From Candidatus Omnitrophota bacterium (GTDB taxonomy: Bacteria; Omnitrophota; Gorgyraeia; Gygaellales; Profunditerraquicolaceae), in the NCBI GenBank assembly GCA_041650835.1, contig JBAZKL010000004.1, positions 166,900 through 230,899 of the forward strand: a stretch of 64,000 nucleotides of DNA, read 5' to 3'. This document shows, one piece after another, positions 1-64,000 of this stretch. The notes under the pieces are model-generated. The model searched no databases. It was not told the origin of the DNA and was given only the letters and a program-made list of their open reading frames with translations. The translations under genes were made by a program, and so were the position numbers. Within the stretch, counting starts at the first letter, position 1; each line of letters begins with the position of its first letter.

Positions 1-346
1 GCCTAAAAGAAACAGCAAAAAAGACGCCGGCGCGTACATATACACATACCTGGATTCGCTTTTCTTCAAGCCGCCTCCAACGAACTTCCAGAGATGATAA
101 ATTACGAACGGGGAAGCAAGGAACAACCCTCCCCAGACGGACAGTTTAAGGTAAGCGATAAACGCTTCTGTCGGGTCTATGAAAACAAGCTTACCCACCG
201 GTTTTGCCAGGACGGTAAGTATAGCATCGCTGAAATGATATACAACGCAGGCTCCCAGGGCAACCGCGGCCAGCGATTTTATCAACCGGCCTCTGAGCTC
301 GTCTAAATGTTCGAAAAAAGTAAAGGTATCCATACCCCGGCGCATA

Positions 347-619
347 TCAGCCTTTCTTTTGCGCCCCGGCATCCGCCGCGGGCGGATTACTCGCTTCCGC
401 GCTCACTGCCGCCTGGGCGATAACCGCGACGGGTTTTACGCTCTCCTGCGCCGCGCTGACTTCAATGCCCTCCCGTATATCACTGGCCGCTTTCTTGAAT
501 TCTCCGATAGATTTCCCTAAAGCGCGCGCCATATCAGGCAGGCTTTTGGCGCCAAACAGCAAAAGAACCACCAAGAATACTACGATCAACTCCGGCATTC
601 CCATCCCGAACATAAGCAC
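347..619 (-). CDS. tatA: Sec-independent translocase TatA/E family protein
   Basis: N-terminal TM helix followed by amphipathic helix ([33 protein letters not shown]), classic TatA signature; true start probably an internal Met. Confidence 0.85.
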
Positions 620-633
620 CTCCTTTATACAAC

Positions 634-795
634 TTATTTCTTAGCTAATTCCGCCTTTTCCTCTTTACGCGAATTCTTGAACTCTTTTATCGACTCACCG
701 ATCGCCTTGGCTATCTCCGGCAGGCGTTTAGCGCCGAAAAGAAGCATCACAATGGCCAATATGACCAACAACTCACCGATCCCCAGTTTAAACAT
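634..795 (-). CDS. tatA: second small TatA-like protein (about 53 aa, below the ORF-track cutoff)
   Basis: Hand translation of the minus strand gives [53 protein letters not shown], the same TatA pattern as the neighbouring gene; GGAGG-like RBS upstream. Confidence 0.6.
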
Positions 796-819
796 ACACC
801 CTCCTTATTTTAACCTCTC

Positions 820-1287
820 TTAATGCTCGATAAATGACTCTTCTCTCAATACCTTCACCTCTTCTTTTACTATCCTGATAAGCTCAGGCATCACCGCGGA
901 AACCTCCGGCGATAGTTCCATACCCCAGGCTATCCTGGCAGGCTCCACCCCTATTACCGAAACATTCAGCGGCCCCTCTTTACAGGATAACGCAAGCAGG
1001 CTTGAAAGGTCAAAGCCGTGCATGGAAGCAATATAGTTTTTCTTCGCGCACTCATCCAAAGGCAGGCGGTATATCGACCCGGATCTGCCGCCGGCGATCA
1101 TCGCGTCCACGACGATGAGCCTGTCGGCCGCGGCAATATCCGGCAAGGCATCGAGTATCGCGGTTCCCGCGTCGAGTGCCGTTACGCCTTCCAGCCCGCC
1201 TTCGGCGATGAGGGCGTGGACAAGATGCACGCCCACGCCTTCATCCGCTAAAAGCAGGTTCCCTATTCCCAACACAAGGATACGCAT
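820..1287 (-). CDS. [NiFe] hydrogenase maturation endopeptidase (HyaD/HybD family)
   Basis: MRILVLGIGNLLLADEGVGVH...VVDA motif typical of hydrogenase C-terminal processing proteases; immediately downstream of large subunit; start moved to the Met with MRILVLG. Confidence 0.85.
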   Translation of the reverse strand: MRILVLGIGNLLLADEGVGVHLVHALIAEGGLEGVTALDAGTAILDALPDIAAADRLIVVDAMIAGGRSGSIYRLPLDECAKKNYIASMHGFDLSSLLALSCKEGPLNVSVIGVEPARIAWGMELSPEVSAVMPELIRIVKEEVKVLREESFIEH

Positions 1288-1308
1288 AGACTCAAGCTCC
1301 GGCATTGA

Positions 1309-2727
1309 TCAACCCAGCCTCGTACGCAGCGTCAACGGCTCTTTCCCCGGCCTCATGACATGCACCGCGCAGGATAAACACGGATCGAACGAATGGATCA
1401 CTCTGAGCACCTCGATCGGCTTTGTTTCGTCCCTGACCGGCGTACCGACAAGGGCTTTTTCTATCGGGCCCAATTGCCCTGCGGTGTCCCGAGGAGATGC
1501 GTTCCAACAGGTCGGAGTAATAATCTGATACTGCGATATCTTAGCGCCGGAGATCTTCACCCAATGGCCAAGAGCCCCCCGCGGCGCTTCAGTCAGTCCC
1601 ATTCCCTCTCCGGAAACAGGCATGGCTTTGTTATCATAAACCGGCTGTCCTACCTGTATCTGATTCAGCCAATCGGACATTGCCTGCGCGACCTTCAAAG
1701 TTTCCAGCGCCCTGGCGACGTGGCGGTCCATAACAGAGATACCCTGCTGATAATCGCCATTCACCCACATCCTGGCAAGCGGGCCGGCTTCACAGGGCTT
1801 GCCCTGGTACCGCGGGGCCTTCAGCCACGAATAAGCATTCCCCTTCGGGTTAACCGGCAGCGTCTGCCCGGATGACGGGGCGAGATTATTCGTTGAATCG
1901 TTGTACCAGGAATACGTCACCGATTCAGTGATATCGCTTATCGCGACATCCTGCGACGGGCCTGCCTGGCCGTTATCGGCGTATCCCATTTTCAAAAGCT
2001 TATCATTACCGTCCTGGTCCTGTTCGAATACGCCGTAAGCCAGAAGGTTGCCATAGCCGCGGCCGACCTGAAAATAATCGGAGTAAGCCCCGCCCACCGT
2101 CTGCACATCGGGTATATACGTACTCTGAATAAAATCAGTCAGCCAGGTAAGCTGAGCGCGAAAGTCGGATATTTTCGCGGCAGTCGGAGTATCGGTAAAA
2201 CCGCCTGAAATGATCGCATGCGACGAAGGGCTCCTTCCGCCGATAATAGCGCCCATTTCATGGGCCCGCCTCCTTGCTTCGATAGCAAGCGTGATATGAG
2301 CCAGTATCGCTTCCGATGAAGGCACCCTCATATCCACGTCCCACGCAGGCAGCCACGGCGCGGTTTGAGGGCCATGAAGATAATCGAGCGCTGCCAGGAG
2401 ATAAAAATGCAGAATATGAGACTGGATGTAATTAGCCCCCAGAAGCAGGTTACGCAGGATCCTGCCGTTGGCCGTCGGAGTTCTCGCGCCCGCGTTATCC
2501 AGCGCCATAGAAGCAGCCAAACCGTGGGATATCGGGCATACGCCGCAGATACGCTGGGTGATCGGCACCGCGTCCCATGGATCTCTGCCCGTCAGGATCG
2601 TTTCGATCCCGCGGAACAGGGTCCCGGTACAGCGCGCGTCGACGACGCTGCCTGCGTCTATAGTAACCTCAACGCCCAAATGCCCTTCAATCCTTGTAAC
2701 CGGATCAATGATTTTAATTGTTGCCAT
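1309..2727 (-). CDS. [NiFe] hydrogenase large (catalytic) subunit
   Basis: N-terminal RIEGH and CGVC motifs, C-terminal DPCLSCAVH nickel-binding motif followed by a cleavable extension; 472 aa. Confidence 0.95.
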   Translation of the reverse strand: MATIKIIDPVTRIEGHLGVEVTIDAGSVVDARCTGTLFRGIETILTGRDPWDAVPITQRICGVCPISHGLAASMALDNAGARTPTANGRILRNLLLGANYIQSHILHFYLLAALDYLHGPQTAPWLPAWDVDMRVPSSEAILAHITLAIEARRRAHEMGAIIGGRSPSSHAIISGGFTDTPTAAKISDFRAQLTWLTDFIQSTYIPDVQTVGGAYSDYFQVGRGYGNLLAYGVFEQDQDGNDKLLKMGYADNGQAGPSQDVAISDITESVTYSWYNDSTNNLAPSSGQTLPVNPKGNAYSWLKAPRYQGKPCEAGPLARMWVNGDYQQGISVMDRHVARALETLKVAQAMSDWLNQIQVGQPVYDNKAMPVSGEGMGLTEAPRGALGHWVKISGAKISQYQIITPTCWNASPRDTAGQLGPIEKALVGTPVRDETKPIEVLRVIHSFDPCLSCAVHVMRPGKEPLTLRTRLG

Positions 2728-2742
2728 GGTTTGCTCCTCCTT

Positions 2743-4884
2743 TTAACTATCTCTGGTCACATTTTTTGTAACGCTTATTCCATTTGATTCAGCGCGTATT
2801 GTCCTGAAATAACTCGTATGCTCCTTTTCGAAGCGCCAACTGCCGCGGCTCGATATTCTTACTGAACCGATCAACGAACCGTTATATAATCGCACGGTCG
2901 CGTTCGGCTGCCCTGTGCCTCTTACCAACAACTCCCTATCCTCATGATCGTATTCTGCCCGGGAAATAGTCAGGGTCCCCGCACCCGGCGCCGGTATCCC
3001 GGTAACATTTGCGGTAAGCGTTACCCCGTTACACACCGCTGAAATACTGGTAGGAACCGGAGAAGGGCTGGTTACACCCACGCTCCAATTGCCTGAGCTT
3101 GAGATCGTCGCTGAACCAAGCGTAGTCGCGCCTGAGCGCACACTTACATTCGCGCCCGCAGGGCCGCTGCCTGATACACTCAGCCGGTTCGTAGAAACGG
3201 TGTATGCCGCGCTTGAAACAGCAAATGCTGTCGAAGCCGGTATACCGGTAACATTTGCAGTAAGCGTTACCCCGTTACATACCGCTGAAATACTGGCAGG
3301 AACCGGAGAAGGGCTAGTTACACCCACGCTCCAATTGCCTAAGCTTGAGATCGTCGCTGAACCAAGCGTAGTCGCGCCTGAACGCACACTTACATTCGCG
3401 CCCGCAGGGCCGCTGCCCGATACACTCAGCCGGTTCGTAGAAACGGTGTATGCCGCGCTTGAAACAGCAAATGCTGTCGAAGCCGGTATACCGGTAACAT
3501 TTGCAGTAAGCGTTACCCCGTTACACACCGCTGAAACACCGGTAGGAACCGGCGAAGGGCTGGTTACCGTCAAAGACCAATTGCCTTCGGTTGAGATCGT
3601 TACCGCTCCCAGGAAAGTACTCCCCGCGTTCAGAGTGACGACATTTCCGGTAGGGCCGGTCCCTGACACAACGAGTTGATTACTGCCTGAGTTATATGCC
3701 GCGCCTGAAACAGCAAACTGCGCGGCCGCGGGAGCCCCTGAAACATTCGCGGTCACCTGAACAGCGTTGCTCAAAACTGTTACGCTCTCCGGCACGGAAG
3801 AAAGATCCGCTTTTGAGACCGTGTACGTACCGTCTCTTTTTATCATCGTCGCGGCCAAGAGAACGCCGGAGGCGCTTTTAACCGCTGCTTGAGCGCCGAT
3901 CTTGCCTGTGCCGTTCACCCTCAAAACAAGATTTGCCGCGTCCCAAATAGCGGAACTTACCGCGAGAGCTTTCTGCGTGGGAATACTCGAAGTCGTAGAA
4001 ACCTTGAATAACGGCGCCGCGGGAAACGACCTCTCAGTGCATCCGATACAAAGCGCATTGGCGTTCATGCAGTAATTAATATTGTTATTCCACTTGCGCA
4101 CCGGGCAATCCCCTTGCGTATGAGGCCCTCTGCAGCCCAATTCCTCTAAGCAAAGGCCCGCCACTCCATAGGTATTTGCTTCATCCCGTTCGCGCCGGGG
4201 ACAACGTTCATGGACATTATTATTTTCACCGCCGAAAAGAGCGGACGGCCTGCCGTTACTATCCAGCGCCGGAGTGACACCCGCTAAAAGTTGAGCTACA
4301 ACATAGACGATCCAATCCGGATGGACCGGGCATCCCGCTATATTAATAGTGGGCTTGCCTATTGCCGAACTAAAGCTGGCCACCTGCGTAGGATTAGGAG
4401 CTGCCGCGGCAACGCCGCCAAAGCTGGCGCACGTACCTACCGCTATATTAGCGATGGAATGGCTGGCGAGATCCCTGACAGCGGAAAGTGCCGTTACATC
4501 CGTACCATTTTCGTTCCAGAGCACACAGGCATTACCGTTAAAAGCACCGGGGATACCCCCCTCCACGATAAGAATATAACTACCGGCGGATATATCCCTG
4601 ATCGTTTGCACTGCCTGGTCGCCGGCAGCGCCCATAAGGTTGATATGGTAATCCAGGTTGATCACATTGATCAAAAGGTCAGCGATATCCTTGGGCGCCG
4701 AAGGCGAGATCAAATTAGCCAGCGACACAGAGCACCCGGTGCAGGATGAACCGGTCAACCAGAGGACCTGCGGCCCGGAATTCGCGAGCGCTTCTTTAAG
4801 CCTCGCCAGCCCACTGGCATCAAGCCCTAATACAGCTGCTGAAGCGATACAGTATTTCAAGAAATCCCGTCTACTTATCTTCAT
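2743..4884 (-). CDS. [NiFe] hydrogenase small subunit with Tat signal and long repetitive C-terminal extension
   Basis: Twin-arginine signal SRRDFLK, cysteine motifs of the small subunit in the first ~330 aa, then ~350 aa of S/T/V-rich Ig-like repeats (three near-identical ~80-aa units); 713 aa. Confidence 0.85.
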   Translation of the reverse strand: MKISRRDFLKYCIASAAVLGLDASGLARLKEALANSGPQVLWLTGSSCTGCSVSLANLISPSAPKDIADLLINVINLDYHINLMGAAGDQAVQTIRDISAGSYILIVEGGIPGAFNGNACVLWNENGTDVTALSAVRDLASHSIANIAVGTCASFGGVAAAAPNPTQVASFSSAIGKPTINIAGCPVHPDWIVYVVAQLLAGVTPALDSNGRPSALFGGENNNVHERCPRRERDEANTYGVAGLCLEELGCRGPHTQGDCPVRKWNNNINYCMNANALCIGCTERSFPAAPLFKVSTTSSIPTQKALAVSSAIWDAANLVLRVNGTGKIGAQAAVKSASGVLLAATMIKRDGTYTVSKADLSSVPESVTVLSNAVQVTANVSGAPAAAQFAVSGAAYNSGSNQLVVSGTGPTGNVVTLNAGSTFLGAVTISTEGNWSLTVTSPSPVPTGVSAVCNGVTLTANVTGIPASTAFAVSSAAYTVSTNRLSVSGSGPAGANVSVRSGATTLGSATISSLGNWSVGVTSPSPVPASISAVCNGVTLTANVTGIPASTAFAVSSAAYTVSTNRLSVSGSGPAGANVSVRSGATTLGSATISSSGNWSVGVTSPSPVPTSISAVCNGVTLTANVTGIPAPGAGTLTISRAEYDHEDRELLVRGTGQPNATVRLYNGSLIGSVRISSRGSWRFEKEHTSYFRTIRAESNGISVTKNVTRDS
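2990..3720. repeat. three near-identical ~240-bp tandem direct repeats inside the hydrogenase small-subunit gene
   Basis: ccggtaacatttgc...gaaacagcaaatgctgtcgaagccggtata unit recurs at about 3000, 3246 and 3491; mirrored as a repetitive plus-strand ORF 3089..3679. Confidence 0.9.
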
Positions 4885-4962
4885 ACCATTTTCCTCCTTT
4901 TGTCCAGATAGATACCACCCCGCGCGACGTACCCGAGCGGGACACGTTTACTTAAACGCCTC

Positions 4963-6708
4963 TCACCTTCTCAACGCCACCTCCTTGTTTTGTAATGCAG
5001 CGGCCTCATCCCTTGGCGCCGCGCGCACCTTTGTCACCCGGAAATTACCTATATACAGCACGTCGAGGTTTGACGAGTGAAAACAACGCAGCGCTTCTTG
5101 AGGCGTATTGACGATCGGTTCACCGTTCACGTTGAACGAAGTGTTTAAAAGCACCGGTACCCCGGTTATCTCCTTGAATTTTGAAAGCAATCGCCAATAC
5201 AACGGATTCTGCCCGAAGGAAACCGTTTGCACGCGGCAGGTCCCGTCGACATGCACGACCGCGGGGGCGTTGGTCCTGGCAATATCTTTAGCCTTTGCCA
5301 GAAAGAGCATCGAAGACATATCTATCCCTTCGGGAAATTCAAAATAATCTTTTGCCTCCTCAATGAGTACCGAAGGCGCGAAAGGCCGGAACGGCTCCCT
5401 GAATTTTATTTTTTCGTTTACCCTGCCGGCGACGCCGCTTTGACGGGGATCGGCTAAAATACTGCGGTTACCGAGTGACCGCGGCCCCCATTCCGCCCTT
5501 CCCTGGAACCACCCGGCCACTTTACCGCTGGCAAGGGCGTAGGCGCATTCACTGATCAAAACCGATTCATTAAGCTCCTGAAAATCAAAAATAAAAGGAT
5601 CGATGAGTTGCGCGATATTCCCGCAGGAGAACTCACTTCCGAGATACACCGGCGAAGAAGTATCGCGTTTACGCTTATTCCCTTTAAGGATCCTGTCGGA
5701 ATACCAACAGGCGCCTACCGCGGTCCCCGCGTCATGCGAAGCCGGATGAATATAAATATTTTTGAACAACCCTGCTTCAGCAAGCGCGGTATTACAATCG
5801 CAATTGAGGGCAAGGTCGCCCGAATAACATAACGTATCCAGATCGGTCAGTTTTTTAAGATGGCGCGCCAGGTGGATCAACGCCTGGCGCATCACCTGCT
5901 GGAGGGAAGAAGCGGTATCTTTATGTATTTTGTTGATCCCGCAGCGGGGATCCCGCGGAGCGCCGAAAGCGGCGATAAACTTGTCGGAGACCAGTGGCAC
6001 GCGATTTTCTGATCCGGGAAAGATAAAATATTCCGTATTTATTTCGATAGTGCCGTTATCTTTGAGCTTTACGATATCCCTCATCGTTTCAATGAACGAC
6101 GGCATCCCGTACGCGGCCAGCCCCATCACCCTGTATTCGTCGGATAACGGCCTGAAGCCGAGGTATCCGGTGACCGCGGCGTATACCATGGCAAGCGAAT
6201 CGGGATATCCCAGCGAAAAATAAGTGCGGCATTGTCGGGGAGTAATGTATCCTGCGGTTATTGGTTTACTTTCGCCGTAGTGGTCGACCGTCAAAAAAGC
6301 GGCGCTCTCACCCTCGCACAACGAGAACGCGCTTGCGGCGTGGGCGAGCTGATGCGGCACGCAGTCGATAGTAGCCTTGTTGGCGCTGCCGTCAAACAAC
6401 CGCGCGAACTGCGGCCAGGAGCGGCACTCTTTGCCGGTTGAGTATTCCAAAGAGGCGTCCTCCTGAAGGACTCTCGATAAACTTTTGCCGAAAGCGACAG
6501 TCGTAACTTCATCAAGACGGATACGGGCGTGCGATAAACAGAATTGAGCTGCCCTGAAGGGAAAACCGGAAGTGTTCTTGAGGCGGCTGAAGCGCTCTTC
6601 TTCCGCGGCAGCGACGATCGCGCCATCGATCATCAGCGCGGCAGCGGGGCTGCGCTGGAGCCCTGAAATTCCAAGTATGATCTCTCTTTTCATATGTTTG
6701 CTTATCAT
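4963..6708 (-). CDS. carbamoyltransferase, NodU/CmcH/TobZ family
   Basis: N-terminal ILGISGL...AAALMIDGAIVAAAEEERFSRLK Kae1-like carbamoyltransferase N domain plus C-terminal carbamoyltransferase domain; 581 aa. Confidence 0.8.
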   Translation of the reverse strand: MISKHMKREIILGISGLQRSPAAALMIDGAIVAAAEEERFSRLKNTSGFPFRAAQFCLSHARIRLDEVTTVAFGKSLSRVLQEDASLEYSTGKECRSWPQFARLFDGSANKATIDCVPHQLAHAASAFSLCEGESAAFLTVDHYGESKPITAGYITPRQCRTYFSLGYPDSLAMVYAAVTGYLGFRPLSDEYRVMGLAAYGMPSFIETMRDIVKLKDNGTIEINTEYFIFPGSENRVPLVSDKFIAAFGAPRDPRCGINKIHKDTASSLQQVMRQALIHLARHLKKLTDLDTLCYSGDLALNCDCNTALAEAGLFKNIYIHPASHDAGTAVGACWYSDRILKGNKRKRDTSSPVYLGSEFSCGNIAQLIDPFIFDFQELNESVLISECAYALASGKVAGWFQGRAEWGPRSLGNRSILADPRQSGVAGRVNEKIKFREPFRPFAPSVLIEEAKDYFEFPEGIDMSSMLFLAKAKDIARTNAPAVVHVDGTCRVQTVSFGQNPLYWRLLSKFKEITGVPVLLNTSFNVNGEPIVNTPQEALRCFHSSNLDVLYIGNFRVTKVRAAPRDEAAALQNKEVALRR

Positions 6709-6794
6709 GGTAAAAGCTTAGCAAAACAATGATAAAGAGAAGATTAAGATAAAATTAATTTTTCTTAATTCTTTCGGAGGTGGATTTAAGAGGC

Positions 6795-8276
6795 TTACAG
6801 GACAGGGAGGATCACCGTGAAAGTGGAGCCCTTGCCGACCGCGCTTCTTACTTCAATGCACCCCTGGTGCATTGAAGCGATGGATTGCGCGATACTCAGG
6901 CCAAGGCCGCTTCCGGGCTCATCATTGCGGTCCGCTGACTGCGCGCGGAAGAATTTATTGAATATTTTCGCGCGGTCTTCGTCGGTGATGCCGATGCCGG
7001 TATCGGTAATGGCGACAAATACCCGCTTATGCGCGCGCCTTACGGAAAAATTGATCGCGCCTCCCTGGAGAGTGAACTTAATGGCGTTATGAATGAGATT
7101 AAAGAACAACCTGCGTAAATATAACTGGTTCACCATAGTAATAAGCGGCTCTTTCGGCCCGGTGAAAGTGACGGTAATGTTTTTTTGCGAAGCCAGGATC
7201 ACGGTCTTTTCATAGATATCGTTCAGGAAGGGCGCAAGGTCCATGCGCTCAAAGGTAAAGGCTTCCTTACGGTACTTGATCTCGGTAAGCATAAGCATAT
7301 TATCTATGGTTTTCAACATCCTTTCGACCTCGTCAAGATTTGACTGCATGACCCGTCGGCAATCTTCGAGATTCTGCCCGCTCTGCAACGCGACCTCCGT
7401 TTCCCCCTTGATGATAGTAAGCGGCGTGCGCAGGTCATGCGCGACAGAGGAGCTGAACTCTGAAACATACTTGAATGATTCCTCCAGGCGCGCGATCATA
7501 TCGTTAAAAGATTCGGCAAGATATTTCATTTCTTCATCGAGATGCTCCACCTTGACCCTATGGCTTAAGTTTTCATACGAGATGGTTTTCGCGGTACGCG
7601 CGACCTGCTGCACCGGGCCCAGGATACGCCAGACTAATAAATAACTGATAATGATGGCGATCACCAGGATCGCCAGGATGCTTAATGCCGTTGAAACGAT
7701 CCGCTTACGCAGGACCTGAACCACCGGGATCGCGAAAGTCCCTACCTCTATAATATAGCGGCCGAAATTATTAAACGCTACCGGCATCACGACCAACCGT
7801 AAAGTCACCCCTCCCTGGTAATTGACATTGCCGAAGGTCACCTTTTCCTGCTTTATGTTCACGTATTTCTCAAATAAGAGGCGCAGATCCCGGTCGATAT
7901 TCGAAGAACTGACTATCGTTTTCCCGTCAAAGCTCAAGAAATTAATGTAATCATCGTCGAGCTCCAATGAGGCCTTATCCTTAAGCCATTGCGCCTGGGC
8001 ATCCGCGGCCTTCTCCTGCCCCGGGTATTCGCCTTCCCCTCGGATAACGCTCCTGGCCGCGAAATTCAGGGCCTTTTTATCATCGCCCAGGGCAGCAAGA
8101 TGCGAGCGTATCGCGTCCCGGACATGGGTAGCTTTAATGATCAGCTGTTCATCTGAATCTTTATTCAAGGCGCGATAGAAATTGAAATAAAGGAGCCCCC
8201 GGTAGGCGACTAAGATCAATCCTAATATCCCCACGTACAACACGCAAATCTTGAATTTAACGGAATTGATCATCAT
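6795..8276 (-). CDS. sensor histidine kinase (two TM, HAMP, HisKA, HATPase_c)
   Basis: H-box SVAHDLRTPLT, N/G1/G2 boxes (IHNAIKFT, DTGIGI, GSGLGLSIA); 4-bp overlap with upstream response regulator. Confidence 0.9.
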   Translation of the reverse strand: MMINSVKFKICVLYVGILGLILVAYRGLLYFNFYRALNKDSDEQLIIKATHVRDAIRSHLAALGDDKKALNFAARSVIRGEGEYPGQEKAADAQAQWLKDKASLELDDDYINFLSFDGKTIVSSSNIDRDLRLLFEKYVNIKQEKVTFGNVNYQGGVTLRLVVMPVAFNNFGRYIIEVGTFAIPVVQVLRKRIVSTALSILAILVIAIIISYLLVWRILGPVQQVARTAKTISYENLSHRVKVEHLDEEMKYLAESFNDMIARLEESFKYVSEFSSSVAHDLRTPLTIIKGETEVALQSGQNLEDCRRVMQSNLDEVERMLKTIDNMLMLTEIKYRKEAFTFERMDLAPFLNDIYEKTVILASQKNITVTFTGPKEPLITMVNQLYLRRLFFNLIHNAIKFTLQGGAINFSVRRAHKRVFVAITDTGIGITDEDRAKIFNKFFRAQSADRNDEPGSGLGLSIAQSIASMHQGCIEVRSAVGKGSTFTVILPVL

Positions 8277-8950
8277 TTGATTTCGCTCTTGAGCATATAG
8301 CCTACGCCGCGCAAGGTATGAATGAGCTGCTTTTTAGCGTCCTTGTCGACCTTGTTGCGCAGGTTATTAATAAAAACATCGATAATATTCGAAAAACTGT
8401 CGAAATTCTCGTTCCAGACATGCTCGGAGATCATGGTCCGGGTGACGACCTGGTTCACGTTGAGCATGAGGTATTCAAGAAGCGCGTACTCTTTCGGGGT
8501 CAAGGTTATTTCTTTGCTGCCTCTGGCGACCTTATGCGAAAGCTGGTCCAGTTCAAGGTCGGCTACTATAAGGGAAAGATTTTTATCGGCCCTCTTCCGG
8601 CGCAATAATGCCGCGACCCGGGCAAGGAACTCTTCGAACGAAAAAGGCTTTACCAGGTAATCATCGGCGCCTGCCCCCAGGCCAAACACCTTATCCGTGA
8701 CCGTCCCTTTGGCGGTAAGCATAAGGATAGGGGTGTCGATCGCGTTTTCCCTTAATTCTTTGCATATGGTTATGCCGTCTTTTTTAGGCAGCATGATATC
8801 CATGATGATCAAGTCATAGGGATTGATCTGCGCGAGCTCCTCCGCCTTTTCTCCGTCAGAGGCGACATCGACGGCATAGCGGTGCGCCTTAAGGCCCCGC
8901 TCGATAAAACTAGCGATCTTTTTTTCATCTTCAACCAGTAAAATTCTCAT
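8273..8950 (-). CDS. OmpR-family response regulator (REC + winged helix)
   Basis: MRILLVEDE...DLIIMDIMLPKKDG receiver motifs; C-terminal trans_reg_C-like LTPKEYALLEYL...RGVGY. Confidence 0.9.
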   Translation of the reverse strand: MRILLVEDEKKIASFIERGLKAHRYAVDVASDGEKAEELAQINPYDLIIMDIMLPKKDGITICKELRENAIDTPILMLTAKGTVTDKVFGLGAGADDYLVKPFSFEEFLARVAALLRRKRADKNLSLIVADLELDQLSHKVARGSKEITLTPKEYALLEYLMLNVNQVVTRTMISEHVWNENFDSFSNIIDVFINNLRNKVDKDAKKQLIHTLRGVGYMLKSEIK

Positions 8951-9033
8951 ACGATCATTTTAACCGTATTTTATAAACAGGCGTTGACTGAAACACACTT
9001 TTTTCCAACCTTTCTCCACTTAAAGCGCGGAAA

Positions 9034-9073
9034 ACCAAAAAAAGGCGGCTGTCACGCGATTTGTGACGCCACC
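9034..9073 (-). terminator. rho-independent terminator of the beta-lactamase gene
   Basis: minus-strand hairpin ggcgtcacaaatcgcgtgacagccgcc followed by a T7 run, 75 bp downstream of the stop. Confidence 0.7.
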
Positions 9074-9146
9074 TTTCTCATTATTTCTATCTTTTCAATT
9101 TCTTTTATTATTTTCCTGCCGGTGAGGCAGGGCCTTTAACCTTAAC

Positions 9147-9929
9147 CTACAATACCTCCAGAGATCTGAAAAACTTTTCTACGATCACCCGGGCGGCTTT
9201 ACCTGAAGGATTTTCCCCTCCGGTAATATTGCAGGCGAATACATATGTCTGCCCGCCGTGCTCAAGAAAACCCACAAACCATCCCCAGGCCTCCCCGCTC
9301 ATGTTTTTGCCTGAGCCTGTCTTACCATAAAGCGTTCCTTTTTCAGTCTCCACTGATCTCATAACATCTTTAAGTATCGTAACGTTCTTTTGGGAGAACG
9401 GCAGCTTTCCGTCAAAAAGTTTATTCAAGAGATCCACCTGCTCCTGCGCGCTGATCATGATAGGAGAGCCTTCATCCGGGTTAAGCCAGAAAACGTCAAT
9501 CCCCGCAGAGATATTCTTAGTCCCGTAATCGATCTCTTCAACGTAATTCTTCATCCGTTCAAACCCAACCTGGCGCGCCAAGATCTGATAAGCGGGCACT
9601 GCCGATACGCGAAAGGCCTCCCGCAGCGTCAAATCCTGGTTCCAGCCATCTATTGAACGCTTAATACCATCCCATTTATACCATAGTTCATCTACCTCCG
9701 GGATCAAACCAAGTTCTAATCCGATCAGGGTATTATAGATCTTAAAAGTTGAACACGGAGATAAACGCCGCGCGCCGAGCGCGGGGTCGGCATTGATGAC
9801 CGCGCCTGTTGAACGGTTATAAATAACGAGCGCGGTATTATGTTTCTTCAATAAAGATTTGTCGATCTCATAGGCGTTAGCAAATGCGGGGATCAGAAGA
9901 AAGTAAAGAAAAAATATGGCATGTTTCAC
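9147..9929 (-). CDS. class D (OXA-like) beta-lactamase / BlaR1-sensor-like penicillin-binding domain protein
   Basis: Signal peptide; active-site S-T-F-K (SPCSTFKIYN), SAV (SxV) and KTG (YGKTGSG) motifs in class D spacing; 260 aa. Confidence 0.8.
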   Translation of the reverse strand: MKHAIFFLYFLLIPAFANAYEIDKSLLKKHNTALVIYNRSTGAVINADPALGARRLSPCSTFKIYNTLIGLELGLIPEVDELWYKWDGIKRSIDGWNQDLTLREAFRVSAVPAYQILARQVGFERMKNYVEEIDYGTKNISAGIDVFWLNPDEGSPIMISAQEQVDLLNKLFDGKLPFSQKNVTILKDVMRSVETEKGTLYGKTGSGKNMSGEAWGWFVGFLEHGGQTYVFACNITGGENPSGKAARVIVEKFFRSLEVL

Positions 9930-9978
9930 GATCGAACTCCTTTCACCCTCGCTTACTCCGGCCCCGACTGAAGTTATT

Positions 9979-10440
9979 TCAGGTGAGCGCCTGCGATTCT
10001 TTTATTTTTAACCAGGCTTCTTTGATCAAGCCGCTTTTAGATTCAAAATCTTTATCTGATTCCGTATTGATCCATACAGTAACCAGCGCGCCCGCTGTTT
10101 CGGCTATCTTCTTTTGGAGATACTCTTCTTCTGAACCCGCTGAGGCCTGAGCTTCTATTTCTTTTAACAGCTTGATCCTCATCTTAATATCTTTGTTTGA
10201 AAGGCCGTTACGGTTGTTTAAATCCTGATATTCCAGATAATACGGGTTGCCCGTTCCGCCTTTTTTGATCTCAATATAACAGTCACGGCCGGCATGTTCC
10301 AAGGCATTAACGATCAAGCCCGCGACATCGTCATCCAGGCCGGTATTATTCTTGATATAAAGGAGCATATCTTTTTTAGACTTAAATCGCGCCTCATTGC
10401 TATCGCGCGCCTGTCGTCTAAAGAAATTCCCGATGCCCAT
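9979..10440 (-). CDS. hypothetical protein
   Basis: 153-aa ORF, no recognisable motif. Confidence 0.5.
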   Translation of the reverse strand: MGIGNFFRRQARDSNEARFKSKKDMLLYIKNNTGLDDDVAGLIVNALEHAGRDCYIEIKKGGTGNPYYLEYQDLNNRNGLSNKDIKMRIKLLKEIEAQASAGSEEEYLQKKIAETAGALVTVWINTESDKDFESKSGLIKEAWLKIKESQALT

Positions 10441-10486
10441 TTTCTCTCCTTAAACCTGCCTGCCGTACCATAACCGGGTGATTATT

Positions 10487-10954
10487 TTATCTAACCCCAA
10501 GAACGGCCTTCTGATATCTTTCCAGTAATTGCGGATCTTCGATCGAACCGTGATGATGTACCTGCCGCCATTGGCCGGCGATCTTTTGGAATATCCGGCT
10601 GGTGCGGACCGCTAATGCAAAAGACTCTTTCTTAGATTGGAAACGGCCCCGTTCTCTGCCGACCGCGTAAAAAATATCTGAATTTTCCTGAATGGTATAA
10701 TCATAAAATTCCACGTAGATCTCAGCGGGGCCGCTAAAGATCCTTTCGTAAACCTGCCCGATTTCAACCCAGCCTCGCTTTATCCCTCCCAAAGGATTAT
10801 CCATGGCAATAGTATCGGTATTCGCCCAATTCTTCTCCATCTCGGAAAAGTTTTTCTGATTAAAAGCATAATAAAAATGAACGAGCGCTTCATAAGGCAA
10901 TGCCCTGTTCCCGAAAAACTCATTTCCTGTTATCGCTTCCTGAACAGTCTTCAT
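10487..10954 (-). CDS. SnoaL/NTF2-like (DUF4440-type) protein
   Basis: about 150 aa with aromatic-rich cone-like pattern typical of the NTF2-like superfamily; weak call. Confidence 0.45.
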   Translation of the reverse strand: MKTVQEAITGNEFFGNRALPYEALVHFYYAFNQKNFSEMEKNWANTDTIAMDNPLGGIKRGWVEIGQVYERIFSGPAEIYVEFYDYTIQENSDIFYAVGRERGRFQSKKESFALAVRTSRIFQKIAGQWRQVHHHGSIEDPQLLERYQKAVLGVR

Positions 10955-10999
10955 GCAGATACTCCTCTTAAACGTAAAACGGCCCTGTTTTTCTACCTG

Positions 11000-11482
11000 T
11001 CATTCCCGCGAAAGCGGAAAAATCCTCTTTTCACCTATTTTTTTGAGAAAAAAAACAGACACAAAGACCCACGGGACCAAAATGACCTGGCCGATAATGA
11101 TCATCATAAACGCGTGAGTTAAATACTGCAAGAACCTGTTTTGAGAAGCAACTCCTTCAACCACTGCCTGCGAAACCCCGCCCAAAGCGGCCATAAGAAG
11201 AAAACAGATCTCCAATGCAAGCAGTACCCATGTCCCATAGATGATCCATCCGCGCTTCTTCCAACCGGCGTTTTGACAGGCGCGATAGCTAAGGATGATC
11301 GCTATAACCGGGAGCGCGCAAACCAGGGATATTTCAATAAGATCCCTCAGCAGATGCGGCGACATAAAAAGCCCGAAAAACATCCCTACCCCCCAAAGAC
11401 ATAAAAATAACAGCACAGGCCAGAAGACGACCGTGGAAAAGATCCATAACCCCGCGATATTCAATTGAGAAATACTTCCCAT
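11000..11482 (-). CDS. integral membrane protein (4-5 TM)
   Basis: highly hydrophobic 160-aa ORF. Confidence 0.5.
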   Translation of the reverse strand: MGSISQLNIAGLWIFSTVVFWPVLLFLCLWGVGMFFGLFMSPHLLRDLIEISLVCALPVIAIILSYRACQNAGWKKRGWIIYGTWVLLALEICFLLMAALGGVSQAVVEGVASQNRFLQYLTHAFMMIIIGQVILVPWVFVSVFFLKKIGEKRIFPLSRE

Positions 11483-11740
11483 AGCTTAATTCTCCGTCCT
11501 TTAAAAAACATGCAGGCTGTTCCTTACTCTACGAGTCATTCCCGCGAAAGCGGGAATCTACCGTAGAAAACGGCGCCCCACGCAATACCTATTAAGCGCG
11601 GAGGTACAATGGTTTATTTGTAACAATAACAAGACGTTTTGATCAACATCATAATTCTCATCTTCATTTAATATCCCGGGCACCTCGATCTTCCCTTATC
11701 TCAATAATATTACCGGGACGATCCTATTTTGCCCGAACGG

Positions 11741-12610
11741 CTATCCCGCGGAATCGGACAGCCATTCCACTACCTGCCGGTACGCGTTTGAACCTAATGT
11801 ATGTTTGCCTTCAGGGATAACGCTATATTCAATGAGCGCTCCATAGCGCTCCAATTTCTTCCTTGTCGCCTGGAATTCTGAAAAAGGGATACTTTGATCT
11901 TTATCGCCATGCGCCATGAAGAACCTGGTCCCTTGAGCGTTCCTCAATGCTTCCTGAGCGAAAAAACCAAAACGGCCTCCGCTTACCACACCGACAGCAA
12001 CGAATCTTTGCGGATAATGCAAAACCAGCGATATGGACATCATCCCGCCGGCAGAAGTACCTGCCACGCATATTTTGTCTTTATTAACATGATATTCCCG
12101 GCCCAAAGAATCTATGATCCCCGACATTCTTGAATACAACGCGTTCACGTCTGCGAGAGAAAGAACGCGGCTGTAATCCATCTCCAGCCCCAGGACAAGA
12201 AAGCCTTTTTTCCCCGCCGGGAAAGCCCAATTATTGATCTCCTGCTTTATTTTTACGCCCCAGCCCGGCAAACACACCAATAACGACGGTAAAGGTGGCA
12301 TCTCTTTCGGCACAAAGAGCAAGTAACCCTGGTCCAAATGATCTATCAAACCCGTGGCCGGGGCAGCGGCCGCGGAAGGCGAACCGGGCCCGCCGGCATC
12401 GCTTTTTATATCGCTGATCGTATTCTTATTGAAATAAATGGATTGGCCTTCAGGTGTATCCAGCTTTATATACGCGTCTGTATCTTCGGTTATTCTACCC
12501 TGGACAGTTTTGCCGGATTTAAGAAGGACTGTCTCAGCAAAGGAATCAGCGCGAAAAAACGATACCATTACCAGGATTAAGATCGTGAAATATCTTCTAC
12601 CCATCACCAC
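11741..12610 (-). CDS. secreted alpha/beta-hydrolase family esterase
   Basis: signal peptide, nucleophile elbow GTSAGG, downstream Asp/His (MAHGDKDQ) consistent with carboxylesterase/dienelactone-hydrolase fold. Confidence 0.7.
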   Translation of the reverse strand: MVMGRRYFTILILVMVSFFRADSFAETVLLKSGKTVQGRITEDTDAYIKLDTPEGQSIYFNKNTISDIKSDAGGPGSPSAAAAPATGLIDHLDQGYLLFVPKEMPPLPSLLVCLPGWGVKIKQEINNWAFPAGKKGFLVLGLEMDYSRVLSLADVNALYSRMSGIIDSLGREYHVNKDKICVAGTSAGGMMSISLVLHYPQRFVAVGVVSGGRFGFFAQEALRNAQGTRFFMAHGDKDQSIPFSEFQATRKKLERYGALIEYSVIPEGKHTLGSNAYRQVVEWLSDSAG

Positions 12611-12710
12611 CCCTTACCAAACCTATTTTTCTTTACCGCAAATAAAACAGTGTCAAAACCCGGCCTTTTCCCAATTCCGCGCCTTGCCGATTTTATCGGT
12701 AATTTATTTA

Positions 12711-13043
12711 TTAATTCATTCCCGCGCTGGCTCTAACGGTAACTGCCACGTATTTCCCGGGTTCAGAAGAATAATACTGGACCATCACAGAATCCTCAGT
12801 CCTGATATCGCTCAGGTCGATCTTTTTAGTCCCGCGCGTAAACTGCGTTTCAGGGGTTATCTGAAAGCGGGTATACCCTAATTCGCCGTAAACCACGATA
12901 AAACTTTCCGCGAACCCTACCTGGGCGACAGACCCGGACAAACGCTTAGTCTCAACCTGAGATTGCTGCTCCTTCTCCTGACAATAAGCAGGATACACCG
13001 CTGTCAACACGCATACTACTGCCAAGACAATGATCTTTTTCAT
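12711..13043 (-). CDS. small secreted protein
   Basis: 110 aa with signal peptide. Confidence 0.45.
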   Translation of the reverse strand: MKKIIVLAVVCVLTAVYPAYCQEKEQQSQVETKRLSGSVAQVGFAESFIVVYGELGYTRFQITPETQFTRGTKKIDLSDIRTEDSVMVQYYSSEPGKYVAVTVRASAGMN

Positions 13044-13126
13044 TTTGATATTCCTCCATTTTAAGAAGTCCGTAAAAATCCTTCACCTTGACGGTTTTAT
13101 CCGTAATTTACTTATTTACAAAGACC

Positions 13127-13732
13127 TCAAGAAAACCCATACAATTGATATTTTCTGCATTCTTCAACTATTCCCGTATCTTTATTTATAGTAACAAAAA
13201 TTACCACATCTGTCCACTCAGCCCCTAAATTGCCGGAAGTTGAGATCGTAAAATTATATTTATAGATAACTGTTTCCTGCTCTGGCAAAGTTAGAGGATA
13301 CCCGGGACTTTCATCAGTACTACCTAAAAAACCCCAAAGATCTTTTTCTGCGGTATCGCTGTATATGATCTTAGCTTCGAATGGGTCTTTAAAGGCGCTA
13401 TAAATAGTTCCTTTGGGCTGATTATATAACTTTAAGATCTCCTTATATTCGTCTCCTTCCCAACCGGATCCTTTCTCCAATATCGCCATTACCTTTATAT
13501 TCCTTTCCCTGATCACATCCGGATGGCCAAACCACTCGAAGATCTCCGTTTCCGTAGTCACGCCTTTCTTGATTTTATTAAAAATTGCTTCTATTTTCTC
13601 TATTCTTTTATTCATCGCCTCAGCGTCTGCTTGATCATTGGATTCAGCCTTAACAAAAGGCGCTAAAAATAAACTAAGGGCCAAAAAGAACAATATTAAT
13701 TTTTTCCCGGAAAAAAAACAGTAAGAAAACAA
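13127..13732 (-). CDS. secreted hypothetical protein
   Basis: 201 aa, signal peptide LALSLFLAPFVKA. Confidence 0.45.
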   Translation of the reverse strand: MFSYCFFSGKKLILFFLALSLFLAPFVKAESNDQADAEAMNKRIEKIEAIFNKIKKGVTTETEIFEWFGHPDVIRERNIKVMAILEKGSGWEGDEYKEILKLYNQPKGTIYSAFKDPFEAKIIYSDTAEKDLWGFLGSTDESPGYPLTLPEQETVIYKYNFTISTSGNLGAEWTDVVIFVTINKDTGIVEECRKYQLYGFS

Positions 13733-13758
13733 AATCGCCTCCTTGACGCCACTGCTTG

Positions 13759-15057
13759 TCAGTCTAATTTTATCCTCACAAAGATCATATACCCTAACGG
13801 CATACGGCCATAGCTTGATTTTAATTTATCCGGAAGAATATTCAGGTCACAGGAGCTGCCTATCCCCCATCTCGTATGCTTCCAATCAGGAAGATCATAA
13901 ATATAACCTAAAGTTAATTTGTTCACGGTAAATTTCTCGCCGTGCAAAGGGTCGTCTTCCAGGAATAATTCGTCTTTTGCCACGCGCTCAAACCGGCTGA
14001 AAAGAGTATGCGTTTCCCGGACTCTTATTGTTGACTCCAGAAGAAAACCATCGAGGGACCGCCCGGGAAGATTAACATTGCGCCCCCAGGCAAACGTTGT
14101 TTGCCAATTTGCCCATTTATACGCCTTGTTATAACTTATTGAAACAGAGGTGCGCCTTGTATCGACATCCGGCTCTAATTGTTCAGGGCTATCGATGTAT
14201 CCGAAACTGGCCTGCATAGCCCAATCTTTAGCCGGGTTAAAAGAAAGCCGCATTGACACGGAATCAAATCGGGGCGCTTCGATATCCCAACGGTCCTGGT
14301 CAGGCTCCCTCCCCTTGAATACAGAGGTTTCGGCCTTGATATTCTTCCATATATAGCCTAAGGTAGAAACCCCATAGGTAATGTGGGTGGAATCCAACCA
14401 GTGGTGAGTAATAGGCGCTTCAGGGATATCCATCCCGGAAAATCGATGCATAAAAGCAGGTGGGCCTAATGCCGGCTCACCGGGCAAGCCGAAATAAGTG
14501 AACACTGAACTCTCATCCGATAACGCAAAACTATAGGTACCGGCAAGCTCCATGAAAAGATCATGAGGATGCTGGCGGTCGATCAGCGGGGTCTTTCCGT
14601 CGGCTGTTTCCCCGTTCTGCAGTAAAACAGGGTACCCTGTCTTGCCCATCGCGGGGTCAAGAGAAAGCATGCTCCGTAAACCCAGCGTCCCTTGCGCGAA
14701 CGGCCGCTGCGCCATGAGCATGAACATGCTGGAGCTGAAAGCTTCTTCATCCCCTCTTTTCCCGTTTTGCTTATCATAGATGCCGTTGACAAATCCGTGC
14801 ACCATAACCATCCAATCCTCACGCATAAAATGGATCCCCTCATGCGGTGTTGATTCGGGCTGCCAGCTTGTGCCGGAAGACTCCCGCGCCATTTGATACC
14901 GGCCGTACATACCGTTCATTTGCGTTGATTGCGTTGATTCATCGGGCGACTCCGGCATGGGCATCATCATATGTTCATGTTGGGCAAAAAGAGGGCGCGC
15001 GCAGATAAAAGTCAAAACTCCCAAGGTGAAAGCGATACTACATATCTTTTCCTTCAT
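13759..15057 (-). CDS. secreted / probable outer-membrane protein
   Basis: start set at MKEKICS (AGGAGG RBS 8 bp upstream); signal peptide ending AQ; aromatic-rich alternating pattern; unknown function. Confidence 0.5.
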   Translation of the reverse strand: MKEKICSIAFTLGVLTFICARPLFAQHEHMMMPMPESPDESTQSTQMNGMYGRYQMARESSGTSWQPESTPHEGIHFMREDWMVMVHGFVNGIYDKQNGKRGDEEAFSSSMFMLMAQRPFAQGTLGLRSMLSLDPAMGKTGYPVLLQNGETADGKTPLIDRQHPHDLFMELAGTYSFALSDESSVFTYFGLPGEPALGPPAFMHRFSGMDIPEAPITHHWLDSTHITYGVSTLGYIWKNIKAETSVFKGREPDQDRWDIEAPRFDSVSMRLSFNPAKDWAMQASFGYIDSPEQLEPDVDTRRTSVSISYNKAYKWANWQTTFAWGRNVNLPGRSLDGFLLESTIRVRETHTLFSRFERVAKDELFLEDDPLHGEKFTVNKLTLGYIYDLPDWKHTRWGIGSSCDLNILPDKLKSSYGRMPLGYMIFVRIKLD

Positions 15058-15169
15058 CAACCATCCTCCTTGCTTATTTAAACTTTTCATTGACCTCAGG
15101 CCGGCTAAAGAAACCGATCACAACGGCACGGGATTATGCGAATTCCGGTGACATCATACTTAATCACAA

Positions 15170-15275
15170 AAGCAAAAACCCGAGCTCATGGCCCGGGTTA
15201 AATGATTGATTTTACTATAGAAATTGGCACAGCGTTTGCATATGTTCCTCTTATTGACATTATTATTATATCCCC
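15170..15275 (+). promoter_or_regulatory. composite element D copy 1: bidirectional terminator hairpin plus perfect sigma-54 promoter (TGGCAC-N5-TTGCA at 15224..15239)
   Basis: aacccgagctcatggcccgggtt hairpin flanked by A/T runs; TGGCACagcgtTTGCA matches the -24/-12 consensus exactly. Confidence 0.6.
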
Positions 15276-15307
15276 TTGCTGAGAATAAAACAACGAGAAA
15301 TGGACTC

Positions 15308-15787
15308 TTATTTCGCCTTCTTCTTCGTCGTCTTCTTTGCAGACGGCTTCTTCTTTACTGCCGGCGCTTTGACGGATTTGACTACCGGTGACTTCTCAGG
15401 TGAAGTTTTTTGCGCGGGAGCTGTTTCCTTAGGTTTCACCTCTACCCGCGGCGTGAGGTTGCCGCCAGCCTTACGTTTGGTAAAACATTCCTTACAATAG
15501 ACCGGCCTGCCAACGCTCGGCCTGAACGGGACTTCGCAATTCTTACCGCAATCCGCGCAGATCACCTTGAACATCGGCCTGCTATTATTGTGCCGCTCTA
15601 CGGGCACACTCGGTATCGGCTGCTGCCGGGGTACTTCAACTGTCCTCTCCGGAAGCCGGGTGAGCACAGTATCTATCTTTGTTTCAAGTGAAACGAGCTT
15701 CCCAACCAGTGTCGTGATCAATCCTACAATATCCTGGTCGGCGGCAATAGCGGATGGTGAAGTCTTTTTCTGCGGTGATTTTTTCAT
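15308..15787 (-). CDS. zinc-ribbon (CxxC-x17-CxxC type) protein with lysine-rich histone-H1-like tail
   Basis: CADCGKNCEVPFRPSVGRPVYCKECF motif; C-terminal KKKPSAKKTTKKKAK. Confidence 0.55.
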   Translation of the reverse strand: MKKSPQKKTSPSAIAADQDIVGLITTLVGKLVSLETKIDTVLTRLPERTVEVPRQQPIPSVPVERHNNSRPMFKVICADCGKNCEVPFRPSVGRPVYCKECFTKRKAGGNLTPRVEVKPKETAPAQKTSPEKSPVVKSVKAPAVKKKPSAKKTTKKKAK

Positions 15788-15815
15788 AGAGCTCCTTTAA
15801 TTATAAATGTTAAAC

Positions 15816-15945
15816 AAAAACAGTATCAGGACTCGGCAACTATCTAAAATTATTGGACTTGTGAATTAATTCCACGCCATGCCGATTTTATTTGTAATTT
15901 ACTTATTTACAACAAGTTGCTGAGTTCTGACATTAGTTATTTTTC
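15816..15945 (+). repeat. family A ~130-bp element with 13-bp terminal inverted repeats (copy 1, slightly diverged)
   Basis: aaaaacagtatcaggactc ... gagttctgacatt; same internal ttgccgattttattcgtaatttatttattt core as the other copies. Confidence 0.8.
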
Positions 15946-15949
15946 CTAA

Positions 15950-16065
15950 ACAAAAAACCCGAGCTCTTGGCCCGGGTTTAAATTTTGCTTTTTTATAAAA
16001 AATGGCACAGCCTTTGCATGATCCTCCCACTTAATAGATACCAGCATTATATCCTTACATTGCAA
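15950..16065 (+). promoter_or_regulatory. composite element D copy 2: terminator hairpin plus sigma-54 promoter (16003..16018)
   Basis: aacccgagctcttggcccgggttt hairpin; TGGCACagcctTTGCA. Confidence 0.6.
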
Positions 16066-16202
16066 GTAAATCAAGTATAAAACGAAGCTAAAGTATTATC
16101 ATAAGGGAGGTTTTAGGTCTAGTTTAAACTTTCAGAACCAGGTAATTTTAGAGTCTAAAGGCTAAATATCAAAGGAAGATTAAATTATAAAGGCCTAAGT
16201 TT

Positions 16203-16335
16203 AAAAAAAACAGTGTCAGAACTCGATAACTATCTAAAATTATTGGACTTGTGAATTAATTCCGCGTCTTGCCGATTTTATTCGTAACTTATTTATTTAC
16301 AATAAGTTGCTGAGTTCTAACACTAATTATTTTTC
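16203..16335 (+). repeat. family A element copy 2
   Basis: aaaaaaaacAGTGTCAGAACTCga ... GAGTTCTaACACTaatt. Confidence 0.85.
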
Positions 16336-16394
16336 TTGTCCCGGAATTCCCTGACCAATTACGGCCGGTTTTCTAAACCGCGACCCCGGGATTG

Positions 16395-16634
16395 TCAATA
16401 AATGATCGAGCCTTTCTTTATCTGGTCTTTGCGGATTTCGTATTCTTCTTTGGTAATTCTGCCCGCGCTGTAATCCGCATCCAGCTTATCCATCTGGCTT
16501 TTCGCGCTTATTACATCCGCCGCCCCTACTCCGACAGCCCCGACGGCGGCCCCTCCCCAGAAAGAACCGCATCCGGATAAAACAGTTACCGAAAGAAATA
16601 GAATTACCGCTACAATCACCGTCGTACTTCTCAT
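16395..16634 (-). CDS. lipoprotein with C-terminal SHOCT domain
   Basis: lipobox LSGC; C-terminal GRITKEEYEIRKDQI matches the SHOCT short C-terminal motif. Confidence 0.55.
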   Translation of the reverse strand: MRSTTVIVAVILFLSVTVLSGCGSFWGGAAVGAVGVGAADVISAKSQMDKLDADYSAGRITKEEYEIRKDQIKKGSIIY

Positions 16635-16657
16635 GCCTCCACCTCCTTTTACCTCTG

Positions 16658-17002
16658 TTAGAATATAGCCTCGATTACGCCCGCGACCAGCTTAAAAGGA
16701 AACGCCAGCACCTGCCCTATTAAGTGCAGCGTTGTGCCTAAGATGCCCGCTGGTTCACTTTTACTCCGTTCCTCCCTTACCTCTGTGCGCTTCTCTACTT
16801 TTGTAGCTCCGGTATCTTGCGCCTTCGCGGAACTTTCGCCGCCCACGAAGTTGCCTTGATTGCCTTGCTCCGCAGAATCTCCGGCGGTTGTACGCGTCGT
16901 AACCGTTTCTGACTTAACCGTACTTGAGCCGGCTGTGCATCCCGGGAATACAGACACAGCAAATAAACAAACTACCGCCAACAAAAACACTCTTTTATCC
17001 AT
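16658..17002 (-). CDS. low-complexity secreted lipoprotein
   Basis: lipobox FPGC, S/T/G-rich. Confidence 0.45.
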   Translation of the reverse strand: MDKRVFLLAVVCLFAVSVFPGCTAGSSTVKSETVTTRTTAGDSAEQGNQGNFVGGESSAKAQDTGATKVEKRTEVREERSKSEPAGILGTTLHLIGQVLAFPFKLVAGVIEAIF

Positions 17003-17045
17003 ATACCGCCTCCTTATAATAGGATTACCACCAACAACTGCGACG

Positions 17046-17240
17046 TTATTTTTTTATAGTATTCTTTTTTGACAACCTGGATTTTATATATTCGTCCACT
17101 TCCTCTTTCGCGATCCTGTAGCCGTCACGGTACCCTTCCTTATAGGCCCATAACGTTTTGTTATGGATCAGGCGACTAACAAATCCTTCATTTACTCTTA
17201 AAACTTTAGCGGCTTCTTTTGCAAGGAGAATGCTATTCAT
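17046..17240 (-). CDS. excisionase-family helix-turn-helix DNA-binding protein
   Basis: MNSILLAKEAAKVLRVNEGFVSRLIHNKTLWAYK resembles the excisionase-family DNA-binding domain; start moved to the second Met. Confidence 0.55.
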   Translation of the reverse strand: MNSILLAKEAAKVLRVNEGFVSRLIHNKTLWAYKEGYRDGYRIAKEEVDEYIKSRLSKKNTIKK

Positions 17241-17435
17241 CGTCAAAACCCTTTTGAGGGGTACCTGCATGATAATTTAATTAACTTTAAATTATTTTAT
17301 TGTATTCTAATTTTGTCCGCGTATTCTGTAAATGGCTTGTTTCTGGTTTCTTTTGACTTTTTACCACTAAGCATTCCCAGGGCGCCGCCAAATAAAAAAT
17401 CCCCGGCGGGCCGTTTCCGTCGGGGATAAATAATG

Positions 17436-17566
17436 AAAAAAACAGTGTCAGAATTCGAAAACTATCTAAAATTATTGGATTTGTCTATTAATTCCGAACC
17501 TTGTCGATTTTATTCGTAATTTATTTATTTACAGTAAGTTGTTAAGTTCTGACACTAATTATTCTA
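17436..17566 (+). repeat. family A element copy 3 (abuts the stop of the flavodoxin-like gene)
   Basis: aaaaaaacAGTGTCAGAAtTCga ... aAGTTCTGACACTaatt. Confidence 0.85.
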
Positions 17567-18220
17567 CAGCCAGCCTTTTTCAACCCAATATTTGTATTCT
17601 TCCTGCCAATCGTCTTTTCTGAGCTTAATAATACGAGCAAAGTGCTGCTTCCCCTGCTCGATGATTTGCATCTGATCAGGATAGAGTTTTTTCTCTTTCA
17701 TATCAGAGGCAAGCTTCTTGCCTAATTTGAAAGCCTCGGCTTTCGTATCCTCGCCAAACTGCCGGAGAGCAGAAACGCCTCCGGAATATTGAGCTGCGCA
17801 CGTATGACCGTAAAACGCTATATAATCCAGGACTTCTTTATTCTGGCCGCTACCGGAAGACACGACTCCTGCCACATATTTATTAAACAGTCGTTTACAA
17901 TGAATAAAATGCGCCGATCGGTCAAACAAGGCCTTCATCGATGCAGTCACCTGGTTTATGTAGTTAGGCGAAGCAAAAACTATCCCGTCGGCATTCAACA
18001 TTTTTTTAAGAATGCCTTGCACATCATCTTTGAGCGAGCAGCGTAAGAGATTCTTATGGCAGGCCTCACAGTGTTTACAAAATAACACTTTAAAATCATC
18101 CAGATGCAGCGTTTCGCAAATAACCCCCTCTTCCCTTAAACCTCGTAAAACTTCACCGGCTAAAAGGAATGTGCTGCTTTTTTGCTTATGCGGGCTAGAA
18201 GATATAAGTAGAACATTCAT
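17564..18220 (-). CDS. flavodoxin-like NAD(P)H-dependent FMN reductase / iron-sulfur flavoprotein family
   Basis: MNVLLISSSPHK N-terminus, flavodoxin-like fold pattern, compact Cys cluster CKHCEACHKN. Confidence 0.65.
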   Translation of the reverse strand: MNVLLISSSPHKQKSSTFLLAGEVLRGLREEGVICETLHLDDFKVLFCKHCEACHKNLLRCSLKDDVQGILKKMLNADGIVFASPNYINQVTASMKALFDRSAHFIHCKRLFNKYVAGVVSSGSGQNKEVLDYIAFYGHTCAAQYSGGVSALRQFGEDTKAEAFKLGKKLASDMKEKKLYPDQMQIIEQGKQHFARIIKLRKDDWQEEYKYWVEKGWL

Positions 18221-18251
18221 AATAAAGATCCCCCTAAAGTTACAGTGGTAA

Positions 18252-18352
18252 AAAGTAAACAGTGTCAGAACTCGACAACTATCTAAAACTATTGGACTTG
18301 TGTATTAATTCCATGCCTTGCCGATTTTATCCGTAACTTATTTATTTACACT
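18252..18352 (+). repeat. family A element copy 4 (right arm truncated at the trmO stop codon)
   Basis: aaacAGTGTCAGAACTCgacaactatctaaaactattggacttgtg...tatttatttacac. Confidence 0.8.
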
Positions 18353-18819
18353 TATTCCCTACCTTGAGGCTTATCACGCAACTTTTTTGTCTCTGTCCAC
18401 CCGTTATTCGCATTAGCAAAATAATCGAACCTTGGAATATACGGTTTAATGTCAATTAACGGTGTGCTATCAAGAATATCTATTCCACTCACTTCCAGAA
18501 TATTTTTATTTCTTTTTTCCAGTTTCACGATGGAAATTCCTATCTTATTTGGCCGGCAAGGATGACGAGACGCAAAAACCCCATGAGGCGTATCATCGAG
18601 AAAGGTTGGTCCGGATAATCGTATTTTTTCTGCCTTGTCGAATATGTAGAATAATATAATATGCGAGAATGTCTCTATTGTTTCTAATGCTTCCTCGTAT
18701 TCTAGAAACACTTCAACTTGCCCTTTTCCTTCAGGCTTAACAGATCCTTGAATGGGACACTCTTCTTTTGATCTATATGGAGAATGAATAACCCCAATTT
18801 GTTTTATTTCGATCTTCAT
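18352..18819 (-). CDS. trmO: tRNA (t6A37) methyltransferase TrmO / TsaA-like (YaeB family)
   Basis: IGVIHSPY...CPIQG...GVFASRHPCRPNKIG...IDILDSTPLIDIKPY are hallmark TsaA/YaeB motifs. Confidence 0.8.
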   Translation of the reverse strand: MKIEIKQIGVIHSPYRSKEECPIQGSVKPEGKGQVEVFLEYEEALETIETFSHIILFYIFDKAEKIRLSGPTFLDDTPHGVFASRHPCRPNKIGISIVKLEKRNKNILEVSGIDILDSTPLIDIKPYIPRFDYFANANNGWTETKKLRDKPQGRE

Positions 18820-18840
18820 TATTTTTCTACTCAGAAATTC

Positions 18841-18910
18841 AGCGACTTGCCGATTTTATTCCTAATTTCTTTGTTTAGAGTGAGTTATTGAGTTATGACA
18901 CCAATTATTT
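18841..18910 (+). repeat. family A element, right half only (copy 5)
   Basis: cgacttgccgattttattcctaatttctttgtttagagtgagttattgagttatgacaccaatt. Confidence 0.7.
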
Positions 18911-19140
18911 CGCAAGAAACAGACATAACCGTTTATTTTGCTCATCCTCGTTCTCCATGGGAGCGAGGTACAAATGAAAACACCAATGCTTTAATACGCC
19001 AGTATTTCCCCAAAACTACTGATTTTTCAAAAATCTCGAAAAATAGACTTAAAGAGGTACAGGACGAATTAAACGATCGTCCGCGCAAAACTCTTGGATG
19101 GTATACACCTCACGAAAAATTTACTGAACTGTTGCGTTAG
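18895..19140 (+). pseudogene. IS30-family transposase C-terminal fragment with right inverted repeat (gttgcgttagcaac at about 19130..19150)
   Basis: 81 aa nearly identical to the C-terminus of the intact IS30 transposase at 29671..30666 (ITVYFAHP.SPWERGTNENTN...DRPRKTLGW.TPHE.F.ELLR). Confidence 0.85.
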
Positions 19141-19342
19141 CAACTTGAATCTATCTAACACTAATTATTCCCCGCAACAGTTTTCCACCTATTTCAGGCG
19201 TGACAGTTGGCGGGATGTTTGGTTTATCGCTAAAATTGTTTTTCCATGCCATTCCTTACCTTTTCTTTCTATCTCATCGCTTTTTGCAATTCATAATTCT
19301 TTTTTGTTGTTCTCAAAAGAACATCACCCCTTTTACTAATCA

Positions 19343-22015
19343 TTACGGTTCCAGCTGCTTTTTGCGTTGCTTTCTTGTTTGATCACGACGACCAATAAGC
19401 TGCCTTGAAAAGTCCCTCAAGGAGCTTATATCAGCGAGCACTTCATCAGGTGCAGGACGATCACAATGCAAAGCCTTGGATTTGTCATGACCTGTCATCC
19501 AAGTACTAGCCTTAGATATATGAAGATCAACGCAATGAATATCAGAATCTTCAATAGCCACTCCATTGAGTCTGAGGGTCTGCACGCTGTTTCTGTATCG
19601 ACAAACTACCTTATCGAACAAATCATCCTCAATACAAGATTCCCAAGCTTCACGCAATAATCCGTAAACATAAGCCGCTTCTTTGTTGTACTCTACCATA
19701 TCTTGCTGATAAAAAGATTTAATCTTATTAACCAAATCTTCCAGGTATTGCGCCCGCTGTCCAACCTTCATGGCATGCCAAGGTACACTATTAATTGTAA
19801 TGCCCGCTGACTTTCCGTCACGGCGCAAAGTATGTACGGTGATACTAACTGGCGTACCGGCCTTGGCAAGCGCCATTCCGGCATCCTCCAATTCCATCAG
19901 GAAAGCTATGTTATGAGTAAATATAATGACCTGTCGTTTAAGCCCCTCTTTCGCGAGCCGTTCAGCAATCTTTCCAGTGAATATATGATCGAGCGATGAA
20001 ACTGGATCATCCAACACGATCGCGTTAACATGTGGGACAAGTTGAAGCTCAGCCAGAAAACCAGCAATTGCGATAACTCGTGCCTCACCTTCACTGAGAA
20101 TCTGAGAGATGCGTACCCGGCCTGATATATTAACGCCTTCCAACAAAATCTCGTGTGTAGTCTCCCCTACATCTCCACAAGGCTTAACCGATATAGACAA
20201 ACGATTCGCACCTAACGCAATAAGTTCCTTCTTAAAAGCACTTATCAACTCCGGAGTTAAGTTCTTCTTAATCACCACTGTGCCTTGCCGTGTAATTTCA
20301 TAAGTACTAAGGGTATCAGCCGCTCGCCGCAAATCGGCATTACGCCGAATCTTAGCAACAAGCGCGTAAATATCGACTTTCCTAGCGTTGAGCGCCTTCC
20401 GCGATTTAAGTTCTGTTATGCTGGCGATAAGCTTCTTATATTCCTCAGGCTTAGCCGCATTCGTAATTTCAGTAGCCTTTTGGGTTAATGTTTTGGCAAC
20501 CGATCGTAATGCTGCTTCTACAGATGCTGGCCATGGTGGCAATAATTTCGACCTTTGCGGATCTTCACCTTCTTTGAGTAAAACGAGTGCTGCAGATTTT
20601 CGCACGGCAATCGCTGTGTGATAGGTTCGCAAATCACTTGCCATCGGGACACCCAAACTACTAAGCTCATCACAAATCGAGTCAAGTGTTGCGGCAGTCA
20701 AAGGAGTCACAGCCTCTATCTTTTCCCTCAGCAACTTCAGCGCATTGCGCTTTGTAACTAACACAGTGTTTGTAGCATCTTCCATAAACTTCTTAAAACG
20801 GGCAAAACGGGCAACAGCCTCTTCACCTAGTGGTTGCTGGCAAAAAACACAGACCGCATCATCTGTTTTCGGAAAGGCCTGACCGGGGTAAGCTATCTCC
20901 TCAGAGTATTTCTTTGCTGCCTTATAGAGGATCTCCCATTGATCGGTGGAAGCAACACCTGGTAGCGTTTCGAACGTCTGCCGTTCAGCCACGGCAGCCG
21001 CACGTGCAAGCTGCGCAGCATTCACCTCTAATATAGCGTTCTGGATACCGTCATTCGTCAAATCAACGCACGCAGCTATGAGCTTTGTCACCGCACTTGC
21101 AGCATCGTTAATTCGCCCTTTAATTTTTTCGAGTCGGGCTACCTCTTGAGTTGCTTTCGTGGAATCTGATGTCCTCGCGAGCTCTTCTTGAGCAATCAAT
21201 TGTAACTCATCTTGCGGAGTCCAATTCGTCGCAGCTTGAATAACCTCTTCTTTGGTAGTCTCTAACAAAGACTCGAGAAATTTAGCTGCTGCGGTACCCG
21301 CCGCAATAGCTGAATCCTGAATCGGCATGATAGCCATTATCTCCGTTTCCACGTCTCCCCTAACTCTTTGGACGATCTCCGCCAGCTTCTGAAACACATC
21401 GCAACCATAGGGCAGATAGTTAATCTGATTTCGATCATCAGTAATGATTCGAGCGCAGCGTCCGTCAAATACTGTGATATTGGTCAAAACAGGGTCGACA
21501 GAAACACCTTGAGTCCAAGCAACATCCCTTGACTTATTATCCTGTTTAATCTTTATTATGGCGGTTGGCGCACCAGATGGTGCCTTAACGAAGACATTAG
21601 AAAGGATACGCTCATCCTTATCGCGGGCTTGGCACGCCAGTTTCAAGATTCGGGAATAACCAGACTTACCAGCGCCATTGTCACCATACACCACTGTAAC
21701 ACCACTCTCAGCGAAAGGCTGTGACGCGCCAGCCTTGATGATGTTGACATTTCTAACGTCATCAATTGATAGTAGTTTAACAGCAACTGTTGTTGTGGGA
21801 ACACCCGAGAAGTTACCCGCAACCGGGAGAATAGGCTTGAGTTTTTCGGGAAACGCTGCAATTTTTAAATCTGCTTTGGCCAAAGCCAATATCTCAGAAT
21901 AATCTTGAGCATTGAGCGGCTGGTCACCCTTAGTCAACAGACGACGAACAACGTCTCCTTGCCACGCAGGTAAAGAACTGGCCCATACAATAATATCGTC
22001 AATAGTAGCCATCAA
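19343..22015 (-). CDS. Rad50/SbcC/RecN-like ABC ATPase with long coiled-coil insert and ~75-aa N-terminal extension
   Basis: Walker A VVYGDNGAGKSGYSRIL, about 500 aa coiled coil, C-terminal signature/Walker B/H-loop (SEGEARVIAIA...IVLDDPVSSLD...IIFTHN); 890 aa. Confidence 0.8.
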   Translation of the reverse strand: MMATIDDIIVWASSLPAWQGDVVRRLLTKGDQPLNAQDYSEILALAKADLKIAAFPEKLKPILPVAGNFSGVPTTTVAVKLLSIDDVRNVNIIKAGASQPFAESGVTVVYGDNGAGKSGYSRILKLACQARDKDERILSNVFVKAPSGAPTAIIKIKQDNKSRDVAWTQGVSVDPVLTNITVFDGRCARIITDDRNQINYLPYGCDVFQKLAEIVQRVRGDVETEIMAIMPIQDSAIAAGTAAAKFLESLLETTKEEVIQAATNWTPQDELQLIAQEELARTSDSTKATQEVARLEKIKGRINDAASAVTKLIAACVDLTNDGIQNAILEVNAAQLARAAAVAERQTFETLPGVASTDQWEILYKAAKKYSEEIAYPGQAFPKTDDAVCVFCQQPLGEEAVARFARFKKFMEDATNTVLVTKRNALKLLREKIEAVTPLTAATLDSICDELSSLGVPMASDLRTYHTAIAVRKSAALVLLKEGEDPQRSKLLPPWPASVEAALRSVAKTLTQKATEITNAAKPEEYKKLIASITELKSRKALNARKVDIYALVAKIRRNADLRRAADTLSTYEITRQGTVVIKKNLTPELISAFKKELIALGANRLSISVKPCGDVGETTHEILLEGVNISGRVRISQILSEGEARVIAIAGFLAELQLVPHVNAIVLDDPVSSLDHIFTGKIAERLAKEGLKRQVIIFTHNIAFLMELEDAGMALAKAGTPVSITVHTLRRDGKSAGITINSVPWHAMKVGQRAQYLEDLVNKIKSFYQQDMVEYNKEAAYVYGLLREAWESCIEDDLFDKVVCRYRNSVQTLRLNGVAIEDSDIHCVDLHISKASTWMTGHDKSKALHCDRPAPDEVLADISSLRDFSRQLIGRRDQTRKQRKKQLEP

Positions 22016-22047
22016 TTACTCTCCAGGGTACCTGTCTACTGTAAAAT

Positions 22048-23580
22048 TCAGACTATTGGTCTATCCACTCCATCATCTTCCGATACATCAATAGGCAGTA
22101 AGGCGGTAGCCTCACCTACGGGAAGCTCCTGCACATCCTTGAGTTTTCTCCCGATGCCCCTTGACCTAACTTTAGCTTGTTCAATTGTGTCTGATGCTTG
22201 ATGTAACTTATTTTGCACTGCATCCAAAACATCGCCATACTTCGTCCACTCGGTTTTGACTGCAGCAAGAAGATTCCAGACCTCACTAGAACGCTTCTGG
22301 ATAGCAAGCGTTCGAAAACCCATCTGAAGACTGTTTAAAATAGACCATAGGGTAGTCGGACCAGCGATAACCACACGGCATTCCCGTTGGATAACCTCGA
22401 TCAAGCCCGTCCTACGAATGACTTCAGCAAAGAGACCCTCTATAGGTAAAAACAGAATACCGAAGTCCGTGGTTTTTGGCGGATTTAAATATTTTTTAGA
22501 GATGTCAGATGCACAAATCTTGACACGATTCTCCAACTGTTTACTCGCCGCTTCAACTCCTTCAATATCTGCTCTTTCTTGAGCCTCAATCAAACGCTGA
22601 TAGTCTTCAACAGGAAACTTAGCGTCAACCGGGAGCCAGACAACATCATCCTTATCAGTGCCTTTTCCCGGCAGTTTGATCGCAAACTCAACACGCTCGC
22701 CTCCCTCTTTCGTAGCCACGTTGATGCCAAACTGATCAGGATTGAGCACCTGCTCTAACAACGCCCCAAGTTGCACTTCACCCCACGTCCCACGTGTTTT
22801 GACATTTGTAAGTACCTTTTTAAGATCACCAACACCCGTAGCAAGCGTTTGCATCTCCCCAAGTCCTTTATGCACCATCTCCAGACGTTCACTGACTTGC
22901 TTAAAGGATTCACCCAAGCGCCTTTCCAATGTCCCCTGGAGTTTCTCGTCCACGGTCTGGCGCATTTGTTCAAGCTGCTTGGCGTTATCAATCTGCATGC
23001 TTTGAAGTTTACTTTCCACCGCGACCCTGACTGACTCCAGTTTTTTCTCATTTGAATCCGAAAGTCTACCAATCGCGGTTGACATAATTTCAAGTTGGGT
23101 TTTCTGAAGATTGGCCAATTCGCCCATTGTTTTAGTGGTGGCTTCCGTAATCCCCTTAAGAGTTGCAATAACCTCTTCCCTTAACTGTTTAGCTCCAGTG
23201 GCAGACTCGGCACGAACACCATCCAAGCGTTCACCGCTAGCCTTGGCGAAAGAAGCAAGTTGATTAGAAAAAACATCGAGTTGCCCCTTCTGCATATTGG
23301 CTATATCCATCATTCGTTGTACCACCGAATCGCCAAAGACTTTAAATGCTTCGGCGAGCTCCTGTCTTTGTTCTCTTGTCGTCTTACCCATTTCGTCTCT
23401 GCTCTGAGCCACTTCTTCTCTAACCGCATGCTCAGTACGTTCTTGTGCCTTTTCCAAAACATCAAGACGAGAGGCAATCAAAGAAGGATCAGTTTGGTAT
23501 AGTTTCTTTGAGATAACAAGCAAAACAGCTACCACGCCAACCAGCAAAACAAGAATCACAAATAACAGTATATTAATCAC
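22048..23580 (-). CDS. rmuC: DNA recombination protein RmuC family (TM anchor, coiled coil, RmuC nuclease-like domain)
   Basis: N-terminal TM, extensive coiled coil, C-terminal TTDFGILFLPIEGLFAEV...VIAGPTTLWSIL characteristic of RmuC. Confidence 0.8.
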   Translation of the reverse strand: MINILLFVILVLLVGVVAVLLVISKKLYQTDPSLIASRLDVLEKAQERTEHAVREEVAQSRDEMGKTTREQRQELAEAFKVFGDSVVQRMMDIANMQKGQLDVFSNQLASFAKASGERLDGVRAESATGAKQLREEVIATLKGITEATTKTMGELANLQKTQLEIMSTAIGRLSDSNEKKLESVRVAVESKLQSMQIDNAKQLEQMRQTVDEKLQGTLERRLGESFKQVSERLEMVHKGLGEMQTLATGVGDLKKVLTNVKTRGTWGEVQLGALLEQVLNPDQFGINVATKEGGERVEFAIKLPGKGTDKDDVVWLPVDAKFPVEDYQRLIEAQERADIEGVEAASKQLENRVKICASDISKKYLNPPKTTDFGILFLPIEGLFAEVIRRTGLIEVIQRECRVVIAGPTTLWSILNSLQMGFRTLAIQKRSSEVWNLLAAVKTEWTKYGDVLDAVQNKLHQASDTIEQAKVRSRGIGRKLKDVQELPVGEATALLPIDVSEDDGVDRPIV

Positions 23581-23618
23581 AAAAACCTCCTTAAAAATCC
23601 CTTAAACTCATAAAATTT

Positions 23619-23837
23619 TTATACTTTTAATAATAATCTAATCGTTTGCAATAAATTTCTGTTCAATTCCTGCTGATTTATTCCTACCATTACCTTGATT
23701 GCTCTTCGCAGATTGATTGTCATTGCTCTAATCGACCTACCTTGCTCTACCTTGGTCAACTCGCGAAAAGTTTTACGGTTTCCTTGATGTGCTTTAATTG
23801 TCTTTCCACACTTTGGGCATTTATTATATTGTATCAT
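23619..23837 (-). CDS. transposase-like zinc-ribbon/HTH fragment (possible IS remnant)
   Basis: CPKCGKTIKAHQGNRKTF zinc ribbon; preceded by the same ~115-bp family B element that precedes the IS30 transposase gene. Confidence 0.35.
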   Translation of the reverse strand: MIQYNKCPKCGKTIKAHQGNRKTFRELTKVEQGRSIRAMTINLRRAIKVMVGINQQELNRNLLQTIRLLLKV

Positions 23838-23937
23838 CGTATTTCCTTTCTTTAGTACTCACCTTCAGTCATCTGCCAGCCATAGCGCTTAAACAATTGC
23901 TCTGTTTTTGCCTAGTCATTCTCATTCAAATTTCATA

Positions 23938-24049
23938 GACGCTGTATCCAACCTACTATAATCCTTACACTTACAAAACAATTACTTCCGCCCAGCACAA
24001 AAGGATTGTTTTGCAACTCAAAGAAGCATTATCGGTTACGTATAGCGTC
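23938..24049 (+). repeat. family B ~115-bp inverted-repeat element copy 1 (terminal IR gacgctgtat / tatagcgtc; internal ATCCAAC and ttacaaaacaatt/aattgttttgcaa)
   Basis: near-identical copy at 30727..30837. Confidence 0.8.
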
Positions 24050-24162
24050 TAGGATTCCCCTTGCCATTTGCCTACCTCCCTCATCTGAATAGAATAGTAA
24101 ATCCCAACCGCCATCCATAATAAAATCCCGAAAGCTTTAAGATTCCATATATGTTTAACAAA

Positions 24163-25710
24163 TTAATAGTTTTTATTTTCGTCTTTATCTTTTAAATCTA
24201 AAGTTTTTCTGGCTTCTTTTACATCAATTTTAGCCTTGTGACCATGCTTCTCCAATAGATGTAACAGATTATTACCATTTAGTAATGTTAAAGGCTTATC
24301 TTGTGCAAACTTATATGCATCTGGACCATAATCGGTAGTTGTAACCAAAATTCCTTTCATAGCGCCTTCGTTCATTACAGTACCATATAAGTCTCGTACA
24401 GCAGATACCCCTACAATGTTTGTATATCTTTTAGCTTGTATAACAATTTTGCCTCCACGAACTGGATCTGGGTCAAAAGCTACTGCATCAACCCCTTCAT
24501 CTCTACTCGCCCTTGTAATTTTGACTTCGCCACCACTGGCTGCAAATTCCTTTTCAAATATTTCTCTAATGAGATTTTCAAAATCTTGCCAATCCATTGC
24601 TGCGATATTTGATTTTTCATCTACATTATCTACCACAGCATAGGGAGAGACAAACCTTTTATCCTCTCGGTTAATTTGCATAATAGGAGCTATAGCGGCA
24701 AGCCCGTGAAGTTTACTACTACCTATTCCTTTTAACTTTTTAAAACAAGTTTTTGGATCTACATTTTCTAAGTTAATTGCGAGAAAATCATCCCGAACAG
24801 CTTGAACCGACAAAATACATGCTACTGCTTCCTTGCCAGTTCCCTTGTCGATAAATCTTACATAACCATTAAATATTACGGAGGTGATCGTCCCCATGCT
24901 ATCATTTTTATATAGCTGGTAAATTGTTAATAAAGTAAGTTGGTATAATAAATCATCGTACAATTCATTAAAAGAACTGCCGGAAATATGCGATTCTTTA
25001 AACTCTGCTCTCGTGTCGTTATATTTAACTTCCTTTAGTGTGGGGATGTTTTCTTTTGATGGCAAAAAATAGTCTATAAGTAATATTCCCGACTCTGGAT
25101 TAAAATCAATTTGAAATTCTTGAGGAAATGTTTCCGGATAAAAAGATTGGCATTTTGATAGAAACATTTCGCAGTAATCTACAATTGCGTCTTTTTGTTT
25201 ATTGAAATAGTCTCCTTTTCGCTTTATGATTTCTTGGTTTTTTTCTTCTCTATTTTTAAAAAAATCTTCCCCTTCTTTTTCCCATTTCAAAACATCATCA
25301 TCATACTGTGTTAACATCTTTGAATTCTTCTCGGTTATCGATGAGCATGCTCTTTCCCATTCTAAATGTGCTTTTTGGAAATTATTCTTCATTTCTTCAA
25401 TTTCTTTCTGCTTTTCTTCAGGAAAAAGTATACCAAATAATGTACCTACCTTTGGCTTAAAAGATGGGTCTATCTCATGCGGCTCTTTCGGCAATTTTAA
25501 TGGTTTGGGCGAGAGAGGTTTTCTTTTTGAGTATTCTGATTTATCTAATAAATCCTCCCAAATAATGGTTGGAACTGTTTTTATAGATTCTTTTAAAATA
25601 TTTTTAATCCTACTTAGCTTTTCTTCTGCCTCTTTTGTCTTTACAGCTGCTAAGTCTTTTTTGTTCGACGGCAATAGTTTATAGATAGATTCTTTATCAA
25701 TAATAATCAT
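24163..25710 (-). CDS. Mrr-like restriction endonuclease catalytic domain protein with uncharacterised ~370-aa N-terminal region
   Basis: C-terminal DEGVDAVAF...KIVIQAKRY...GILVTTTDYGPDA matches the Mrr_cat (PD-(D/E)xK) pattern; N-terminal part lysine/glutamate-rich without a recognisable motif. Confidence 0.7.
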   Translation of the reverse strand: MIIIDKESIYKLLPSNKKDLAAVKTKEAEEKLSRIKNILKESIKTVPTIIWEDLLDKSEYSKRKPLSPKPLKLPKEPHEIDPSFKPKVGTLFGILFPEEKQKEIEEMKNNFQKAHLEWERACSSITEKNSKMLTQYDDDVLKWEKEGEDFFKNREEKNQEIIKRKGDYFNKQKDAIVDYCEMFLSKCQSFYPETFPQEFQIDFNPESGILLIDYFLPSKENIPTLKEVKYNDTRAEFKESHISGSSFNELYDDLLYQLTLLTIYQLYKNDSMGTITSVIFNGYVRFIDKGTGKEAVACILSVQAVRDDFLAINLENVDPKTCFKKLKGIGSSKLHGLAAIAPIMQINREDKRFVSPYAVVDNVDEKSNIAAMDWQDFENLIREIFEKEFAASGGEVKITRASRDEGVDAVAFDPDPVRGGKIVIQAKRYTNIVGVSAVRDLYGTVMNEGAMKGILVTTTDYGPDAYKFAQDKPLTLLNGNNLLHLLEKHGHKAKIDVKEARKTLDLKDKDENKNY

Positions 25711-25735
25711 TATTTTTCTCCATACTTAACAAATA

Positions 25736-25859
25736 GCAAGACGTTTTATCCAACATCATAATTATCAACGCGTTACAAAACAATTTCTTAATCTTATCTG
25801 TCTTCAGCATTTGTTATGCAACTTAATAACGAAGAAATAGTTAGACAAAACGTCTTATT
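25736..25859 (+). repeat. family C ~120-bp inverted-repeat element copy 1 with integron-core-like ends (ATCCAAC ... GTTAGAC)
   Basis: caagacgttttATCCAACat...ttacaaaacaatt...aataGTTAGACaaaacgtcttatt; terminal IR aagacgtttt/aaaacgtctt. Confidence 0.8.
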
Positions 25860-25885
25860 AATATCGTTTTTGTCATAATTTCCAT

Positions 25886-26356
25886 TTATCCGTTCAAGTC
25901 GGGAACAGTATACTCGATAAGTCTATCCTCAAGATTTCTTCTCTCCACATCCGAGAGATTACTGGTCTGGCAAAACCATAATTTTATTCTTTTGCGTTTG
26001 TAATGATTAAGAACAAATTTGTTTATTTTGCAGTTAGTAGATTGACCCCTTACAAAACAATTACGAGGACTTATTAGCCCGTAACCACTATTTATACGAT
26101 TATACAAATCCTGGCATTCTCCAACATAGCGGATTTTGTTATTTAGTGTAAAAAAATAGAGTCCACTTCTCCCACTCCACTTCGGGAGAATCTTGAATCC
26201 ACAAAATCCACCTTTCCCATATCTGTGTAAAGCATACCCTTTCTTGTTATCATATCGGCTTTGCGGATAACTAATGATTACGGTACCATTCTTACTGCGC
26301 ATTAACTCTATCTTACAAACCTCGAGAAAAACAAAACCTAAAATCTTCTTAATCAT
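25886..26356 (-). CDS. GIY-YIG nuclease-domain protein
   Basis: GLYFFTLNNKIRYVGECQDLYNRIN (GIY...YVG...R...N) and downstream conserved Glu (RRNLEDRLIE). Confidence 0.65.
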   Translation of the reverse strand: MIKKILGFVFLEVCKIELMRSKNGTVIISYPQSRYDNKKGYALHRYGKGGFCGFKILPKWSGRSGLYFFTLNNKIRYVGECQDLYNRINSGYGLISPRNCFVRGQSTNCKINKFVLNHYKRKRIKLWFCQTSNLSDVERRNLEDRLIEYTVPDLNG

Positions 26357-26419
26357 TTCTTAAGTAATATTCCAAAGTTCTTTTATTCTATTTACTATAT
26401 GCTGCCATTTTTTTGAATA

Positions 26420-26515
26420 GCAAGACGTTTTATTCAACATTATGATTCTCAACGCGTTACAAAACAATTCATTAATCTTATCTGTCTTCAGTATTTGTTA
26501 TGTAACTAAAAAACG
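26420..26515 (+). repeat. family C element copy 2 (right end diverged)
   Basis: caagacgttttATTCAACat...ttacaaaacaatt... Confidence 0.75.
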
Positions 26516-26524
26516 AATATAGGA

Positions 26525-26650
26525 AAAAACAGTATCTGAACTCGATGACTATCTAAAATTATTGGACTTATGAATTAATTCCGCACCTTGCCGATTTTAT
26601 TCCTAATTTATTTGATTCCAGTGAGTTATTGAGTTCTGACACCAATTATC
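26525..26650 (+). repeat. family A element copy 6
   Basis: aaaaaacagtatctgaactcgatgac ... GAGTTCTGACACcaatt. Confidence 0.85.
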
Positions 26651-26707
26651 TAATTCTAAAGAGATAAACCATCTTACATCGGCACGTATTGGCCAATACT
26701 TAAAACC

Positions 26708-29389
26708 TCAACTTCCGATCAAACGCTTTAGTCTCTTAGCCGCATCTCTTGTTTCTTGCGCAAATTGATGTTTTGCTAAAAAAGCATCATCAACAAACCC
26801 AAGTGACTTCGTTATAAAGTCAGTACCGTACTTAAACCAATTGGGCTTCTCTTTAAAATAAGCCTCTACCGCCGGCTTGGCTTTTTCGATAACCCCATCT
26901 ATATCTTTTAGTTTCGAATATTTAGCAGTATCTATATCATTCAAAATCTTTATATTTAGTTCTTCAGAAACAGGTTTCTCTGAAAATTTCCACTCGGTAT
27001 ATGCTTTTAATGTTTCCCGATTTATAGCTTGATTAAGAAAAATATCCTTTTCTGAATCGCTAATTATTTCTTTATCTCGTCTTTTAATCTCCTCAATAAC
27101 CTTCTGCAAGTTTCTAAATGATTCGTAAATTGGAATATCAATGAAACCTTTAATTTTTCTATCACGTTTATTTTTCTGAACAAATTCTAAGTTATATTTT
27201 GTACCATTAGTATTCAAATTTATTATTAAATAATTTGCGGAATTTTCATTTACCAGGTTTTTATGATTTTCGTAATACTTTTCAGACATATCTTTTATTA
27301 CTAGGATTTGTCGGCTATATTTGGGAATTTTACGGTAGAAACAAAGATGGGGTATTTTACTATTTATAACATCTTCTCTTATCGATACCATAGTTGAGCC
27401 AAAGAGATTTGGATCAGGAGGAAAGCTTGCAAGCAAAAGATTAGTTAGCTGAACATAATTCTTAAAAAATCGCTCCATTATAATAATAATTTGGTTTTTG
27501 AATTGTTCTATATAAGCAATGATCTTCTTTGTTTGATTCTCTAATACTTCCCTGGGAATATGTTGGGGTATATTTTTTTGTAATTTCTCTAGATATTTTT
27601 GATTGCTTTGATAAATAGTTAGCACATCCATATCGCAATATTGTTGTATGTCATTATTATGTACTTTCGTTTCATCATATCCCTCTTCTGGTTTTTCGTC
27701 TTTTACAAGAATTCTTATATCGTCAACCTCATTTACATATAAAGAAAACTTCTCTAGGCTCTCTAAGAAATTATTTTCATAATCTAGCAGTACTTGCGGA
27801 GTAGCTGGAACGACCATTTTTGATTGTGTCCAGGCATATGCGTAAAACGCAATATTCTTGCCCTCAATTGTTTTTACAATCTCGCCTTTTAATAAAATTA
27901 CGCCTAATCTTAATAAATATTCTATTAAATTTTTCTGAGCTAAATATATTCTTAATTGTAGATTATCTTCACGAGTAGGCGGATCTTTACTTAAATGTAA
28001 TTCTTGAAAAAAGGGAATATCAATAAATTTATAGAGCCCGGTTAATAATAGATTATTTTGGTACCAGCAAGAAGGAGCCCAATATTTATTTAAATCAAAT
28101 ATTTGCCCAAGTGCTTTCTGAATATTTGCATGAAAAAGCTCTGTTTCTTCAAAGGACTCAATCTGTAAAACCGGCCTATCTTCCTTATCATAATCACTTA
28201 TGTAATCTCTAATCCTAAAATGCAGTTCAAAGAAATCTGATTTCGCTTGGTAACAAAGAAGATTCCTGAAATCTTGATATATTTGCTTATCGATAAATTT
28301 ATCCTTCGATTCGTCAATTATTTCATCAACATATGCTTCTAAATCGTCAAAATTAGGACGACTAATAAATATTTTGTCATTAAAGAATGTGTAAGCTATT
28401 TCTCTCTCTTCTTTTGATTTTTCAACAACATCATAAATATCCTTCCCAGCTATAAAAACAAAGAGCCCAGAAGATAGCGTAAATAAATTCTTGAAGGTTT
28501 TTATAATATCTGTTATCTTGACTCTCTCGGTTTCTTTAATCTTATCCATTTCATCTATAACAAAAATTATTTTGGAAGATTCTTTCGATAATGAAATCTC
28601 ATCCAAGAGGGCATAAAGATCATATTCTAGGTTACTAATACTTTTGTCAGTTATATATAATTCTTCAACAGAACTGCTCTCGCTTGCTTTTTTACTTTTT
28701 GTTATACTCTTTAATATTTTGTATGATAGCGTCTTTGGTAAAAGAAAGGACAAAGAACCTAATAAAATATTTAAAACTAGATTCTCTTTAGTCGACAAAT
28801 AGAAAAAGCTCATACCAACAATTATCCCTAAAGAGCTAAGGAAATTTCTTATTTGTTCAGAATCAACGCTATATTTTCCTTCTATTTCTTGCTGATCATT
28901 TTCTTCCTGTTCTGTTTCCTTTTTCAATTTAATTTCTTCTTTAATTTCCGATTTTTCAGAAATTGCTTTTTGATACAGCTTACCTAATTTTCTCTGTGAA
29001 TCATCATCTAGCTTGCTTCTCGCGGCAGTATATAATCTTCTTATTAAATTAATAATTATCTTTTCTTCTAGTCTCTCTGGACTTATTTCTAGAACGTCTT
29101 TACCTTCTGCTAAACTTTCTTCAATAAGCAGCTGAGATGCATTAATCAAAACAGGAATAATCTTTTTATTCTTTGCCGTAGCTTTATATAAAGCTTCATA
29201 AACCAGAGCTGTCTTACCAACACCTCGCTCACCACTGACCAAAAGACAACCCTTTTCTCTTCTTAAGAACCAATTTTCAATTTTATTTCTTTCCTCTTTT
29301 CTTCCAACAAAATGTCCCTGTGGTTTTTCATAATGAGGAAAGTAATCCCAGTCTTTTTTAAGTGCCAATTTTAATTCTTCATTTACCAT
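26708..29389 (-). CDS. KAP-family P-loop NTPase (Walker A, TM-helix insertion, Walker B) with large C-terminal region
   Basis: FVGRKEE...GERGVGKT Walker A; two hydrophobic helices (IIVGMSFFYLS...LLGSLSFLL) inserted before Walker B KIIFVIDEMD; 893 aa, extremely A+T-rich gene. Confidence 0.7.
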   Translation of the reverse strand: MVNEELKLALKKDWDYFPHYEKPQGHFVGRKEERNKIENWFLRREKGCLLVSGERGVGKTALVYEALYKATAKNKKIIPVLINASQLLIEESLAEGKDVLEISPERLEEKIIINLIRRLYTAARSKLDDDSQRKLGKLYQKAISEKSEIKEEIKLKKETEQEENDQQEIEGKYSVDSEQIRNFLSSLGIIVGMSFFYLSTKENLVLNILLGSLSFLLPKTLSYKILKSITKSKKASESSSVEELYITDKSISNLEYDLYALLDEISLSKESSKIIFVIDEMDKIKETERVKITDIIKTFKNLFTLSSGLFVFIAGKDIYDVVEKSKEEREIAYTFFNDKIFISRPNFDDLEAYVDEIIDESKDKFIDKQIYQDFRNLLCYQAKSDFFELHFRIRDYISDYDKEDRPVLQIESFEETELFHANIQKALGQIFDLNKYWAPSCWYQNNLLLTGLYKFIDIPFFQELHLSKDPPTREDNLQLRIYLAQKNLIEYLLRLGVILLKGEIVKTIEGKNIAFYAYAWTQSKMVVPATPQVLLDYENNFLESLEKFSLYVNEVDDIRILVKDEKPEEGYDETKVHNNDIQQYCDMDVLTIYQSNQKYLEKLQKNIPQHIPREVLENQTKKIIAYIEQFKNQIIIIMERFFKNYVQLTNLLLASFPPDPNLFGSTMVSIREDVINSKIPHLCFYRKIPKYSRQILVIKDMSEKYYENHKNLVNENSANYLIINLNTNGTKYNLEFVQKNKRDRKIKGFIDIPIYESFRNLQKVIEEIKRRDKEIISDSEKDIFLNQAINRETLKAYTEWKFSEKPVSEELNIKILNDIDTAKYSKLKDIDGVIEKAKPAVEAYFKEKPNWFKYGTDFITKSLGFVDDAFLAKHQFAQETRDAAKRLKRLIGS

Positions 29390-29431
29390 GTTTTCACCTC
29401 TTTATTGATTACAATGATTCTGATCTGAATA

Positions 29432-29558
29432 AAAAAACAGTGTCAGAACTCGACAACTATCTAAAACTATTGGACTTGTGAATTAATTCCGTGACTTGCT
29501 GATTTTATTCGTAACTTATTTATTTACTGTAAGTTATTGAGTTCTGACATTAATTATT
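29432..29558 (+). repeat. family A element copy 7
   Basis: aaaaaaacAGTGTCAGAACTCgac ... GAGTTCTGACAtTaatt. Confidence 0.85.
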
Positions 29559-29644
29559 CAATTGCAATCTTATCAATTCAGACAGTTTACTCAATTCACG
29601 CATATCCGCTAAATGAAGCGACTGATAGTAATTCTCCTTATAGA

Positions 29645-30716
29645 ATTTCATAGACTGTAGATTCAAATTACTAACGCAACAACTCGCTGAATCTTTCGTG
29701 AGGCGTATGCCAGCCAAGAGTTTTTCTTGGCCGGTCGTTTAATTCATCTTGAACTTCTTTTAATCTGGTCCTTGAGATCTTTGAAAAATCTGTTCCTTTA
29801 GGGAAATACTGCCTTAATAAGGAATTTGTGTTTTCATTAGTTCCCCGCTCCCAGGGGGAATGCGGGTGAGCAAAATAAACGGTTATTTTTGTTTCTTTTG
29901 TAAATAGCTTATGCTGACACATCTCACCACCCTGGTCGTAGGTAAGCGTTCTTTTCAATCCTGGGGGTAAACTGCGGAATTCTTCGCCAAAAGATCTTCT
30001 GATAGTTGAGGCGTCCTGGTTCCGTAGTTTTACTAAGAAGGCCATGCGTGTCGTACGCTCAACGAGGGTTCCAATGGCTGAGGCATTACGTCGCCCGATT
30101 ATTAAATCGCCTTCCCAGTGTCCAGGGATAGTGCGGTCGGCTACTTCTTGCGGGCGTTCTTCGATGCTAAAGTAATCCTGTATGCTGCCTGGTTTCCCTC
30201 GTCTGCCATCTTTTTTGCGGCGGTATTTATGGTTTCTTCTAAGATAAGATATAAGCCTGCGCTTGAAGGTGCCGCGAGGTAAAACATAGATATGGGAGTA
30301 AATTGTTTCGTGAGAGACGCGCATAGACATATCATTAGGATACAATACAATGAGTCTCTTGGCAATCTGTTCAGGTGACCAGTTTTTTGTTAAATAAGAA
30401 AGAACGAGTTTTCTTAACAGCGCGTTAGTGGCAAGTTTACGATTCTTGCGTATCTTGTGACGCGTTTTGATCGACTGCTGCTGAACGAAAATAGCACGGT
30501 AATATTTTAATTCTACTACCCCTGACTGACGTATTTCTCTGGATATACTACTGGGCGACCTGTTGAGAATACCGGCTATTGTTCGCAAACTGGATCCTAA
30601 TGCAATTTGACGGCTGATCTCTTCGCGCTCAAAGAGCGAGATTCGGTGATATTTTATCATTCGCAACTCCTTTCATCCGCTATTATAGCAGATTAAAGTG
30701 TTGCGTTAGTTGCTTG
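29645..30716 (-). mobile_element. intact IS30-family insertion sequence (about 1.07 kb)
   Basis: terminal inverted repeats ...ttactaacgcaacaac (left) and gttgcgttagttgc (right) flank a full-length transposase gene. Confidence 0.8.
29671..30666 (-). CDS. IS30-family transposase (DDE)
   Basis: N-terminal HTH, HWEGDLIIG, ...YFAHPHSPWERGTNENTNSLLRQ... IS30 signature; 331 aa. Confidence 0.9.
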   Translation of the reverse strand: MRMIKYHRISLFEREEISRQIALGSSLRTIAGILNRSPSSISREIRQSGVVELKYYRAIFVQQQSIKTRHKIRKNRKLATNALLRKLVLSYLTKNWSPEQIAKRLIVLYPNDMSMRVSHETIYSHIYVLPRGTFKRRLISYLRRNHKYRRKKDGRRGKPGSIQDYFSIEERPQEVADRTIPGHWEGDLIIGRRNASAIGTLVERTTRMAFLVKLRNQDASTIRRSFGEEFRSLPPGLKRTLTYDQGGEMCQHKLFTKETKITVYFAHPHSPWERGTNENTNSLLRQYFPKGTDFSKISRTRLKEVQDELNDRPRKTLGWHTPHERFSELLR

Positions 30717-30726
30717 AGTCTAAGGA

Positions 30727-30837
30727 CCGCTGTATCCAACCTACTATAATCCTTACACTTACAAAACAATTAGATAGGTTCAAGCAAAAGAATTGTTTTG
30801 CAACTTAAAGAAGCATTATCGGTTACGTACAGCGTCC
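30727..30837 (+). repeat. family B element copy 2
   Basis: ccgctgtATCCAACctactataatccttacacttacaaaacaatt...aattgttttgcaactt...ggttacgtacagcgtcc. Confidence 0.8.
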
Positions 30838-30865
30838 TTAGGATTTCCATGACTCCTTAAACCTA

Positions 30866-31783
30866 TTAATGTATGCCAGGAAGCTGAATAACCTTTTGCG
30901 ATTGTATAAAGGCAGCTCCCATATGGTTTTCGATAATTTTACAAGCAGTGGTACTGGATAAAGTATGAATAAAAGTATGATGTACACTCAATGCAGCATT
31001 TTGAATGTCTTGGTTGTCTTCTAACATTGATATGATCAAACCGATCTCTTTACACCTCTCAGGGGGCAGATGTCTTGAATGAGATAATGTTTCATCATGG
31101 CTTCCTATTACACTGACAATTTTGTTAATAGAATCAGTTTTTTGAGGTTCGGGTAAATTCGCAAACATTCCTGTGCCCAACCATTTCTTAACAAGATACT
31201 CTGACCAAGTAATTGCCTTTTGACATTCGCCAATAAATGCTGGAGGATATTTAGCAATTATTGGTTGCCAAACTGGTATTTTTGCAGAATCCAGTTTAAT
31301 CTCCTCATAAGCTTTCGAGAATTCTTCAATCACACCGTGACATGGTATTCCATTAAATTGAGGATCTATTGGACCCAAGCTGGAATGTTTCCCCATTAGT
31401 ACTTCTTTACAAGCACATGCTATCATTGTACCACCAGACATTGAAAGCTGCGGAACGATCGCTCTTATATTAGTCCCAAATAAACTCCTCAAGTAATCAA
31501 CAAGAGATTCTGTAGCAGCAGTTTCACCTCCCGGAGTATGCAAAATCAAATCTAATCCTTTCGACCAATCCATACCTTTTAAGGCTGACATAAATCCATT
31601 TTTATCATTGTCATTTATAGAAACCAGTTGGGGATCAGCCTTTTTTTGCAGCCATCCTGAATAATAAGCAATTACATTACGTCCTGTTAAATCATATAAT
31701 TTTTTTAAATAGCTGCGCCGAACAATATCTTGCGTACTACCAAGTTGGTGTATTTCTTCTCCTAATTCTTTCCAATTACCCAT
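30866..31783 (-). CDS. SDH-family (S49/ClpP-fold) serine protease
   Basis: LILHTPGGE and SMSGGTMIACAC motifs typical of the ClpP/SppA fold (serine dehydrogenase proteinase family); 8-bp overlap with upstream small ORF. Confidence 0.65.
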   Translation of the reverse strand: MGNWKELGEEIHQLGSTQDIVRRSYLKKLYDLTGRNVIAYYSGWLQKKADPQLVSINDNDKNGFMSALKGMDWSKGLDLILHTPGGETAATESLVDYLRSLFGTNIRAIVPQLSMSGGTMIACACKEVLMGKHSSLGPIDPQFNGIPCHGVIEEFSKAYEEIKLDSAKIPVWQPIIAKYPPAFIGECQKAITWSEYLVKKWLGTGMFANLPEPQKTDSINKIVSVIGSHDETLSHSRHLPPERCKEIGLIISMLEDNQDIQNAALSVHHTFIHTLSSTTACKIIENHMGAAFIQSQKVIQLPGIH

Positions 31784-32009
31784 TGTTTATCTCCAGCCCT
31801 ACAGTATCTGTAGTTATCATAATATTCCAAGTACTCCCTGATCTTTCCATGGTTAAATCATTCCTCAATCCTTCAAAAGGATTTGGAATCTTCAAAAGTT
31901 CGTATAATTCAATAATCTCTTTATCAGTGAATTTTTTCATAATAAGACAACCTAAAGAAAATATTTGCAGCGGGGCTATAGCCTTCCCAAACCAGCCAAA
32001 TAATTCCAT
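31776..32009 (-). CDS. small protein translationally coupled to the SDH protease
   Basis: 77-aa ORF overlapping the protease start by 8 bp. Confidence 0.45.
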   Translation of the reverse strand: MELFGWFGKAIAPLQIFSLGCLIMKKFTDKEIIELYELLKIPNPFEGLRNDLTMERSGSTWNIMITTDTVGLEINNG

Positions 32010-32038
32010 TCGTCATTTTTGAACCTTTTCTACCCCCG

Positions 32039-32170
32039 CAAAAAAAACAGTGTCAGAACTCGATGACTATCTAGAATTATTGGACTTGTGAATTAATTCC
32101 GCGTCTTGCCGATTTTATTCGTAATTTATTTATTTACAGTGAGTTATTGAATTCTAACGCTAATTATTTA
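32039..32170 (+). repeat. family A element copy 8 (abuts cyclase stop codon)
   Basis: aaaaaaaacAGTGTCAGAACTCgatgac ... GAaTTCTaACgCTaatt. Confidence 0.85.
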
Positions 32171-33124
32171 TCGAAACCTCACCTTATGAACTTTATAAGG
32201 TTTATCGTCTTCACCTTTATACTGCCAATCATCTCTTAGTTTTATCTCGTTGCAGCCTTCGCGCCACGTTGTATGTAAATTCCTCTCGGTTATATCTCCC
32301 AGAAGGATATCTCCTGGATTACCTAAGCTCTGAATTTTCGCGGCTAAACTAACAACTGAACCAATTATGTCCTTGTGCCTTTTTGTGTTAGGGCTACCGA
32401 TAGCTATTATACAGGCATCTCCAGAATCTAAGCCTATTCTAATATTGATGGTAGGGTAACCATTTTCCTCAAGCATTTGATTTACTCCACTATATATCAG
32501 CCTTCTTACTGTTAAAGAGCAGTCTAGAGCCAAATCATTTTTTATTATAAAGCTTGGCTCAGGGAAATATGCTATCAGCCCATCTCCGGTATATTTTAAA
32601 ACATGCCCATGGAACTTAGGAACAATTTCGCTCATTTCATATAAAATGACAGATATTAATTTCGCATATTTCTGGAGATCCAGGCTTTTTGATAGCTTTG
32701 TTGAACCAGCTAAATCTACACACATAATAACGAATCCCAAGCTATCAGTGGCTAATGACTCCAAGAACTCTTCTGACTTATCCTTAAAAACATAAGGTTC
32801 TTCTTCCGATTTTAATCTTTCACGAATCAACGGTATTCTCTCTTGAATATATTTCTCTGCATCACCGATTTCTTGCCGTTGCAGATACATTGGCTTTCCA
32901 GCTAATTGCTTTGCAAAATCAGCAAATACGTTTTCAGGAAAAATAATTTTATCAAATTTATCATATAAATACCGCTTCCCATTTATGTCTTTCCATTCAT
33001 ACCTTCTGGGGTCTGGGAGTAATCTCACTGTAAATATCTTTTTATCATCATCCACAGAAATAACTTCTTGAACAAAGTCCATCCTAAAAGCTTTGGTCTT
33101 ATCAGACACGCTTGAATTCTCCAT
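32168..33124 (-). CDS. class III nucleotidyl (adenylate/guanylate-type) cyclase with ~130-aa N-terminal extension
   Basis: cyclase-homology-domain motifs VIMCVDLAGSTKL, KYTGDGLIAYF, IRIGLDSGDACI, GSVVSLAAKIQS. Confidence 0.75.
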   Translation of the reverse strand: MENSSVSDKTKAFRMDFVQEVISVDDDKKIFTVRLLPDPRRYEWKDINGKRYLYDKFDKIIFPENVFADFAKQLAGKPMYLQRQEIGDAEKYIQERIPLIRERLKSEEEPYVFKDKSEEFLESLATDSLGFVIMCVDLAGSTKLSKSLDLQKYAKLISVILYEMSEIVPKFHGHVLKYTGDGLIAYFPEPSFIIKNDLALDCSLTVRRLIYSGVNQMLEENGYPTINIRIGLDSGDACIIAIGSPNTKRHKDIIGSVVSLAAKIQSLGNPGDILLGDITERNLHTTWREGCNEIKLRDDWQYKGEDDKPYKVHKVRFR

Positions 33125-33144
33125 ATCTTTTATTTAACTATCTT

Positions 33145-33609
33145 TTATTCGCCATAGTAACTTATTAGCCATATAGCTAAGCCAGCCAAAACTAATTTTC
33201 CTATAAATTTTTTATTTTCGACCTGCACCTTCAGTATATCTAAATAGTTATCCGCATTTATATATGCCTGCTTGGGGTTATTCTTATCAAACTCTATATA
33301 TTCTTTTCCTACCAATACTCCTTTTAAGGTAACCCCTTTCTCAACAATCGGTACAACAGGAATTTTGAAAGCATTCGCAGTAGCAATCTCTTGATTAACT
33401 ATGTCGGAGCGCGATCCGTCAATTGTCATTATAGCTAACACACAACTACTATTTCTTATATTTGCCTGTATCTTACCCCACAAATCAGTACCGGGTTGCG
33501 CATCAAGAACAGCCAAGTATACCTCTATTCCTTTCAGCCTTAATATATTGGCAAATTCATCAACAATCTGCATATCTTTTGTGCTGTGGCTAATAAAAAC
33601 ATTCATCAT
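33145..33609 (-). CDS. TIR-domain protein with C-terminal transmembrane helix
   Basis: MMNVFISHSTKD (FISHS TIR hallmark), conserved Glu in VNQEIATA, C-terminal LVLAGLAIWLISYY hydrophobic helix; 154 aa. Confidence 0.75.
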   Translation of the reverse strand: MMNVFISHSTKDMQIVDEFANILRLKGIEVYLAVLDAQPGTDLWGKIQANIRNSSCVLAIMTIDGSRSDIVNQEIATANAFKIPVVPIVEKGVTLKGVLVGKEYIEFDKNNPKQAYINADNYLDILKVQVENKKFIGKLVLAGLAIWLISYYGE

Positions 33610-33654
33610 TCTTTATTGCCCCCGATCTAAATAAAACCCCTAAGCTAGAAAGAA

Positions 33655-33852
33655 CTAAAAAGGATTCTTTCCTCCTATTTCGCAGAAGCTACACCTTGTC
33701 TGGATGCAATCGTTCTCTTTATTGAGACATTTTTTAACTCTCCAACCAAGCGTCTTAGGGTTACCCATTTCCTTTATACTTTCCACTACCACATTAATAT
33801 CCCTCTGCCTAAGATTACAGTACTTAGATTCAATCCTTGTAGGATTGCTCAT
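33655..33852 (-). CDS. small cysteine-rich protein (first gene of the TIR-cyclase unit)
   Basis: 65 aa with CxxxxC...CxxC pattern; 45 bp upstream of the TIR gene on the same strand. Confidence 0.4.
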   Translation of the reverse strand: MSNPTRIESKYCNLRQRDINVVVESIKEMGNPKTLGWRVKKCLNKENDCIQTRCSFCEIGGKNPF

Positions 33853-33984
33853 TTACACCTCCTCGTTCTGGAAATCCATCATACTGAACATATCAAAGAA
33901 TTGGTATGCCGTCTGCAAACCTGTAATTTGGTAAATAGTAATAATAGGAAACGTTTCTATCTTTCTCATACAAAAGCCACCAGA

Positions 33985-34100
33985 AAATACAAAAACCCGA
34001 GCTCTTGGCCCGGGTAAGTGATAGAATTTCCTATAAAGAATGGAACAGCCTTTGCATGGTCCCCCCACTTAATTGACACTAATATTATATCCTTACGTTG
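33985..34100 (+). promoter_or_regulatory. composite element D copy 3: terminator hairpin plus sigma-54-like promoter (34041..34056, TGGAAC-N5-TTGCA)
   Basis: aacccgagctcttggcccgggt hairpin then TGGaACagcctTTGCA and a conserved cccacttaattgaca...atattatatcctta tail. Confidence 0.55.
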
Positions 34101-34699
34101 AAAATAAAGCAACATAAAAATGACGATAAAGTATTAAAGATAGAGGGGTTTTATGCGAGTTCTAACCTTCAAAATCACTTGGTTACGTCAGATATGGACT
34201 TCCCAAGGTGACAGTCACAAAGTACGTGACAGTCACCTTGGGTTTCGCCCGCCACAAAAGCTTTGGCGGGCTCGCGGCATTGGTATATCTGTGATCGATT
34301 GGCAGTATCCCTAATCGTATAAAAAAGATTGCTTCGCCCTTTCAGGGCTCGCAATGGGCATAATGGTTATTTTGTGTTGTTATTTGAGCTCTATTATCTT
34401 TTGAATTCGACAAATGTCGACGGAAACTTTATATTAAATACTCATTACACTATTTCAATTATTGAACCGGTTTAATATATGATAGTAATATTTGTTCTAT
34501 CTTATAGTAAAATCAACATGTTGTAAATATGGGCAGCAACACTTTTTAACCATTATGCCCGCAATGACACAAGTGTCGGATTCCCGCATAAACGCTAAGG
34601 CAGTATCGGCGGAAATGACAGGAGAAAAGAACAAAAAAGTGACTGGCACAAAATACGTGAGCAGTCACTTTTTAAATACTAAATATTGGCTCTAATTTC

Positions 34700-35045
34700 G
34701 ACTTCTTCTATATGTTGCGAAAAACTAGCTAACGAAGATTCCTGCTCGTTCATGAGCGCATAACTTACGCGACCACAGGAAGCGTAAGTTATTTGCGCGA
34801 ATGAATCCCGAGCTCCCCTAACTTTCCCTGTCAGGAGCGAGGGATCTACGTTCATCGCTAACAAAGATTCCTGCTCGTTCTTCTTCGCTCCCCTACCACA
34901 AAAAACTCCGGTGGAGCTTCGAAGGAACCGAGTCAGATGCAACAAAGGCTCCTGCTCGTCAGATGCCTCGCAGGAATCCGCTGTTTTTCTTTAAATGTTG
35001 CGTCAAACCAGCTCGTTGAGGCTGGTTTGACGCTATAGGAAAAAC
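34700..35045. repeat. array of hairpin repeats downstream of tRNA-Ser(GGA) (family E copy 1)
   Basis: repeated gattcctgctcg...cgcaggaatc, ataacttacgc...gcgtaagttat and aaaccagc...gctggttt hairpins; homologous arrays at 44935..45240 and 51650..51972. Confidence 0.8.
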
Positions 35046-35047
35046 AG

Positions 35048-35130
35048 CGGAGAGGCAGGGATTCGAACCCTGGGACCTTGCAGTCACGCGCTCTCCAAGC
35101 GCGCGCATTCGACCACTCTGCCACCTCTCC
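35048..35130 (-). tRNA. tRNA-Ser (anticodon GGA)
   Basis: minus-strand cloverleaf: acceptor GGAGAGG/CCTCTCC, anticodon stem CGCGC/GCGCG with loop TTGGAGA, long variable arm, T-arm CAGGG-TTCGAAT-CCCTG, discriminator G. Confidence 0.85.
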
Positions 35131-35611
35131 AAAGATTTATGAAATAAATCTTTGTCCCGAAGCTTACGCAGAATATTTCTAAAAATTCACCCGCTACCCG
35201 TCTAGAAATTTTTAGAAATATTCAAGTGCTTAAGCAAGGGGCAAAAACCTCACTAATCTATCTTAAAAGATACATCAAATAATACAATTATTTACACCCC
35301 GCGCTTAATAGGTATTGCGCGGGTGCGCCGCTTTCTGCGGCGGATTCCCGCTTTCGCGGGAATGACCAATAGGGTACATACGAGAATGACACAAAGAGCA
35401 ACTTCCCACTTTCGCCAGTCAAAAGGCATAGACGAGTAAACGGGGACGACAAGGAAGTAGATAAAGAATACCAGAATTTCAGGAAAAAAGCAAGCTTTCG
35501 GTTAGCCCAAAGTTAGAAATCAGGCAAAATCAAAGTTTAAAGGCTAAATAACAAAGGAAATTCAAAGATCAAAGGTGCAATTTTAAAATTTAACCTTAAA
35601 CCTTAACCATC

Positions 35612-35887
35612 TTACTTACGCTTATAATACGCGCAGCCGGGATAGGTGGACTCGAATTTAAGGTTTTCACGGATCGGCACGCAGTGGAACACTTTCCCCG
35701 AGACAGTCCTCTGCAACCCTAACCGATGAGCGTAAATCTTACACTTATACTTCCCAGGGCCTGCCTCCTCCAATTGCGAACAAAGATCGCCATCCGCCAA
35801 ACCGCAACACATACCGCAACACTTACACAAACTCTCATGCTCTCTGAACTGCTCTTCTATCTTACGCGCATACGCCTGCTCATCCAT
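35612..35887 (-). CDS. YkgJ-family cysteine-cluster protein
   Basis: CKCCGMCC motif. Confidence 0.6.
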   Translation of the reverse strand: MDEQAYARKIEEQFREHESLCKCCGMCCGLADGDLCSQLEEAGPGKYKCKIYAHRLGLQRTVSGKVFHCVPIRENLKFESTYPGCAYYKRK

Positions 35888-35892
35888 TAATA

Positions 35893-37557
35893 TTACTTCC
35901 TTGCTTTGGCAAGCATATCCTGCGCGTGAGCCAGGGAAATACTGCTCTCCTTCTCCCCGCTCATCATCTTTGCCATTTCCTTGACGCGCTCTTCCTTGCT
36001 CAAAAGCTCGACTATGGTCGTCGTATGATTATCTTTTACCTTCTTATAGACCCGGAAGTGATTTTCCGCGAAAGAGGCGATCTGCGGCAGGTGCGTGATC
36101 AAAATAACCTGCCGGTCGCGTGAGATCTCCTGCAGCTTCTTACCCGTGATCGCGCCTAACCTTCCGCCGATCTGCGCGTCGATCTCATCAAAGATAAGTA
36201 CCGGGATGGGATCCACCTTAGTCAACGCTTTCTTTAAGGCAAGCATAAGCCGCGCTGCCTCACCGGAAGATACGATCTCAGCCAGCGGCTTTAACTCCTC
36301 CCCCGCGTTCGGGCTGATATAAAAACTCACCCCATCCTCTCCCTGGTTGTTCAATTCGACTTTCGAGATCCTGCACTCGAATTGCACATGCACAATACCT
36401 AATTCCGTTAATTCTTTTTCTATCGTCTCCTCGAGAAGCCTGGATGCTTTTTTACGCTGTTTGGTTATTTTCTGCGCGACCTGCTTTAGATCCTTTTCCA
36501 ATTCTTTAATTTCCTGCTGTAACGCCGCGTCATTTTGCTCTAAATTAACCAGGAGTTCATATTTTTGTTTTGCTTCCTGATAAAACCGCGCCGCGTCATC
36601 CAGCCCCGGTCCGTATTTACGCATAATATCCTGATATATATCGCAATTCTTATTTATCTGCTCTGCTTCCTGCGGCTCAAAAGATAAACTTTCCAGATAA
36701 CTGCTTAGTTCCGCGATAAGCTCCTGCGCGTTTTCCTGGATGAGATTCAGCTTCTCCCCGAACTTCTCCGTCGAACTATCGATCTTGTTTAACGTTTTTA
36801 AGGGAGTGAACGCCTGGCTCAAGCCCTGCGCGACACCCGAATCGTCATTTTCCAGCGCGTTAAGCAAAAGGCTGGCACATTCATAAAGCTTAGTAACATT
36901 ATTAAGCCTGGTCTGCTCCTGAAGCAGTTGGTCATACTTTGCTTGCTCAAGCGGGAGCTGCTCTAATTCCTTTACCTGATGCTCCAAAAGATCGCAATCG
37001 CGCTCGCGGGAACTTGCTGCTTCATGCAGGGCTTTTAACTTCGAACGCAGGTCGGAATATTTCTTAAACCCAACGGTATATTCTTCTCTTAACTTCCCGA
37101 GATCAGTGAGGCGGTCAAGTATCGCCAGGTGCGAATCAGCCGACAAAAGCATCTGATGGTCGTTGGGACCGTGGAAATCAACCAGGTGGTTGCCTAACTC
37201 TTTTAATTGCGCCAGGGTGACCGCGAAGCCATTGACCTTTATCTTTTTCTTCCCGTCAGGGGCGTGCGTGCGGTTAATGATCAGGCTCTTCTCACCATCA
37301 GGCAAATACTCAGAAAAAAGCTCGTTTTCCCGCAGCTCTTTATCCACCAGCTCGAAAACAACTTCCACCGCGCAGGAAAGCGCGGGGTTACGTATCTGTG
37401 AAGCGTTCAGCTGATCGCCCAAGGCGTAGCGCAGGGCGTCAATAATGATCGACTTGCCCGCGCCGGTCTCACCGGTAAGGATATTTAATTTATCGCAGAA
37501 TTCCAAAGATAAATTATCGATCAGCCCGAAGTTTTGTATGGTGAGTTGTGTGACCAT
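35893..37557 (-). CDS. recN: DNA repair protein RecN
   Basis: ILTGETGAGKSIIIDAL Walker A, coiled coil, C-terminal ABC signature; 554 aa. Confidence 0.9.
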   Translation of the reverse strand: MVTQLTIQNFGLIDNLSLEFCDKLNILTGETGAGKSIIIDALRYALGDQLNASQIRNPALSCAVEVVFELVDKELRENELFSEYLPDGEKSLIINRTHAPDGKKKIKVNGFAVTLAQLKELGNHLVDFHGPNDHQMLLSADSHLAILDRLTDLGKLREEYTVGFKKYSDLRSKLKALHEAASSRERDCDLLEHQVKELEQLPLEQAKYDQLLQEQTRLNNVTKLYECASLLLNALENDDSGVAQGLSQAFTPLKTLNKIDSSTEKFGEKLNLIQENAQELIAELSSYLESLSFEPQEAEQINKNCDIYQDIMRKYGPGLDDAARFYQEAKQKYELLVNLEQNDAALQQEIKELEKDLKQVAQKITKQRKKASRLLEETIEKELTELGIVHVQFECRISKVELNNQGEDGVSFYISPNAGEELKPLAEIVSSGEAARLMLALKKALTKVDPIPVLIFDEIDAQIGGRLGAITGKKLQEISRDRQVILITHLPQIASFAENHFRVYKKVKDNHTTTIVELLSKEERVKEMAKMMSGEKESSISLAHAQDMLAKARK

Positions 37558-38177
37558 GAGGTGAGTTCCGCAAGGTACTGTTTTATACTTTTACCGATAC
37601 TATCGAAATCTTTTTTATCTAACCACTCTCTTTTAAAGACGCTGGCGCCAAAGCTTACCGCGCTGGCACCGCTTGAGAAATACGCTTTCATATTATCCGG
37701 CCTGACCCCGGAGCACGCCAGCAGTTCGATATCTTCAAAAGGGCCCTTGATCTCCTTAAAATAATCCGGCCCGAAGAACTTCGCGGGGAAGACCTTTACC
37801 ATAGTTGCTCCCGCCTGCCAGGCATTAAAGATCTCCTGAGGAGTAAGCGCGCCAGGGAACGCCGGGATCTTTTGCTTCTTACAGTAAGCAGTGACATCCG
37901 CCACCAGTGAAGGCATGACGATAAACGTGGCGCCCACCTCTAGTGCAGACTTCAAACTGTCCATGCTTAAGACCGTCCCTGCCCCAACCATCAAACGATT
38001 GCCAGCGGACTTAACTGCCTGATGGATCACTGCCGCGGCATCTTTGGTATTCATGGTTATCTCAATGGTCTCTAAACCTGAATCAATAACCGTTTCCACC
38101 AAAGGGCTTATCTCATCGAGCCTAACGCCCCGCATAATGCCCATAATGGGCTTATTTTTAAAACGCGCGACATCCAT
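37521..38177 (-). CDS. eda: KDPG / KHG aldolase (Eda family)
   Basis: MGIMRG...IEITMNT...VGAGTV...K-containing motifs of 2-dehydro-3-deoxyphosphogluconate aldolase; start may be the internal Met. Confidence 0.75.
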   Translation of the reverse strand: MDVARFKNKPIMGIMRGVRLDEISPLVETVIDSGLETIEITMNTKDAAAVIHQAVKSAGNRLMVGAGTVLSMDSLKSALEVGATFIVMPSLVADVTAYCKKQKIPAFPGALTPQEIFNAWQAGATMVKVFPAKFFGPDYFKEIKGPFEDIELLACSGVRPDNMKAYFSSGASAVSFGASVFKREWLDKKDFDSIGKSIKQYLAELTSWSHNSPYKTSG

Positions 38178-38179
38178 CG

Positions 38180-39130
38180 TTAATCCTGGTCATGAGCTAC
38201 CAGGCTCTCGTAAAACTCGCGGTAATTTTCTTTTTTATCGCTGTCCCTCAGCGCCATTGCCGCGCGGGGATGCTCATCAAGCATACCGACGATAGCATAG
38301 GGGATAATATAGCCCCATTCCAGCTTTTCCCGCAGGGGAACGAATTCTTTAGATATTAAATCCAGGATAGGCCGGATATCATACTTAGGGTTCTTCAGAA
38401 AACCGATCATCAGCTCCAACGGACAGTTACCGGCTGCCCTTCCGAGCCCGTAAACCGTAGCATCGATATAATTGGCGTCATGGATGATCGCTTCAATAGA
38501 ATTACTGAAAGCCAGCTGCTGGTTATTATGAGCGTGGAAACCGACCTCTTTTGTTTTAAGGATACTTTTGAATTTCTTGACCAGGAATTCCGTTGTCTCC
38601 TGGTATAACGCGCCAAAGCTGTCGACGATATAAATAGTGCCGGCTTTACATTCCTCTTCCAACTGATGCAGCGCCTCATTCAATTCGTTATCCAGCGCGC
38701 GGGAGATAGCCATGATATTAACGCAGGTTTCATAGCCCTTATCCGCGAAGTTGTTCACTAAAAATATCGCCTTATCGATATCTTTGACATAGGCGGCGAC
38801 GCGGATCATGTCAACGGGGCTGTCTTTCTTTTTCTTGATATCATCGACATCAACGCGGTCAACATCGACCATGACCGAGATCTTGGTCTTGGATTTGATG
38901 CCGTCAGTGACCTTTTTGATCACTTCGTCATCGCAAAACTTCCATTTTCCGTATTGTTCCGCTGAAAAAAGCTTTTTGGAGTTCTTATAGCCGATCTCCA
39001 TGTAATCCACGCCGGCCTCCGATACCCCTTTAAAGACCTCGCGGACAAAACGGTCGTCGAAATCATGGTTATTGATCAATCCGCCGTCGCGGATAGTGCA
39101 ATCCAATACCTTAATCTTTTCCCGGAACAT
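38180..39130 (-). CDS. HMGL-like (pyruvate carboxyltransferase domain) aldolase family protein
   Basis: N-terminal LDCTIRDGG motif of the DRE-TIM metallolyase family. Confidence 0.65.
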   Translation of the reverse strand: MFREKIKVLDCTIRDGGLINNHDFDDRFVREVFKGVSEAGVDYMEIGYKNSKKLFSAEQYGKWKFCDDEVIKKVTDGIKSKTKISVMVDVDRVDVDDIKKKKDSPVDMIRVAAYVKDIDKAIFLVNNFADKGYETCVNIMAISRALDNELNEALHQLEEECKAGTIYIVDSFGALYQETTEFLVKKFKSILKTKEVGFHAHNNQQLAFSNSIEAIIHDANYIDATVYGLGRAAGNCPLELMIGFLKNPKYDIRPILDLISKEFVPLREKLEWGYIIPYAIVGMLDEHPRAAMALRDSDKKENYREFYESLVAHDQD

Positions 39131-39378
39131 GACTCCTCCTTGTTTATTTAAACTATTTGCGGGATTTAATGTAGTGAAAGGTTATTATACCAAAATTCGG
39201 GGGGTATGGGTATTAAAATAAGTATGGGATTAGCTCATGTTAATGAAAAAGTCTAAAGGTTAAATAACCAAGGAAACTCAAAGATCAAAGGTTCAATTTT
39301 AAAATTTAATCTTAAACCTTTAACCTTCCTTTGTTATTTAAACTTTAGCCTTTAAACTTACCTTATTCTATTTGTTTT

Positions 39379-39738
39379 CTAAACAGATACTTCCCTACAG
39401 GCAACGATATTTGCTCCCAAACCCAGGAAATTCTTGCAGATGACCTCTCCTGTTTTAAGCGGCTTGGCCACTTTGATCTTCTTGAGCTCACCAGCCGCCT
39501 CTTTTATTTTGCTCTTGGGGATAGGACGATCGGTCTTTATAGGCACCATCTTGATAGACAAGCCGCTCGCCGTAACAGTCGAAGTCAGGACGCGCATAGG
39601 ATGCTCGATCTCTAAACAAGCGTATTTCTCTCCCTTAGGGCATTTATTGCCGTTGACCCTCTTGACCTTCTCACCCTCGATCTCAACCAGTAAACTGCAT
39701 CCCTTCGGGCATTCAATACAGGTAAGGTTCTTCTTCAT
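39379..39738 (-). CDS. DUF1667 domain protein
   Basis: CIECPKGC...GNKCPKGEKYA pattern and conserved position downstream of GlpA-like/NAD(P)-FAD oxidoreductase pair. Confidence 0.65.
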   Translation of the reverse strand: MKKNLTCIECPKGCSLLVEIEGEKVKRVNGNKCPKGEKYACLEIEHPMRVLTSTVTASGLSIKMVPIKTDRPIPKSKIKEAAGELKKIKVAKPLKTGEVICKNFLGLGANIVACREVSV

Positions 39739-40712
39739 TTCATGCTCCTGATATAGTGCGCGGCGAGGCGGCCCGCGGATTCACTGTCGCTGGTCACTGA
39801 ATCCACCAGGTCATAAACTTTATAAGCGTTGCCGCAAACAAACAATCCCGGGATAGAGGTCTTATTGACCTCATGAGAAACTGGAGAATTCGTTTTCTTA
39901 TCGATAGCAACCCCCGCCATCTCGATCAACTCGTTTTCCGGGATCAAGCCCACGGAAATTAAAAGCGTATCGCAGGGGATATCAAATTCAGTCCCCGCGA
40001 TATCATTGCCGGACGGGTCGACTTTTGCCACACGCACCTTGGAAACCCTGTCCTTGCCGTAGATCTTTACTATCTTATGGCTCAAATACATCGGGATATC
40101 AAAATCTTCGATACATTGCACCACGTTACGCACCAGGCCCCTGCTCTGCTTCTGGATCTCGACAACCGCTAAAACATGCGCGCCTTCCAGGATAAACCTG
40201 CGCGCCATGATCAATCCTATATCGCCTGAACCGACCACCACCACTTCATTACCGGGCAGGAGCCCTTCAATATTGATCAGCTTCTGCGCGAGTCCCGCGG
40301 AGAATATTCCCGCGGGCCTTGTCCCGGGAATATGCACCATCTCCCGCGTGCGTTCCCTGCAACCTGTTGCCATGATTATGGATTTAGCGCTGACCTCTTC
40401 TAATTCTCCCGGCTTTAAATACGTCACTACTAAATCGTTCGTCAAATTCACCACAAACGACCTCAAACTAATTTCGATGGACTTAAAGGCCTTGATCTCT
40501 TTAATAAACCTTTCGGCATATTCAGGGCCGGTAAGGATCTCTTTAAAATAATCGGCGCCAAAACCGGGATGGATACATTGATTCAATATTCCTCCGAGGA
40601 ATTGGTCACGTTCTAAAAGCAGGATATCCTTGACCCCCGCTTCACGCGCTGCAAGCGCCGCAGCCATGCCCGCGGGGCCGCCTCCGACTATCACTAAATC
40701 GCGTTTAATCAT
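39735..40712 (-). CDS. NAD(P)/FAD-dependent oxidoreductase
   Basis: LVIVGGGPAG dinucleotide-binding motif plus second VVVVGSGDIG motif. Confidence 0.75.
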   Translation of the reverse strand: MIKRDLVIVGGGPAGMAAALAAREAGVKDILLLERDQFLGGILNQCIHPGFGADYFKEILTGPEYAERFIKEIKAFKSIEISLRSFVVNLTNDLVVTYLKPGELEEVSAKSIIMATGCRERTREMVHIPGTRPAGIFSAGLAQKLINIEGLLPGNEVVVVGSGDIGLIMARRFILEGAHVLAVVEIQKQSRGLVRNVVQCIEDFDIPMYLSHKIVKIYGKDRVSKVRVAKVDPSGNDIAGTEFDIPCDTLLISVGLIPENELIEMAGVAIDKKTNSPVSHEVNKTSIPGLFVCGNAYKVYDLVDSVTSDSESAGRLAAHYIRSMK

Positions 40713-42159
40713 GCGCCTTATCCTTTATCACGATCTCTGAACCGGCTCCCCGTTTGGTCACGGCAGTCAAAGGTATTTTTAATTCCTCGGAAATGATCTT
40801 CATGATCCTGGTAGTGCAAAAGCTGCCGTGGCACCTGCCTGCCTGCGCGCGCGTGCGGAATTTAACCCCATCGAGGGTTTTCGCGCCCCGGCTAACCGCG
40901 TCTTTTATTTCCTTGGCTGAGACCATTTCACAACGGCAGACTATATCCCCGTAGCTTTCATCCTGATGGATCAGTTTTTTAGTTTCGGAAAACGGTATCG
41001 CGAAAAGATGCGTGGTTTTTTCGCGTGACTTATGAAAAACCGCCTTTTTCCTTAATGCCAGCCCATGCTTTTTTAAAATACCGCTTACCATAAGGGCGAT
41101 CGCGGGAGAGGCGGTCAATCCGGGCGATTGAATGCCGGCGATAGTGATAAACCCGGGCATTTCATCCTCATGCCTGATGATGAAATCGTCGCTGACAACC
41201 GGGCGTAAACCGGAAAAATAAGCGATAATATCGTTTTCGTCAAGCGAAGGTACCAGCTTGCGCGCGGACTCAAAGACTTTTTTGCGGCCTGCCTCGGTCG
41301 TCGAAAGGTCCTCTTTATCCTCCACCATTTCCGCGGTCGGGCCGATCATAGGATTGCCGTCGGCGGTCTTAATGATCAAAATACCTTTACTTGTCTTCGT
41401 AGGCAAAGGAAAGAGCAAGCGGTTAGTTAAATACTGTTTTTTCTTATCTAAAATAAATTCTTCCCCCTTACGCGCGCAGACCGTGAAATCGCAGCAGCCG
41501 ACCATTCGAGAGATATCGTCCGCGTAAAGGCCGGCGGCATTAACTACGTAACGCGCCTGGTAAGTTTTCCTGCCGCTCAAGATCTCAAAATAAGGTTTAA
41601 ACTGCGTTTGAGGATGCTTGAACCAAAAGATATTATCTACTTTCGTTTTCAAGAAGATCCGCACGCCGTTCTTCACGGCGTTCTCAGCCAGGTCATAAAC
41701 CAGGCGATAGGGACTGATGATACCCGCCGTAGGCGCGTATAAGGCGGCGAGCGCTTTTTTATTCAAGTTCGGCTCATTCTTCCTGAGCCAAGATTGCCCG
41801 ACGATCTCTAAGCGCGGCACACCCAGCAGGCGGCCCTCTTTTTTAAGCGCGTGGAGCCGCTTGAGCTCCTCTTTGGTGAACGCCACCACCAACTCCCCTA
41901 CTTCTTTAAAATCAACGCCTAATTCCCGGGCGATCCCCCTGATCAAACGGTTCCCCCGCACGCATAAAGTACCCTTTAAAGAACCGGGCGGATGCTGTAT
42001 TCCCGGATGAATGATACCGGAATTAGATTTAGAAACGCCGAACGCCGGCTCTTCTTCTTTTTCGAGCAGCGCTATGGTGAGCTTATACCGGGAGAGCTCC
42101 CGGGCGATCGAAGTGCCCACCACTCCGCCGCCGATGACCGCTACATCAAATATTTCCAT
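40705..42159 (-). CDS. FAD-dependent glycerol-3-phosphate dehydrogenase/oxidase-like (GlpA family) with C-terminal BFD-like [2Fe-2S] domain
   Basis: FDVAVIGGGVVGTSIARELS FAD motif; C-terminal CRCEMVSAKEI...GRCHGSFC. Confidence 0.8.
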   Translation of the reverse strand: MEIFDVAVIGGGVVGTSIARELSRYKLTIALLEKEEEPAFGVSKSNSGIIHPGIQHPPGSLKGTLCVRGNRLIRGIARELGVDFKEVGELVVAFTKEELKRLHALKKEGRLLGVPRLEIVGQSWLRKNEPNLNKKALAALYAPTAGIISPYRLVYDLAENAVKNGVRIFLKTKVDNIFWFKHPQTQFKPYFEILSGRKTYQARYVVNAAGLYADDISRMVGCCDFTVCARKGEEFILDKKKQYLTNRLLFPLPTKTSKGILIIKTADGNPMIGPTAEMVEDKEDLSTTEAGRKKVFESARKLVPSLDENDIIAYFSGLRPVVSDDFIIRHEDEMPGFITIAGIQSPGLTASPAIALMVSGILKKHGLALRKKAVFHKSREKTTHLFAIPFSETKKLIHQDESYGDIVCRCEMVSAKEIKDAVSRGAKTLDGVKFRTRAQAGRCHGSFCTTRIMKIISEELKIPLTAVTKRGAGSEIVIKDKAHD

Positions 42160-42170
42160 ATGTCCTTGCC

Positions 42171-43664
42171 TTATTTCCCGGGATAGCTTGAGAGCGTACG
42201 CTTAACCGCGTTTAACCATCCCTGGTACAAACCAAGCGCTTTTTGCGCAGACATCGTGCGTTTAAAAACCCTGTCTTTCTGCCAGCACTTTTTTATTTCG
42301 CCGGTATTCTTCCAATATTTTATTGCCAGGCCCGCCAGGTATGCCGCCCCCAGAGAAGTCGTCTCTATCACCTTAGGCCTGACCACTTGAATACCCAGTA
42401 TATCCGCCTGGAACTGCAGGAGGAAATCATTCCTGACCGCTCCTCCGTCAACCTTCATATCTTTGATCTTCAGCCCGGAATCTTTGCGCATTGCATCCAG
42501 CACGTCTTTGGTCTGATAACACATAGCTTCTAAGGCTGCCCGCGCGAAATGCGCTTTAGTCGCCCCGCGGGTAAGGCCAAAAATGGCTCCCCGCGCGTTC
42601 TGGTCCCAATACGGAGCTCCCAACCCCACCAGCGCCGGCACAAAATAAACCCCTTCGTTATCTTTTAACGATACCGCCAACTTCTCCGATCCCGCCGCGG
42701 TTTTCAGTATCTTTAGCCCGTCTCTGAGCCACTGTAGCGCCGAACCCGCGATAAAAACCGCCCCTTCCAACACATAAACCGGCTCCGCCGCCGCGCCGCA
42801 GCCCAGCGTCGTGATCAAGCCATTCTTCGAAACAGGACGCTTTCGTCCGGCATTTAAAAGCATGAAGCAGCCGGTGCCATAGGTATTCTTTATTGTGCCG
42901 GGTTCAAAACAAGCCTCACCGAAGAGCGCCGCCTGCTGGTCGCCGGCAATACCTGATATCGGGACCCCGCCGGGCAACCTGCCCATTTTAATTGTCCAGC
43001 CGAACAAGCCGGAAGATCTCTTCACCTGGGGCAGCATTTGTTTAGGAATAGCGAATCTCTTTAAGATCGCCTCATCCCAGTCCAATGCTTCAATATTAAA
43101 AAGCATGGTCCGGGAAGCGTTGGTGTAATCGGTTGCGTGCGCCCGGCCGCCGGAGAGCTTCCATAAGATCCAGGTGTCGCTGGTGCCGAAGATGAGCTCA
43201 TTCTTCCCCGCTTTTTCCCGGGCGCCGGGGACATTCTTTAAGATCCATTCTATTTTTGTCGCGCTGAAATACGCGTCGATAGGCAGCCCTGTCTTTCTTT
43301 TAAAGAATTCAGCTTCGCCTTTTTTCGCTTTAAGCTCATCGCAGCGCGCCGCGGTCCTGCGGCACTGCCAGACGATAGCGCGGTAAACGGGCTCCCCTGT
43401 GTTCTTATCCCAGATAATGGTAGTTTCACGCTGATTGGTGATACCGATCGCAGCGATCGAGCCTTGCGGGACGGCTTTTAAGACTTTTTGGATTGATCCA
43501 TAAACGCTCTCCCATATTTCTTCAGGGTCATGCTCGACCCATCCGGGTGAGGGGAAATATTGTTTAAACTCCCGGTAAGCGCTGACAATTATTCTGCCGG
43601 TTTTATCATAGACCACCGCGCGGCTGCCGGTCGTCCCCTGGTCGATAGCGAGTATATATTTCAT
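42171..43664 (-). CDS. glpK: glycerol kinase
   Basis: YILAIDQGTTGSRAVVYD...GWVEHDPEEIW FGGY-kinase N-terminus; 497 aa. Confidence 0.9.
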   Translation of the reverse strand: MKYILAIDQGTTGSRAVVYDKTGRIIVSAYREFKQYFPSPGWVEHDPEEIWESVYGSIQKVLKAVPQGSIAAIGITNQRETTIIWDKNTGEPVYRAIVWQCRRTAARCDELKAKKGEAEFFKRKTGLPIDAYFSATKIEWILKNVPGAREKAGKNELIFGTSDTWILWKLSGGRAHATDYTNASRTMLFNIEALDWDEAILKRFAIPKQMLPQVKRSSGLFGWTIKMGRLPGGVPISGIAGDQQAALFGEACFEPGTIKNTYGTGCFMLLNAGRKRPVSKNGLITTLGCGAAAEPVYVLEGAVFIAGSALQWLRDGLKILKTAAGSEKLAVSLKDNEGVYFVPALVGLGAPYWDQNARGAIFGLTRGATKAHFARAALEAMCYQTKDVLDAMRKDSGLKIKDMKVDGGAVRNDFLLQFQADILGIQVVRPKVIETTSLGAAYLAGLAIKYWKNTGEIKKCWQKDRVFKRTMSAQKALGLYQGWLNAVKRTLSSYPGK

Positions 43665-44485
43665 CCTGCCTTTTTACGTTCTATTTCTTTCTCAAGCCAA
43701 ACGCGCATATCTTCAAAAACCTTATCCCTGCCTGATTCTATGGGAAGCGCATGGTACATATCCGGGTATTCGATCAATTGTTTATCTTTAGCCCTTATTC
43801 TTTTAAAGATCATTTTACTCGTTGCCGGATCAACTAACATATCCTTACCCGCGACAAGGAAAAGCGCGGGGTCTTTAAACCTACCCAAGAATAATTCTAC
43901 CCGTATCTGCCAAAGCAGGCTATTAACCAGGAGTTTGGCGGTAGCAAAGCGGTGCTCCCGCGGGTCAAGGTCCATCATTTTCTGATACGCGGCATCGCCG
44001 GTACACATTCGCGCGTCAAAAGGCATTTTAAACTGTTTACGCGGGTTAAGGAAGAAATCGTAGAAGACCTCCCCGTAGACCATGAAGGTGAACTTAAGCC
44101 TGCTGGCAAATGCCGGAGAAATACAAACTATCCCCTCGAACATCGCGGGATGAAGTATCGCCATATTGAAAGCGATCAAGCCTCCCAGGCTTTCTCCGAC
44201 GAGAAAAACTTTTACGCCCGGGTTTTCACGTTTAATAATAGCCAAAAGGCTGGAGATATCGGAAAAGTAAGTTTTGAACGAATCGATGTGGCCTTTTAAA
44301 CCTTGAGTCAGGCCGAATCCTTGTAGTTCAAGCGAATAAGAAGAAATGCTGTGTTGCCGGAAGAAATGCGCTAAGTAGCCCCAACGGCCGCTATGGCCGC
44401 CCAGGCCGTGAATAAGCAATAATACGGCTTGAGGGGATGCAACAGTCCATTGCCGATAGATAATGCCTGTCTTCGCATCTTGCAT
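43661..44485 (-). CDS. alpha/beta hydrolase (lysophospholipase / monoacylglycerol lipase-like)
   Basis: LLLIHGLGGHSGRW and nucleophile elbow GESLGG. Confidence 0.75.
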   Translation of the reverse strand: MQDAKTGIIYRQWTVASPQAVLLLIHGLGGHSGRWGYLAHFFRQHSISSYSLELQGFGLTQGLKGHIDSFKTYFSDISSLLAIIKRENPGVKVFLVGESLGGLIAFNMAILHPAMFEGIVCISPAFASRLKFTFMVYGEVFYDFFLNPRKQFKMPFDARMCTGDAAYQKMMDLDPREHRFATAKLLVNSLLWQIRVELFLGRFKDPALFLVAGKDMLVDPATSKMIFKRIRAKDKQLIEYPDMYHALPIESGRDKVFEDMRVWLEKEIERKKAG

Positions 44486-44934
44486 GGCTTTATCTTATCA
44501 TATTTAACACCGTCTGCAAAGCTAATCTCGCAGCTCCCCTCCTCATAAAGAAAACGGGGACGTTTAAACGTCCCCGTAACGATATTTTATCTAATATCCA
44601 TAACCGCAGCCCGGGTTTAAACCCGGGCTGCGGGGTACGAATAACGCCGGGTATTCCAATCTCTAGATGCCCGCTTAGAGCCGAGTGAACATGCTTGCCC
44701 CGTTAGAAACGCAGTTTCTAACGGGGCGGGCATGACAACAAGAGCGTCATTCCCGGTCTCTAAGATAGCTATAAGCGGGAATCTGCGGCAGCAAGCCGCA
44801 CACCCGCGCAGTACAGATTAGCGCGGGGTGACGCTTCTTAGATGCCCGATTAAAGCATTCGGGCATGACAAGAGACCGGGTTACTTAACAAAAAGGGACT
44901 TTCTCTTTAAGAAAGTCCCTTTTTCATATTACTG

Positions 44935-45240
44935 TATAAGATTCCTGCTCGTTCATGAGCGCATAACTTACGCGACCATAAGGAAACGTAAGTTATTTGC
45001 GCGAATGAATCCCGAGCTCCCCTATCTTTCCCTGTCAGGAGCGAGGGATCTATGCAGATGTAACGAAGATTCCTGCTCGTCAGAGCCTCGCCAGAGTCCG
45101 TTTTTCTTCTTCTGTATGTTGCGCCAAATCAGTTAACAGAGATTCCTGCTCGTCAGATGTCTCGCAGGAATCCGTTTTTCTTCTTCTAAATGTTGCGAAA
45201 AACCAGTTCGTTGATACTGGTTTTTCGCTATAGGAAGAAA
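44935..45240. repeat. hairpin-repeat array downstream of tRNA-Ser(CGA) (family E copy 2)
   Basis: homologous to 34700..35045 and 51650..51972. Confidence 0.8.
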
Positions 45241-45242
45241 AA

Positions 45243-45330
45243 CGGAGAGGGCGAGATTCGAACTCGCGTGAGCCTTACGGCCCAACCGCTTTTCGAGAGC
45301 GGCCCGTTATGACCACTTCGGTACCTCTCC
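45243..45330 (-). tRNA. tRNA-Ser (anticodon CGA)
   Basis: acceptor GGAGAGG/CCTCTCC, anticodon stem CCGCT/AGCGG loop CTCGAAA, long variable arm, T-arm GCGAG-TTCGAAT-CTCGC. Confidence 0.85.
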
Positions 45331-45563
45331 AAAAGATTTATGAAATAAATCTTTTGGATCCCGAGCCACCCTTTTTTACTTATCAGTGGCGAGGGATCTT
45401 CAATCTATGGAAACATTTCAAGACCCGGGCTTGACGACTGGTCAAGACCGGGTCTTATGAGTGAAAGTTGAATTGGTTTGTTTCCTGCCTGCCGTCAAGC
45501 AGGATTTTTACGGCAGTATTTAAACAACGGGAAAATCAGCTTACGCTCAACTCGATCCAATCC

Positions 45564-45848
45564 CTAATTCGTCCAGATCACATATGAAAGAATAGCATAA
45601 ACAACAAAGACTATCCCGACGAATACTTTCTTCTTTAACAAGAACTGATGAAATGTATATATATTCTTCTCGATGCCGGGGATCAATTTCTGTTTTATCC
45701 CCAACTCCCGATCAAGAAGTTTTTCTAATTTTTGATACTTTTCTTCATTCACTAAGAACATAACAAGCCCGATGATCAAAATAACAGGATTTAAGGCTAA
45801 TAAAACAATTTTAATGACTTCAGACACCCCTACCAGATTGTCATACAT
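45564..45848 (-). CDS. small membrane protein
   Basis: 94 aa, two hydrophobic helices. Confidence 0.4.
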   Translation of the reverse strand: MYDNLVGVSEVIKIVLLALNPVILIIGLVMFLVNEEKYQKLEKLLDRELGIKQKLIPGIEKNIYTFHQFLLKKKVFVGIVFVVYAILSYVIWTN

Positions 45849-46044
45849 ACCTCTCTCCTTTCAACTGATTAATTGACCAGCAAATAATCTATATATAACG
45901 GATGCGCGCACTACTGTGCATGCACCCGATGCTCAAGGTGTACAACCGTAATGAATAATTATACCACAAAATAAAAAAAATATGCATCTACTAATTTGTA
46001 GCCTGATGCCGGGTAAATAATCGCTTAAAAACCCGGTTATCAAA

Positions 46045-47283
46045 CTAATTTTTACGTTTTCTCCAAAGGAACACTTTATCTTTTGGTTTGACCGGACGGT
46101 CTGTTTTTATCCCCACTAAGTCCCCTTTATGGGCAAGCTTGACCTTGCGGTGTTTTATTTGCAGTTCCAGGACCGGAAGGAAGAATGACGCGGTCGATTT
46201 ACCAAAAACCAGTAATTCATCCCCTTCAGAAACACTCCCATTCCTTAAAATCACCTCCGCCACGCTGATGCGGTTATAAAAGTTTGTCACCTCCCCCAGG
46301 AAGATCTTTTCATAGCCGTGCGCTCCCAAAAGGCTTTCCTCACCTGAAGGCTCACCGAAATAAAAACCGCTGTCAAAACCCCTGTTAAAAACTGTTTCCA
46401 ACTCTTTACGTAAAGCTTTCTTGAGCGGCAAAGAAAGCTCATTTTTAAAGAACGCGTCTATGGCTTTTCGATAAACCGAAGTTACTACTTGAGTATATTC
46501 GGGAGAACGCATCCGGCCTTCTATCTTCAAAGCGCTAACCCCGGAGGCAATGATCTTATCGATAAAATCAATCGAACACAGGTCTTTCGGGCTTAACAAA
46601 TAGCCCTTTCCTACAATAAACTCATTGGGCCCTGCCGCTTCTTTAATCAAGTATTCCTGCCTGCACGGCTGAAAGCATTCCCCTCTATTAGCTGATTTAC
46701 GAAACGTATACTGCGATAACAGGCACCTGCCGGAGACGCTCACGCACATTGCCCCGTGGATAAAGGCTTCTACCTGACAATCCAGCTTTTGTTTTTTTAT
46801 TTTAGCGATAATATCCTTTATATCGGCAAGAGAACATTCCCTGGCTACAACGACCCTTTTGATCCCTAAACGGGAAAAAAACCGCAAAGACTCGAAATTA
46901 GCGACACTTGCCTGAGTTGAAAGATGTACCGGGACGCCGAATTCACGGGCAAGGGACACTACTCCCATATCCCAGGCGATCACCGCGTCAACCCCGCTCT
47001 CTTTGGCCCGCGAAAGCATCTTTTTGACCTTGGGGACCTCTTTTTCATAAAGGATCGTGTTTATCGCCAGGTACCCTTTTTTTCCATTCTTGCGCAATAA
47101 TGACATGACCTTGCCCATTTCCAGGGCGTCAAAATTATCCGCGGCTAAACGCATGTTCAATTCTTTAAGCCCGAAATAAACCGCGTCCGCCCCCGCGCTT
47201 ATCGCGCTCTGCAAAGAAGGCCAATCGCCGGCAGGAGAGACAAGTTCCGGGATCGCATATTTGAGTGTTTTCATAGGGTACAT
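46045..47283 (-). CDS. U32-family peptidase (collagenase-like)
   Basis: PELVSPAGDW...AGADAVYFG N-terminus and E...C catalytic pattern typical of peptidase U32. Confidence 0.8.
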   Translation of the reverse strand: MYPMKTLKYAIPELVSPAGDWPSLQSAISAGADAVYFGLKELNMRLAADNFDALEMGKVMSLLRKNGKKGYLAINTILYEKEVPKVKKMLSRAKESGVDAVIAWDMGVVSLAREFGVPVHLSTQASVANFESLRFFSRLGIKRVVVARECSLADIKDIIAKIKKQKLDCQVEAFIHGAMCVSVSGRCLLSQYTFRKSANRGECFQPCRQEYLIKEAAGPNEFIVGKGYLLSPKDLCSIDFIDKIIASGVSALKIEGRMRSPEYTQVVTSVYRKAIDAFFKNELSLPLKKALRKELETVFNRGFDSGFYFGEPSGEESLLGAHGYEKIFLGEVTNFYNRISVAEVILRNGSVSEGDELLVFGKSTASFFLPVLELQIKHRKVKLAHKGDLVGIKTDRPVKPKDKVFLWRKRKN

Positions 47284-47524
47284 AGGACAGGTAAGTAATA
47301 ATTTAATCGAATGAGGATTTCAAGGGGTGGCACCACGACTGAAGCCGCTGTTTTTCTTTAAATGTTGCGTTAAACCAGCTAACAAAGGCTGAAAAACACA
47401 TTAGGAGCGACTCATGACAATATGAGTTTTATCACGCTCACTTCGCGGCACTTTACATAGCTTGCTTGTTCCCTGCGAAGCAGATTGGCTACCCGGTAAG
47501 AACAACAAAGGCGCCGTCGCCTTT

Positions 47525-48259
47525 CTATTCCTCATTCTTGATTTGATCTATAAATTCTTTTAATGGTTGCCCATTAGGAACTACAGCAACCGAGTTTATT
47601 TCAAGTATCTTTTCCCATGACTCTATGGCTCCGGGCTTGTCATTTAGATCATCTAATAAAACTATCCCCTTATTAAAATACGCTGGTTGAAATTCTGGTC
47701 TTACAGCTATCGCCTTATCGAAACATTCCACCGCTTTCTTTGCATTACCGGTCCTTCTATACATAACACCTAGATCAGTAATAACATTAACATCGTGCGG
47801 ATTAAACTTTAACGATTTCTCATATGCCTTAATCGCTATTGAACTCAGGTCACTGTCGTAATATAAATTGCCGAGATCAACTAATGCCTCCGTATTTTTA
47901 GGATCGGCTTTTAATCTCACCGATAACGCAATAACACGTTCGGTAAAAGCGATTGATTTGGTTTTTTCAATATACTCAACCAATTTCAATGGAAATAAAT
48001 CAGGCATATTGCTATTCTTTAAGTACTTAATAAACTTAATTTGTCCTGGGTACTTAATCCTGATTGGCGCATCTTTATTTCTCATCAAGACGAAGAGTGT
48101 CGCACATACGATAACTGCATAAAGCACAACAGGATTAAATTGCCGTTTTTTTGATAGTGCGCCGCCGTTCTTGCGTGTGTAATAATCTTTTATCGCCATA
48201 ACAACCGGATATCCCACCGCAAGCAACACTAACAACAAATTTGTTTTTAATGGAAGCAT
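47525..48259 (-). CDS. membrane-anchored TPR-repeat protein
   Basis: N-terminal TM segments then TPR-like repeats; N-terminus paralogous to 50482..51363. Confidence 0.6.
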   Translation of the reverse strand: MLPLKTNLLLVLLAVGYPVVMAIKDYYTRKNGGALSKKRQFNPVVLYAVIVCATLFVLMRNKDAPIRIKYPGQIKFIKYLKNSNMPDLFPLKLVEYIEKTKSIAFTERVIALSVRLKADPKNTEALVDLGNLYYDSDLSSIAIKAYEKSLKFNPHDVNVITDLGVMYRRTGNAKKAVECFDKAIAVRPEFQPAYFNKGIVLLDDLNDKPGAIESWEKILEINSVAVVPNGQPLKEFIDQIKNEE

Positions 48260-48282
48260 GCGTCCTCCATATGGCTCAGAAA

Positions 48283-49206
48283 TTATTTTATTGTTAATTT
48301 AAGCGCATTCAACAAGATCAAAACCGTTATCGCCCCGGTCAACCCTGAGACCAATTGTTCTTTCAGCATCTTGAACCTGGTTACGGCGATAAGCAATATT
48401 GCGGTTGCTATATACGTCAACAGATCTCCATTGAAAAAATATACCCCGGCTAAAAAGCCGATGACTCCTGCGAGTACCCCGCTGCCCGCCGCTATAAGAG
48501 TGGCCTTTCTCTCTAATGCTGATAGGGCTGTCTTCTTCCGGGATCTTTCCTCCGAATTCTTGAGGATAATTTTTTCCTGCGATCGGTTCTGAGGCTGAGT
48601 AATTGCACCTCGCTTTTCCAATAGCTGTGCTATTTCAACACACCTTTTATCTCTTGCATGCATTAAGGCTGTCCAGCCATTCGCGTCAAAAGCGTTAATT
48701 GCGCACTCGTCACCGCTTTCAAGTATCGGCTTCACTATTTCAAGCCTATCATTCATGGAAGCTAATATTAATGCGGTAAAGCCTCTTTCATCCTTTTCGC
48801 CAAGATCAGCGCCCGCGGATATTAGAAGATTAACGACTTCCGGATGTCCGGACTGTGCGGCAAGATGAAGCGGCGTTGTTCCAGAATTCGAGCGGACATT
48901 TACAGCCGCGCCTGCGCCTATAAAAAACTTAACAACTTCCGGATAGCCATATTTCGCGGCAAGATGAAGCGGTGTCATTCCAGAGTTAGCGCTGATATTC
49001 ATGTCCGCCCCTGCGTCTACAAGCAGCTTGACGATCTCAAGGTGCCCGCTTTCCGAGGCCGCATGAAGCACCGTTCTCCCGTGTTTCATTTTCTCATCAA
49101 CATCCTTATCCTTATTCGAGGCTAAAAGATCCTTAACGGTTTCTTCGTGATCCTGATCAGCGGCAAGAAACAGCTGATTTATAAATTCATCTTGTGTAAG
49201 CTTCAT
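48283..49206 (-). CDS. ankyrin-repeat protein with C-terminal TM helices
   Basis: repeated G(T/R)T(P/A)LH(L/A)A...GH.E.VK.L...GA ankyrin units. Confidence 0.8.
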   Translation of the reverse strand: MKLTQDEFINQLFLAADQDHEETVKDLLASNKDKDVDEKMKHGRTVLHAASESGHLEIVKLLVDAGADMNISANSGMTPLHLAAKYGYPEVVKFFIGAGAAVNVRSNSGTTPLHLAAQSGHPEVVNLLISAGADLGEKDERGFTALILASMNDRLEIVKPILESGDECAINAFDANGWTALMHARDKRCVEIAQLLEKRGAITQPQNRSQEKIILKNSEERSRKKTALSALERKATLIAAGSGVLAGVIGFLAGVYFFNGDLLTYIATAILLIAVTRFKMLKEQLVSGLTGAITVLILLNALKLTIK

Positions 49207-49238
49207 CTCTGTATCCTTAATCTTTTGTCGTTTTGGAT

Positions 49239-50426
49239 TTAGTTGTCTCGAAGAATCGCAGCGCCGTTATCTGCTTCCTTCAATATATCAACACCCTCAG
49301 AATATCCCTCTTCAATAGCAATCTCTTCCGGGGTCAAAGAATTTCTGTCTTTAATATTCCTATCAGCACCATTCTTTAATAGAAGACGTATAACATCAGG
49401 GTTTCTTCTTCTGACTGCAATATGCAGAGGGGTTTGATCGCCCCAAAAACCACCTTTCTTGTTAACATCAGCCCCATGCTTCAACAATAAATGCGCGAAC
49501 ATCACTTCAACTAGATCATAATCCTCCTTATCTATCGCAGCGATAAGCGGAGTGTTCATTTGCTCACCTATGTCTACAGCAGCTCCGTATTTCAATAACA
49601 ATTCGGTTATTTGATAATTAGGCTTAGTAACGGCGCAATATAATGCGGATCCGTCGTGGCACGGTAGATTGACATCAATATTATTTCTCACCAGAAGCTC
49701 GACCATTTCAACGCTGTTATTGGAAATCGCCGCCTCTAATAAAGATGGTTTTGTCATATTCAGATTGGCGCCGTTTTCGATCAAAATCCTGGCGATCCGG
49801 ATATTATTATCCTCAACAGCCAAAGACAGCGGTGTTTCCCCGGCATTATTCTTTACATTAACGTCATTTCCTTCAGCTAAAAGCTGTTTGACTGCGATGT
49901 CATCTTCATAAACCGCAAGGTGTAACCTTGAATACCCCAATTGTGTTTTTTTGTAATTCACCATCTCATCCAATAGGTGCCTTGAATAATCCCCTTTCAT
50001 TTCACGAGCCACACGAAATGTTGTCGCAATCAGTTTCTGCTTGCCGGATAGCCGCGAAACATCATATGTAGAATATTCCTGCAATTTATTCATCAGAAAA
50101 TATTGGCCATTCGCCTCAAATCTGTAACCACCTGTATATTTGCTGATCTCCTCCGGATCTGAGATAATCCTACCGCTCGCAACATAATTTTTTCCTAACT
50201 CATACTGCCTGCCTTTATCTTTAGGATAGTCCGAAGAAGGGAATATATAATATTTGCAGGTTTCAGTTTGTATAAAAAAAACGGACGGCGCGCCACCATC
50301 TCCCATAAGACTATATAATTCCCCTATTATCACTTGATCACCCGGAATAACCTTTCCGCATGAACACAAAAATAAAAGCATAAGAAACAGGATGCAAAAA
50401 AGTTTAGCTTTCGTTAATAACCGCAT
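49239..50426 (-). CDS. ankyrin-repeat lipoprotein
   Basis: lipobox LFLCSCG; multiple ankyrin units (GETPLSLAV, DGSALYCAV, TPLHIAV). Confidence 0.75.
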   Translation of the reverse strand: MRLLTKAKLFCILFLMLLFLCSCGKVIPGDQVIIGELYSLMGDGGAPSVFFIQTETCKYYIFPSSDYPKDKGRQYELGKNYVASGRIISDPEEISKYTGGYRFEANGQYFLMNKLQEYSTYDVSRLSGKQKLIATTFRVAREMKGDYSRHLLDEMVNYKKTQLGYSRLHLAVYEDDIAVKQLLAEGNDVNVKNNAGETPLSLAVEDNNIRIARILIENGANLNMTKPSLLEAAISNNSVEMVELLVRNNIDVNLPCHDGSALYCAVTKPNYQITELLLKYGAAVDIGEQMNTPLIAAIDKEDYDLVEVMFAHLLLKHGADVNKKGGFWGDQTPLHIAVRRRNPDVIRLLLKNGADRNIKDRNSLTPEEIAIEEGYSEGVDILKEADNGAAILRDN

Positions 50427-50481
50427 ACAGCTATGCTCCTTATCTTGAGGTACTGCGCGCCTGAAATCATTTATAACCCTC

Positions 50482-51363
50482 TTATTGCTGTAAATTCCCG
50501 CGCTTCTCCTTCAACCCATCTGCCATCTTCTTAAATTCGGCAACAGTATACATCGGCCGGCTTATTCGCATGGATGTTTGTTTTATTTCAGCTACGTCTC
50601 GCAACAGTATATTATCTTTAACGCGCACATTCGACAATGACTCCCAGAGTTTTTGCGGCTGGTCCAACGTCTTGTCAAAATCATCCGACTTAACAGATAA
50701 GATACCGGTGCCGGATGGAACTGCCATAACGAGCGCATCTCTTATATTCGCACGTGATACGTCATATGCGGCCATTCTATCACTATGAACAATGAGGTTG
50801 TAATATGGCGCGTCATATTCATCGGGAAATTCAAAGTCAAAAGGGACCCGGACCAGCATAGGATGCGGGGTTATCCGATCCCGTTGCTGTCTATATAGTT
50901 TAGGATCGATAAATTTACTGCTAGCAATAGCTTCCTGTATCCCTTTATGCAATTTATCGGCAGAAATGTTTTTGTCGCCCTTTAAAAGCACGCGAAAATG
51001 ATGCTCATACACCTGAAACCCAACCTGCCTTATATCTTTATTCTTCTCGATCAGTTCTTCCACAAAAGGAATACACAGTTTGGTTTCAATATTCACCAGC
51101 CCATCAACCATAAGATAGGGCGGGAATTGCGCTTCGACCTCACATTCCAACAAAAAAGCCTCTTCTTTGTTTGAACTGTTGAAGCTGGATACCAGAAAAA
51201 ACGCACCACAGACGATAACAGCATAAAACACAACAAAAATAAATTGCCATTTTTTTGATAGTGCGACGCTATTTTTACCTGCGCACCGGTCTCTTATCAA
51301 CATAAGAGCCGGATATCCCACTGCAAGCAGCAATAACAGCAAATTTATTTTTAATGAAAGCAT
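50482..51363 (-). CDS. membrane-anchored hypothetical protein (N-terminus paralogous to the TPR protein)
   Basis: MLSLKINLLLLLLAVGYPALM... vs MLPLKTNLLLVLLAVGYPVVM... Confidence 0.5.
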   Translation of the reverse strand: MLSLKINLLLLLLAVGYPALMLIRDRCAGKNSVALSKKWQFIFVVFYAVIVCGAFFLVSSFNSSNKEEAFLLECEVEAQFPPYLMVDGLVNIETKLCIPFVEELIEKNKDIRQVGFQVYEHHFRVLLKGDKNISADKLHKGIQEAIASSKFIDPKLYRQQRDRITPHPMLVRVPFDFEFPDEYDAPYYNLIVHSDRMAAYDVSRANIRDALVMAVPSGTGILSVKSDDFDKTLDQPQKLWESLSNVRVKDNILLRDVAEIKQTSMRISRPMYTVAEFKKMADGLKEKRGNLQQ

Positions 51364-51649
51364 GCCTCCTCCATAAGTAAATATTTTTATCCATCATAGT
51401 TCCATTGGGGGAATACTTCAAGGAAATCCGATGACATCGGCTTCTATCGGCGTTCAGGGTAATCCTTGCGGACATAAGGATACCGGATTTCTCAAAACTC
51501 TCAGGCTCAAACATGGGACAGATATGGGATTAGCTTCAGAACCGTCCCGGACAGTCCACGGAGGGCTATTCGTCCCGTTGGTCGGCGCAATTTGGCTTCG
51601 AATCCTGCCGCTATGCGCCTAATATGTTCCACAACCACTCGAACTGTTT

Positions 51650-51972
51650 TTCTTTAAATATTGCGTCAAGACTCTGGCTCGTTCATGAGCGCATAACTTA
51701 CGCGACCATAAGGAAGCGTAAGTTATCTGCGCGAATGAATCCCGAGCTCCCCTAACTTTCCCTATCAGGAGCGAGGGATCTACGTTTATCGCTAACGAAG
51801 ACTCTGGCTCGTCAGAGCCTCGCCAGAGTCCGTTTTTCTTCTTCTAAATGTTGCGCCAAATCAGCTAACGAAGATTCCTGCTCGCCGGATGTCTCGCAGG
51901 AATCCGTTTTTCTTCTTCTAAATGTTGCGAAAAACCAGTTCGTTGATACTGGTTTTTCGCTAGAGGAAGAAA
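51650..51972. repeat. hairpin-repeat array downstream of tRNA-Ser(TGA) (family E copy 3)
   Basis: homologous to the other two arrays. Confidence 0.8.
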
Positions 51973-51974
51973 AA

Positions 51975-52063
51975 CGGAGGCGGAAGGATTTGAACCCTCG
52001 AGGCACCTTGCGATACCTAACGGTTTTCAAGACCGCCGCATTCAACCACTCTGCCACGCCTCC
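51975..52063 (-). tRNA. tRNA-Ser (anticodon TGA)
   Basis: acceptor GGAGGCG/CGCCTCC, anticodon stem GCGGT/ACCGT loop CTTGAAA, long variable arm, T-loop TTCAAAT. Confidence 0.8.
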
Positions 52064-52577
52064 AAGAATTTGTGAAACAAATTCTGTCCCGAAGCTTACG
52101 CAGAATATTTCTAAAAGTTTACCCGCTACCCATCCAGAAACTTTTAGAAATATTCCAGTGCTTAAGCGAGGGGCAAAAATCTCACCATTCTATCTTAAAA
52201 GATTGCTTCACCCCTTCGGGGTTCGCAATGACACGAAAGAACCTACCCTCAATAACACAATTATTTACACCCGGCGCTGATTGGAAATTGCGCCGGTACG
52301 CCGCTTTCTGTCCAGAAAGGACGCACCCAGCATTCCTATTAAGCTGGGGTGCTGCGGCAGATCCCCGCTTAAAGCCTACCTACCGGTAGGCAGGCATGCG
52401 GGGATGACTAATGGGAACGCAAAATCACACTCTTTTTCTTCCCGGTGATTTTATCCCGAACCCCCTTACCTTCTCTCAACTTATCGGAGGAACTGATTCC
52501 CCTCTATCCACTGTCAGGAATCAATCCCGAGCCACCCTTACTTACTTATCAGTGGCGAGGGACCAAAAACTTACTCT

Positions 52578-53297
52578 CTACTGCGGAACAAACAACTGCG
52601 TAAAAACCCCGCTGTAAATATTATGCGTAAGCTTAAAAGTCATATTCATAAAATTAACCAGCGAGAACTTATCGAAGACCAGGTTTAAACATACCGCGAC
52701 CAGCGTGACATTCAATAAATAAATGAATGAAAAACCGAAGATATAATTAGCTTTAAAGAAATCGCCCTGCTTCGTGCGCATTGATTTGGCGCTAAATACC
52801 AGATGCAGCGCGGCGCTAAACCCGAACAAAGAAAGAAAATTATGCAAGAGTTCCGGGGACTTAACAAACATCGAGACGATCAAATAAAGCACAAAGATCA
52901 TTATAGTATAAACCGGCAGCAAGAACGGGGCGACCTTGACCAGGGGCGCGAAAAAACTAAAGATGATCTCGACTAACCGGTGGCCTTTACGATAGATGAT
53001 CGCCGGCTCATAAATAAACAAATACATGATCACAAACGAGACGATCCCCACCCAAAAACTACGCTGCAGGCCTCGATCGATCAAAACAAGCTCGCCCAGA
53101 AAAGAACGCGTCGCCGCGTACACCATCGGCAGCAGGAACAATCCTAAGATAAACTTAATAATGCCGAAAACCTTATTAGAGACTCCCGGTATCTTTGACA
53201 TACCGCCGCCGCCTCCGCCACCCCTGCCGGCATCGAACTTTAAATCTTCTAAAAACCTGTCTTCACTGCCCTTACGGGGAAATTCTATCCGTTCCAT
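52578..53297 (-). CDS. polytopic membrane protein (possibly starting at internal MSKIPG after a poly-Gly tract)
   Basis: 5-6 predicted TM helices; the annotated 5' end overlaps the serS 3' end by 26 bp. Confidence 0.5.
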
Positions 53298-54543
53298 TCA
53301 TATACGGCCGTAAACATTCCGGAATGATTACAGAGCCGTCCCTTTGCTGATAATTCTCCAATAAAGCGATCATGGTGCGCGCTGTCGCCACACCCGAGCC
53401 GTTAAGCGTATGCACAAAATCAAGCTTCTTGGTGTCGTTTCTCCTGAAGCGGATCTTCGCGCGCCGCGCCTGGAAGCTTTCGAAATTGCTGCAGCTTGAA
53501 ACCTCAAGCCATTTGTCCGCGCCTATCGCGTAAGCCTCCAGGTCATAACATTTACTGGCGGCGAAACTCAAATCCTGCGTTGAGAGGGCCTTGACCCGAT
53601 AAGGCAACCCCAAAGTTTTCAGGACCTCTTCCGCGTCATTAACCAGCTTCTCCAATTCATCATATGAGCCCTCAGGTTTGACGAGCTTCACCATTTCTAC
53701 TTTATTGAACTGATGCACGCGCATCAAACCCTTGGTGTCTTTACCGTATGAGCCGGCTTCCCTGCGAAAACAAGGCGTATAGGCGGTAAAACATTTCGGC
53801 AGGTCGTTTTCTTCAAGTATTTCATCGCTGTAAATATTGGTAACGGGAACTTCGGCGGTAGGGATCAAAAACAAATCATCATCGGCAAGTTTATACATAT
53901 CATCTTCCATCTTAGGAAGCTGGCCGGTCCCGGTCATAGTTTTTCTATTCACTAAAAAAGGCGGGAATATTTCAGTATACCCGTGTTTTTGCGTATGGAA
54001 ATCAAGCATGAAATTAATGAGCGCTCTTTCCAATTTCGCGCCCAGACCTTTATACAGGACAAAATTCGAGCCGGTGATCTTTGTGGCGCGGGGGAAATCA
54101 ATGATATCCAGCCGCTGGCTCAACTCGACGTGGTTCGCCGGCTTAAAATCAAACGCGGGGAGCTCACCCCAGGAACGCACGATCCGGGCCGCGTCAGGGT
54201 CCCCTACCGGCACTGACGCATGAGGGATATTCGGGACGGTCAACATTATCCCTTCCAATTTCGATTCTTCTATTTTCAAAAGGTCTTCGGCGCGGTCGAT
54301 CTGTTCAGAGATCCCTTTCATGGACAGGATCTTTTCTCCCGGGTCTTTTTTCTCTTTACACAAAAGGCTTATTTCATCGTTAGCTTTATTGCGGAGCGAC
54401 CTCAAATCTTCAATTTCCAGGAGGACCTTGCGCCGGGCGTCGTCGATCTCAATGATCTGCTCGAGGCTTATCCGAGACAAACGGTCCCGTAACGCTTTCC
54501 TCACCGCTTCCTGATTTTCTCTAATGGATCTTATATCTAACAT
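53272..54543 (-). CDS. serS: serine--tRNA ligase
   Basis: N-terminal coiled-coil [10 protein letters not shown]..., class II aaRS motifs (FRREAGS, GSGVA). Confidence 0.9.
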
Positions 54544-54590
54544 GTTCTCCTCACCGCGTATACTTGAGGCAATACGCAATTACTTAATTT

Positions 54591-56051
54591 CTACCCTTTA
54601 ATAACGCCAAGTGGTCGCATCCGGCAGACACGCTTGGCGATACCCGCGTTATGCACCACATCCACCACATCATTAACGTCTTTATATACCTGGGGGGCTT
54701 CTTCGATGATCGTGCCTTTTCCTTCAGCCAGCACCACGATCCCTTTTGATTCCAGATCTTTCATCAATTTCCCCAGGTCGATAGACCTAAGCGCCGCGGT
54801 CCGTGACATAAGCCGCCCCGCGCCATGGCAGGTAGAGCCGAATGTTTCATCCATCGCCTTTTGCGTGCCGACAAGAAGATACGAATTCCTCCCCATGTCC
54901 CCCGGAATGATCACCGGCTGGCCGATCTTTCTATAGCGCTGCGGTAAAGCCGGATGTCCCGGGCCGAACGCGCGCGTGGCGCCTTTACGATGCACGCATA
55001 ATTTCTTTTCTTTACCGTCAATGGTATATTTTTCGATCTTCGCGATGTTATGGGCGACATCATAGATCAAAGACATCCCCAATTTCTGCCATGACTGCGC
55101 GAAGACCTTTTCAAAGGCCTTTCGCGCCAGATGCATCAGGCATTGCCGGTTTGCCCAGGCGTAATTGGCCGCGCACTTCATTGCCCCTAAATACGCCTGC
55201 CCCTCGCTCGAATTCACCGGCGCGCAGGCAAGCTGCCGGTCGGGGACATTGATCTGGTATTTTTGAAGACAATGCACCATACTTTTAACGTAGTCTTCGC
55301 AAACCTGATAGCCTAAGCCCCGGGACCCGGAATGGATCATCACCATAACCTCACCCAGGTCCAATCCCAATTCATCGCAAACATCCCTGTCATAGAGCTG
55401 ATCGATGACCTGAATTTCCAGAAAATGATTTCCTGAACCAAGCGTGCCGGATTGCGCCTTGCCCCGCTCATACGCGCGGTGCGAAACAGCTTCGGGGTCA
55501 GCGCCTTCTATCGCCCCGTTCTCTTCAGTGCACTCTAAATCTTCTTCCGTGCCGTAGCCCTGCTTGACCGCCCAGCCTGAACCATGGACTAAGACCTCGC
55601 GCTCTTCTTTCTGGCTGACCCGGATATCGCCCTTAGAACCGACACCCGTAGGCACATATGAGAAAAGAGCATGAACAAGGTCCCTGACCCTGTCTTTTAT
55701 GTCCTGGTACTCTAAATTCGTTCGCAGAAGCCTGACGCCGCAATTAATGTCGTAACCGACGCCGCCAGGGGAGATCACCCCGTTATTTTCGATGTCGGTA
55801 GCGGCAACGCCTCCGATGGGAAACCCGAATCCCCAATGCATATCGGGCATGGCCAGTGACGCCCTGACGATCCCGGGTAAAAACGCGACATGCGCCACCT
55901 GCTGCGGGGCTTTATCGTTACGGATATCTTTTAATAACTTCTCATCGGCATAAATAATGCCCGGCACCCGCATTCCCGGCATATACGACCGGGGGATACG
56001 CCAACGGTAATCATCGATCTTTTCTAACGGACCTTCCCATAAACCGGACAT
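54591..56051 (-). CDS. rtcB: RNA-splicing ligase RtcB
   Basis: conserved RtcB blocks (GGVGYDINCGVR, HSGSRGLG, NH...H metal ligands); 486 aa. Confidence 0.9.
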   Translation of the reverse strand: MSGLWEGPLEKIDDYRWRIPRSYMPGMRVPGIIYADEKLLKDIRNDKAPQQVAHVAFLPGIVRASLAMPDMHWGFGFPIGGVAATDIENNGVISPGGVGYDINCGVRLLRTNLEYQDIKDRVRDLVHALFSYVPTGVGSKGDIRVSQKEEREVLVHGSGWAVKQGYGTEEDLECTEENGAIEGADPEAVSHRAYERGKAQSGTLGSGNHFLEIQVIDQLYDRDVCDELGLDLGEVMVMIHSGSRGLGYQVCEDYVKSMVHCLQKYQINVPDRQLACAPVNSSEGQAYLGAMKCAANYAWANRQCLMHLARKAFEKVFAQSWQKLGMSLIYDVAHNIAKIEKYTIDGKEKKLCVHRKGATRAFGPGHPALPQRYRKIGQPVIIPGDMGRNSYLLVGTQKAMDETFGSTCHGAGRLMSRTAALRSIDLGKLMKDLESKGIVVLAEGKGTIIEEAPQVYKDVNDVVDVVHNAGIAKRVCRMRPLGVIKG

Positions 56052-56059
56052 GAGGGCAC

Positions 56060-56491
56060 CTACAAATCAAATATGACCCGGGCCTTCCAACCCGCCGAGG
56101 ACTTCTCTACCTTTAATTCATGGTACGTTGCCGCTTTAACTTCGGTCTTGAAGCGGTAATCAACGCTTGAGGCTCCGCTGACATCCGCCTCGATAGAACC
56201 CGGGGACAATTTCTTTATTTTAAAATCGTCAAAGATCACTTCTTTGGTCGCCGACAAAAACAACAACTCATTTAACCAGTTAACCAGCAGCTCTTCCAGA
56301 TCCAGGGCTTTTTGTTTTACAGAATAAGATATATGGGGTGTTTTTTTTGATTTTGCCTTTCGTCTTTCCGCAACGATATCAAAGGCAGCGAGCGCGGCGT
56401 TCTTAAACAATTGCTTTAAATCTTTTCCGGTGACGATAATTCCTATATCCGCGGTATGCTCGATTAGCTGGTATTTCTTACTAACCATCAT
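56060..56491 (-). CDS. archease (RtcB activator)
   Basis: YQLIEHTADIGI N-terminal motif and ~140-aa size; directly upstream of rtcB. Confidence 0.85.
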   Translation of the reverse strand: MMVSKKYQLIEHTADIGIIVTGKDLKQLFKNAALAAFDIVAERRKAKSKKTPHISYSVKQKALDLEELLVNWLNELLFLSATKEVIFDDFKIKKLSPGSIEADVSGASSVDYRFKTEVKAATYHELKVEKSSAGWKARVIFDL

Positions 56492-56750
56492 TCCTCTTGA
56501 GCATGGTGATAATTGGAGTAAACTGCCTTATTGCTCGGGGTCAATTTTTCGCTTTGATATAAATTGGCCCCGCCTCGTAAGATGCATGAAAATTTTCTTC
56601 GATAATTTTCATGCACTCGGCGGGGTAATTCGGCGAAAATTATATCGAGGCGAATTTATGGGCCATGTAGGAGTCGCGAAGTTCCGAGACTCCCTGGCTT
56701 TATTATCAGAGTCGAGGAACGAAGTCCCGAGGCTTAATCACAATTCGTTT

Positions 56751-57017
56751 CTAAGCCGAGGGAAACCTCTTACCTAACCCAAACTTAATTAGTTTTCTTT
56801 TGTTCTTGACGCTAAGGCTTTTTATTTCTAATTCTCTCAGCCTCGCCTGACTCTTAGCCTCAAATTCTTCACAATACAATAATTGAACAGGCCTTCTGGC
56901 TTTAGTATAATTTGAGCCTTTGCCGGAATTATGTGTATCTAATCTATCTTGAAGATTCTCTGAAATACCGGTATAGAAAGAACGATCTTTACACTGAAGG
57001 ATATAAACGTACCACAT
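56751..57017 (-). CDS. GIY-YIG nuclease family protein (UPF0213/YhbQ-like)
   Basis: WYVYILQC...SFYTGIS...RLDTHN GIY-YIG motifs; 88 aa. Confidence 0.8.
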   Translation of the reverse strand: MWYVYILQCKDRSFYTGISENLQDRLDTHNSGKGSNYTKARRPVQLLYCEEFEAKSQARLRELEIKSLSVKNKRKLIKFGLGKRFPSA

Positions 57018-57164
57018 GAATACCTTTGATCCCGAGTTTCTCTCGTACTAAAATTCCGGAAACGAGGGGTCAATTTTTCGCTTCGCGGCTGTTGTTTTGG
57101 CCCCTCGCTTCCGATGCTTAAAACACAGGGAAGCTCGGGGTCAATTTTTCGCTTCGCGAAAAAT

Positions 57165-57240
57165 TGGTGGGCCATGTAGGAGTCGAACCTACGACCTTGA
57201 CATTAAGAGTGTCCTGCTCCGCCAATTGAGCTAATGGCCC
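57165..57240 (-). tRNA. tRNA-Lys (anticodon CTT), CCA encoded
   Basis: acceptor GGGCCAT/ATGGCCC, anticodon loop CTCTTAA, T-arm GTAGG-TTCGACT-CCTAC, 3' ACCA. Confidence 0.8.
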
Positions 57241-57614
57241 CAATCTATTTTATCGTCCATGAGCGAATCCCTCCGAAGCCCTACCATCATACTTCTTATC
57301 GATGGGCGCAGGAGGAAAGCTAATGGCCTTTAGATACATACAAATTTAGCTTTACAATTATAACATTTACTTATTGCAGCGTCAATCCGATTTGTTAAAG
57401 ATATTTAGTTTGACGTGTATTCAAGACCCGGTCGGTTCTTATTTTATCGGATAACGAAAACCGATCCCCGATCACCGAAAACCGGAAAAAATGCGCCCAG
57501 GAGTGGTTCGACGCGCTCCCCTGAACTTATCGAAAGGTCGCTTGCTCACCACAAGTCGAACCAGCCTGAGCAAATGAGCCCGCAGGGCAAATACGTCGAA
57601 AGATGGAATCTATA

Positions 57615-57688
57615 TGCGCCCAGGAGGAATCGAACCTCCAACCCTCTGCTCCGAAGGCAGATGCTCTATCCAATTGAGCTATGGGCGC
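57615..57688 (-). tRNA. tRNA-Arg (anticodon TCG)
   Basis: acceptor GCGCCCA/TGGGCGC, anticodon stem TCTGC/GCAGA loop CTTCGGA, T-arm GGAGG-TTCGATT-CCTCC. Confidence 0.8.
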
Positions 57689-57753
57689 GTCGAACCATCA
57701 ATGGTGAGCAAGCCTGCGTTAAATTATCGGCGCGTCGAACCATGGGCGCGTCA

Positions 57754-58473
57754 TTAAATGATCTCACACCTATCACCCAACATCCCCTTGATCTTTTCCA
57801 GGATCTCCTTATCAACCGCCTCAATATCCTTCTCAGCGGTAGTACGCACGGGAGAATTCAGCTGGACCTGGTCAGGCTCTATCTGCTCAATAGCCGCTTT
57901 AAGCTTCTTGATATGGCTCATATCATCATTTATGCCCTTAACCAGCATCACCTCTAACCAGATCTTGCCTCTAAAAGCCTTACGGAACTCAACCAATCCG
58001 TTGATCACATCTTCGATCTTTAATGAAGGATCGGGCCGGTCGATCTTTTCGAAGGCCTTGGCAGTCGCCGCGTTTAACGAAGGGATCACCAGGTCCGCCC
58101 CAAGCAGCTCCTGGCGGACTTCAGGCAGGCTCAACAGTGAACCGTTGGTAATAACAGCAACAGGAAGCGCGCTCAATTTCTTTATCTGGTATATTAATTC
58201 ACCGATCTTTTTATTCAATAACGGCTCGCCTGAACCGGAAAAAGTAATAAAATTAAGCTGTTTGGCGGCTTCCGGATTATACTGGAACCATGAACGCATC
58301 TCAGCCAATATCTCATCGGCATTAAAATAATCCTTACGCTCCATTGTTTTAACCGTTGTCTTGCCCAACTGACAATAAACACAGTCAAAACTGCATATTT
58401 TATAAGGGGTTAAGCTAATACCTAAGGAAAACCCCAACCTGCGTGATTTTAACGGACCATATATATAGCGCAT
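57754..58473 (-). CDS. radical SAM protein
   Basis: CSFDCVYCQ CxxxCxxC cluster motif; start set at MRYIYGP because the longer ORF runs into a repeat hairpin. Confidence 0.75.
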   Translation of the reverse strand: MRYIYGPLKSRRLGFSLGISLTPYKICSFDCVYCQLGKTTVKTMERKDYFNADEILAEMRSWFQYNPEAAKQLNFITFSGSGEPLLNKKIGELIYQIKKLSALPVAVITNGSLLSLPEVRQELLGADLVIPSLNAATAKAFEKIDRPDPSLKIEDVINGLVEFRKAFRGKIWLEVMLVKGINDDMSHIKKLKAAIEQIEPDQVQLNSPVRTTAEKDIEAVDKEILEKIKGMLGDRCEII

Positions 58474-58845
58474 ATCTAAACCTATCCTCTTAAAAAAAAG
58501 TAAAAAGCTAAAGCCAAAAAGTATGAAAATTGTCATTCCCGCGAAAGCGGGAATCTGCGGCAACACCCCAGCTTAATAGGAATGCTGGGTGCGTCCTTGC
58601 TAGACAGAAAGCCGCACACCCCGAGCAATTTCTGGTAGAAAGCGCGCATTTGGCAATCATTTATGCCAAGGTGCGATTAGCGCGGTGACGGTTTTTAGAT
58701 GCCCGATTAAAACATTCGGGCATGACATGAGAGAAAAGAGATCCATTCTTAACTTTTGCCTTAATATTATACCATAAAGGCAAAAAAAATCCCCACCTTT
58801 TCAGAACTCTTTCAATCAATCCGGAAAAAGTGGGGAAATTTGCTG

Positions 58846-59178
58846 TTATTTAACGATAATCAGTGAATTCTGTGTACCGAATGAATTGCAAACATTGGAC
58901 TTACACTGTGGATCCAATAACCATGACCCGTCAACAAAGAACTTATATTCATAGTTACCGGGCTTCAGGCTTGCCTTCACTATCCAGTTACCTTTTGCAT
59001 CCTTTTTACCGGAAAGTGAAACAGTATCCCAATTATTAAAACTTCCCGCGACACTGACCCTTGCTGCCTGAGGAGCGAATAATTTAAAAGACGTTTCGCT
59101 GGTACTTACTTTTAAGCTTGGTTTCGACGTTGTTTTTAATTTCACCGGTGTTTTTGCCCTGACCGTTCTTGCCATCAT
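58846..59178 (-). CDS. CBM48 (glycogen/starch-binding, AMPK-beta-like) domain protein
   Basis: FKLFAPQAARVSVAGSFNNWD...GNWIVKASLKPGNYEYKFFVDGSWLLDP. Confidence 0.75.
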   Translation of the reverse strand: MMARTVRAKTPVKLKTTSKPSLKVSTSETSFKLFAPQAARVSVAGSFNNWDTVSLSGKKDAKGNWIVKASLKPGNYEYKFFVDGSWLLDPQCKSNVCNSFGTQNSLIIVK

Positions 59179-59248
59179 AACCTCCTTGTTGGGAATAGTT
59201 TATAGTATAAGCTAGCTCTTGTCAAGCAAAAATTACTTAAGGCTATTC

Positions 59249-60052
59249 CTATACCGAAACGATTGACACAGATTTCCTATCCGCAAGTTTAACACTGGCT
59301 TCCTGATCTATGAAAAGCGTCTTATTCGACTCAATAGCCATGCAGCCGGCCCCTGAGCGTATCAGAGTTTTAACCGTATTTAAACCTATAACCGGAATGT
59401 CAAAACGCATGTCCTGATCAGGACGGCTCACTTTAATTATCACCGTTCCCCCTCGCGCAATCGAGCCTGCGCGCCGGATCAAGTTATCAGTGCCTTCAAG
59501 CGCCTCAACAGCGACCACCGCCTTATTCTTGACCGCGATAGTCAAACCGATATCTAACCGGGCTATCTCTTTGGCGATAGGCATGCCGAAATGGATATTA
59601 TCCCATTCCTCCAGGTTCGGCTCCCGGGCGGTCAAAACAGCCTTCTTCGGCAGCATATCGCCGATGAACGTCGTCGAATCTATTAATTCAAAGCCGAATT
59701 CCTTTAACCGCTCAGCGATAGCTTCGAATATCGTATTGGCTTTCCTGTCTTTTATGCTGTCCAGCAGCTTCTTTAGATCGATGTTTTGATTAACTTCCCG
59801 GCTGAAAAGCCGGTAAGGGCTGATCTGTCCGGCCATCACGATCTTTTTGACCCCTTCAACCTTGAAGATCTCGAACATCGCCCGGAAATCGCTGAGGCTG
59901 ATCCAATGGATACGGTCAACATACTTCTTTAATTGATGCGACGTTTCCCCTTTAATAGCAACAGCGACAATCGAGCAATTCTTTTTCTTCGCGGCTTCTG
60001 AGAATACGATCGGAAACCGCCTGTTGCCCGCGATAAGGCCGATTTTATCCAT
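59249..60052 (-). CDS. lpxI: UDP-2,3-diacylglucosamine hydrolase LpxI (DUF1009)
   Basis: MDKIGLIAGNRRFPI N-terminus and conserved position between lpxA and downstream genes. Confidence 0.75.
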   Translation of the reverse strand: MDKIGLIAGNRRFPIVFSEAAKKKNCSIVAVAIKGETSHQLKKYVDRIHWISLSDFRAMFEIFKVEGVKKIVMAGQISPYRLFSREVNQNIDLKKLLDSIKDRKANTIFEAIAERLKEFGFELIDSTTFIGDMLPKKAVLTAREPNLEEWDNIHFGMPIAKEIARLDIGLTIAVKNKAVVAVEALEGTDNLIRRAGSIARGGTVIIKVSRPDQDMRFDIPVIGLNTVKTLIRSGAGCMAIESNKTLFIDQEASVKLADRKSVSIVSV

Positions 60053-60092
60053 ATGTCCTAAGGTTATGAATTGGGTTTAAAGAAACGAGCGA

Positions 60093-60923
60093 TCACACGG
60101 AAGTTTTTTGTTCTTCCTGGTCGGAAACACTCCGCCTCGCGCGACAGGAACGGCTGACTCCCCGCTGGGAATCTTTCACAAAGTTCACCAGGTACGTAAT
60201 TTCATCGTTCGGCTTAAACGAAGACTCTATTTTTTCAACCGCGTTTTTCGCTGAAAGGCCGGAATTAAACAAAATGCGGAAAGCCTGGCGCAATTGCAAG
60301 ACCGCTTCACGGGAAAAACCGTTACGCTTAAGGCCAATAAGGTTTAAGCCGTAAACCGCCGCCGGATGGCCGTCGCAGGTAGAAAAAGGCGGGATATCCT
60401 GCACCACCTTTGAACAACCGCCGATGATCGCAAGCTTTCCTACCCGGACAAATTGATGGACCGCCGATAATCCTCCGAGCACCACATGATCCTGCACCGT
60501 AACATGCCCGGCAAGCGTAGCGCCGTTGGCAAGGATGCAATGATCGCCGACCAGGCAATCATGAGCGACATGAGAATACGCCATAAAAAGATTATTACTG
60601 CCGACGATCGTTTTTCCGCCTTCACCGGTCCCTGGATTAAAAGTGCAGAATTCGCGAATAATATTATTTTCACCTATTTCCAGGAAATTCTTTTCCCCTT
60701 TATATTTAAGGTCCTGCGGCTGGCTGCCGAGGACAACGCCGCTAAAGACCTGCGTGCCCTCACCGATGGAGGTATTGCCCTGAATAACGCAATGAGCGCC
60801 GATCGTGACCGCTTCTTTTAAGACAACATGGTCCGCGATAATAGTGAAAGGGCCGATACAAACGCCCTTGCCTAATACGGCTTTCTTTGAAACAATCGCT
60901 GTTGAGTGTATGCCTTTATCCAT
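60093..60923 (-). CDS. lpxA: acyl-ACP--UDP-GlcNAc O-acyltransferase LpxA
   Basis: left-handed beta-helix hexapeptide repeats with IHSTAIV...IGPF N-terminus. Confidence 0.85.
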   Translation of the reverse strand: MDKGIHSTAIVSKKAVLGKGVCIGPFTIIADHVVLKEAVTIGAHCVIQGNTSIGEGTQVFSGVVLGSQPQDLKYKGEKNFLEIGENNIIREFCTFNPGTGEGGKTIVGSNNLFMAYSHVAHDCLVGDHCILANGATLAGHVTVQDHVVLGGLSAVHQFVRVGKLAIIGGCSKVVQDIPPFSTCDGHPAAVYGLNLIGLKRNGFSREAVLQLRQAFRILFNSGLSAKNAVEKIESSFKPNDEITYLVNFVKDSQRGVSRSCRARRSVSDQEEQKTSV

Positions 60924-60948
60924 AATAAAAATTGTTCCGTAAAAACAG

Positions 60949-62265
60949 TTACGCGTCGGCGAGGGCGAACATAAGGTCAGCCTCCGCCACGACTTTACCG
61001 TCGACCAAAGCCTTGCCGAAGACCTGCCCGGTCCGGGACTTTATCTTACCCGCTTCTATCTCAAGGACAAGCTGATCCCCCGGCAAGACCGGTTTCCTGA
61101 ATTTAACGTTATCGATAGCCATAAAATAAGCGATCTTTCCCCTGTTCTCTTCAGGAGCCAGCATCATAACGCCCCCGACCTGCGCCATAGCTTCTATGAT
61201 GATAACGCCGGGCATAACAGGCTTTCCGGGAAAATGGCCCTTAAAGAAATAATCATTGATCGTTACATTCTTGATGCCGACAGCGCGCTTTCCTTTTTCC
61301 ATGGAAAGTATCCTATCGACAAAAAGGAAAGGCTCACGATGCGGCAATATCTTCATGATCTCCGTGACATTGAGTTCCCCCTGCGTCTGGGGATGATACG
61401 AAGTACTGATCCCCACCGTCGCGAATTTTTCTTTTTGCTGTAATATTTTCTTGACCAGCTTCAGGTTCAACGAATGCCCGCTCTTTAAGGCGATAATATG
61501 CGCCTTGATCGGGTGGCCGATAATGTACAGATCGCCCAGGAGGTCCAGTATTTTATGGCGCGTAAACTCATCTTCAAAACGTAATTTATTCTTAATAACG
61601 CCGTTTCTCCCGACGACAAGAGTATTGTCGTAACTGGCCCCTTTGCCTAAACCCTGCTTTTGCAGCTGCTGCGCCTCTTCTTCCAGGCAAAAGGTGCGCG
61701 CGCCCACTAATTCTTTCTTAAACGTTTCCGGAGTGATGCTGAGCTCCAGGAACCCCGATTTAAGCATCGGATGGTTATAACTTAACGTATAGGAGATCTT
61801 ATATTCCGCCGAAGGCAATGCCACGATCGAACAGGAATCATCCTCGACGTATATCGGCTCTTTGATCGCAAAGTACTGCTGCGGGGCATCCTGCTCCCGG
61901 AGGCCCGCTTTCGAGAGGACCTCAAAGAAACTTAAACCGCTCCCGTCCATTCCCGGGAGCTCATTATTATCGATCTCGATGCAGATATTATCGATGCCCA
62001 TGCCCTGAAGCGTGGCCATTAAATGCTCGATGGTATATATTTGGATATCTCCCAGCCCGATAGAGCTGCGGCGGATGCTGGAGACCTTCGGGATCAACGA
62101 ATCAAGGCTTGCCTTGATAATTGGGCGGTCAGGCAGGTCAGTCCGGATAAAGCTTACCCCCGCGTTTACTTCGGCGGGCTTAAACGTAACATTGACCTTA
62201 TTAGCGGTATGTAACCCGACCCCTTTTATTTGGGCTTCAGAGGCGATAGTATGTTGTTTATTCAT
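60949..62265 (-). CDS. lpxC-fabZ: bifunctional UDP-3-O-acyl-GlcNAc deacetylase / 3-hydroxyacyl-ACP dehydratase (LpxC-FabZ fusion)
   Basis: N-terminal LpxC (IKGVGLHT...SFIRTD...TIEHLMA) and C-terminal FabZ hot-dog ([15 protein letters not shown]...EAMAQ). Confidence 0.85.
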
Positions 62266-62309
62266 GATTTTTTTATCCTTTATTGCTGCGCTCTATTGTA
62301 TAACGAAAC

Positions 62310-63356
62310 TTATGTTCGTTCCAGGTTTTTTACTTTTAATTCCAACGCCTCGATCTGCTTCTTTAACGCCCCTATTGTATTAAACAAGCGCGGCAGCTGC
62401 GGCAGCGAAGCGCTTATGCGTTTAGCGATATTCGCCGGCCTCACCGGGGTTCCCCACACAATGCTGCCGTCGGGAAGAGACTTGTTCACCCCTGACTGCG
62501 CCATAACGATCGAATTATTCCCGATCTCAATATGCCCTACCACCCCGACCTGGCCGGCTAAGATAACATTATTTCCGACCGTGGTACTGCCTGAGATACC
62601 GACCTGGGCGATGATCAAACAATTCCTGCCGATGACGCAATTGTGCGCGATATGCACCAGGTTATCTATTTTCGTGCCCGCACCGATCACCGTTTTGTCG
62701 AAACGCGCCCGGTCGATAGAAACATTCGAGCCGATCTCGACATCATCCTCGACAATAACCGTCCCTACCTGCGGGATCTTATGGTGCACTCCCTGGACCG
62801 TCACATACCCGAAACCGTCGGAGCCGACCACGCTGCCGCTATGAATGATCACCCTGTTACCGATAACGGCCCGTTCGCGGATAGAAACATTCGGATAGAT
62901 CAAAGACTCACTGCCTATTACCGATTGGCGCCCCACATACCCCGGGCCATAAATGACTGTCCGGTCTCCGATTGAAACCCCGTCTTCAATAACCACTCCG
63001 GGGCCTAAAGCAACCTGTTTACCCAGGCAAACATCCTTACCGATCACCGCGGTTGAGTGTATTCCCGCGGGGATATGTTCCTGCGCCGGCAGGATAAAAG
63101 AAACGACCTTCACGAACGCTAGCGATGGATTCTCTACCCGTATCAAAGGTTTTGCGGCTTGCGTAATATCCTTAGAAGTGATGATCGCGGCAGCCTCTGT
63201 TTTATCCAGATACCCCCGGTACTTGGGATTAGCAAGAAAGGTTATATCTCCCGGGGCGGCATCTTCGATCCCGGCGACACCGGTAATAACCGCGCGTTCA
63301 TCACCGACGATCTCACCATTAATAAACAAAGCTATCTCTTTGAGGGTTTTTTTCAT
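62310..63356 (-). CDS. lpxD: UDP-3-O-acylglucosamine N-acyltransferase LpxD
   Basis: N-terminal LKEIA...[16 protein letters not shown] and hexapeptide repeats. Confidence 0.85.
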
Positions 63357-63465
63357 AATATTTTTACAGCCGTACTTTAAATTTTACCCCACAACCGTTG
63401 AGGCAGAGGCAAAAGCAATACCTCGCGGTTGTGGGGTAAGCAAAAACCGATTGCGTATACCTGAA

Positions 63466-63972
63466 TTATTTCTTGTAACCCTTATTGACGATATCAACGA
63501 TCTTATCCGTAATATCCATGCTCTTAGCCTGATATACTAACACCCGGTCATTGAACACCATCGTATAGCCTTCTTTTTCCGCATACGCCTTGACCGCGTC
63601 TTCAATATCCTTTAAGATCTCTTTCATTCTCTCATCCTGCTCTTTACGCAGATCCGTCTGTTTTTGACGGTCGAAATCCTGCAGGCTTTTGATCTTCGAC
63701 TCCAGGTCGCCCTTTTTGGTCTCTTTTTCCTTTTCATTGAGTAAATTCAGCTTGTCCTGGAATTTCTTGATATCATTGACCATCTTATCCCGTTCTGTTT
63801 CATAACCGGTCTGCTTATCGCCTAAGTTCTTATCGTAATCTTTTGTCTTGCCGTATTCGCTGAAGATCTTGCTTAAATCAACATAAGCGAATTTCTCAGC
63901 TGCCGTGGCGCTGCTTAAGAAAATGCTTAAACAAAAAAGTAACCCTAACCCAAATACCATTGTCTTCTTCAT
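63466..63972 (-). CDS. skp: OmpH/Skp periplasmic chaperone
   Basis: signal peptide, FAYVDLSKIF motif, coiled-coil, conserved position upstream of lpxD. Confidence 0.8.
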   Translation of the reverse strand: MKKTMVFGLGLLFCLSIFLSSATAAEKFAYVDLSKIFSEYGKTKDYDKNLGDKQTGYETERDKMVNDIKKFQDKLNLLNEKEKETKKGDLESKIKSLQDFDRQKQTDLRKEQDERMKEILKDIEDAVKAYAEKEGYTMVFNDRVLVYQAKSMDITDKIVDIVNKGYKK

Positions 63973-64000
63973 TACCCACCCTCCTTAATATACTTGGCCT

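Follow-up and report, generated by a model that had tools for sequence, protein, structure and literature searches.

A [NiFe] hydrogenase small subunit with a C-terminal array of five Ig-like domains in a Candidatus Omnitrophota bacterium

The window analysed here is a 64-kb stretch of DNA (64,000 nucleotides) from a Candidatus Omnitrophota bacterium. A [NiFe] hydrogenase operon lies at its left edge. The genes of the operon and those upstream of it are the following.

1..372, minus strand: 5' part of tatC, continuing past the window edge
347..619, minus strand: second TatA/B-family gene, 90 aa (Pfam/NCBIfam)
634..795, minus strand: TatA/E-family gene, 53 aa (Pfam/NCBIfam)
820..1305, minus strand: hydrogenase maturation endopeptidase of the HycI/HybD family (HycI E 1.6e-18)
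1309..2727, minus strand: [NiFe] hydrogenase large subunit, 472 aa, with RIEGH, RICGVC and a C-terminal DPCLSCAVH
2743..4884, minus strand: [NiFe] hydrogenase small subunit, 713 aa, NCBI MFA5118989.1
4963..6708, minus strand: NodU/CmcH-type carbamoyltransferase, adjoining the small-subunit gene upstream
6795..8276 and 8273..8950, minus strand: HAMP/HisKA sensor kinase and OmpR-type response regulator, upstream of the operon

The predicted order of small subunit, large subunit, protease and two tatA genes is borne out by the coordinates and the family matches. The gene list of that prediction was incomplete, as the 5' part of tatC also belongs to the operon. In the sister contig L081 (93% identical) the complete TatC has 243 aa, and the genes past the position of the window edge are tatC, hypF(C), hypC, hypD, hypE and hypA. 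The large subunit matches Pfam NiFeSe_Hases (E 8.7e-118) and carries a 16-aa tail beyond DPCLSCAVH for proteolytic maturation. Judged from these genes, the locus encodes a Tat-exported, predicted periplasmic uptake-type [NiFe] hydrogenase with its own protease, Tat translocase (tatA, tatA/B, tatC) and hyp genes.

The carbamoyltransferase gene is conserved in the related loci L084 and L086, and its product may be linked to hydrogenase maturation. L082 and L084 also have the kinase and regulator pair in front of the operon; L086 has the response regulator alone and L087 a similar pair farther upstream. In L085 a secretin gene follows the hyp genes; it is not conserved in L081–L084 and L086.

No cytochrome b gene is present in the 64-kb window, in L081 past the window edge or in five related loci (L082–L086), in agreement with the original prediction for the operon. 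A hyaC-like gene located immediately outside the window was considered and rejected: L081 has tatC and the hyp genes there, and the claim stands. A CxxCH scan of the window found a single ORF with one such motif, and inspection of six neighbourhoods (L081–L086) revealed no conserved candidate partner or acceptor gene.

The small subunit is divided as follows.

4783..4884, minus strand: Tat signal peptide, approximately aa 1–34, with SRRDFLKY; aligns with the HysB signal peptide
4000..4782, minus strand: small-subunit core (Oxidored_q6 and NiFe_hyd_SSU_C), aa 35–295
3727..3975, minus strand: Ig-like domain 1, aa 304–386, with a GTGKIG(A/S)QA motif; position conserved across the Omnitrophota clade
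3481..3726, minus strand: Ig-like domain 2, aa 387–468, encoded by the 71%-identical DNA unit; no Lys or Arg
3235..3480, minus strand: Ig-like domain 3, aa 469–550, encoded by one of the two 97%-identical units
2989..3234, minus strand: Ig-like domain 4, aa 551–632, encoded by the other 97%-identical unit
2746..2988, minus strand: Ig-like domain 5, the terminal basic module, aa 633–713, with 12 Lys and Arg residues and a pI of 9.8
2990..3727: tandem DNA repeat with a 246-bp period and three units

The product of 2743..4884 is 100% identical to MFA5118989.1, which is titled 'MAG: hydrogenase small subunit [Candidatus Omnitrophota bacterium]'. Its assignment as a Tat-signal [NiFe] hydrogenase small subunit is confirmed by the twin-arginine motif SRRDFLKY (aa 4–11), plain by eye, and by matches to Oxidored_q6 (E 5.8e-25) and NiFe_hyd_SSU_C (E 9.7e-19), both above their cut-offs, and to TIGR00391 hydA (204 bits vs a cut-off of 179.5). 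The Pfam TAT_signal match is weak (17.5 bits vs a cut-off of 22.7). The signal peptide is likely cleaved after EALA. By alignment to 2WPN and established knowledge, the proximal cluster is assigned to C47/C50 and C151 (C119 is invariant), the distal cluster to H224/C227/C244/C250 and the medial cluster to C259/C271/C278/C281, with C271 at the position of the additional Cys in 2WPN_A. These Cys and His ligands are invariant in the family alignment. Four Cys at the medial site predict that all three clusters are of the [4Fe-4S] type, like those of NiFeSe enzymes.

The best PDB matches are 2WPN_A for the small subunit (E 7e-60; also 1CC1) and 5JSU_B for the large subunit (E 9e-132). By sequence, the enzyme is a member of the periplasmic [NiFeSe]-type lineage of Desulfovibrio and Desulfomicrobium (HydDB 'group 1a'-like) with Cys at the Sec position. 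Scores of the NCBIfam NiFeSe models lie just below (597 vs 600) or well below the cut-offs (NF045518, 542 vs 780; NF045520, 248 vs 470). A true [NiFeSe] hydrogenase was considered and rejected: DPCLSCAVH has a Cys codon and there is no in-frame TGA. Among 169 complete small subunits sampled from this lineage, 134 have no C-terminal extension and seven carry a TM helix at the C-terminus. The operons of the related loci inspected contain neither a cytochrome b nor a cytochrome c gene. The missing cytochrome b is thus the normal state of the lineage, and the original idea that Ig domains are used rather than a cytochrome b sets up a false contrast.

The C-terminal extension comprises 418 aa and not 350 aa as predicted, and a purpose-built repeat HMM resolves five Ig-like modules of 82 aa in it in place of the three repeats first proposed (aa 304–386, 387–468, 469–550, 551–632 and 633–713). 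The modules belong to Pfam Big_6 (PF17936; 81.3 bits vs a gathering cut-off of 27.6, E 6e-23, three stretches) and are joined by short Pro-containing linkers. Structure prediction of the repeat unit yields a seven-strand Ig-like β-sandwich. In the full-length AF2 model five such sandwiches are present with pLDDT values of 80–88; this model derives from an alignment of just 11 sequences, its catalytic core is poorly modelled and it serves only to count the domains in the extension. The relative domain orientations are unreliable (pTM 0.36). Modelled on its own, the terminal domain reaches a pLDDT of 90.2 with seven or eight strands. Foldseek aligns it with Ig-like domains of CE20 esterases, SiiE, MpIBP, Bap and an S-layer protein (TM 0.58–0.67, all E ≥ 2.5e-3); these matches are generically Ig-like and give no functional clue. 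Family match, predicted sandwiches and Foldseek matches all agree with the predicted Big/Ig-like nature of the extension. There is no TM helix in it (maximum 19-residue Kyte-Doolittle value of 1.19 for aa 290–713) and no cofactor-binding motif in the Ig domains. No outer-membrane secretion signal, sortase signal or PEP-CTERM motif was found, and the C-termini are short and polar.

At the DNA level, TRF reports a 246-bp period with 3.0 copies at 2990–3717 (score 775–1079). The units are 2990–3235, 3236–3481 (97% identity) and 3482–3727 (71%). Of the three near-identical repeats of about 240 bp in the original prediction, the three units stand, with a length of 246 bp, but only two are near-identical. 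The remaining adjacent pairs of Ig domains have much lower DNA identities. On the TRF boundaries the two closest units differ at 8 of 246 nt, with six synonymous changes (counted by hand) and two amino-acid differences. Aligned by codon, with boundaries one base over, domains 3 and 4 show nine differences, seven synonymous and two not.

Sister contig L081 is exactly 246 bp shorter here, with one unit replacing domains 3 and 4 and thus four domains instead of five, although both are short-read assemblies and the difference could be an assembly collapse in L081. Comparison with small subunits of related MAGs revealed the Ig array in some relatives, with 1, 2, 3, 4 or 5 copies. The predicted copy-number variation is therefore found both between 93%-identical strains (five vs four) and across the family (one to five). 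The dS between domains 3 and 4 is 0.11, compared to 0.17–0.37 between the strains (vs L081), and at all nine sites that separate the two domains L081 matches one or the other copy. This pattern is consistent with a duplication that postdates the divergence of the strains. The dN/dS values vs L081 are 0.10–0.21 for the individual Ig domains, 0.17 for the extension and 0.06 for the core. By this measure, all Ig domains are clearly under purifying selection.

The 97% identity of two units and the assembly of a close relative with one unit fewer could suggest that the array or its copy number is an artefact and not real as assembled. This is extremely unlikely. The 8–9 differences between the units are mostly synonymous, and the gaps between them are under 150 nt, close enough for short reads to phase the units. 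Furthermore, the ORF is intact, and in-frame arrays of one to five units are present in independent assemblies from many samples. The array is real and the uncertainty is limited to its exact count, five or possibly more.

The terminal Ig domain is basic in all 14 family members (9–18 Lys and Arg, pI 9.6–11.8) and is the last domain in every one of them. Internal Ig domains have 0–5 Lys and Arg in most members and up to 10 in P0006 and P0009, and the hydrogenase core of the small subunit is acidic. In the terminal domain, the residues that never vary (L, A, L, G, G, V, W) belong to the domain core, and no conserved surface residues are found in the family alignment. Hence, conservation at the surface concerns charge and no particular patch. 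Secreted subtilases and a PKD/MopE protein also terminate in this module at its full length. A profile search of 1.84 billion representatives returned mostly giant adhesin-like multi-repeat proteins, plus some enzyme fusions; among ten proteins scanned, no other redox enzyme carries the module.

The Ig extension occurs in only about 4% of 160 sampled relatives. Its fusion with the basic terminal domain is found in Omnitrophota (the L081 protein is P0034), Acidobacteriota and Desulfobacterota. Other small subunits carry different additions at the same position, namely multihaem CxxCH domains (P0023, P0028, P0030) and ASH/HYDIN-type Ig domains unrelated to Big_6 (P0016, P0017, P0020). L006 and L035, which appeared as 900-aa small subunits in tblastn, were rejected; each consists of two tandem small-subunit genes. 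An exact 26-mer scan of metagenome contigs gave no match. A search of literature full text found no description of an Ig-stalk hydrogenase architecture, and PMC10066038 and PMC8542988, on Omnitrophota hydrogenases, do not mention the hydrogenase type of the window.

Among characterized enzymes, HysAB of D. vulgaris Hildenborough (2WPN/5JSH) and the Desulfomicrobium baculatum enzyme (1CC1/4KL8), both HydDB group 1a, are similar in their Tat-signal small subunit. Further features shared with HysAB-type [NiFeSe]/[NiFe] enzymes are the short large subunit (about 470–500 aa), the four-Cys medial cluster, an operon without cytochrome b and C-terminal proteolytic maturation. Unlike [NiFeSe] HysAB, the enzyme of the window has Cys, not Sec, in DPCxxCxxH. 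The D. vulgaris Hys is reportedly lipid-anchored via its large subunit, whereas the large subunit of the window has no N-terminal lipobox. E. coli Hyd-1 HyaABC (4GD3) and R. eutropha MBH have homologous cores (E about 1e-37) and likewise carry a localisation element at the small-subunit C-terminus, by the distal cluster. The enzyme of the window differs in having neither TM helix nor cytochrome b gene; soluble Ig domains replace the hydrophobic anchor. None of the solved hydrogenases has the 418-aa Ig array.

Big_6 domains are known as building blocks of stalks, both in fibrillar adhesins and in a length-variable 'Periscope protein' (PMC8286594, PMC8201768). Tandem Big_6 domains with distinct end modules and repeat-number variation between close strains are common to these proteins (e.g. 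S. aureus SAP077A_019; PMC8201768, PMC8286594) and the extension. The high DNA identity of adjacent units in such proteins has a counterpart here in one pair (97%), with 71% for the next. In contrast, the head of the protein in the window is a redox enzyme and not an adhesive domain, and its probable location is the periplasm of a diderm. The repeats number only one to five across its family, only one pair of units is highly identical, and there is no wall-anchor motif. The sister small subunits with other additions (P0016, P0017, P0020 and P0023 with cores about 60% identical; P0028 and P0030, 40–44%) share the clade, the fusion point and the minimal small-large-protease operon. They differ in the family of the appended domain, and the haem fusions supply an obvious electron acceptor whereas the Ig array does not.

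From this domain architecture, the Ig stalk probably tethers or positions the hydrogenase in the cell envelope. A tentative, more specific reading, which may or may not hold, is a Tat-exported hydrogenase with a periscope-like Big_6 stalk of variable length and a cationic anchor domain that holds the enzyme in the envelope. The proximal and distal Ig domains are fixed features of the clade, and the uncharged middle domains would act as extender units, gained and lost by recombination between the near-identical 246-bp repeats. In the most likely mechanism, the cationic terminal domain would adhere electrostatically to a polyanionic envelope component; candidates are the head groups of phospholipids, the outer membrane with its LPS, contacted from the inside, and the cell wall. 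This would keep the hydrogenase at a defined distance from that surface, adjustable by evolution and at most roughly 15–20 nm if the stalk is rod-like, a geometry assumed from the adhesin analogues. The stalk would do the localisation job of the C-terminal TM helix or lipid anchor in other group 1 hydrogenases. Since the operon encodes no carrier, electrons would leave the distal [4Fe-4S] cluster by a diffusible or separately encoded periplasmic carrier.

Several observations weigh against an anchor. An acidic partner protein, or the acidic hydrogenase itself, could just as well be the docking site of the basic domain. The 134 relatives without an extension indicate that tethering is not required by the enzyme type, and the unrelated Ig-type or multihaem additions in sister clades may reflect a site that simply tolerates fusions. 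In addition, a stalk of about 20 nm would put the distal cluster far from a membrane acceptor. An improbable extension of the anchor reading is a 'periscope hydrogenase', in which a rigid stalk of evolvable length has its cationic tip on one envelope layer and its length sets the position of the head in the periplasm. If true, the head could lie, for example, against the outer membrane, where it would intercept H2 that comes in from a host or a syntrophic organism, or pass electrons to a conduit in that membrane. Its position would then be retuned between strains by changes in copy number, which would be a new spatial organisation of periplasmic redox enzymes without membrane subunits.

Instead of an anchor, the terminal Ig domain might bind one specific redox partner whose gene lies elsewhere, for instance an acidic cytochrome of the periplasm, a quinone-reductase complex in the membrane or a conduit in the outer membrane, with the stalk keeping the hydrogenase nearby. 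In group 1 enzymes the small-subunit C-terminus adjoins the distal cluster, the docking site for the acceptor, as is known from work on Hyd-1 with cytochrome b and on hydrogenase with c3. This location favours such a docking scaffold, as do the lack of an acceptor gene in the operon and the multihaem fusions of P0023, P0028 and P0030, which indicate that the fusion site is used for electron-acceptor modules. It is nevertheless rather unlikely: the Ig domains have no cofactor-binding motif, the terminal domain conserves charge alone and no surface residues, the six neighbourhoods share no candidate partner gene, and a variable number of spacers is odd for a fixed protein-protein complex. Quite unlikely, too, is a lack of any localisation role, with Ig domains that stabilize the small subunit, affect Tat proofreading or just persist. 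The varied additions at the same site, their absence from most relatives and the looser selection on the extension than on the core (dN/dS 0.17 vs 0.06) are compatible with such an aid to folding, solubility or export, or with neutral baggage. Purifying selection on every domain (dN/dS 0.10–0.21) argues against it, and so does the retention of the architecture with its basic end domain across three phyla. Large folded C-terminal additions hinder Tat export and do not ease it, which makes an export aid harder to accept.

Display at the cell surface, in which the stalk would extend the enzyme or its basic tip out of the envelope to reach a host cell, a syntrophic organism or a mineral, is very unlikely. 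In diderms, Tat delivers proteins to the periplasm only, and the window contains at 60–63 kb, by our reading of the ORFs, what we take to be lpxA-, lpxC- and lpxD-like genes. Outer-membrane secretion, sortase and PEP-CTERM signals are missing, and the secretin neighbour of L085, which would suit display, is not conserved. Big_6 repeats are nonetheless typical of surface adhesins, the best matches of the profile are giant multi-repeat proteins, and Omnitrophota are reported to be ultra-small with host-dependent traits (PMC10066038).

Compared to known hydrogenases, the core and the operon type of the enzyme are normal in sequence and the Ig extension is the unusual part. TM helices, lipid anchors and cytochrome partners are the usual explanations for how soluble periplasmic hydrogenases stay near their acceptors. 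To our knowledge, Omnitrophota is a phylum without cultured members, and the role of H2 metabolism in it is debated. For this phylum, the locus offers a compact gene set that combines a hydrogenase with its protease, Tat and Hyp genes, and the recurrent, selected fusion to an Ig stalk suggests a further, genetically tunable way to position a redox enzyme.

The hydrogenase operon occupies the minus strand at the start of the window.

Genes of the hydrogenase operon
2743–4884, minus: [NiFe] hydrogenase small subunit, 713 aa
1309–2727, minus: [NiFe] hydrogenase large subunit, 472 aa
820–1305, minus: HycI/HybD-family endopeptidase
634–795, minus: tatA-family gene
347–619, minus: second tatA/B-family gene
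1–372, minus: tatC, 5' part

The small subunit has a twin-arginine motif (SRRDFLKY), matches Oxidored_q6 (E = 5.8e-25) and NiFe_hyd_SSU_C (E = 9.7e-19) and exceeds the cut-off of TIGR00391 'hydrogenase small subunit'. It is identical to NCBI MFA5118989.1, which lies on a contig of 365,851 bp and is annotated 'MAG: hydrogenase small subunit [Candidatus Omnitrophota bacterium]'. The large subunit contains the motifs RIEGH, RICGVC and DPCLSCAVH and a cleavable tail. The basic observation of the original prediction, a small subunit with an Ig-like repeat extension, is borne out with four corrections. One concerns the operon, which has the gene order described but runs on into tatC; the others concern repeat identity, module number and length.

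The extension matches the bacterial Ig domain Big_6 (E = 6e-23, 81 bits against a cut-off of 27.6). It is 418 aa long instead of 350 aa and comprises five 82-aa modules (residues 304–386, 387–468, 469–550, 551–632 and 633–713) rather than three. Tandem Repeats Finder detects 3.0 copies with a period of 246 bp at 2990–3717. A gap-free repeat search places the units at 2990–3235, 3236–3481 (97%) and 3482–3727 (71%), so that only two of the three DNA units described as near-identical are so. AF2 on the family alignment predicts five seven-strand β-sandwiches (pLDDT 80–88) connected by short linkers with proline (…TGIPA…). The extension is free of hydrophobic segments (maximum KD19 1.19) and shows no recognisable sorting motif.

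Modelled alone from 36 repeat sequences, the terminal domain (residues 633–713) reaches a pLDDT of 90.2. In the PDB, Foldseek ranks highest the Ig-like domains of several proteins: CE20 acetylesterases, SiiE and MpIBP (giant adhesins), Bap and an S-layer protein (TM 0.58–0.67, E ≥2.5e-3). The modelled fold is a generic bacterial Ig fold, and these matches give no functional clue. Searching 1.84 billion cluster representatives with a terminal-domain profile yields 3,673 proteins, with giant multi-repeat proteins predominating; full-length matches also occur at the ends of secreted subtilases and of a PKD/MopE protein. From the profile and structure matches, the Ig module is a widespread accessory or stalk domain of extracytoplasmic proteins. 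Big_6 is among the listed stalk domains of fibrillar adhesins, and a length-variable S. aureus 'Periscope protein' is built from repeats of it (PMC8286594, PMC8201768); the hydrogenase stalk resembles both.

A sister-strain contig (L081, JGI 3300037810) is 93% identical to window positions 1–4587 and reaches beyond the window start. Its small subunit is intact and has exactly one 246-bp unit fewer. Between the two strains dN/dS is 0.06 for both cores and 0.10–0.21 for each Ig domain. There is good support for the array being a functional part of the protein that is under selection, and an assembly artefact is highly improbable. The two near-identical units differ at 8–9 sites, mostly synonymous and less than 150 nt apart. 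Duplication of one unit after the strains split predicts what is observed: dS between the units (0.11) is below that between strains (0.17–0.37), and at nine of nine distinguishing sites L081 matches one copy or the other. Such a site pattern may also come from concerted evolution or from a collapsed array in L081. The exact copy number in the window genome is probable.

Among solved structures, the periplasmic [NiFeSe] enzymes from D. vulgaris Hildenborough and Dm. baculatum are nearest (E = 7e-60 for the small and 9e-132 for the large subunit); standard [NiFe] enzymes score far lower. The medial cluster has four cysteines (C259, C271, C278 and C281), C271 being aligned with the extra cysteine of NiFeSe enzymes. 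Three [4Fe-4S] clusters are therefore expected by analogy with known structures. Where Hys enzymes have Sec in the active site, the gene has a Cys codon, and the NCBIfam NiFeSe models stay below cut-off (597 vs 600, 542 vs 780, 248 vs 470). The enzyme therefore belongs to the NiFeSe-like ('group 1a'-like) lineage as a [NiFe] enzyme of the Cys type and lies outside the [NiFeSe] family proper. Its mode of action resembles that of soluble periplasmic Desulfovibrio-type hydrogenases.

As originally noted, the operon has no cytochrome b gene; none lies in the 64-kb window, and a single CxxCH motif occurs in only one of its ORFs. The possibility, raised in the original prediction, that such a gene lies just outside was checked on L081. 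Past the window edge this contig encodes tatC (243 aa), a protein with only the C-terminal part of HypF (387 aa), hypC, hypD, hypE and hypA; cytochrome b is absent there too. No cytochrome genes lie near the operon in five more related loci (L082–L086), and in Desulfobacterota and Acidobacteriota relatives the operon consists of small subunit, large subunit and protease only. The C-termini of complete small-subunit genes, collected from genome and metagenome scans and look-ups, were also classified.

C-terminal state of 169 complete small-subunit genes
Fewer than 40 residues past the core: 134/169
TM helix: 7/169
Multihaem extension: 6/169
Other soluble extension: 9/169
Big_6-like extension: 13/169, six of these genes from deliberately fetched loci

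In the unbiased sample, 7 of 160 loci (about 4%) have a Big_6-like extension. Given this census and the relatives' operons, absence of cytochrome b is normal for the lineage; the unusual feature is the Ig extension.

Repeat number varies among related small subunits (P numbers, proteins; L numbers, loci).

Number of Ig repeats in family members
1 repeat: P0010–13, P0022, Desulforhopalus L004
2 repeats: P0009, L089
3 repeats: P0005, P0007
4 repeats: P0003, P0004, P0006, P0008, Acidobacteriota L001, sister strain L081
5 repeats: window protein, P0002

A neighbour-joining tree built on the cores groups the multi-repeat Omnitrophota-type proteins in one clade, inside which 3, 4 and 5 repeats are intermingled. 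The terminal domain is basic in every family member (9–18 K+R, net charge +3 to +10, pI 9.6–11.8), and its invariant positions are all fold-core residues. In most members the internal domains have 0–5 K+R, with up to 10 in P0006 and P0009; the catalytic core is acidic. Single-domain versions have a Pro/Glu/Ser-rich linker between core and basic domain.

Within the same clade, other C-terminal add-ons occur in the sister small subunits P0023 (L088), P0028, P0030, P0016/P0017/P0020/P0024 and L003. P0023, P0028 and P0030 carry a multihaem CxxCH (cytochrome c3-like) domain; another add-on is an unrelated ASH/HYDIN-like pair of Ig-type domains (PF15780/PF22544). The small subunit has a domain-fusion hot spot at its C-terminus. 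In two delta-proteobacterial MAGs (L006 9998–12779; L035 about 4700–7469), two tandem small-subunit genes precede a single large subunit; the second has a single Big_6-like domain, which the first L006 gene (362 aa) lacks.

The enzyme is a periplasmic hydrogenase, exported by the Tat route and accompanied by protease, Tat and Hyp genes of its own. Its C-terminal Ig-like stalk varies in domain number and is under purifying selection, and the cationic terminal domain is conserved. Neither a TM anchor in the small subunit nor an acceptor gene nearby was found. In the favoured reading, the terminal domain would act as a non-specific electrostatic anchor on an anionic envelope layer, the uncharged domains would be extenders fixing the distance, and electrons would exit through a carrier encoded elsewhere. 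The identity of the enzyme is near certain and anchoring is the weak step; the proposal as a whole is tentative, at somewhat less than even confidence. Docking to a specific partner, favoured by the fact that sister enzymes have haem domains fused at this site, is unlikely, and a role in folding or stability, or a neutral one, is distinctly unlikely. True surface display is hard to square with Tat export into a diderm periplasm and is very improbable.

Directly upstream of the small subunit lies a NodU/CmcH-type carbamoyltransferase (Carbam_trans_N/C; 4963–6708, minus), syntenic in two relatives (L084 8218–9960, L086 5149–6875). In L081, the HypF after tatC is present only in truncated form (4776–5939, 387 aa, HypF_C domains). 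Together, carbamoyltransferase and truncated HypF might supply the carbamoyl donor for the active-site CN ligands by a split or alternative route. In an Omnitrophica MAG (GCA_015233115.1, L082 7147–9980), two genes replace the carbamoyltransferase immediately upstream of a small subunit that also bears Ig domains. One encodes a 448-aa fusion of HypC and radical SAM, the other a 495-aa radical SAM/BATS protein whose domain set is HydE/HydG-like. Such maturation genes are an unusual set for a [NiFe] hydrogenase. Upstream of the cluster, 6795–8950 (minus) encodes a sensor kinase (HAMP/HisKA) and a response regulator of OmpR type, likely dedicated to regulating the operon. The pair is kept in L082 and L084; L086 has the response regulator only and L087 a similar pair further upstream.

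The GC content is 53–54% in the hydrogenase-tat block and carbamoyltransferase (1–6708) and 43.8% in the rest of the window (9000–64000); in L082 and L084–L086 the operon is 3–7 points above its own flanks. The cause may be horizontal movement of the cassette or a compositional effect of proteins rich in Ala/Gly/Ser/Thr/Val. At 19343–33609 (minus), large ORFs (890, 510, 515 and 893 aa) and a 154-aa ORF, TIR-like by eye, are broken up by transposase- or integrase-like fragments (18895–19140 and 29671–30666); the region looks like a mobile or defence island.

The catalytic machinery is ordinary. Omnitrophota genome surveys (PMC10066038, PMC8542988) describe other hydrogenase types only, and the literature searched contains no description of a hydrogenase combined with a length-variable Ig stalk. 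For the hydrogenase field, an Ig stalk that recurs, varies in length and ends in a cationic tip is both surprising and testable, its role being putative.

Follow-up and report, generated by a model that had tools for sequence, protein, structure and literature searches.

To our knowledge, integrons are the only well-understood system in which genes are stored as individually delimited cassettes that can be shuffled. Where attC sites are clustered but no integrase is present, the cluster is called a CALIN. In sedentary chromosomal integrons and CALINs, one palindrome per cassette is located at the 3′ end of co-oriented ORFs, the cassettes are compact and variable, and the palindromes are homogenised within each genome. 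These attC sites (Vibrio VCRs; Planctomycetes attCs, Ghaly et al. 2021) are homogeneous imperfect palindromes of 57–141 bp. Integrons have recently been shown to bank anti-phage defence systems (10.1101/2024.07.02.601686; 10.1101/2024.07.02.601719). Palindromic repeats of another kind, the SPRITE, ERIC, Correia, and REP/BIME elements, are short, non-coding, and transcribed with the upstream gene, and their hairpins can end or stabilise transcripts; ERIC, of ~127 bp, is likewise an imperfect palindrome. In the variable defence locus of Streptococcus suis (PMC5398294) and the core defence hotspots of Pseudomonas (PMC10250203), defence genes are exchanged by homologous recombination of conserved flanks.

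The locus described here is located in a 64-kb stretch (the window) of a Candidatus Omnitrophota metagenome-assembled genome. It is a fast-changing cluster of anti-phage defence genes with a layout resembling that of an integron cassette array, and its segments are delimited by a previously undescribed palindromic repeat of about 125 bases, Family A. The array (12713..33942, minus strand) consists of 10 element-bounded segments of 0.26–7.6 kb. It adjoins a tRNA-Ser(GGA) gene (35047..35130, minus strand), a landmark upstream of the array that is kept in all three genomes compared, two with an array and one without it. The GC content of the array segments is 31–47%, versus 47–51% in the flanks. 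Like the S. suis locus and the Pseudomonas hotspots, this is a fixed chromosomal site with differing defence systems in relatives and no associated integrase. However, those loci are bounded by core genes only, whereas here every module is delimited by a dedicated repeat, giving a multi-slot array. Family A is not a canonical attC site, and it is not a transposing MITE either. We suppose, with a probability of about 0.5, that it serves as the cassette-end module of a hypervariable array, composed mostly of defence genes, and is restricted to this locus beside tRNA-Ser(GGA).

Repeat finding and an nhmmer profile built on 10 full copies revealed six full, two half-decayed, and two remnant copies of Family A, all at 12.6–32.2 kb of the window, and no further ones in the 64 kb. 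Every copy listed in the original prediction was recovered. The arm motif AGTGTCAGAACTC, with two mismatches at most, occurs 14 times against 0.76 expected, and none of 100 shuffled sequences reached this number. Ten points placed uniformly on 64 kb would all fall within a stretch of at most 19.5 kb with a probability of ~2e-4.

The head of the array is unit A (33943..34172, minus strand), composed of a promoter, an 8-codon mini-ORF, and a GC-rich terminator; further copies of it are unit B (15948-16205) and unit C (15169-15305). All the elements listed below are on the minus strand. The Pycsar cassette (a 65-aa ORF, a TIR effector, and PycC) is closed by the full element 32040..32172 (nhmmer E=3e-41), and the PycC stop codon (32168-32170) lies 6 nt ahead of the 5′ arm. 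The full element 29430..29562 closes a cassette made up of a 77-aa ORF, a ClpP-like SDH protease, and an IS30 insertion. The ATG of the STAND NTPase gene is found 41 nt downstream, and the STAND NTPase cassette ends in the full element 26522..26654. A 7.6-kb segment containing a 156-aa ORF, Mrr, RmuC, and PDC-S06 is closed by the decayed element 18835..18913, which retains the 5′ arm and core without the 3′ arm (profile positions 4–82) and adjoins an IS30 fragment. A TrmO-like ORF begins 17 nt downstream of it, and its stop is 2 nt ahead of the conserved TGTAAATAAATAA block in the second decayed element, 18252..18352, where the core, 3′ arm, and T-run are present and the 5′ arm is eroded (profile positions 36–136). 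The full element 17435..17567 begins right after the stop codon of a 218-aa flavodoxin gene, 16203..16335 (full) closes the HTH_17/114-aa/79-aa cassette, and 15813..15945 (full) lies between unit B and the zf_Tbcl_2 gene, whose ATG is 26 nt downstream. In the core-only remnant 13077..13123, the stop of a 201-aa ORF falls within the TAAATAAG block, and a 110-aa ORF begins 34 nt further on. The stop of the latter ORF is in the core of the last remnant, 12640..12712, which retains its core together with the distal 3′ arm (TTGACACTG and the T-run); this remnant is the counterpart of an intact element beside the hydrolase gene of a related genome.

Most of the inter-copy segments are anti-phage defence modules, namely Pycsar PycC with TIR, the STAND NTPase, the Mrr type IV restriction enzyme, and PDC-S06 with RmuC. 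The junctions are compact: the distance from the T-run to the next ATG is 17–41 nt in 7 of 10 cases, and stop codons are located 0–60 nt ahead of the element or inside it, including those at 17564, 18352, and 32168, which abut it, as had been noted, or fall within it. Successive copies start 390–2908 bp apart, with the single exception of a 7.7-kb gap, so the spacing is of the CALIN type (at least two same-strand sites within 4 kb, each 3′ of co-oriented cassette ORFs). All copies share one orientation, as had been noted, with an A-run ahead of the left arm on the plus strand. Each is indeed 3′ of a minus-strand ORF; however, the predicted association with minus-strand genes is not an independent fact, because all genes of the window are on the minus strand.

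The element is an AT-rich imperfect palindrome of ~125–133 bp with a GC content of 26–32%. Read along the gene strand, its parts are, in order, an A-rich lead that contains TAA/TAG stops, a 20-nt arm, a 73-nt conserved centre, a complementary 20-nt arm, one G, and 5–8 T. The centre opens with TAAATAAATAA, which places stops in all three frames, and each arm contains two tandem ANAACTCA octamers. The 20+73+20 nt arrangement is observed in 9 of 10 copies, the tenth having a 69-nt centre, and there is no bulge. The 13-bp perfect inverted repeat proposed originally exists in the consensus, but individual copies carry at least one mismatch in the first 13 arm positions; the arms are actually 20 bp long, and at their position 14 all 10 copies share an invariant A.C mismatch (gene strand).

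RNA folding of the gene strand places the outer stem in the minimum-energy fold of 10/10 full copies, with z-scores that are all negative (−1.0 to −4.7) and 17 outer pairs in the consensus fold. The T5-8 run, which is the A-run of the plus strand, starts within 1 nt after the stem in 8/10. This agrees with the long-stem hairpin and U-run predicted for the gene strand. When folded as DNA, some copies are no better than shuffled sequences. Judging from sequence and folding, the arms would close a long hairpin in the mRNA directly before the U-run; together with the stops, this hairpin would close the cassette translationally, terminate or insulate it transcriptionally, and possibly protect its 3′ end.

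A role as a transcription terminator or insulator, as originally suggested, is plausible given the folding model and the U-tract on the transcribed strand 3′ of ORFs. The compact GC-rich stem-loop of an intrinsic terminator is lacking, though: the stem is AT-rich, with 11+6 bp around a 73-nt interior, and is unlike the short GC-rich terminators elsewhere in this genome. A consensus terminator scan did not call Family A, although it called the GC-rich hairpins 15177-15199 and 15955-15979, and Rfam searches in the gathering and E-value modes found no family for the element. In each of the four decayed copies, one arm is lost or eroded and the core is kept. These copies precede host-like genes (TrmO-like, flavodoxin, 110-aa ORF, and hydrolase) without room for a promoter of their own, and the arm loss fits a loss of the hairpin that permits read-through. 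It can also be noted that efficient termination at every copy would leave cassettes located 25–40 nt downstream without a promoter. An internal sigma70-type promoter, TTGTAA-16-TAAAAT, was considered, but it is present in two copies only and is too weak to claim.

In the alignment of copies, conservation is as high in the 73-nt centre as in the arms. Such uniformity is not accounted for by a simple terminator and hints at a role in protein binding or recombination. Covariation is almost nil (RNAalifold covariation term +0.77), and a compensatory AT-to-GC change in both arms was found only in the 15813..15945 copy, so that selection on pairing cannot be demonstrated beyond the conservation of the sequence itself. 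Besides the fixed A.C, the arm mismatches include 13 A.C, 11 G.U, and 5 others. They were checked for a strand bias, which would tell a hairpin of RNA apart from one formed by bottom-strand DNA, but there is none beyond the fixed A.C (13 vs. 11). Uniform conservation of arms and centre without covariation is what would be seen if the main function of Family A were that of a binding site on duplex DNA, as an operator or a nucleoid-protein target that co-regulates or silences foreign cassettes, with the hairpin and recombination being incidental. The length-symmetric imperfect nested palindrome with its apical 1x1 mismatches, the tandem octamers in each arm, and the low GC content, as in the targets of xenogeneic silencers, agree with such a site. 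We regard it as improbable: the array has no candidate regulator linked to it, zf_Tbcl_2 also occurring in the array-less genome, and the conserved U-run, the stop-codon blocks, and the strict gene-end position would be left unexplained.

The array as a whole has the hallmarks of a CALIN-like platform, with one homogeneous palindrome of ~125 bp at the 3′ end of each co-oriented cassette and with compact junctions. The second possibility raised in the original prediction, an attC-like recombination site, therefore holds at the array level; it fails at the site level. For the attC model of Planctomycetes (PMC8352920, Supplementary Data 1), position-weight blocks were rebuilt from the HMM filter, with the spacer fixed at 6 nt; this re-implementation scores sequence only. 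On either strand, this rebuilt profile gives the copies −7 to −27 bits against ~+40 expected (21.9±4.6 plus 17.8±4.2). The best pair in the whole window scores 8 bits and is away from any element, and the R-box-only scores of the copies are −0.8 to 7.9 bits. The canonical RYYYAAC (R″) and GTTRRRY (R′) cores are absent, as had been stated: the arms read ..GTCAGAAC.. and ..GTTCTGAC.., where only the AAC and GTT triplets fit. The near-invariant profile positions U15, A18, and U86 are unmatched, and the two AAC motifs of each arm are direct, not inverted. Unlike the L″/L′ boxes of attC, the exactly symmetric arms have no extrahelical base and no unpaired central spacer, the "spacer" being paired save for one A.C mismatch.

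No tyrosine recombinase was found in the window, in the contig of the array-bearing relative, or in the array-less genome (L118); for the window, Pfam scans covered the listed minus-strand ORFs of at least 150 aa. A tblastn search with IntI1 gave only chance fragments in the window and in contigs L111, L109, and L118. A complete integron, with intI, attI, and Pc beside the array, is not present within the window; in contrast to integrons, the array is headed by the promoter, mini-ORF, and terminator unit, and some segments are multi-gene and reach 7.6 kb. The 44-nt core was considered as a crossover site, since partial copies seemed to share breakpoints, and the TrmO and 110-aa ORFs lie between duplicated cores. 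This candidate was dropped after a gap-tolerant realignment, which revealed eroded or internally deleted arms with partly retained outer ends; the shared breakpoints are thus decay or hairpin-disabling deletion and give no evidence of crossover. A fixed crossover point could not be demonstrated.

Comparison with related genomes indicates that the content of the array changes. The relative (contigs L009, L109, and L111) is 92–95% identical to the window in the hydrolase and outer-membrane-protein blocks, the order of which is swapped between the two genomes. At the same tRNA-Ser locus, it has four co-oriented Family A copies with entirely different genes, including SIR2-HerA, KTSC, HEPN, GIY-YIG, and unknowns, headed by the same promoter-leader unit as unit A. 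The third genome, L118, with flanks 83–86% identical, lacks both the array and this unit; all that it has of Family A is a solo 3′ arm of 37 nt. Two genes of L118, zf_Tbcl_2 and that of the 218-aa flavodoxin, recur in the window, element-bounded and in reversed order; the homology begins at the ATG for zf_Tbcl_2 and extends from 14 nt before the ATG through the stop codon for the flavodoxin gene. Hydrolase homologues of ~60% identity (L112, L114, and L116) are in unrelated contexts without arrays. A RecN-anchored relative of 70% identity has no array-like genes after RecN according to its gene list; as for the RecN-anchored contigs of 95% identity, L123 ends at RecN and the other runs ~1 kb into different genes (gene level).

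Cassettes thus vary and are permuted between close relatives. The Family A copies are direct repeats, 78–94% identical, and are the only sequence common to otherwise unrelated cassettes. Their identity reaches 92–94% within a genome versus 88% at most between genomes, and in our reading of the alignment, copy 16203 would be a mosaic, its left 25 nt being like 15813 and the remainder like 32040. At the DNA level, the repeats probably have a further role, as the substrate on which cassettes enter, leave, or change order. The simplest route would be homologous recombination or gene conversion between copies, incoming DNA included; alternatively, a dedicated recombinase encoded elsewhere may be involved.

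This last option leads to a non-canonical attC-type site whose recombinase, a divergent IntI or another enzyme, would be located outside the 64 kb and would recognise the folded or duplex palindrome. The complete difference in content between relatives of 92–95% identity, the relocation of two host genes with gene-precise boundaries, the homogenisation of copies within each genome, the head unit shared by both arrays and missing from the array-less genome, and the known storage of defence systems in integron cassettes all speak for it, as do the symmetric AAC/GTT triplets of the arms, the A.C asymmetry invariant in 10/10 copies, and the tandem octamers, which could be binding sites. Considering the strongly negative profile scores and the absence of extrahelical bases and, in the sequences scanned, of a tyrosine recombinase, we find such a site unlikely, and the cassette-end module remains our preferred reading.

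It had also been suggested that Family A is a MITE, inserted repeatedly at gene 3′ ends and retained there as a terminator. The form of the element agrees with this: it is AT-rich and non-coding, with no ORF, is ~125 bp long with terminal inverted repeats of 13–20 bp, and occupies intergenic 3′ positions. Correia, ERIC, and SPRITE elements are known to influence transcript ends (PMC10969869), and the solo arm in the third genome could be a trace of a MITE. However, no target-site duplication, nor any direct repeat beyond the conserved ends, was found at any of the 10 full copies, unlike the TA duplications of Correia. The only transposase in the window is that of IS30, whose 24-bp inverted repeats are unrelated to Family A, which also rules out IS30 as a mobiliser.

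The distribution of the element is likewise unlike that of SPRITE, ERIC, Correia, and REP/BIME, which are dispersed genome-wide, often in both orientations, whereas Family A, in the sequences scanned, is confined to one array in one orientation. All 10 window copies, partial ones included, lie within 19.5 kb; the other 44 kb of the window and the contigs of the relative outside its array are empty. Core-pattern scans of genomes and metagenomes returned 98 and 11 loci; apart from L009, L109, and L102, each of these was a lone chance match. In species-representative genomes and metagenome contigs, the element was found only on the one homologous contig of the relative, and matches in its species-representative MAG are on one contig only; a pattern fitting 3 of the four copies in the relative had no match in the metagenome collection beyond that locus. 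No dispersed copies were found in the collections scanned. Three viral scans and BLAST searches of phages and plasmids revealed nothing related to Family A, the sequence of which, with no Rfam match either, is unrelated to those repeat families. Since target duplications are missing, as are a cognate transposase in the window and dispersed copies in the window and the collections scanned, the MITE explanation is largely refuted. Tandem accretion of tRNA-targeting islands was also discarded: Family A bears no relation to the 3′ end of tRNA-Ser, and the cassettes contain no integrase.

The architecture is integron-like and built on a non-attC repeat. A more far-reaching interpretation, which we put forward only tentatively and consider rather doubtful, is that of a gene-capture platform of Omnitrophota, analogous to integrons yet independent of them: a tRNA-Ser-linked array with its own head unit and 125-nt non-attC palindromes, capable of precise gene capture. 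Its palindromes would be recognised by a putative recombinase or generated from transcripts ending at the hairpin, and both foreign defence systems and host genes would be captured, with boundaries from the ribosome-binding site to the stop codon.

The same architecture with a non-attC repeat and no integrase nearby, found in a poorly studied candidate phylum, suggests either that an integron-type solution has come about with other components or that simple repeated terminator modules and homologous recombination suffice for a multi-slot defence bank. In practical terms, the repeat offers a way to find new defence genes in related metagenomes. Either outcome bears on the assembly of defence islands and on the unsolved origin of gene cassettes.

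A 133-nt repeat family, Family A, was recovered by a repeat search of the window, and its arm motif AGTGTCAGAACTC (up to two mismatches) occurs there 14 times against 0.76 expected. The nhmmer profile built from ten full copies, six in the window and four in a related contig, places the full copies of the window at 15813-15945, 16203-16335, 17435-17567, 26522-26654, 29430-29562, and 32040-32172. One more copy has no recognisable 5' arm (18252-18352), the one at 18835-18913 lacks the 3' arm, and two remnants are located at 12640-12712 and 13077-13123. No further matches to the profile were found in the rest of the 64-kb window; the probability of ten uniformly placed points spanning no more than 19.5 kb of 64 kb is about 2e-4. 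The family is restricted to the cassette array, and the copy list of the original prediction was reproduced exactly by the motif scan, the repeat search, and the profile.

On the gene strand (minus), the element opens with an A-rich lead, (G/A)A(A/G)TAATT, which carries TAA or TAG and is followed by a 20-nt arm, AGTGTCAGAACTCAATAACT. Next comes a 73-nt centre, which is as conserved as the arms and contains stop codons in all three frames at its start (TGTAAATAAATAA), and then the complementary 20-nt arm, AGTTATCGAGTTCTGACACT. In eight of the ten copies, one G and then T5-8 follow the second arm. The GC content of the element is 26-32%. The terminal inverted repeat, initially described as 13 bp and perfect, is perfect in the consensus only, and single copies have at least one mismatch in those 13 positions. 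Arm position 14 is an invariant A·C mismatch on the gene strand.

The window, which derives from a Candidatus Omnitrophota MAG, has all its genes on the minus strand. The array starts ~1 kb downstream of tRNA-Ser(GGA) (35047-35130) and is flanked by housekeeping genes (hydrogenase, two-component system, RecN, KDPG aldolase, SerRS, RtcB, and lpx genes). The GC content of the cassettes, the segments between successive Family A copies, is 31-47% versus 47-51% in the flanks. The Pycsar segment encodes PycC (32168-33124) and a TIR effector (33145-33609), both on the minus strand. The other element-bounded segments contain a 77-aa ORF together with a ClpP-like SDH protease and an IS30 insertion; a STAND NTPase of 893 aa; an Mrr-type IV restriction enzyme in a 7.6-kb segment that also encodes RmuC and the PDC-S06 ATPase; a TrmO-like gene; a flavodoxin of 218 aa; an HTH_17 gene accompanied by two small ORFs; and a zf_Tbcl_2 gene with an outer-membrane-protein (OMP) gene. 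The cassettes are tightly packed: at seven junctions, the next ATG lies 17-41 nt past the T-run, and the stop codons lie inside the element or 0-60 nt upstream of it.

The PDC-S06 ATPase (890 aa; AAA_13; PADLOC E=1.7e-187) has the 510-aa RmuC-family protein immediately after it (window 19343-23580). This pair may be a candidate two-gene defence system.

The proposal that the element acts as a transcription terminator finds support in its RNA structure. The outer stem is present in the minimum-energy RNA fold of the gene strand in all ten copies, with negative z-scores throughout (-1.0 to -4.7); the consensus fold comprises 11+6 outer pairs and an apical hairpin studded with mismatches, and the U-run, corresponding to the T5-8 tract, begins no more than 1 nt after the stem. 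However, covariation in the arms is almost absent, some copies fold as DNA no better than shuffles, and the AT-rich stem encloses a large interior, whereas the other terminators of the genome are GC-rich. Each of the four decayed copies has one arm lost or eroded and the core kept, and these copies sit ahead of host-like genes that lack space for their own promoter. Such arm loss would be expected if the loss of a hairpin allowed read-through into these genes, which indirectly supports a terminating hairpin. We infer that Family A serves as a terminator or insulator.

Of the traits of a MITE, the other identity proposed for the element, Family A has only the inverted termini and a fitting length. 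Its copies lack target duplications, and no cognate transposase was found, the IS30 element (29658-30722) having unrelated 24-bp inverted repeats. No dispersed copies were seen in the window, the contigs of the relative, or the collection scans. In the metagenome collection, a pattern matching three of the four copies of the relative hit only the locus of the relative, and nothing related was found in Rfam, plasmids, phages, and viral contigs.

As for the alternative of an attC-like site, the array-level features of Family A fit it, but the site-level features fail. The published Planctomycetes attC model is based on 188 sites (PMC8352920, Supplementary Data 1), and its consensus consists of R'' GCCUAAC, a 5-nt spacer, and L'' GUU-G-CAgC, where the middle G is the extrahelical base, and then of L' GCUGAaC, a 6-nt spacer, and R' GUUAGGC (PMC8352920). 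Position-weight matrices were made from the two conserved 20-nt blocks of the model, and true sites are expected to score 21.9±4.6 plus 17.8±4.2 bits. On either strand, the ten full copies score between -7 and -27 bits, and the top ordered pair in the whole window reaches 8.0 bits, away from any Family A element. The arms are symmetric in length, the bulge is absent, and the two AAC motifs within one arm are direct repeats, not inverted ones. No tyrosine recombinase was detected in the window or related loci. Family A falls outside the definitions of both attC and MITE.

In the genome-collection scan, genuine Family A copies were found in one record only, a contig of an uncultured 'Planctomycetales' MAG (L009, identical with L109, L102, and L111). 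Its hydrolase and OMP blocks are 92-95% identical to those of the window and stand in swapped order. The gene order in this contig is tRNA-Ser, zf_Tbcl_2, the promoter-leader unit (a promoter, mini-ORF, and terminator module), SIR2-HerA-KTSC-HEPN, element, GIY-YIG, element, 336-aa ORF, element, 235-aa and 130-aa ORFs, element, hydrolase, and OMP. The locus and the repeat are common to both genomes, while the cassettes differ completely. A third Omnitrophota genome, L118, with flanks 83-86% identical to the window, has neither a cassette array nor a promoter-leader unit; its order is tRNA-Ser, methyltransferase, zf_Tbcl_2, 212-aa ORF, flavodoxin-191, and flavodoxin-218. The zf_Tbcl_2 gene (window 15308-15787; L118 8232-8699) and the 218-aa flavodoxin gene (17564-18220; 10001-10657) are conserved in the lineage and form an adjacent cluster in L118, whereas in the window each forms its own element-bounded unit and their order is reversed. 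Homology between the window and L118 begins at the ATG of zf_Tbcl_2; for flavodoxin-218, it begins 14 nt ahead of the ATG and ends at the stop codon, with a nucleotide identity of 91%, above the 83-86% of the housekeeping flanks. Cassettes are turned over and permuted across the three genomes. Among other-strain contigs, two have a 95% identical RecN: L123 stops at RecN, and the other runs about 1 kb into different genes.

The sole trace of Family A in L118 is a solo 37-nt 3' arm with a T-run (12140-12176), 97% identical to window 16203-16239; it either marks the site of a lost element or is a minimal functional piece. This arm is located 20 nt upstream of a 200-aa ORF. The identity of Family A copies reaches 92-94% within a genome versus at most 88% between genomes, and, in their alignment, the copy at 16203 reads as a mosaic of two others.

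Other repeats also occur in the window. The promoter-leader unit (window 33943-34172, 15948-16205, and 15169-15305, minus strand; L111 1349-1637) stands at the head of the array in both genomes that have one; L118, which has no array, lacks it. The unit consists of a sigma70-like promoter (TTGnTT-17-TATAAT), a ribosome-binding site, a conserved mini-ORF of 8 codons (MQRLFHFL, MQRLCHFL, or MQTLCQFL), and a GC-rich terminator, ACCCGGGCCAAGAGCTCGGGTTTTT, beginning about 15 nt past the mini-ORF stop. Its Rfam matches are sub-threshold only (anti-hemB, 23 bits; Leu_leader, 20 bits), and it looks like a leader-peptide attenuator or a mobile promoter module. Repeat family 'B' (~130 bp; window 25732-25861, 26414-26517, and 11616-11660; L111 9056-9185) has 10-bp inverted ends, AAGACGTTTT...AAAACGTCTT, and is always situated just 5' of the start of an ORF (Mrr, 156-aa, 160-aa, and 130-aa ORFs); a role as a promoter or 5'-UTR module is possible.

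A 107-bp palindrome has two copies (30728-30834 and 23940-24049), which share a 45-bp stretch with 100% identity and a 52-bp stretch with 94% identity. The former adjoins the complete IS30, and the latter has no recognised IS30 alongside; the palindrome is possibly a target hotspot of IS30. An IS30 fragment (18895-19140, plus strand) borders the decayed Family A copy at 18835-18913. Each of the three tRNA-Ser genes (GGA, CGA, and UGA) is followed by a shared repeat of ~100-170 bp (~34946-35044, 45067-45242, and 51795-51974) with ACGAGCAGGAATCTTYGTTAGC-like sub-repeats, conserved in L111 and L118. Another palindrome, GGTGACAGTCAC-N-GTGACTGTCACC, bordered by A- and T-runs, is found in the window (34205-34239 and ~34640-34670) and in L118 (10920-10954 and 11870-11900). 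Distinct from Family A, it resembles a bidirectional terminator that recurs in this lineage and is native to it.

The best-supported reading is that Family A is a cassette-end module, belonging to a hypervariable defence-gene array linked to a tRNA gene. Recombination probably takes place at the repeats, and the simplest mechanism of cassette gain and loss would be homologous recombination between Family A copies. It is unlikely that the cassettes are moved by a dedicated recombinase encoded elsewhere; however, a plain terminator leaves the uniform conservation of the 73-nt centre and the invariant A·C asymmetry unexplained, and for this reason we retain that option. With its cassettes bounded by Family A, the locus, found in two array-bearing genomes, is an integron-like cassette architecture built on a non-attC repeat.

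Follow-up and report, generated by a model that had tools for sequence, protein, structure and literature searches.

Defence genes and small unknown ORFs are typical cargo of chromosomal integrons, and in the Neisseria "minimal mobile elements" cassettes are swapped by homologous recombination between conserved flanks. ERIC/IRU, Correia (NEMIS), RUP and REP/BIME elements and MITEs, like the repeat described here, are non-coding; they are imperfect palindromes of ~100-150 bp that end in inverted arms and sit in transcribed intergenic DNA by stop codons, where they are plausible terminators, mRNA stabilisers or recombination substrates. Here we analysed a 64-kb stretch of an Omnitrophota genome (the window) in which a 133-nt inverted-repeat element, R133, occurs among anti-phage defence genes. 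On balance, we lean towards reading the locus as an integrase-less defence island at a tRNA-Ser(GGA) hotspot, in which R133 is a lineage-specific ERIC/MITE-like palindrome and a probable terminator and source of portable homology.

All genes in the window lie on the same strand, and a block of ~18 kb stands out by its composition. The island (15800-34100) has a GC content of 38.2% versus 48.0% in its flanks, where the minimum for a 1-kb window is 39.8%; a sub-block at 23600-34100 has 34.7%, and GC3 is 0.25-0.46 in island genes versus 0.52-0.64 in core genes, in agreement with the greater A+T-richness reported in the initial annotation. The island genes, all on the (-) strand, include a TIR-domain effector of Pycsar/Thoeris type (33145..33609; Pfam TIR_2, 1.2e-16; PADLOC TIR models) and a PycC-like nucleotide cyclase (32168..33124; Pfam Guanylate_cyc; PADLOC PycC, 4e-20), a pair that is Pycsar-like judging by its domain matches. 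They are accompanied by a 77-aa ORF with an SDH-type ClpP-like protease (30866..32009; Pfam SDH_protease, 3e-18), an 893-aa STAND/AAA_16 NTPase (26708..29389; Pfam; GC3 0.245), a 156-aa ORF (25886-26356), an Mrr-type type IV restriction endonuclease (24163..25710; Pfam Mrr_cat, 5.6e-29; PADLOC mREase_IV, 1e-55), RmuC (22048-23580; Pfam RmuC, 1.5e-76) and a PDC-S06 AAA_13 ATPase (19343-22015; Pfam AAA_13; PADLOC PDC-S06, 1.7e-187), the last two forming a unit of intermediate GC (19343..23580). A TrmO-like gene (18352..18819; Pfam TrmO_N, 5.7e-38), an FMN_red flavodoxin-family gene (17564..18220; Pfam) and an HTH_17 (excisionase-like) ORF with two small ORFs of 114 and 79 aa (16395..17270; domain search) complete the set. 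Pfam and PADLOC supported the earlier calls of flavodoxin, TrmO, RmuC with AAA_13 ATPase, Mrr, SDH protease and TIR with cyclase. The gene previously called a KAP NTPase matched AAA_16/STAND-type families only, and the supposed GIY-YIG protein (25886-26356) had no Pfam match at E<=0.01, its resemblance being confined to the motif level (GLYFF...YVGE). PADLOC recognised PycC + TIR, mREase_IV and PDC-S06 as defence systems, and homologues of Mrr at 55-67% identity are patchily spread over unrelated phyla. The block is foreign A+T-rich DNA consisting mostly of anti-phage defence genes, namely the Pycsar-like pair, Mrr, PDC-S06 with RmuC and the STAND NTPase, alongside a few small genes of metabolic or unknown kind and copies of IS30; its deviant composition, the PADLOC calls, the scattered Mrr homologues and the differing cargo of sister genomes support the proposal that it was assembled horizontally.

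The tRNA-Ser(GGA) gene (35047..35130, (-); ARAGORN and Rfam) bounds the variable region on its upstream side. In L002 and L003, which are two sister Omnitrophota species, the first gene after this tRNA, at 0.2-1 kb, is the zf_Tbcl_2 gene, which in our window lies at 15308..15787 ((-); domain search and comparison with sister loci). Its position within 1 kb of the tRNA in the sisters shows that the block is an insertion at a variable hotspot. Comparison with relatives, as the initial annotation had advised, revealed different cargo at the same locus: the L002 block has 32-37% GC and carries SIR2 + HerA, HEPN and GIY-YIG genes with four R133 copies. The right edge of the low-GC block is marked by a module of promoter, 8-codon mini-ORF and terminator (33986..34153, (-)), a 77% direct repeat of 15948-16115 (D12/D17); at the left edge of the inserted block, a second copy of this module is joined to a D10 palindrome fragment (15948..16222, (-)). 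The latter segment is 86% identical to L002 7409-7667 and is placed after the zf gene in L002 and before it here. No duplicate of the tRNA-Ser(GGA) 3' end was found elsewhere in the window. The description of the locus as a shuffling hotspot also held: a further contig (L022) carries the esterase and 443-aa genes at 92-95% identity but in changed order, with breakpoints ~20 nt or less from gene ends. Since several permuted junctions, such as that between the L022 esterase and 443-aa genes, have no R133, the repeat is not required for shuffling. The flavodoxin gene, which has R133 on both sides in our window, is present in L003 at 93% identity without R133 flanks.

R133 is a previously undescribed, lineage-specific repeat that punctuates the units, with 0 matches expected by chance; among 241 million records in a JGI metagenome search, one contig matched its pattern. 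The window holds 11 copies, all on the (-) strand. The six full-length copies lie at 32036..32175 (nhmmer 6.6e-43; overlapping the cyclase stop codon), 29429..29565 (39 nt ahead of the STAND gene start), 26519..26653 (nhmmer), 17433..17571 (beginning at the flavodoxin stop codon), 16201..16336 (nhmmer) and 15812..15947 (24 nt ahead of the zf gene start). Among the five partial copies or remnants, one keeps the 5' arm and centre (18835..18914; 15 nt ahead of the TrmO start), in one the end of the TrmO ORF takes the place of the 5' arm (18252..18352; TrmO 3' end; nhmmer) and one is a 16-nt 5' remnant, read directly (AATAATTAGTGTTAGA; 19154..19169), that is cut by an IS30 remnant. The other two, a centre-only copy (13077..13123) and a decayed copy ahead of the esterase gene (12640..12712), lie in DNA of normal GC, so that R133, found solely at 12.6-32.2 kb, extends beyond the 15.8-34.1 kb to which it had been assigned; at the L022 position orthologous to the decayed copy (4646-4794) a full copy is present. 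The 5' end of R133 overlaps or lies <=3 nt from the upstream stop codon in 5/11 copies, and the 3' end lies 15-39 nt ahead of the next start codon in 7/11. With four copies in L002/L022 and one fragment in L003, the total is 16, all on the gene-sense strand; because all window genes lie on one strand, orientation to genes is inseparable from orientation to replication. The 16 co-oriented copies cluster within 20 kb of the ~73 kb sampled, an observation that runs against the reading we favour.

The initial annotation had described a 110-130-bp inverted-repeat element between nearly every unit. The element is real, although ~133 nt long, and R133 occupies some junctions only. Those between Mrr and the 156-aa ORF, between this ORF and R133, and between SDH and IS30 hold other repeat families, D13 and element X. 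Two D13 copies (26416-26517 and 25732-25880, (-); 90% identity over 102 nt) bracket the 156-aa ORF in a unit spanning 25732..26517, L022 has another copy at 3885-4016, and element X occurs at 23940-24060 and 30728-30850. Additional palindromic or hairpin families (D10, GTGAC hairpins) are found in the core intergenic DNA of this genome; elements of this type are thus common to it in general, which speaks against a site-specific system. As reported, there is one intact and one decayed IS30 copy. The intact IS30-family element (29658..30722, (-); HTH_38 + rve), with 25-nt terminal inverted repeats (TAGACTCAAGCAACTAACGCAACAC / TAGATTCAAATTACTAACGCAACA), sits in the element X at 30728-30850; the inverted remnant (18914..19153, (+)) comprises the C-terminal part of the transposase and the right inverted repeat and is 80% identical to 29658-29897.

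In structure, R133 is an imperfect, rod-like palindrome whose 20-nt inverted arms (one mismatch) enclose an A+T-rich centre. The consensus folds into a 13-bp stem, an invariant A.C mismatch, a 6-bp stem and inner pairs, with compensatory changes at two pairs; almost every RNA and DNA fold contains the outer stem, and stability is only moderately greater than that of shuffled sequence (z -5 to +1). A T7-8 run directly follows the 3' arm on the sense strand. On the mRNA strand, R133 would thus close each unit at its 3' end with a long hairpin and a U-run, which would terminate transcription or stabilise the 3' end and so insulate neighbouring units; against this, the copy at 17433-17571 has a separate canonical GC-rich terminator downstream. 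The ~130 bp of common sequence in one orientation could also provide portable homology for RecA-type or illegitimate recombination, by which units may be added, deleted and permuted, as seen between sister genomes. From these features we infer that R133 probably has both roles.

We weighed these roles against a mainly regulatory one, in which R133 would be a portable promoter or cis-antisense RNA gene kept by selection, with no part in mobility or recombination. All three truncated copies keep the central segment TTAC(G/C)GATAAAATCGGCAAG...GGAATT, on the antisense strand the best-conserved bases read TTGNCG-N17-T-rich, and a consensus scan found TTGTAA-16-TAAAAT on the sense strand of two copies. 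These hexamers are, however, weak and not kept in every copy, the region has only modestly more promoter-like sites than shuffled sequence (22 vs 15.5 +/- 3.1) and R133 has no Rfam family match, leaving this explanation very unlikely. The suggestion of MITE-mediated shuffling has architectural support only: the 20-nt terminal inverted repeats and non-coding ~133-bp length fit, while no target duplication, empty-site polymorphism or cognate transposase was found. On this explanation, R133 would be an active or recently active MITE moved in trans, for example by the island's IS30-family transposase, favouring gene 3' ends or A+T-rich DNA, with the mosaic as a MITE/IS by-product. One IS30 copy interrupts an R133 arm and a second borders the region, but the arms have no significant likeness to IS30 inverted repeats (most p >0.05; 0/36 tests survive correction). 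The flavodoxin gene is flanked by R133 here and by none in L003, but no orthologous pair of filled and empty R133 sites was found and target-site duplications were not recognisable. Three L002 copies have common lineage-specific substitutions; against this, copies within a genome diverge by 8-19%, which speaks against recent transposition or a recent burst, and all are clustered in one orientation. We regard an active or recently active MITE as unlikely.

An integron cassette array had also been proposed, with an intI-type recombinase to be sought just outside the window. No tyrosine recombinase or IntI was found in the 64-kb window, the 8.7 kb beyond its left end (~73 kb) or the sister loci, and no recombinase other than the IS30 transposase was found. 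When the sequence and structure criteria that define attC sites (PMC5027507) were applied, R133 was rejected as a canonical attC, having no RYYYAAC/GTTRRRY boxes, bulged bases or unpaired spacer and five truncated copies. Because neither IntI nor attC-defining features were found, the R133 array is not a canonical integron. A non-canonical integron-like array (CALIN) would instead use R133, and perhaps D13, as attC-type single-strand sites for a tyrosine recombinase encoded elsewhere, with the units as mobile cassettes. Like chromosomal integron arrays and CALIN, the locus has co-oriented ~130-bp repeats at the 3' ends of tightly packed one- or two-gene units (15-39 nt to the next start), species-typical repeats (78-93% identity) and cargo of defence genes, small ORFs and unknown genes that differs between the two species in which the array occupies a single locus; unlike them, it has several repeat-free junctions, including those at the L003 flavodoxin and L022 esterase/443-aa genes, and no IntI was found. 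The 133 nt fall within the attC length range and the arms hold AAC...GTT triplets (TCAGAAC/GTTCTGA), yet these boxes deviate from the degenerate consensus at 3/4 positions, both arms have the same length, with neither extrahelical bases nor a central spacer left unpaired (13 bp + one mismatch + 6 bp), and conservation continues on either side for 10-12 nt past the putative R boxes, beyond the would-be crossover point. D13 at 25732-25880 has good RYYYAAC/GTTRRRY-like boxes (GCATAAC...GTTAAGT), but GTT is absent from 2/4 D13 copies. Moreover, 5/11 window copies of R133, like the L003 fragment, break off at differing internal positions, which argues against a site-specific system; the varied truncations are the result of decay or illegitimate recombination and not of precise exchange. 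A CALIN seems quite improbable to us.

Our preferred reading thus places R133 among the ERIC/MITE-like elements, of the same kind as ERIC, Correia or REP-type intergenic palindromes and MITEs. It has no sequence relationship with these families and no Rfam match, although they may not be in Rfam, and neither a target duplication nor a mobilising transposase was found for it; classical MITE, ERIC or REP families are dispersed and occur in both orientations, whereas R133 is clustered in one 20-kb locus of the ~73 kb sampled and keeps strictly to one orientation. As in integrase-less defence-island hotspots and tRNA-adjacent islands, unrelated defence systems are gathered at a tRNA gene, with deviant composition, IS elements and cargo that varies among close relatives; here, by contrast, there is no integrase or tRNA-derived direct repeat at the far end, a dedicated repeat family lies between units, and the host is an uncultured member of the Omnitrophota. 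With the Neisseria minimal mobile elements the locus shares the exchange of gene units at a fixed site without dedicated recombinase genes, except that the exchange here is putative and the common sequence would be an intergenic repeat in place of flanking genes.

In the two closest relatives by RecN (35893-37557, minus strand), both other Omnitrophota species, the tRNA-Ser(GGA) locus is organised differently. The relatives are L002 (CAZPNW010000026; RecN identity 95%, nucleotide identity ~88% to the window), which is extended by a JGI contig (L022) identical to it over their 4.3 kb common stretch, and L003 (JBAZTA010000001; RecN 93% identical). In L002 and L003 a zf_Tbcl_2 gene, whose product is 78% identical to that of 15308-15787 (minus strand) in the window, lies 0.2-1 kb after tRNA-Ser(GGA), whereas 19 kb separate the two genes in the window, where the tRNA gene occupies 35047-35130 (minus strand). 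Given this difference in spacing, the 15.8-34.1 kb region is an insertion relative to both sisters, a good match to the limits of the horizontally assembled defence/cargo island proposed in the initial annotation. The deviant composition ascribed to the island was also borne out. GC content is 38.2% over 15800-34100 and 34.7% over 23600-34100, versus 48.0% in the flanks, where no 1-kb window falls below 39.8%; GC3 is 0.25-0.36 for genes at 23.6-33.6 kb, with the exception of IS30 (0.43), and 0.31-0.51 for genes at 16.4-23.6 kb, compared with 0.52-0.64 for core genes. All credible genes of the window read from the minus strand, and the GC skew stays negative throughout. Same-population ENA and Logan contigs were 100% identical to the window, and a search for strain variants by exact-protein look-up recovered the same arrangement only. 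Both ERZ27247363 MEGAHIT contigs end inside the RmuC gene (~22732-22867) with an overlap of ~135 nt, which hints at a strain-level branch of the assembly graph there.

Presence/absence comparison with related genomes had been named beforehand as a check on the island, and it revealed that the block is absent from the sisters' locus, that cargo and order differ, and that the tRNA-Ser(GGA) locus varies in all three genomes. L002/L022 carries its own block of 32-37% GC, which encodes SIR2 with HerA, a HEPN protein, a GIY-YIG protein and unknown genes, and contains four copies of R133, the ~133-nt palindromic repeat described below, each after a single gene, and one copy of a second repeat, D13. 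At this locus L003 carries genes for a methyltransferase and two flavodoxins, among others, and its R133 content is a 35-nt 3' fragment. The L003 flavodoxin gene is 93% identical to that of the window, but the homology extends only 14 nt upstream of the start codon and 2 nt past the stop codon, and L003 lacks R133 at this gene. The esterase gene and the 443-aa gene have L022 counterparts of 92-95% identity, but these stand in the order opposite to that of the window; one new L022 junction of this rearrangement is free of any repeat, and the R133 before the esterase gene is full in L022 and decayed in the window. These comparisons establish a hotspot, linked to a tRNA gene and lacking an integrase, whose foreign defence cargo turns over between species. 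Omnitrophota are uncultured and often ultra-small bacteria, and to our knowledge their mobile DNA and phage defence have scarcely been described.

On the minus strand of the island we identified a TIR domain gene (33145-33609; TIR_2, CAP12-PCTIR_TIR) that ends 21 nt upstream of a gene for a PycC-type cyclase (32168-33124; PycC models, best 4e-20). A PycC-type cyclase adjoining a TIR or transmembrane effector is the criterion for Pycsar, and the two genes are predicted to form such a pair. They are accompanied on the same strand by genes for an SDH protease (30866-31783), an NTPase (26708-29389), Mrr/mREase_IV (24163-25710), RmuC (22048-23580), an AAA_13 ATPase that is the PADLOC candidate system PDC-S06 (19343-22015; E 1.7e-187), TrmO (18352-18819) and an FMN_red flavodoxin (17564-18220). 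The gene calls of the initial annotation thus stood, except that the NTPase is of the AAA_16/STAND type rather than specifically KAP, and that the GIY-YIG assignment of a 156-aa ORF (25886-26356) reflects a motif only, as this ORF has no Pfam match. The expected intact and decayed IS30 copies were located at 29658-30722 (inverted repeats ~25 nt) and 18914-19153 (an inverted C-terminal remnant). A 74-aa ORF at 17046-17270 encodes an HTH_17 (excisionase/AlpA-like) domain, with no integrase nearby. PADLOC recognises PycC with TIR, mREase_IV and PDC-S06 in the island, and this clustering of systems, together with cargo that varies among relatives and atypical composition, classifies 15.8-34.1 kb as a defence island. 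Mrr has homologues of 55-67% identity in a scatter of groups, among them Bacillota, Gammaproteobacteria, Chlorobium and Desulfobaccales, and flavodoxin identity is 70-87% in several phyla; both distributions fit horizontal transfer. The flavodoxin homologues of other phyla lack R133 and lie in unrelated gene contexts.

The units of the island are punctuated by a new palindromic repeat family, R133. Pattern searches of the window gave 9-10 matches versus 0 expected, and profile search with direct reading brought the number of copies to 11. Full copies occupy 15812-15947, 16201-16336, 17433-17571, 26519-26653, 29429-29565 and 32036-32175. The partial copies are at 18252-18352, where the 3' end of TrmO overwrites the 5' arm; at 18835-18914 (5' arm and centre only); at 13077-13123 (centre only); and at 12640-12712 (internal deletion); a 16-nt 5' remnant at 19154-19169 is cut by the IS30 remnant. 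All of these are in the gene-sense orientation, as are the copies of L002/L022 and L003 (16 of 16 in total). Within ~73 kb of this genome R133 is confined to 12.6-32.2 kb in a single orientation, and none was found elsewhere in the window or in the 8.7 kb past its left end. The repeat that had been reported at nearly every junction is therefore a real ~133-nt family, but it is not at every junction because others carry D13 or a further repeat, element X; nor does it keep to the island, as two decayed copies lie outside 15.8-34.1 kb in DNA of normal GC content. Our first exact R133 pattern matched nothing in GTDB species genomes or JGI metagenomes; since the L002 copies fail it, this pattern was too strict, and a looser one matched one JGI contig, L022, three times. 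Two scans of viral contigs with the R133 pattern returned nothing, and Rfam gave no match, whether at the gathering threshold or with E<=1 allowed. Divergence between copies is 8-19% inside this genome and 12-22% when they are compared with those of L002/L022.

The sense-strand consensus of R133 is ATAATT-AGTGTCAGAACTCAATAACT...TTACGAATAAAATCGGCAAGGCGCGGAATTAATTCACAAGTCCAATAATTTTAGAT-AGTTATCGAGTTCTGACACT-G-T(7-8). Its 20-nt arms, AGTGTCAGAACTCAATAACT and AGTTATCGAGTTCTGACACT, pair at 19 of 20 positions and align without indels over 26 columns as a 13-bp stem, one A.C mismatch and a 6-bp stem, the mismatch being invariant in 9 of 9 aligned copies. With further inner pairs the element adopts a rod-like fold of 32 pairs, two of which show compensatory double changes, and the centre is conserved rather than variable. 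Almost every single-sequence fold, whether computed as DNA or RNA, retains the outer stem, and fold stability is only moderately above that of shuffled sequence (z from -5 to +1). In 5 of 11 copies R133 begins at the upstream stop codon or no more than 3 nt from it, and in 7 of 11 a gap of 15-39 nt separates its end from the following start codon.

Several other repeats were noted. D13 (25732-25880 and 26416-26517) is an inverted-repeat element that brackets the 156-aa ORF, and element X is present at 23940-24060 and 30728-30850. The D13 copy directly before the Mrr start codon, 25732-25880, contains the attC-like boxes GCATAAC-AAATG-CTGAAGAC ... GTCTTGC-TATTT-GTTAAGT, and the other D13 copies diverge precisely at its attC-like 3' point. 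D10, an AAAGG-motif-rich palindrome of 106 nt that is 81% self-complementary, is found at 39248-39353, 35532-35604 and 16150-16222, with relatives in core intergenic regions. GTGACnGTCAC-N7-GTGACnGTCAC hairpins, which lie between an A-run and a T-run and look like bidirectional terminators, are found in the window (34630-34670, 34200-34240 and 9040-9075) and in L003 (15960-16000 and 16907-16950). Since core intergenic DNA of this genome also contains members of the D10 and GTGAC-type families, such elements are general here and not an integron-specific device. A conserved module of ~110-170 nt (33986-34153, 15948-16115 and 15169-15290, minus strand; L002 7480-7697) combines an 8-codon mini-ORF, encoding MQRLCHFL, MQTLCQFL or MQRLFHSL, with a Shine-Dalgarno site, a promoter that is sigma-70-like (in copy 2, TTGATT-17-TATAAT) and a terminator with a GC-rich hairpin. 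The low-GC block of 18 kb is framed by copies 1 and 2, and Rfam returned only anti-hemB and Leu_leader, both sub-threshold, for the module. A common hairpin-rich module of 100-300 nt (34700-35040, 44938-45268 and 51668-52000) comes after each of three tRNA-Ser genes (GGA, CGA and TGA) and is also present in L002 and L003. A search for an att repeat derived from the tRNA, allowing up to 3 mismatches in 25 nt, found none at the island's far end.

Outside the island, a 115-nt direct repeat of 82% identity, at 9037-9153 in the window and at 7277-7388 in L028, the adjoining locus (~4.3 kb left of the window start), brackets genes for a histidine kinase/response regulator, a carbamoyltransferase and a NiFe hydrogenase, along with hyp genes. 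PQ-loop/GDT1 genes lie ~8 kb past tRNA-Ser(GGA) in L003 versus ~40 kb away in this genome. Given this bracket and spacing, the hydrogenase block may also be accessory. Three tandem 246-nt repeats (2990-3727; 97% and 71% identity) are found within the ORF at 2743-4884, which resembles a hydrogenase small subunit and carries a Big_6 domain as well. Two adjacent ankyrin-repeat proteins are encoded at 48283-50426, the first (48283-49206) with an internal 99-nt tandem duplication (48809-49006).

Of the organisations first suggested for the island, an integron cassette array matches the layout: R133 sites are co-oriented (16/16), stand at the 3' end of compact units at 15-39 nt from the next start codon in 7/11 copies, and accompany cargo that differs in L002 and L003, as in integrons or CALINs. 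A CALIN does not require an IntI-type tyrosine recombinase beside the array. The recombinase anticipated just outside the window was not present in ~8.7 kb past its left end (L028, Pfam list of annotated genes), and no Phage_integrase-type domain was detected by Pfam in the large ORFs of the window or in the scanned ORFs downstream of RecN, in L002, in L003 or in L022. An attC site has terminal RYYYAAC/GTTRRRY boxes, extrahelical bases, an unpaired central spacer and a variable terminal structure (PMC5027507). In contrast, the sole AAC/GTT boxes of R133, TCAGAAC/GTTCTGA, miss 3 of 4 degenerate positions and are not terminal, as conserved paired AGTG/CACT and then ATAATT and the T-run lie outside them; R133 has neither bulged bases nor a 5-nt unpaired spacer, and its centre is conserved. 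Precise attC x attC exchange would also not give truncations at varied internal points, as seen in five window copies and the L003 fragment. The one D13 copy with good attC-like boxes (GCATAAC...GTTAAGT) speaks for an integron-like site-specific system, but GTT is missing in 2 of 4 D13 copies, and we regard such a system as quite improbable. Its most novel form, a new Omnitrophota cassette system in which a recombinase encoded elsewhere would use R133, possibly with D13, as co-oriented palindromic non-attC sites to capture and reshuffle single defence genes beside tRNA-Ser(GGA), is a long shot.

The other organisation suggested, shuffling by a MITE, fits the architecture of R133, which is short, non-coding and has 20-nt inverted arms. 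Evidence of transposition is what this reading lacks: no target duplication is readable, because conservation extends into the R133 flanks (ATAATT and, on the opposite side, a T-run), and L002, L003 and L022 offer no orthologous empty site and thus no filled-versus-empty pair. The copies are clustered and co-oriented within ~73 kb instead of dispersed in both orientations. As all genes are on one strand, the orientation bias could stem from transcription, replication-strand bias or inheritance through local recombination. The arms also have no significant similarity to IS30 ends (local alignment with shuffles, mostly p>0.05; best 0.0035 among 36 tests); an IS30-derived MITE had been considered as the ends look alike by eye (TAGA-CTCAAGCAACT), but the likeness was not significant after shuffling, and we rejected this origin. 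We regard an active MITE as unlikely. That R133 is a purely regulatory element we consider very unlikely; an internal promoter is not supported, as its hexamers are weak and not conserved.

The reading we favour, with somewhat better than even confidence, is an integrase-less hotspot island in which R133 is an ERIC/Correia/REP-like element serving as terminator and homology element. On the mRNA strand R133 would form a long hairpin followed by a U-run, which may terminate or stabilise the transcript of each unit, and as 130 bp of co-oriented common sequence it could provide homology for recombination that adds, removes or reorders units. At one tRNA-linked site, entire defence systems are swapped among sister species, and a new repeat family gives an integron-like layout without integron hallmarks. 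If R133 is a recombination site, the cassette-array idea would extend beyond IntI/attC; should it be a terminator or an element of portable homology, it would be a clean case of how selfish palindromes can organise a defence island. Either way, R133 offers a practical means of finding variable cargo in genomes of this group. Hotspot defence islands are of a known kind, as are palindromic intergenic repeats; what is new is the R133 family, together with its cassette-like use in strictly one orientation and at one locus, without integron hallmarks, in an uncultured phylum.
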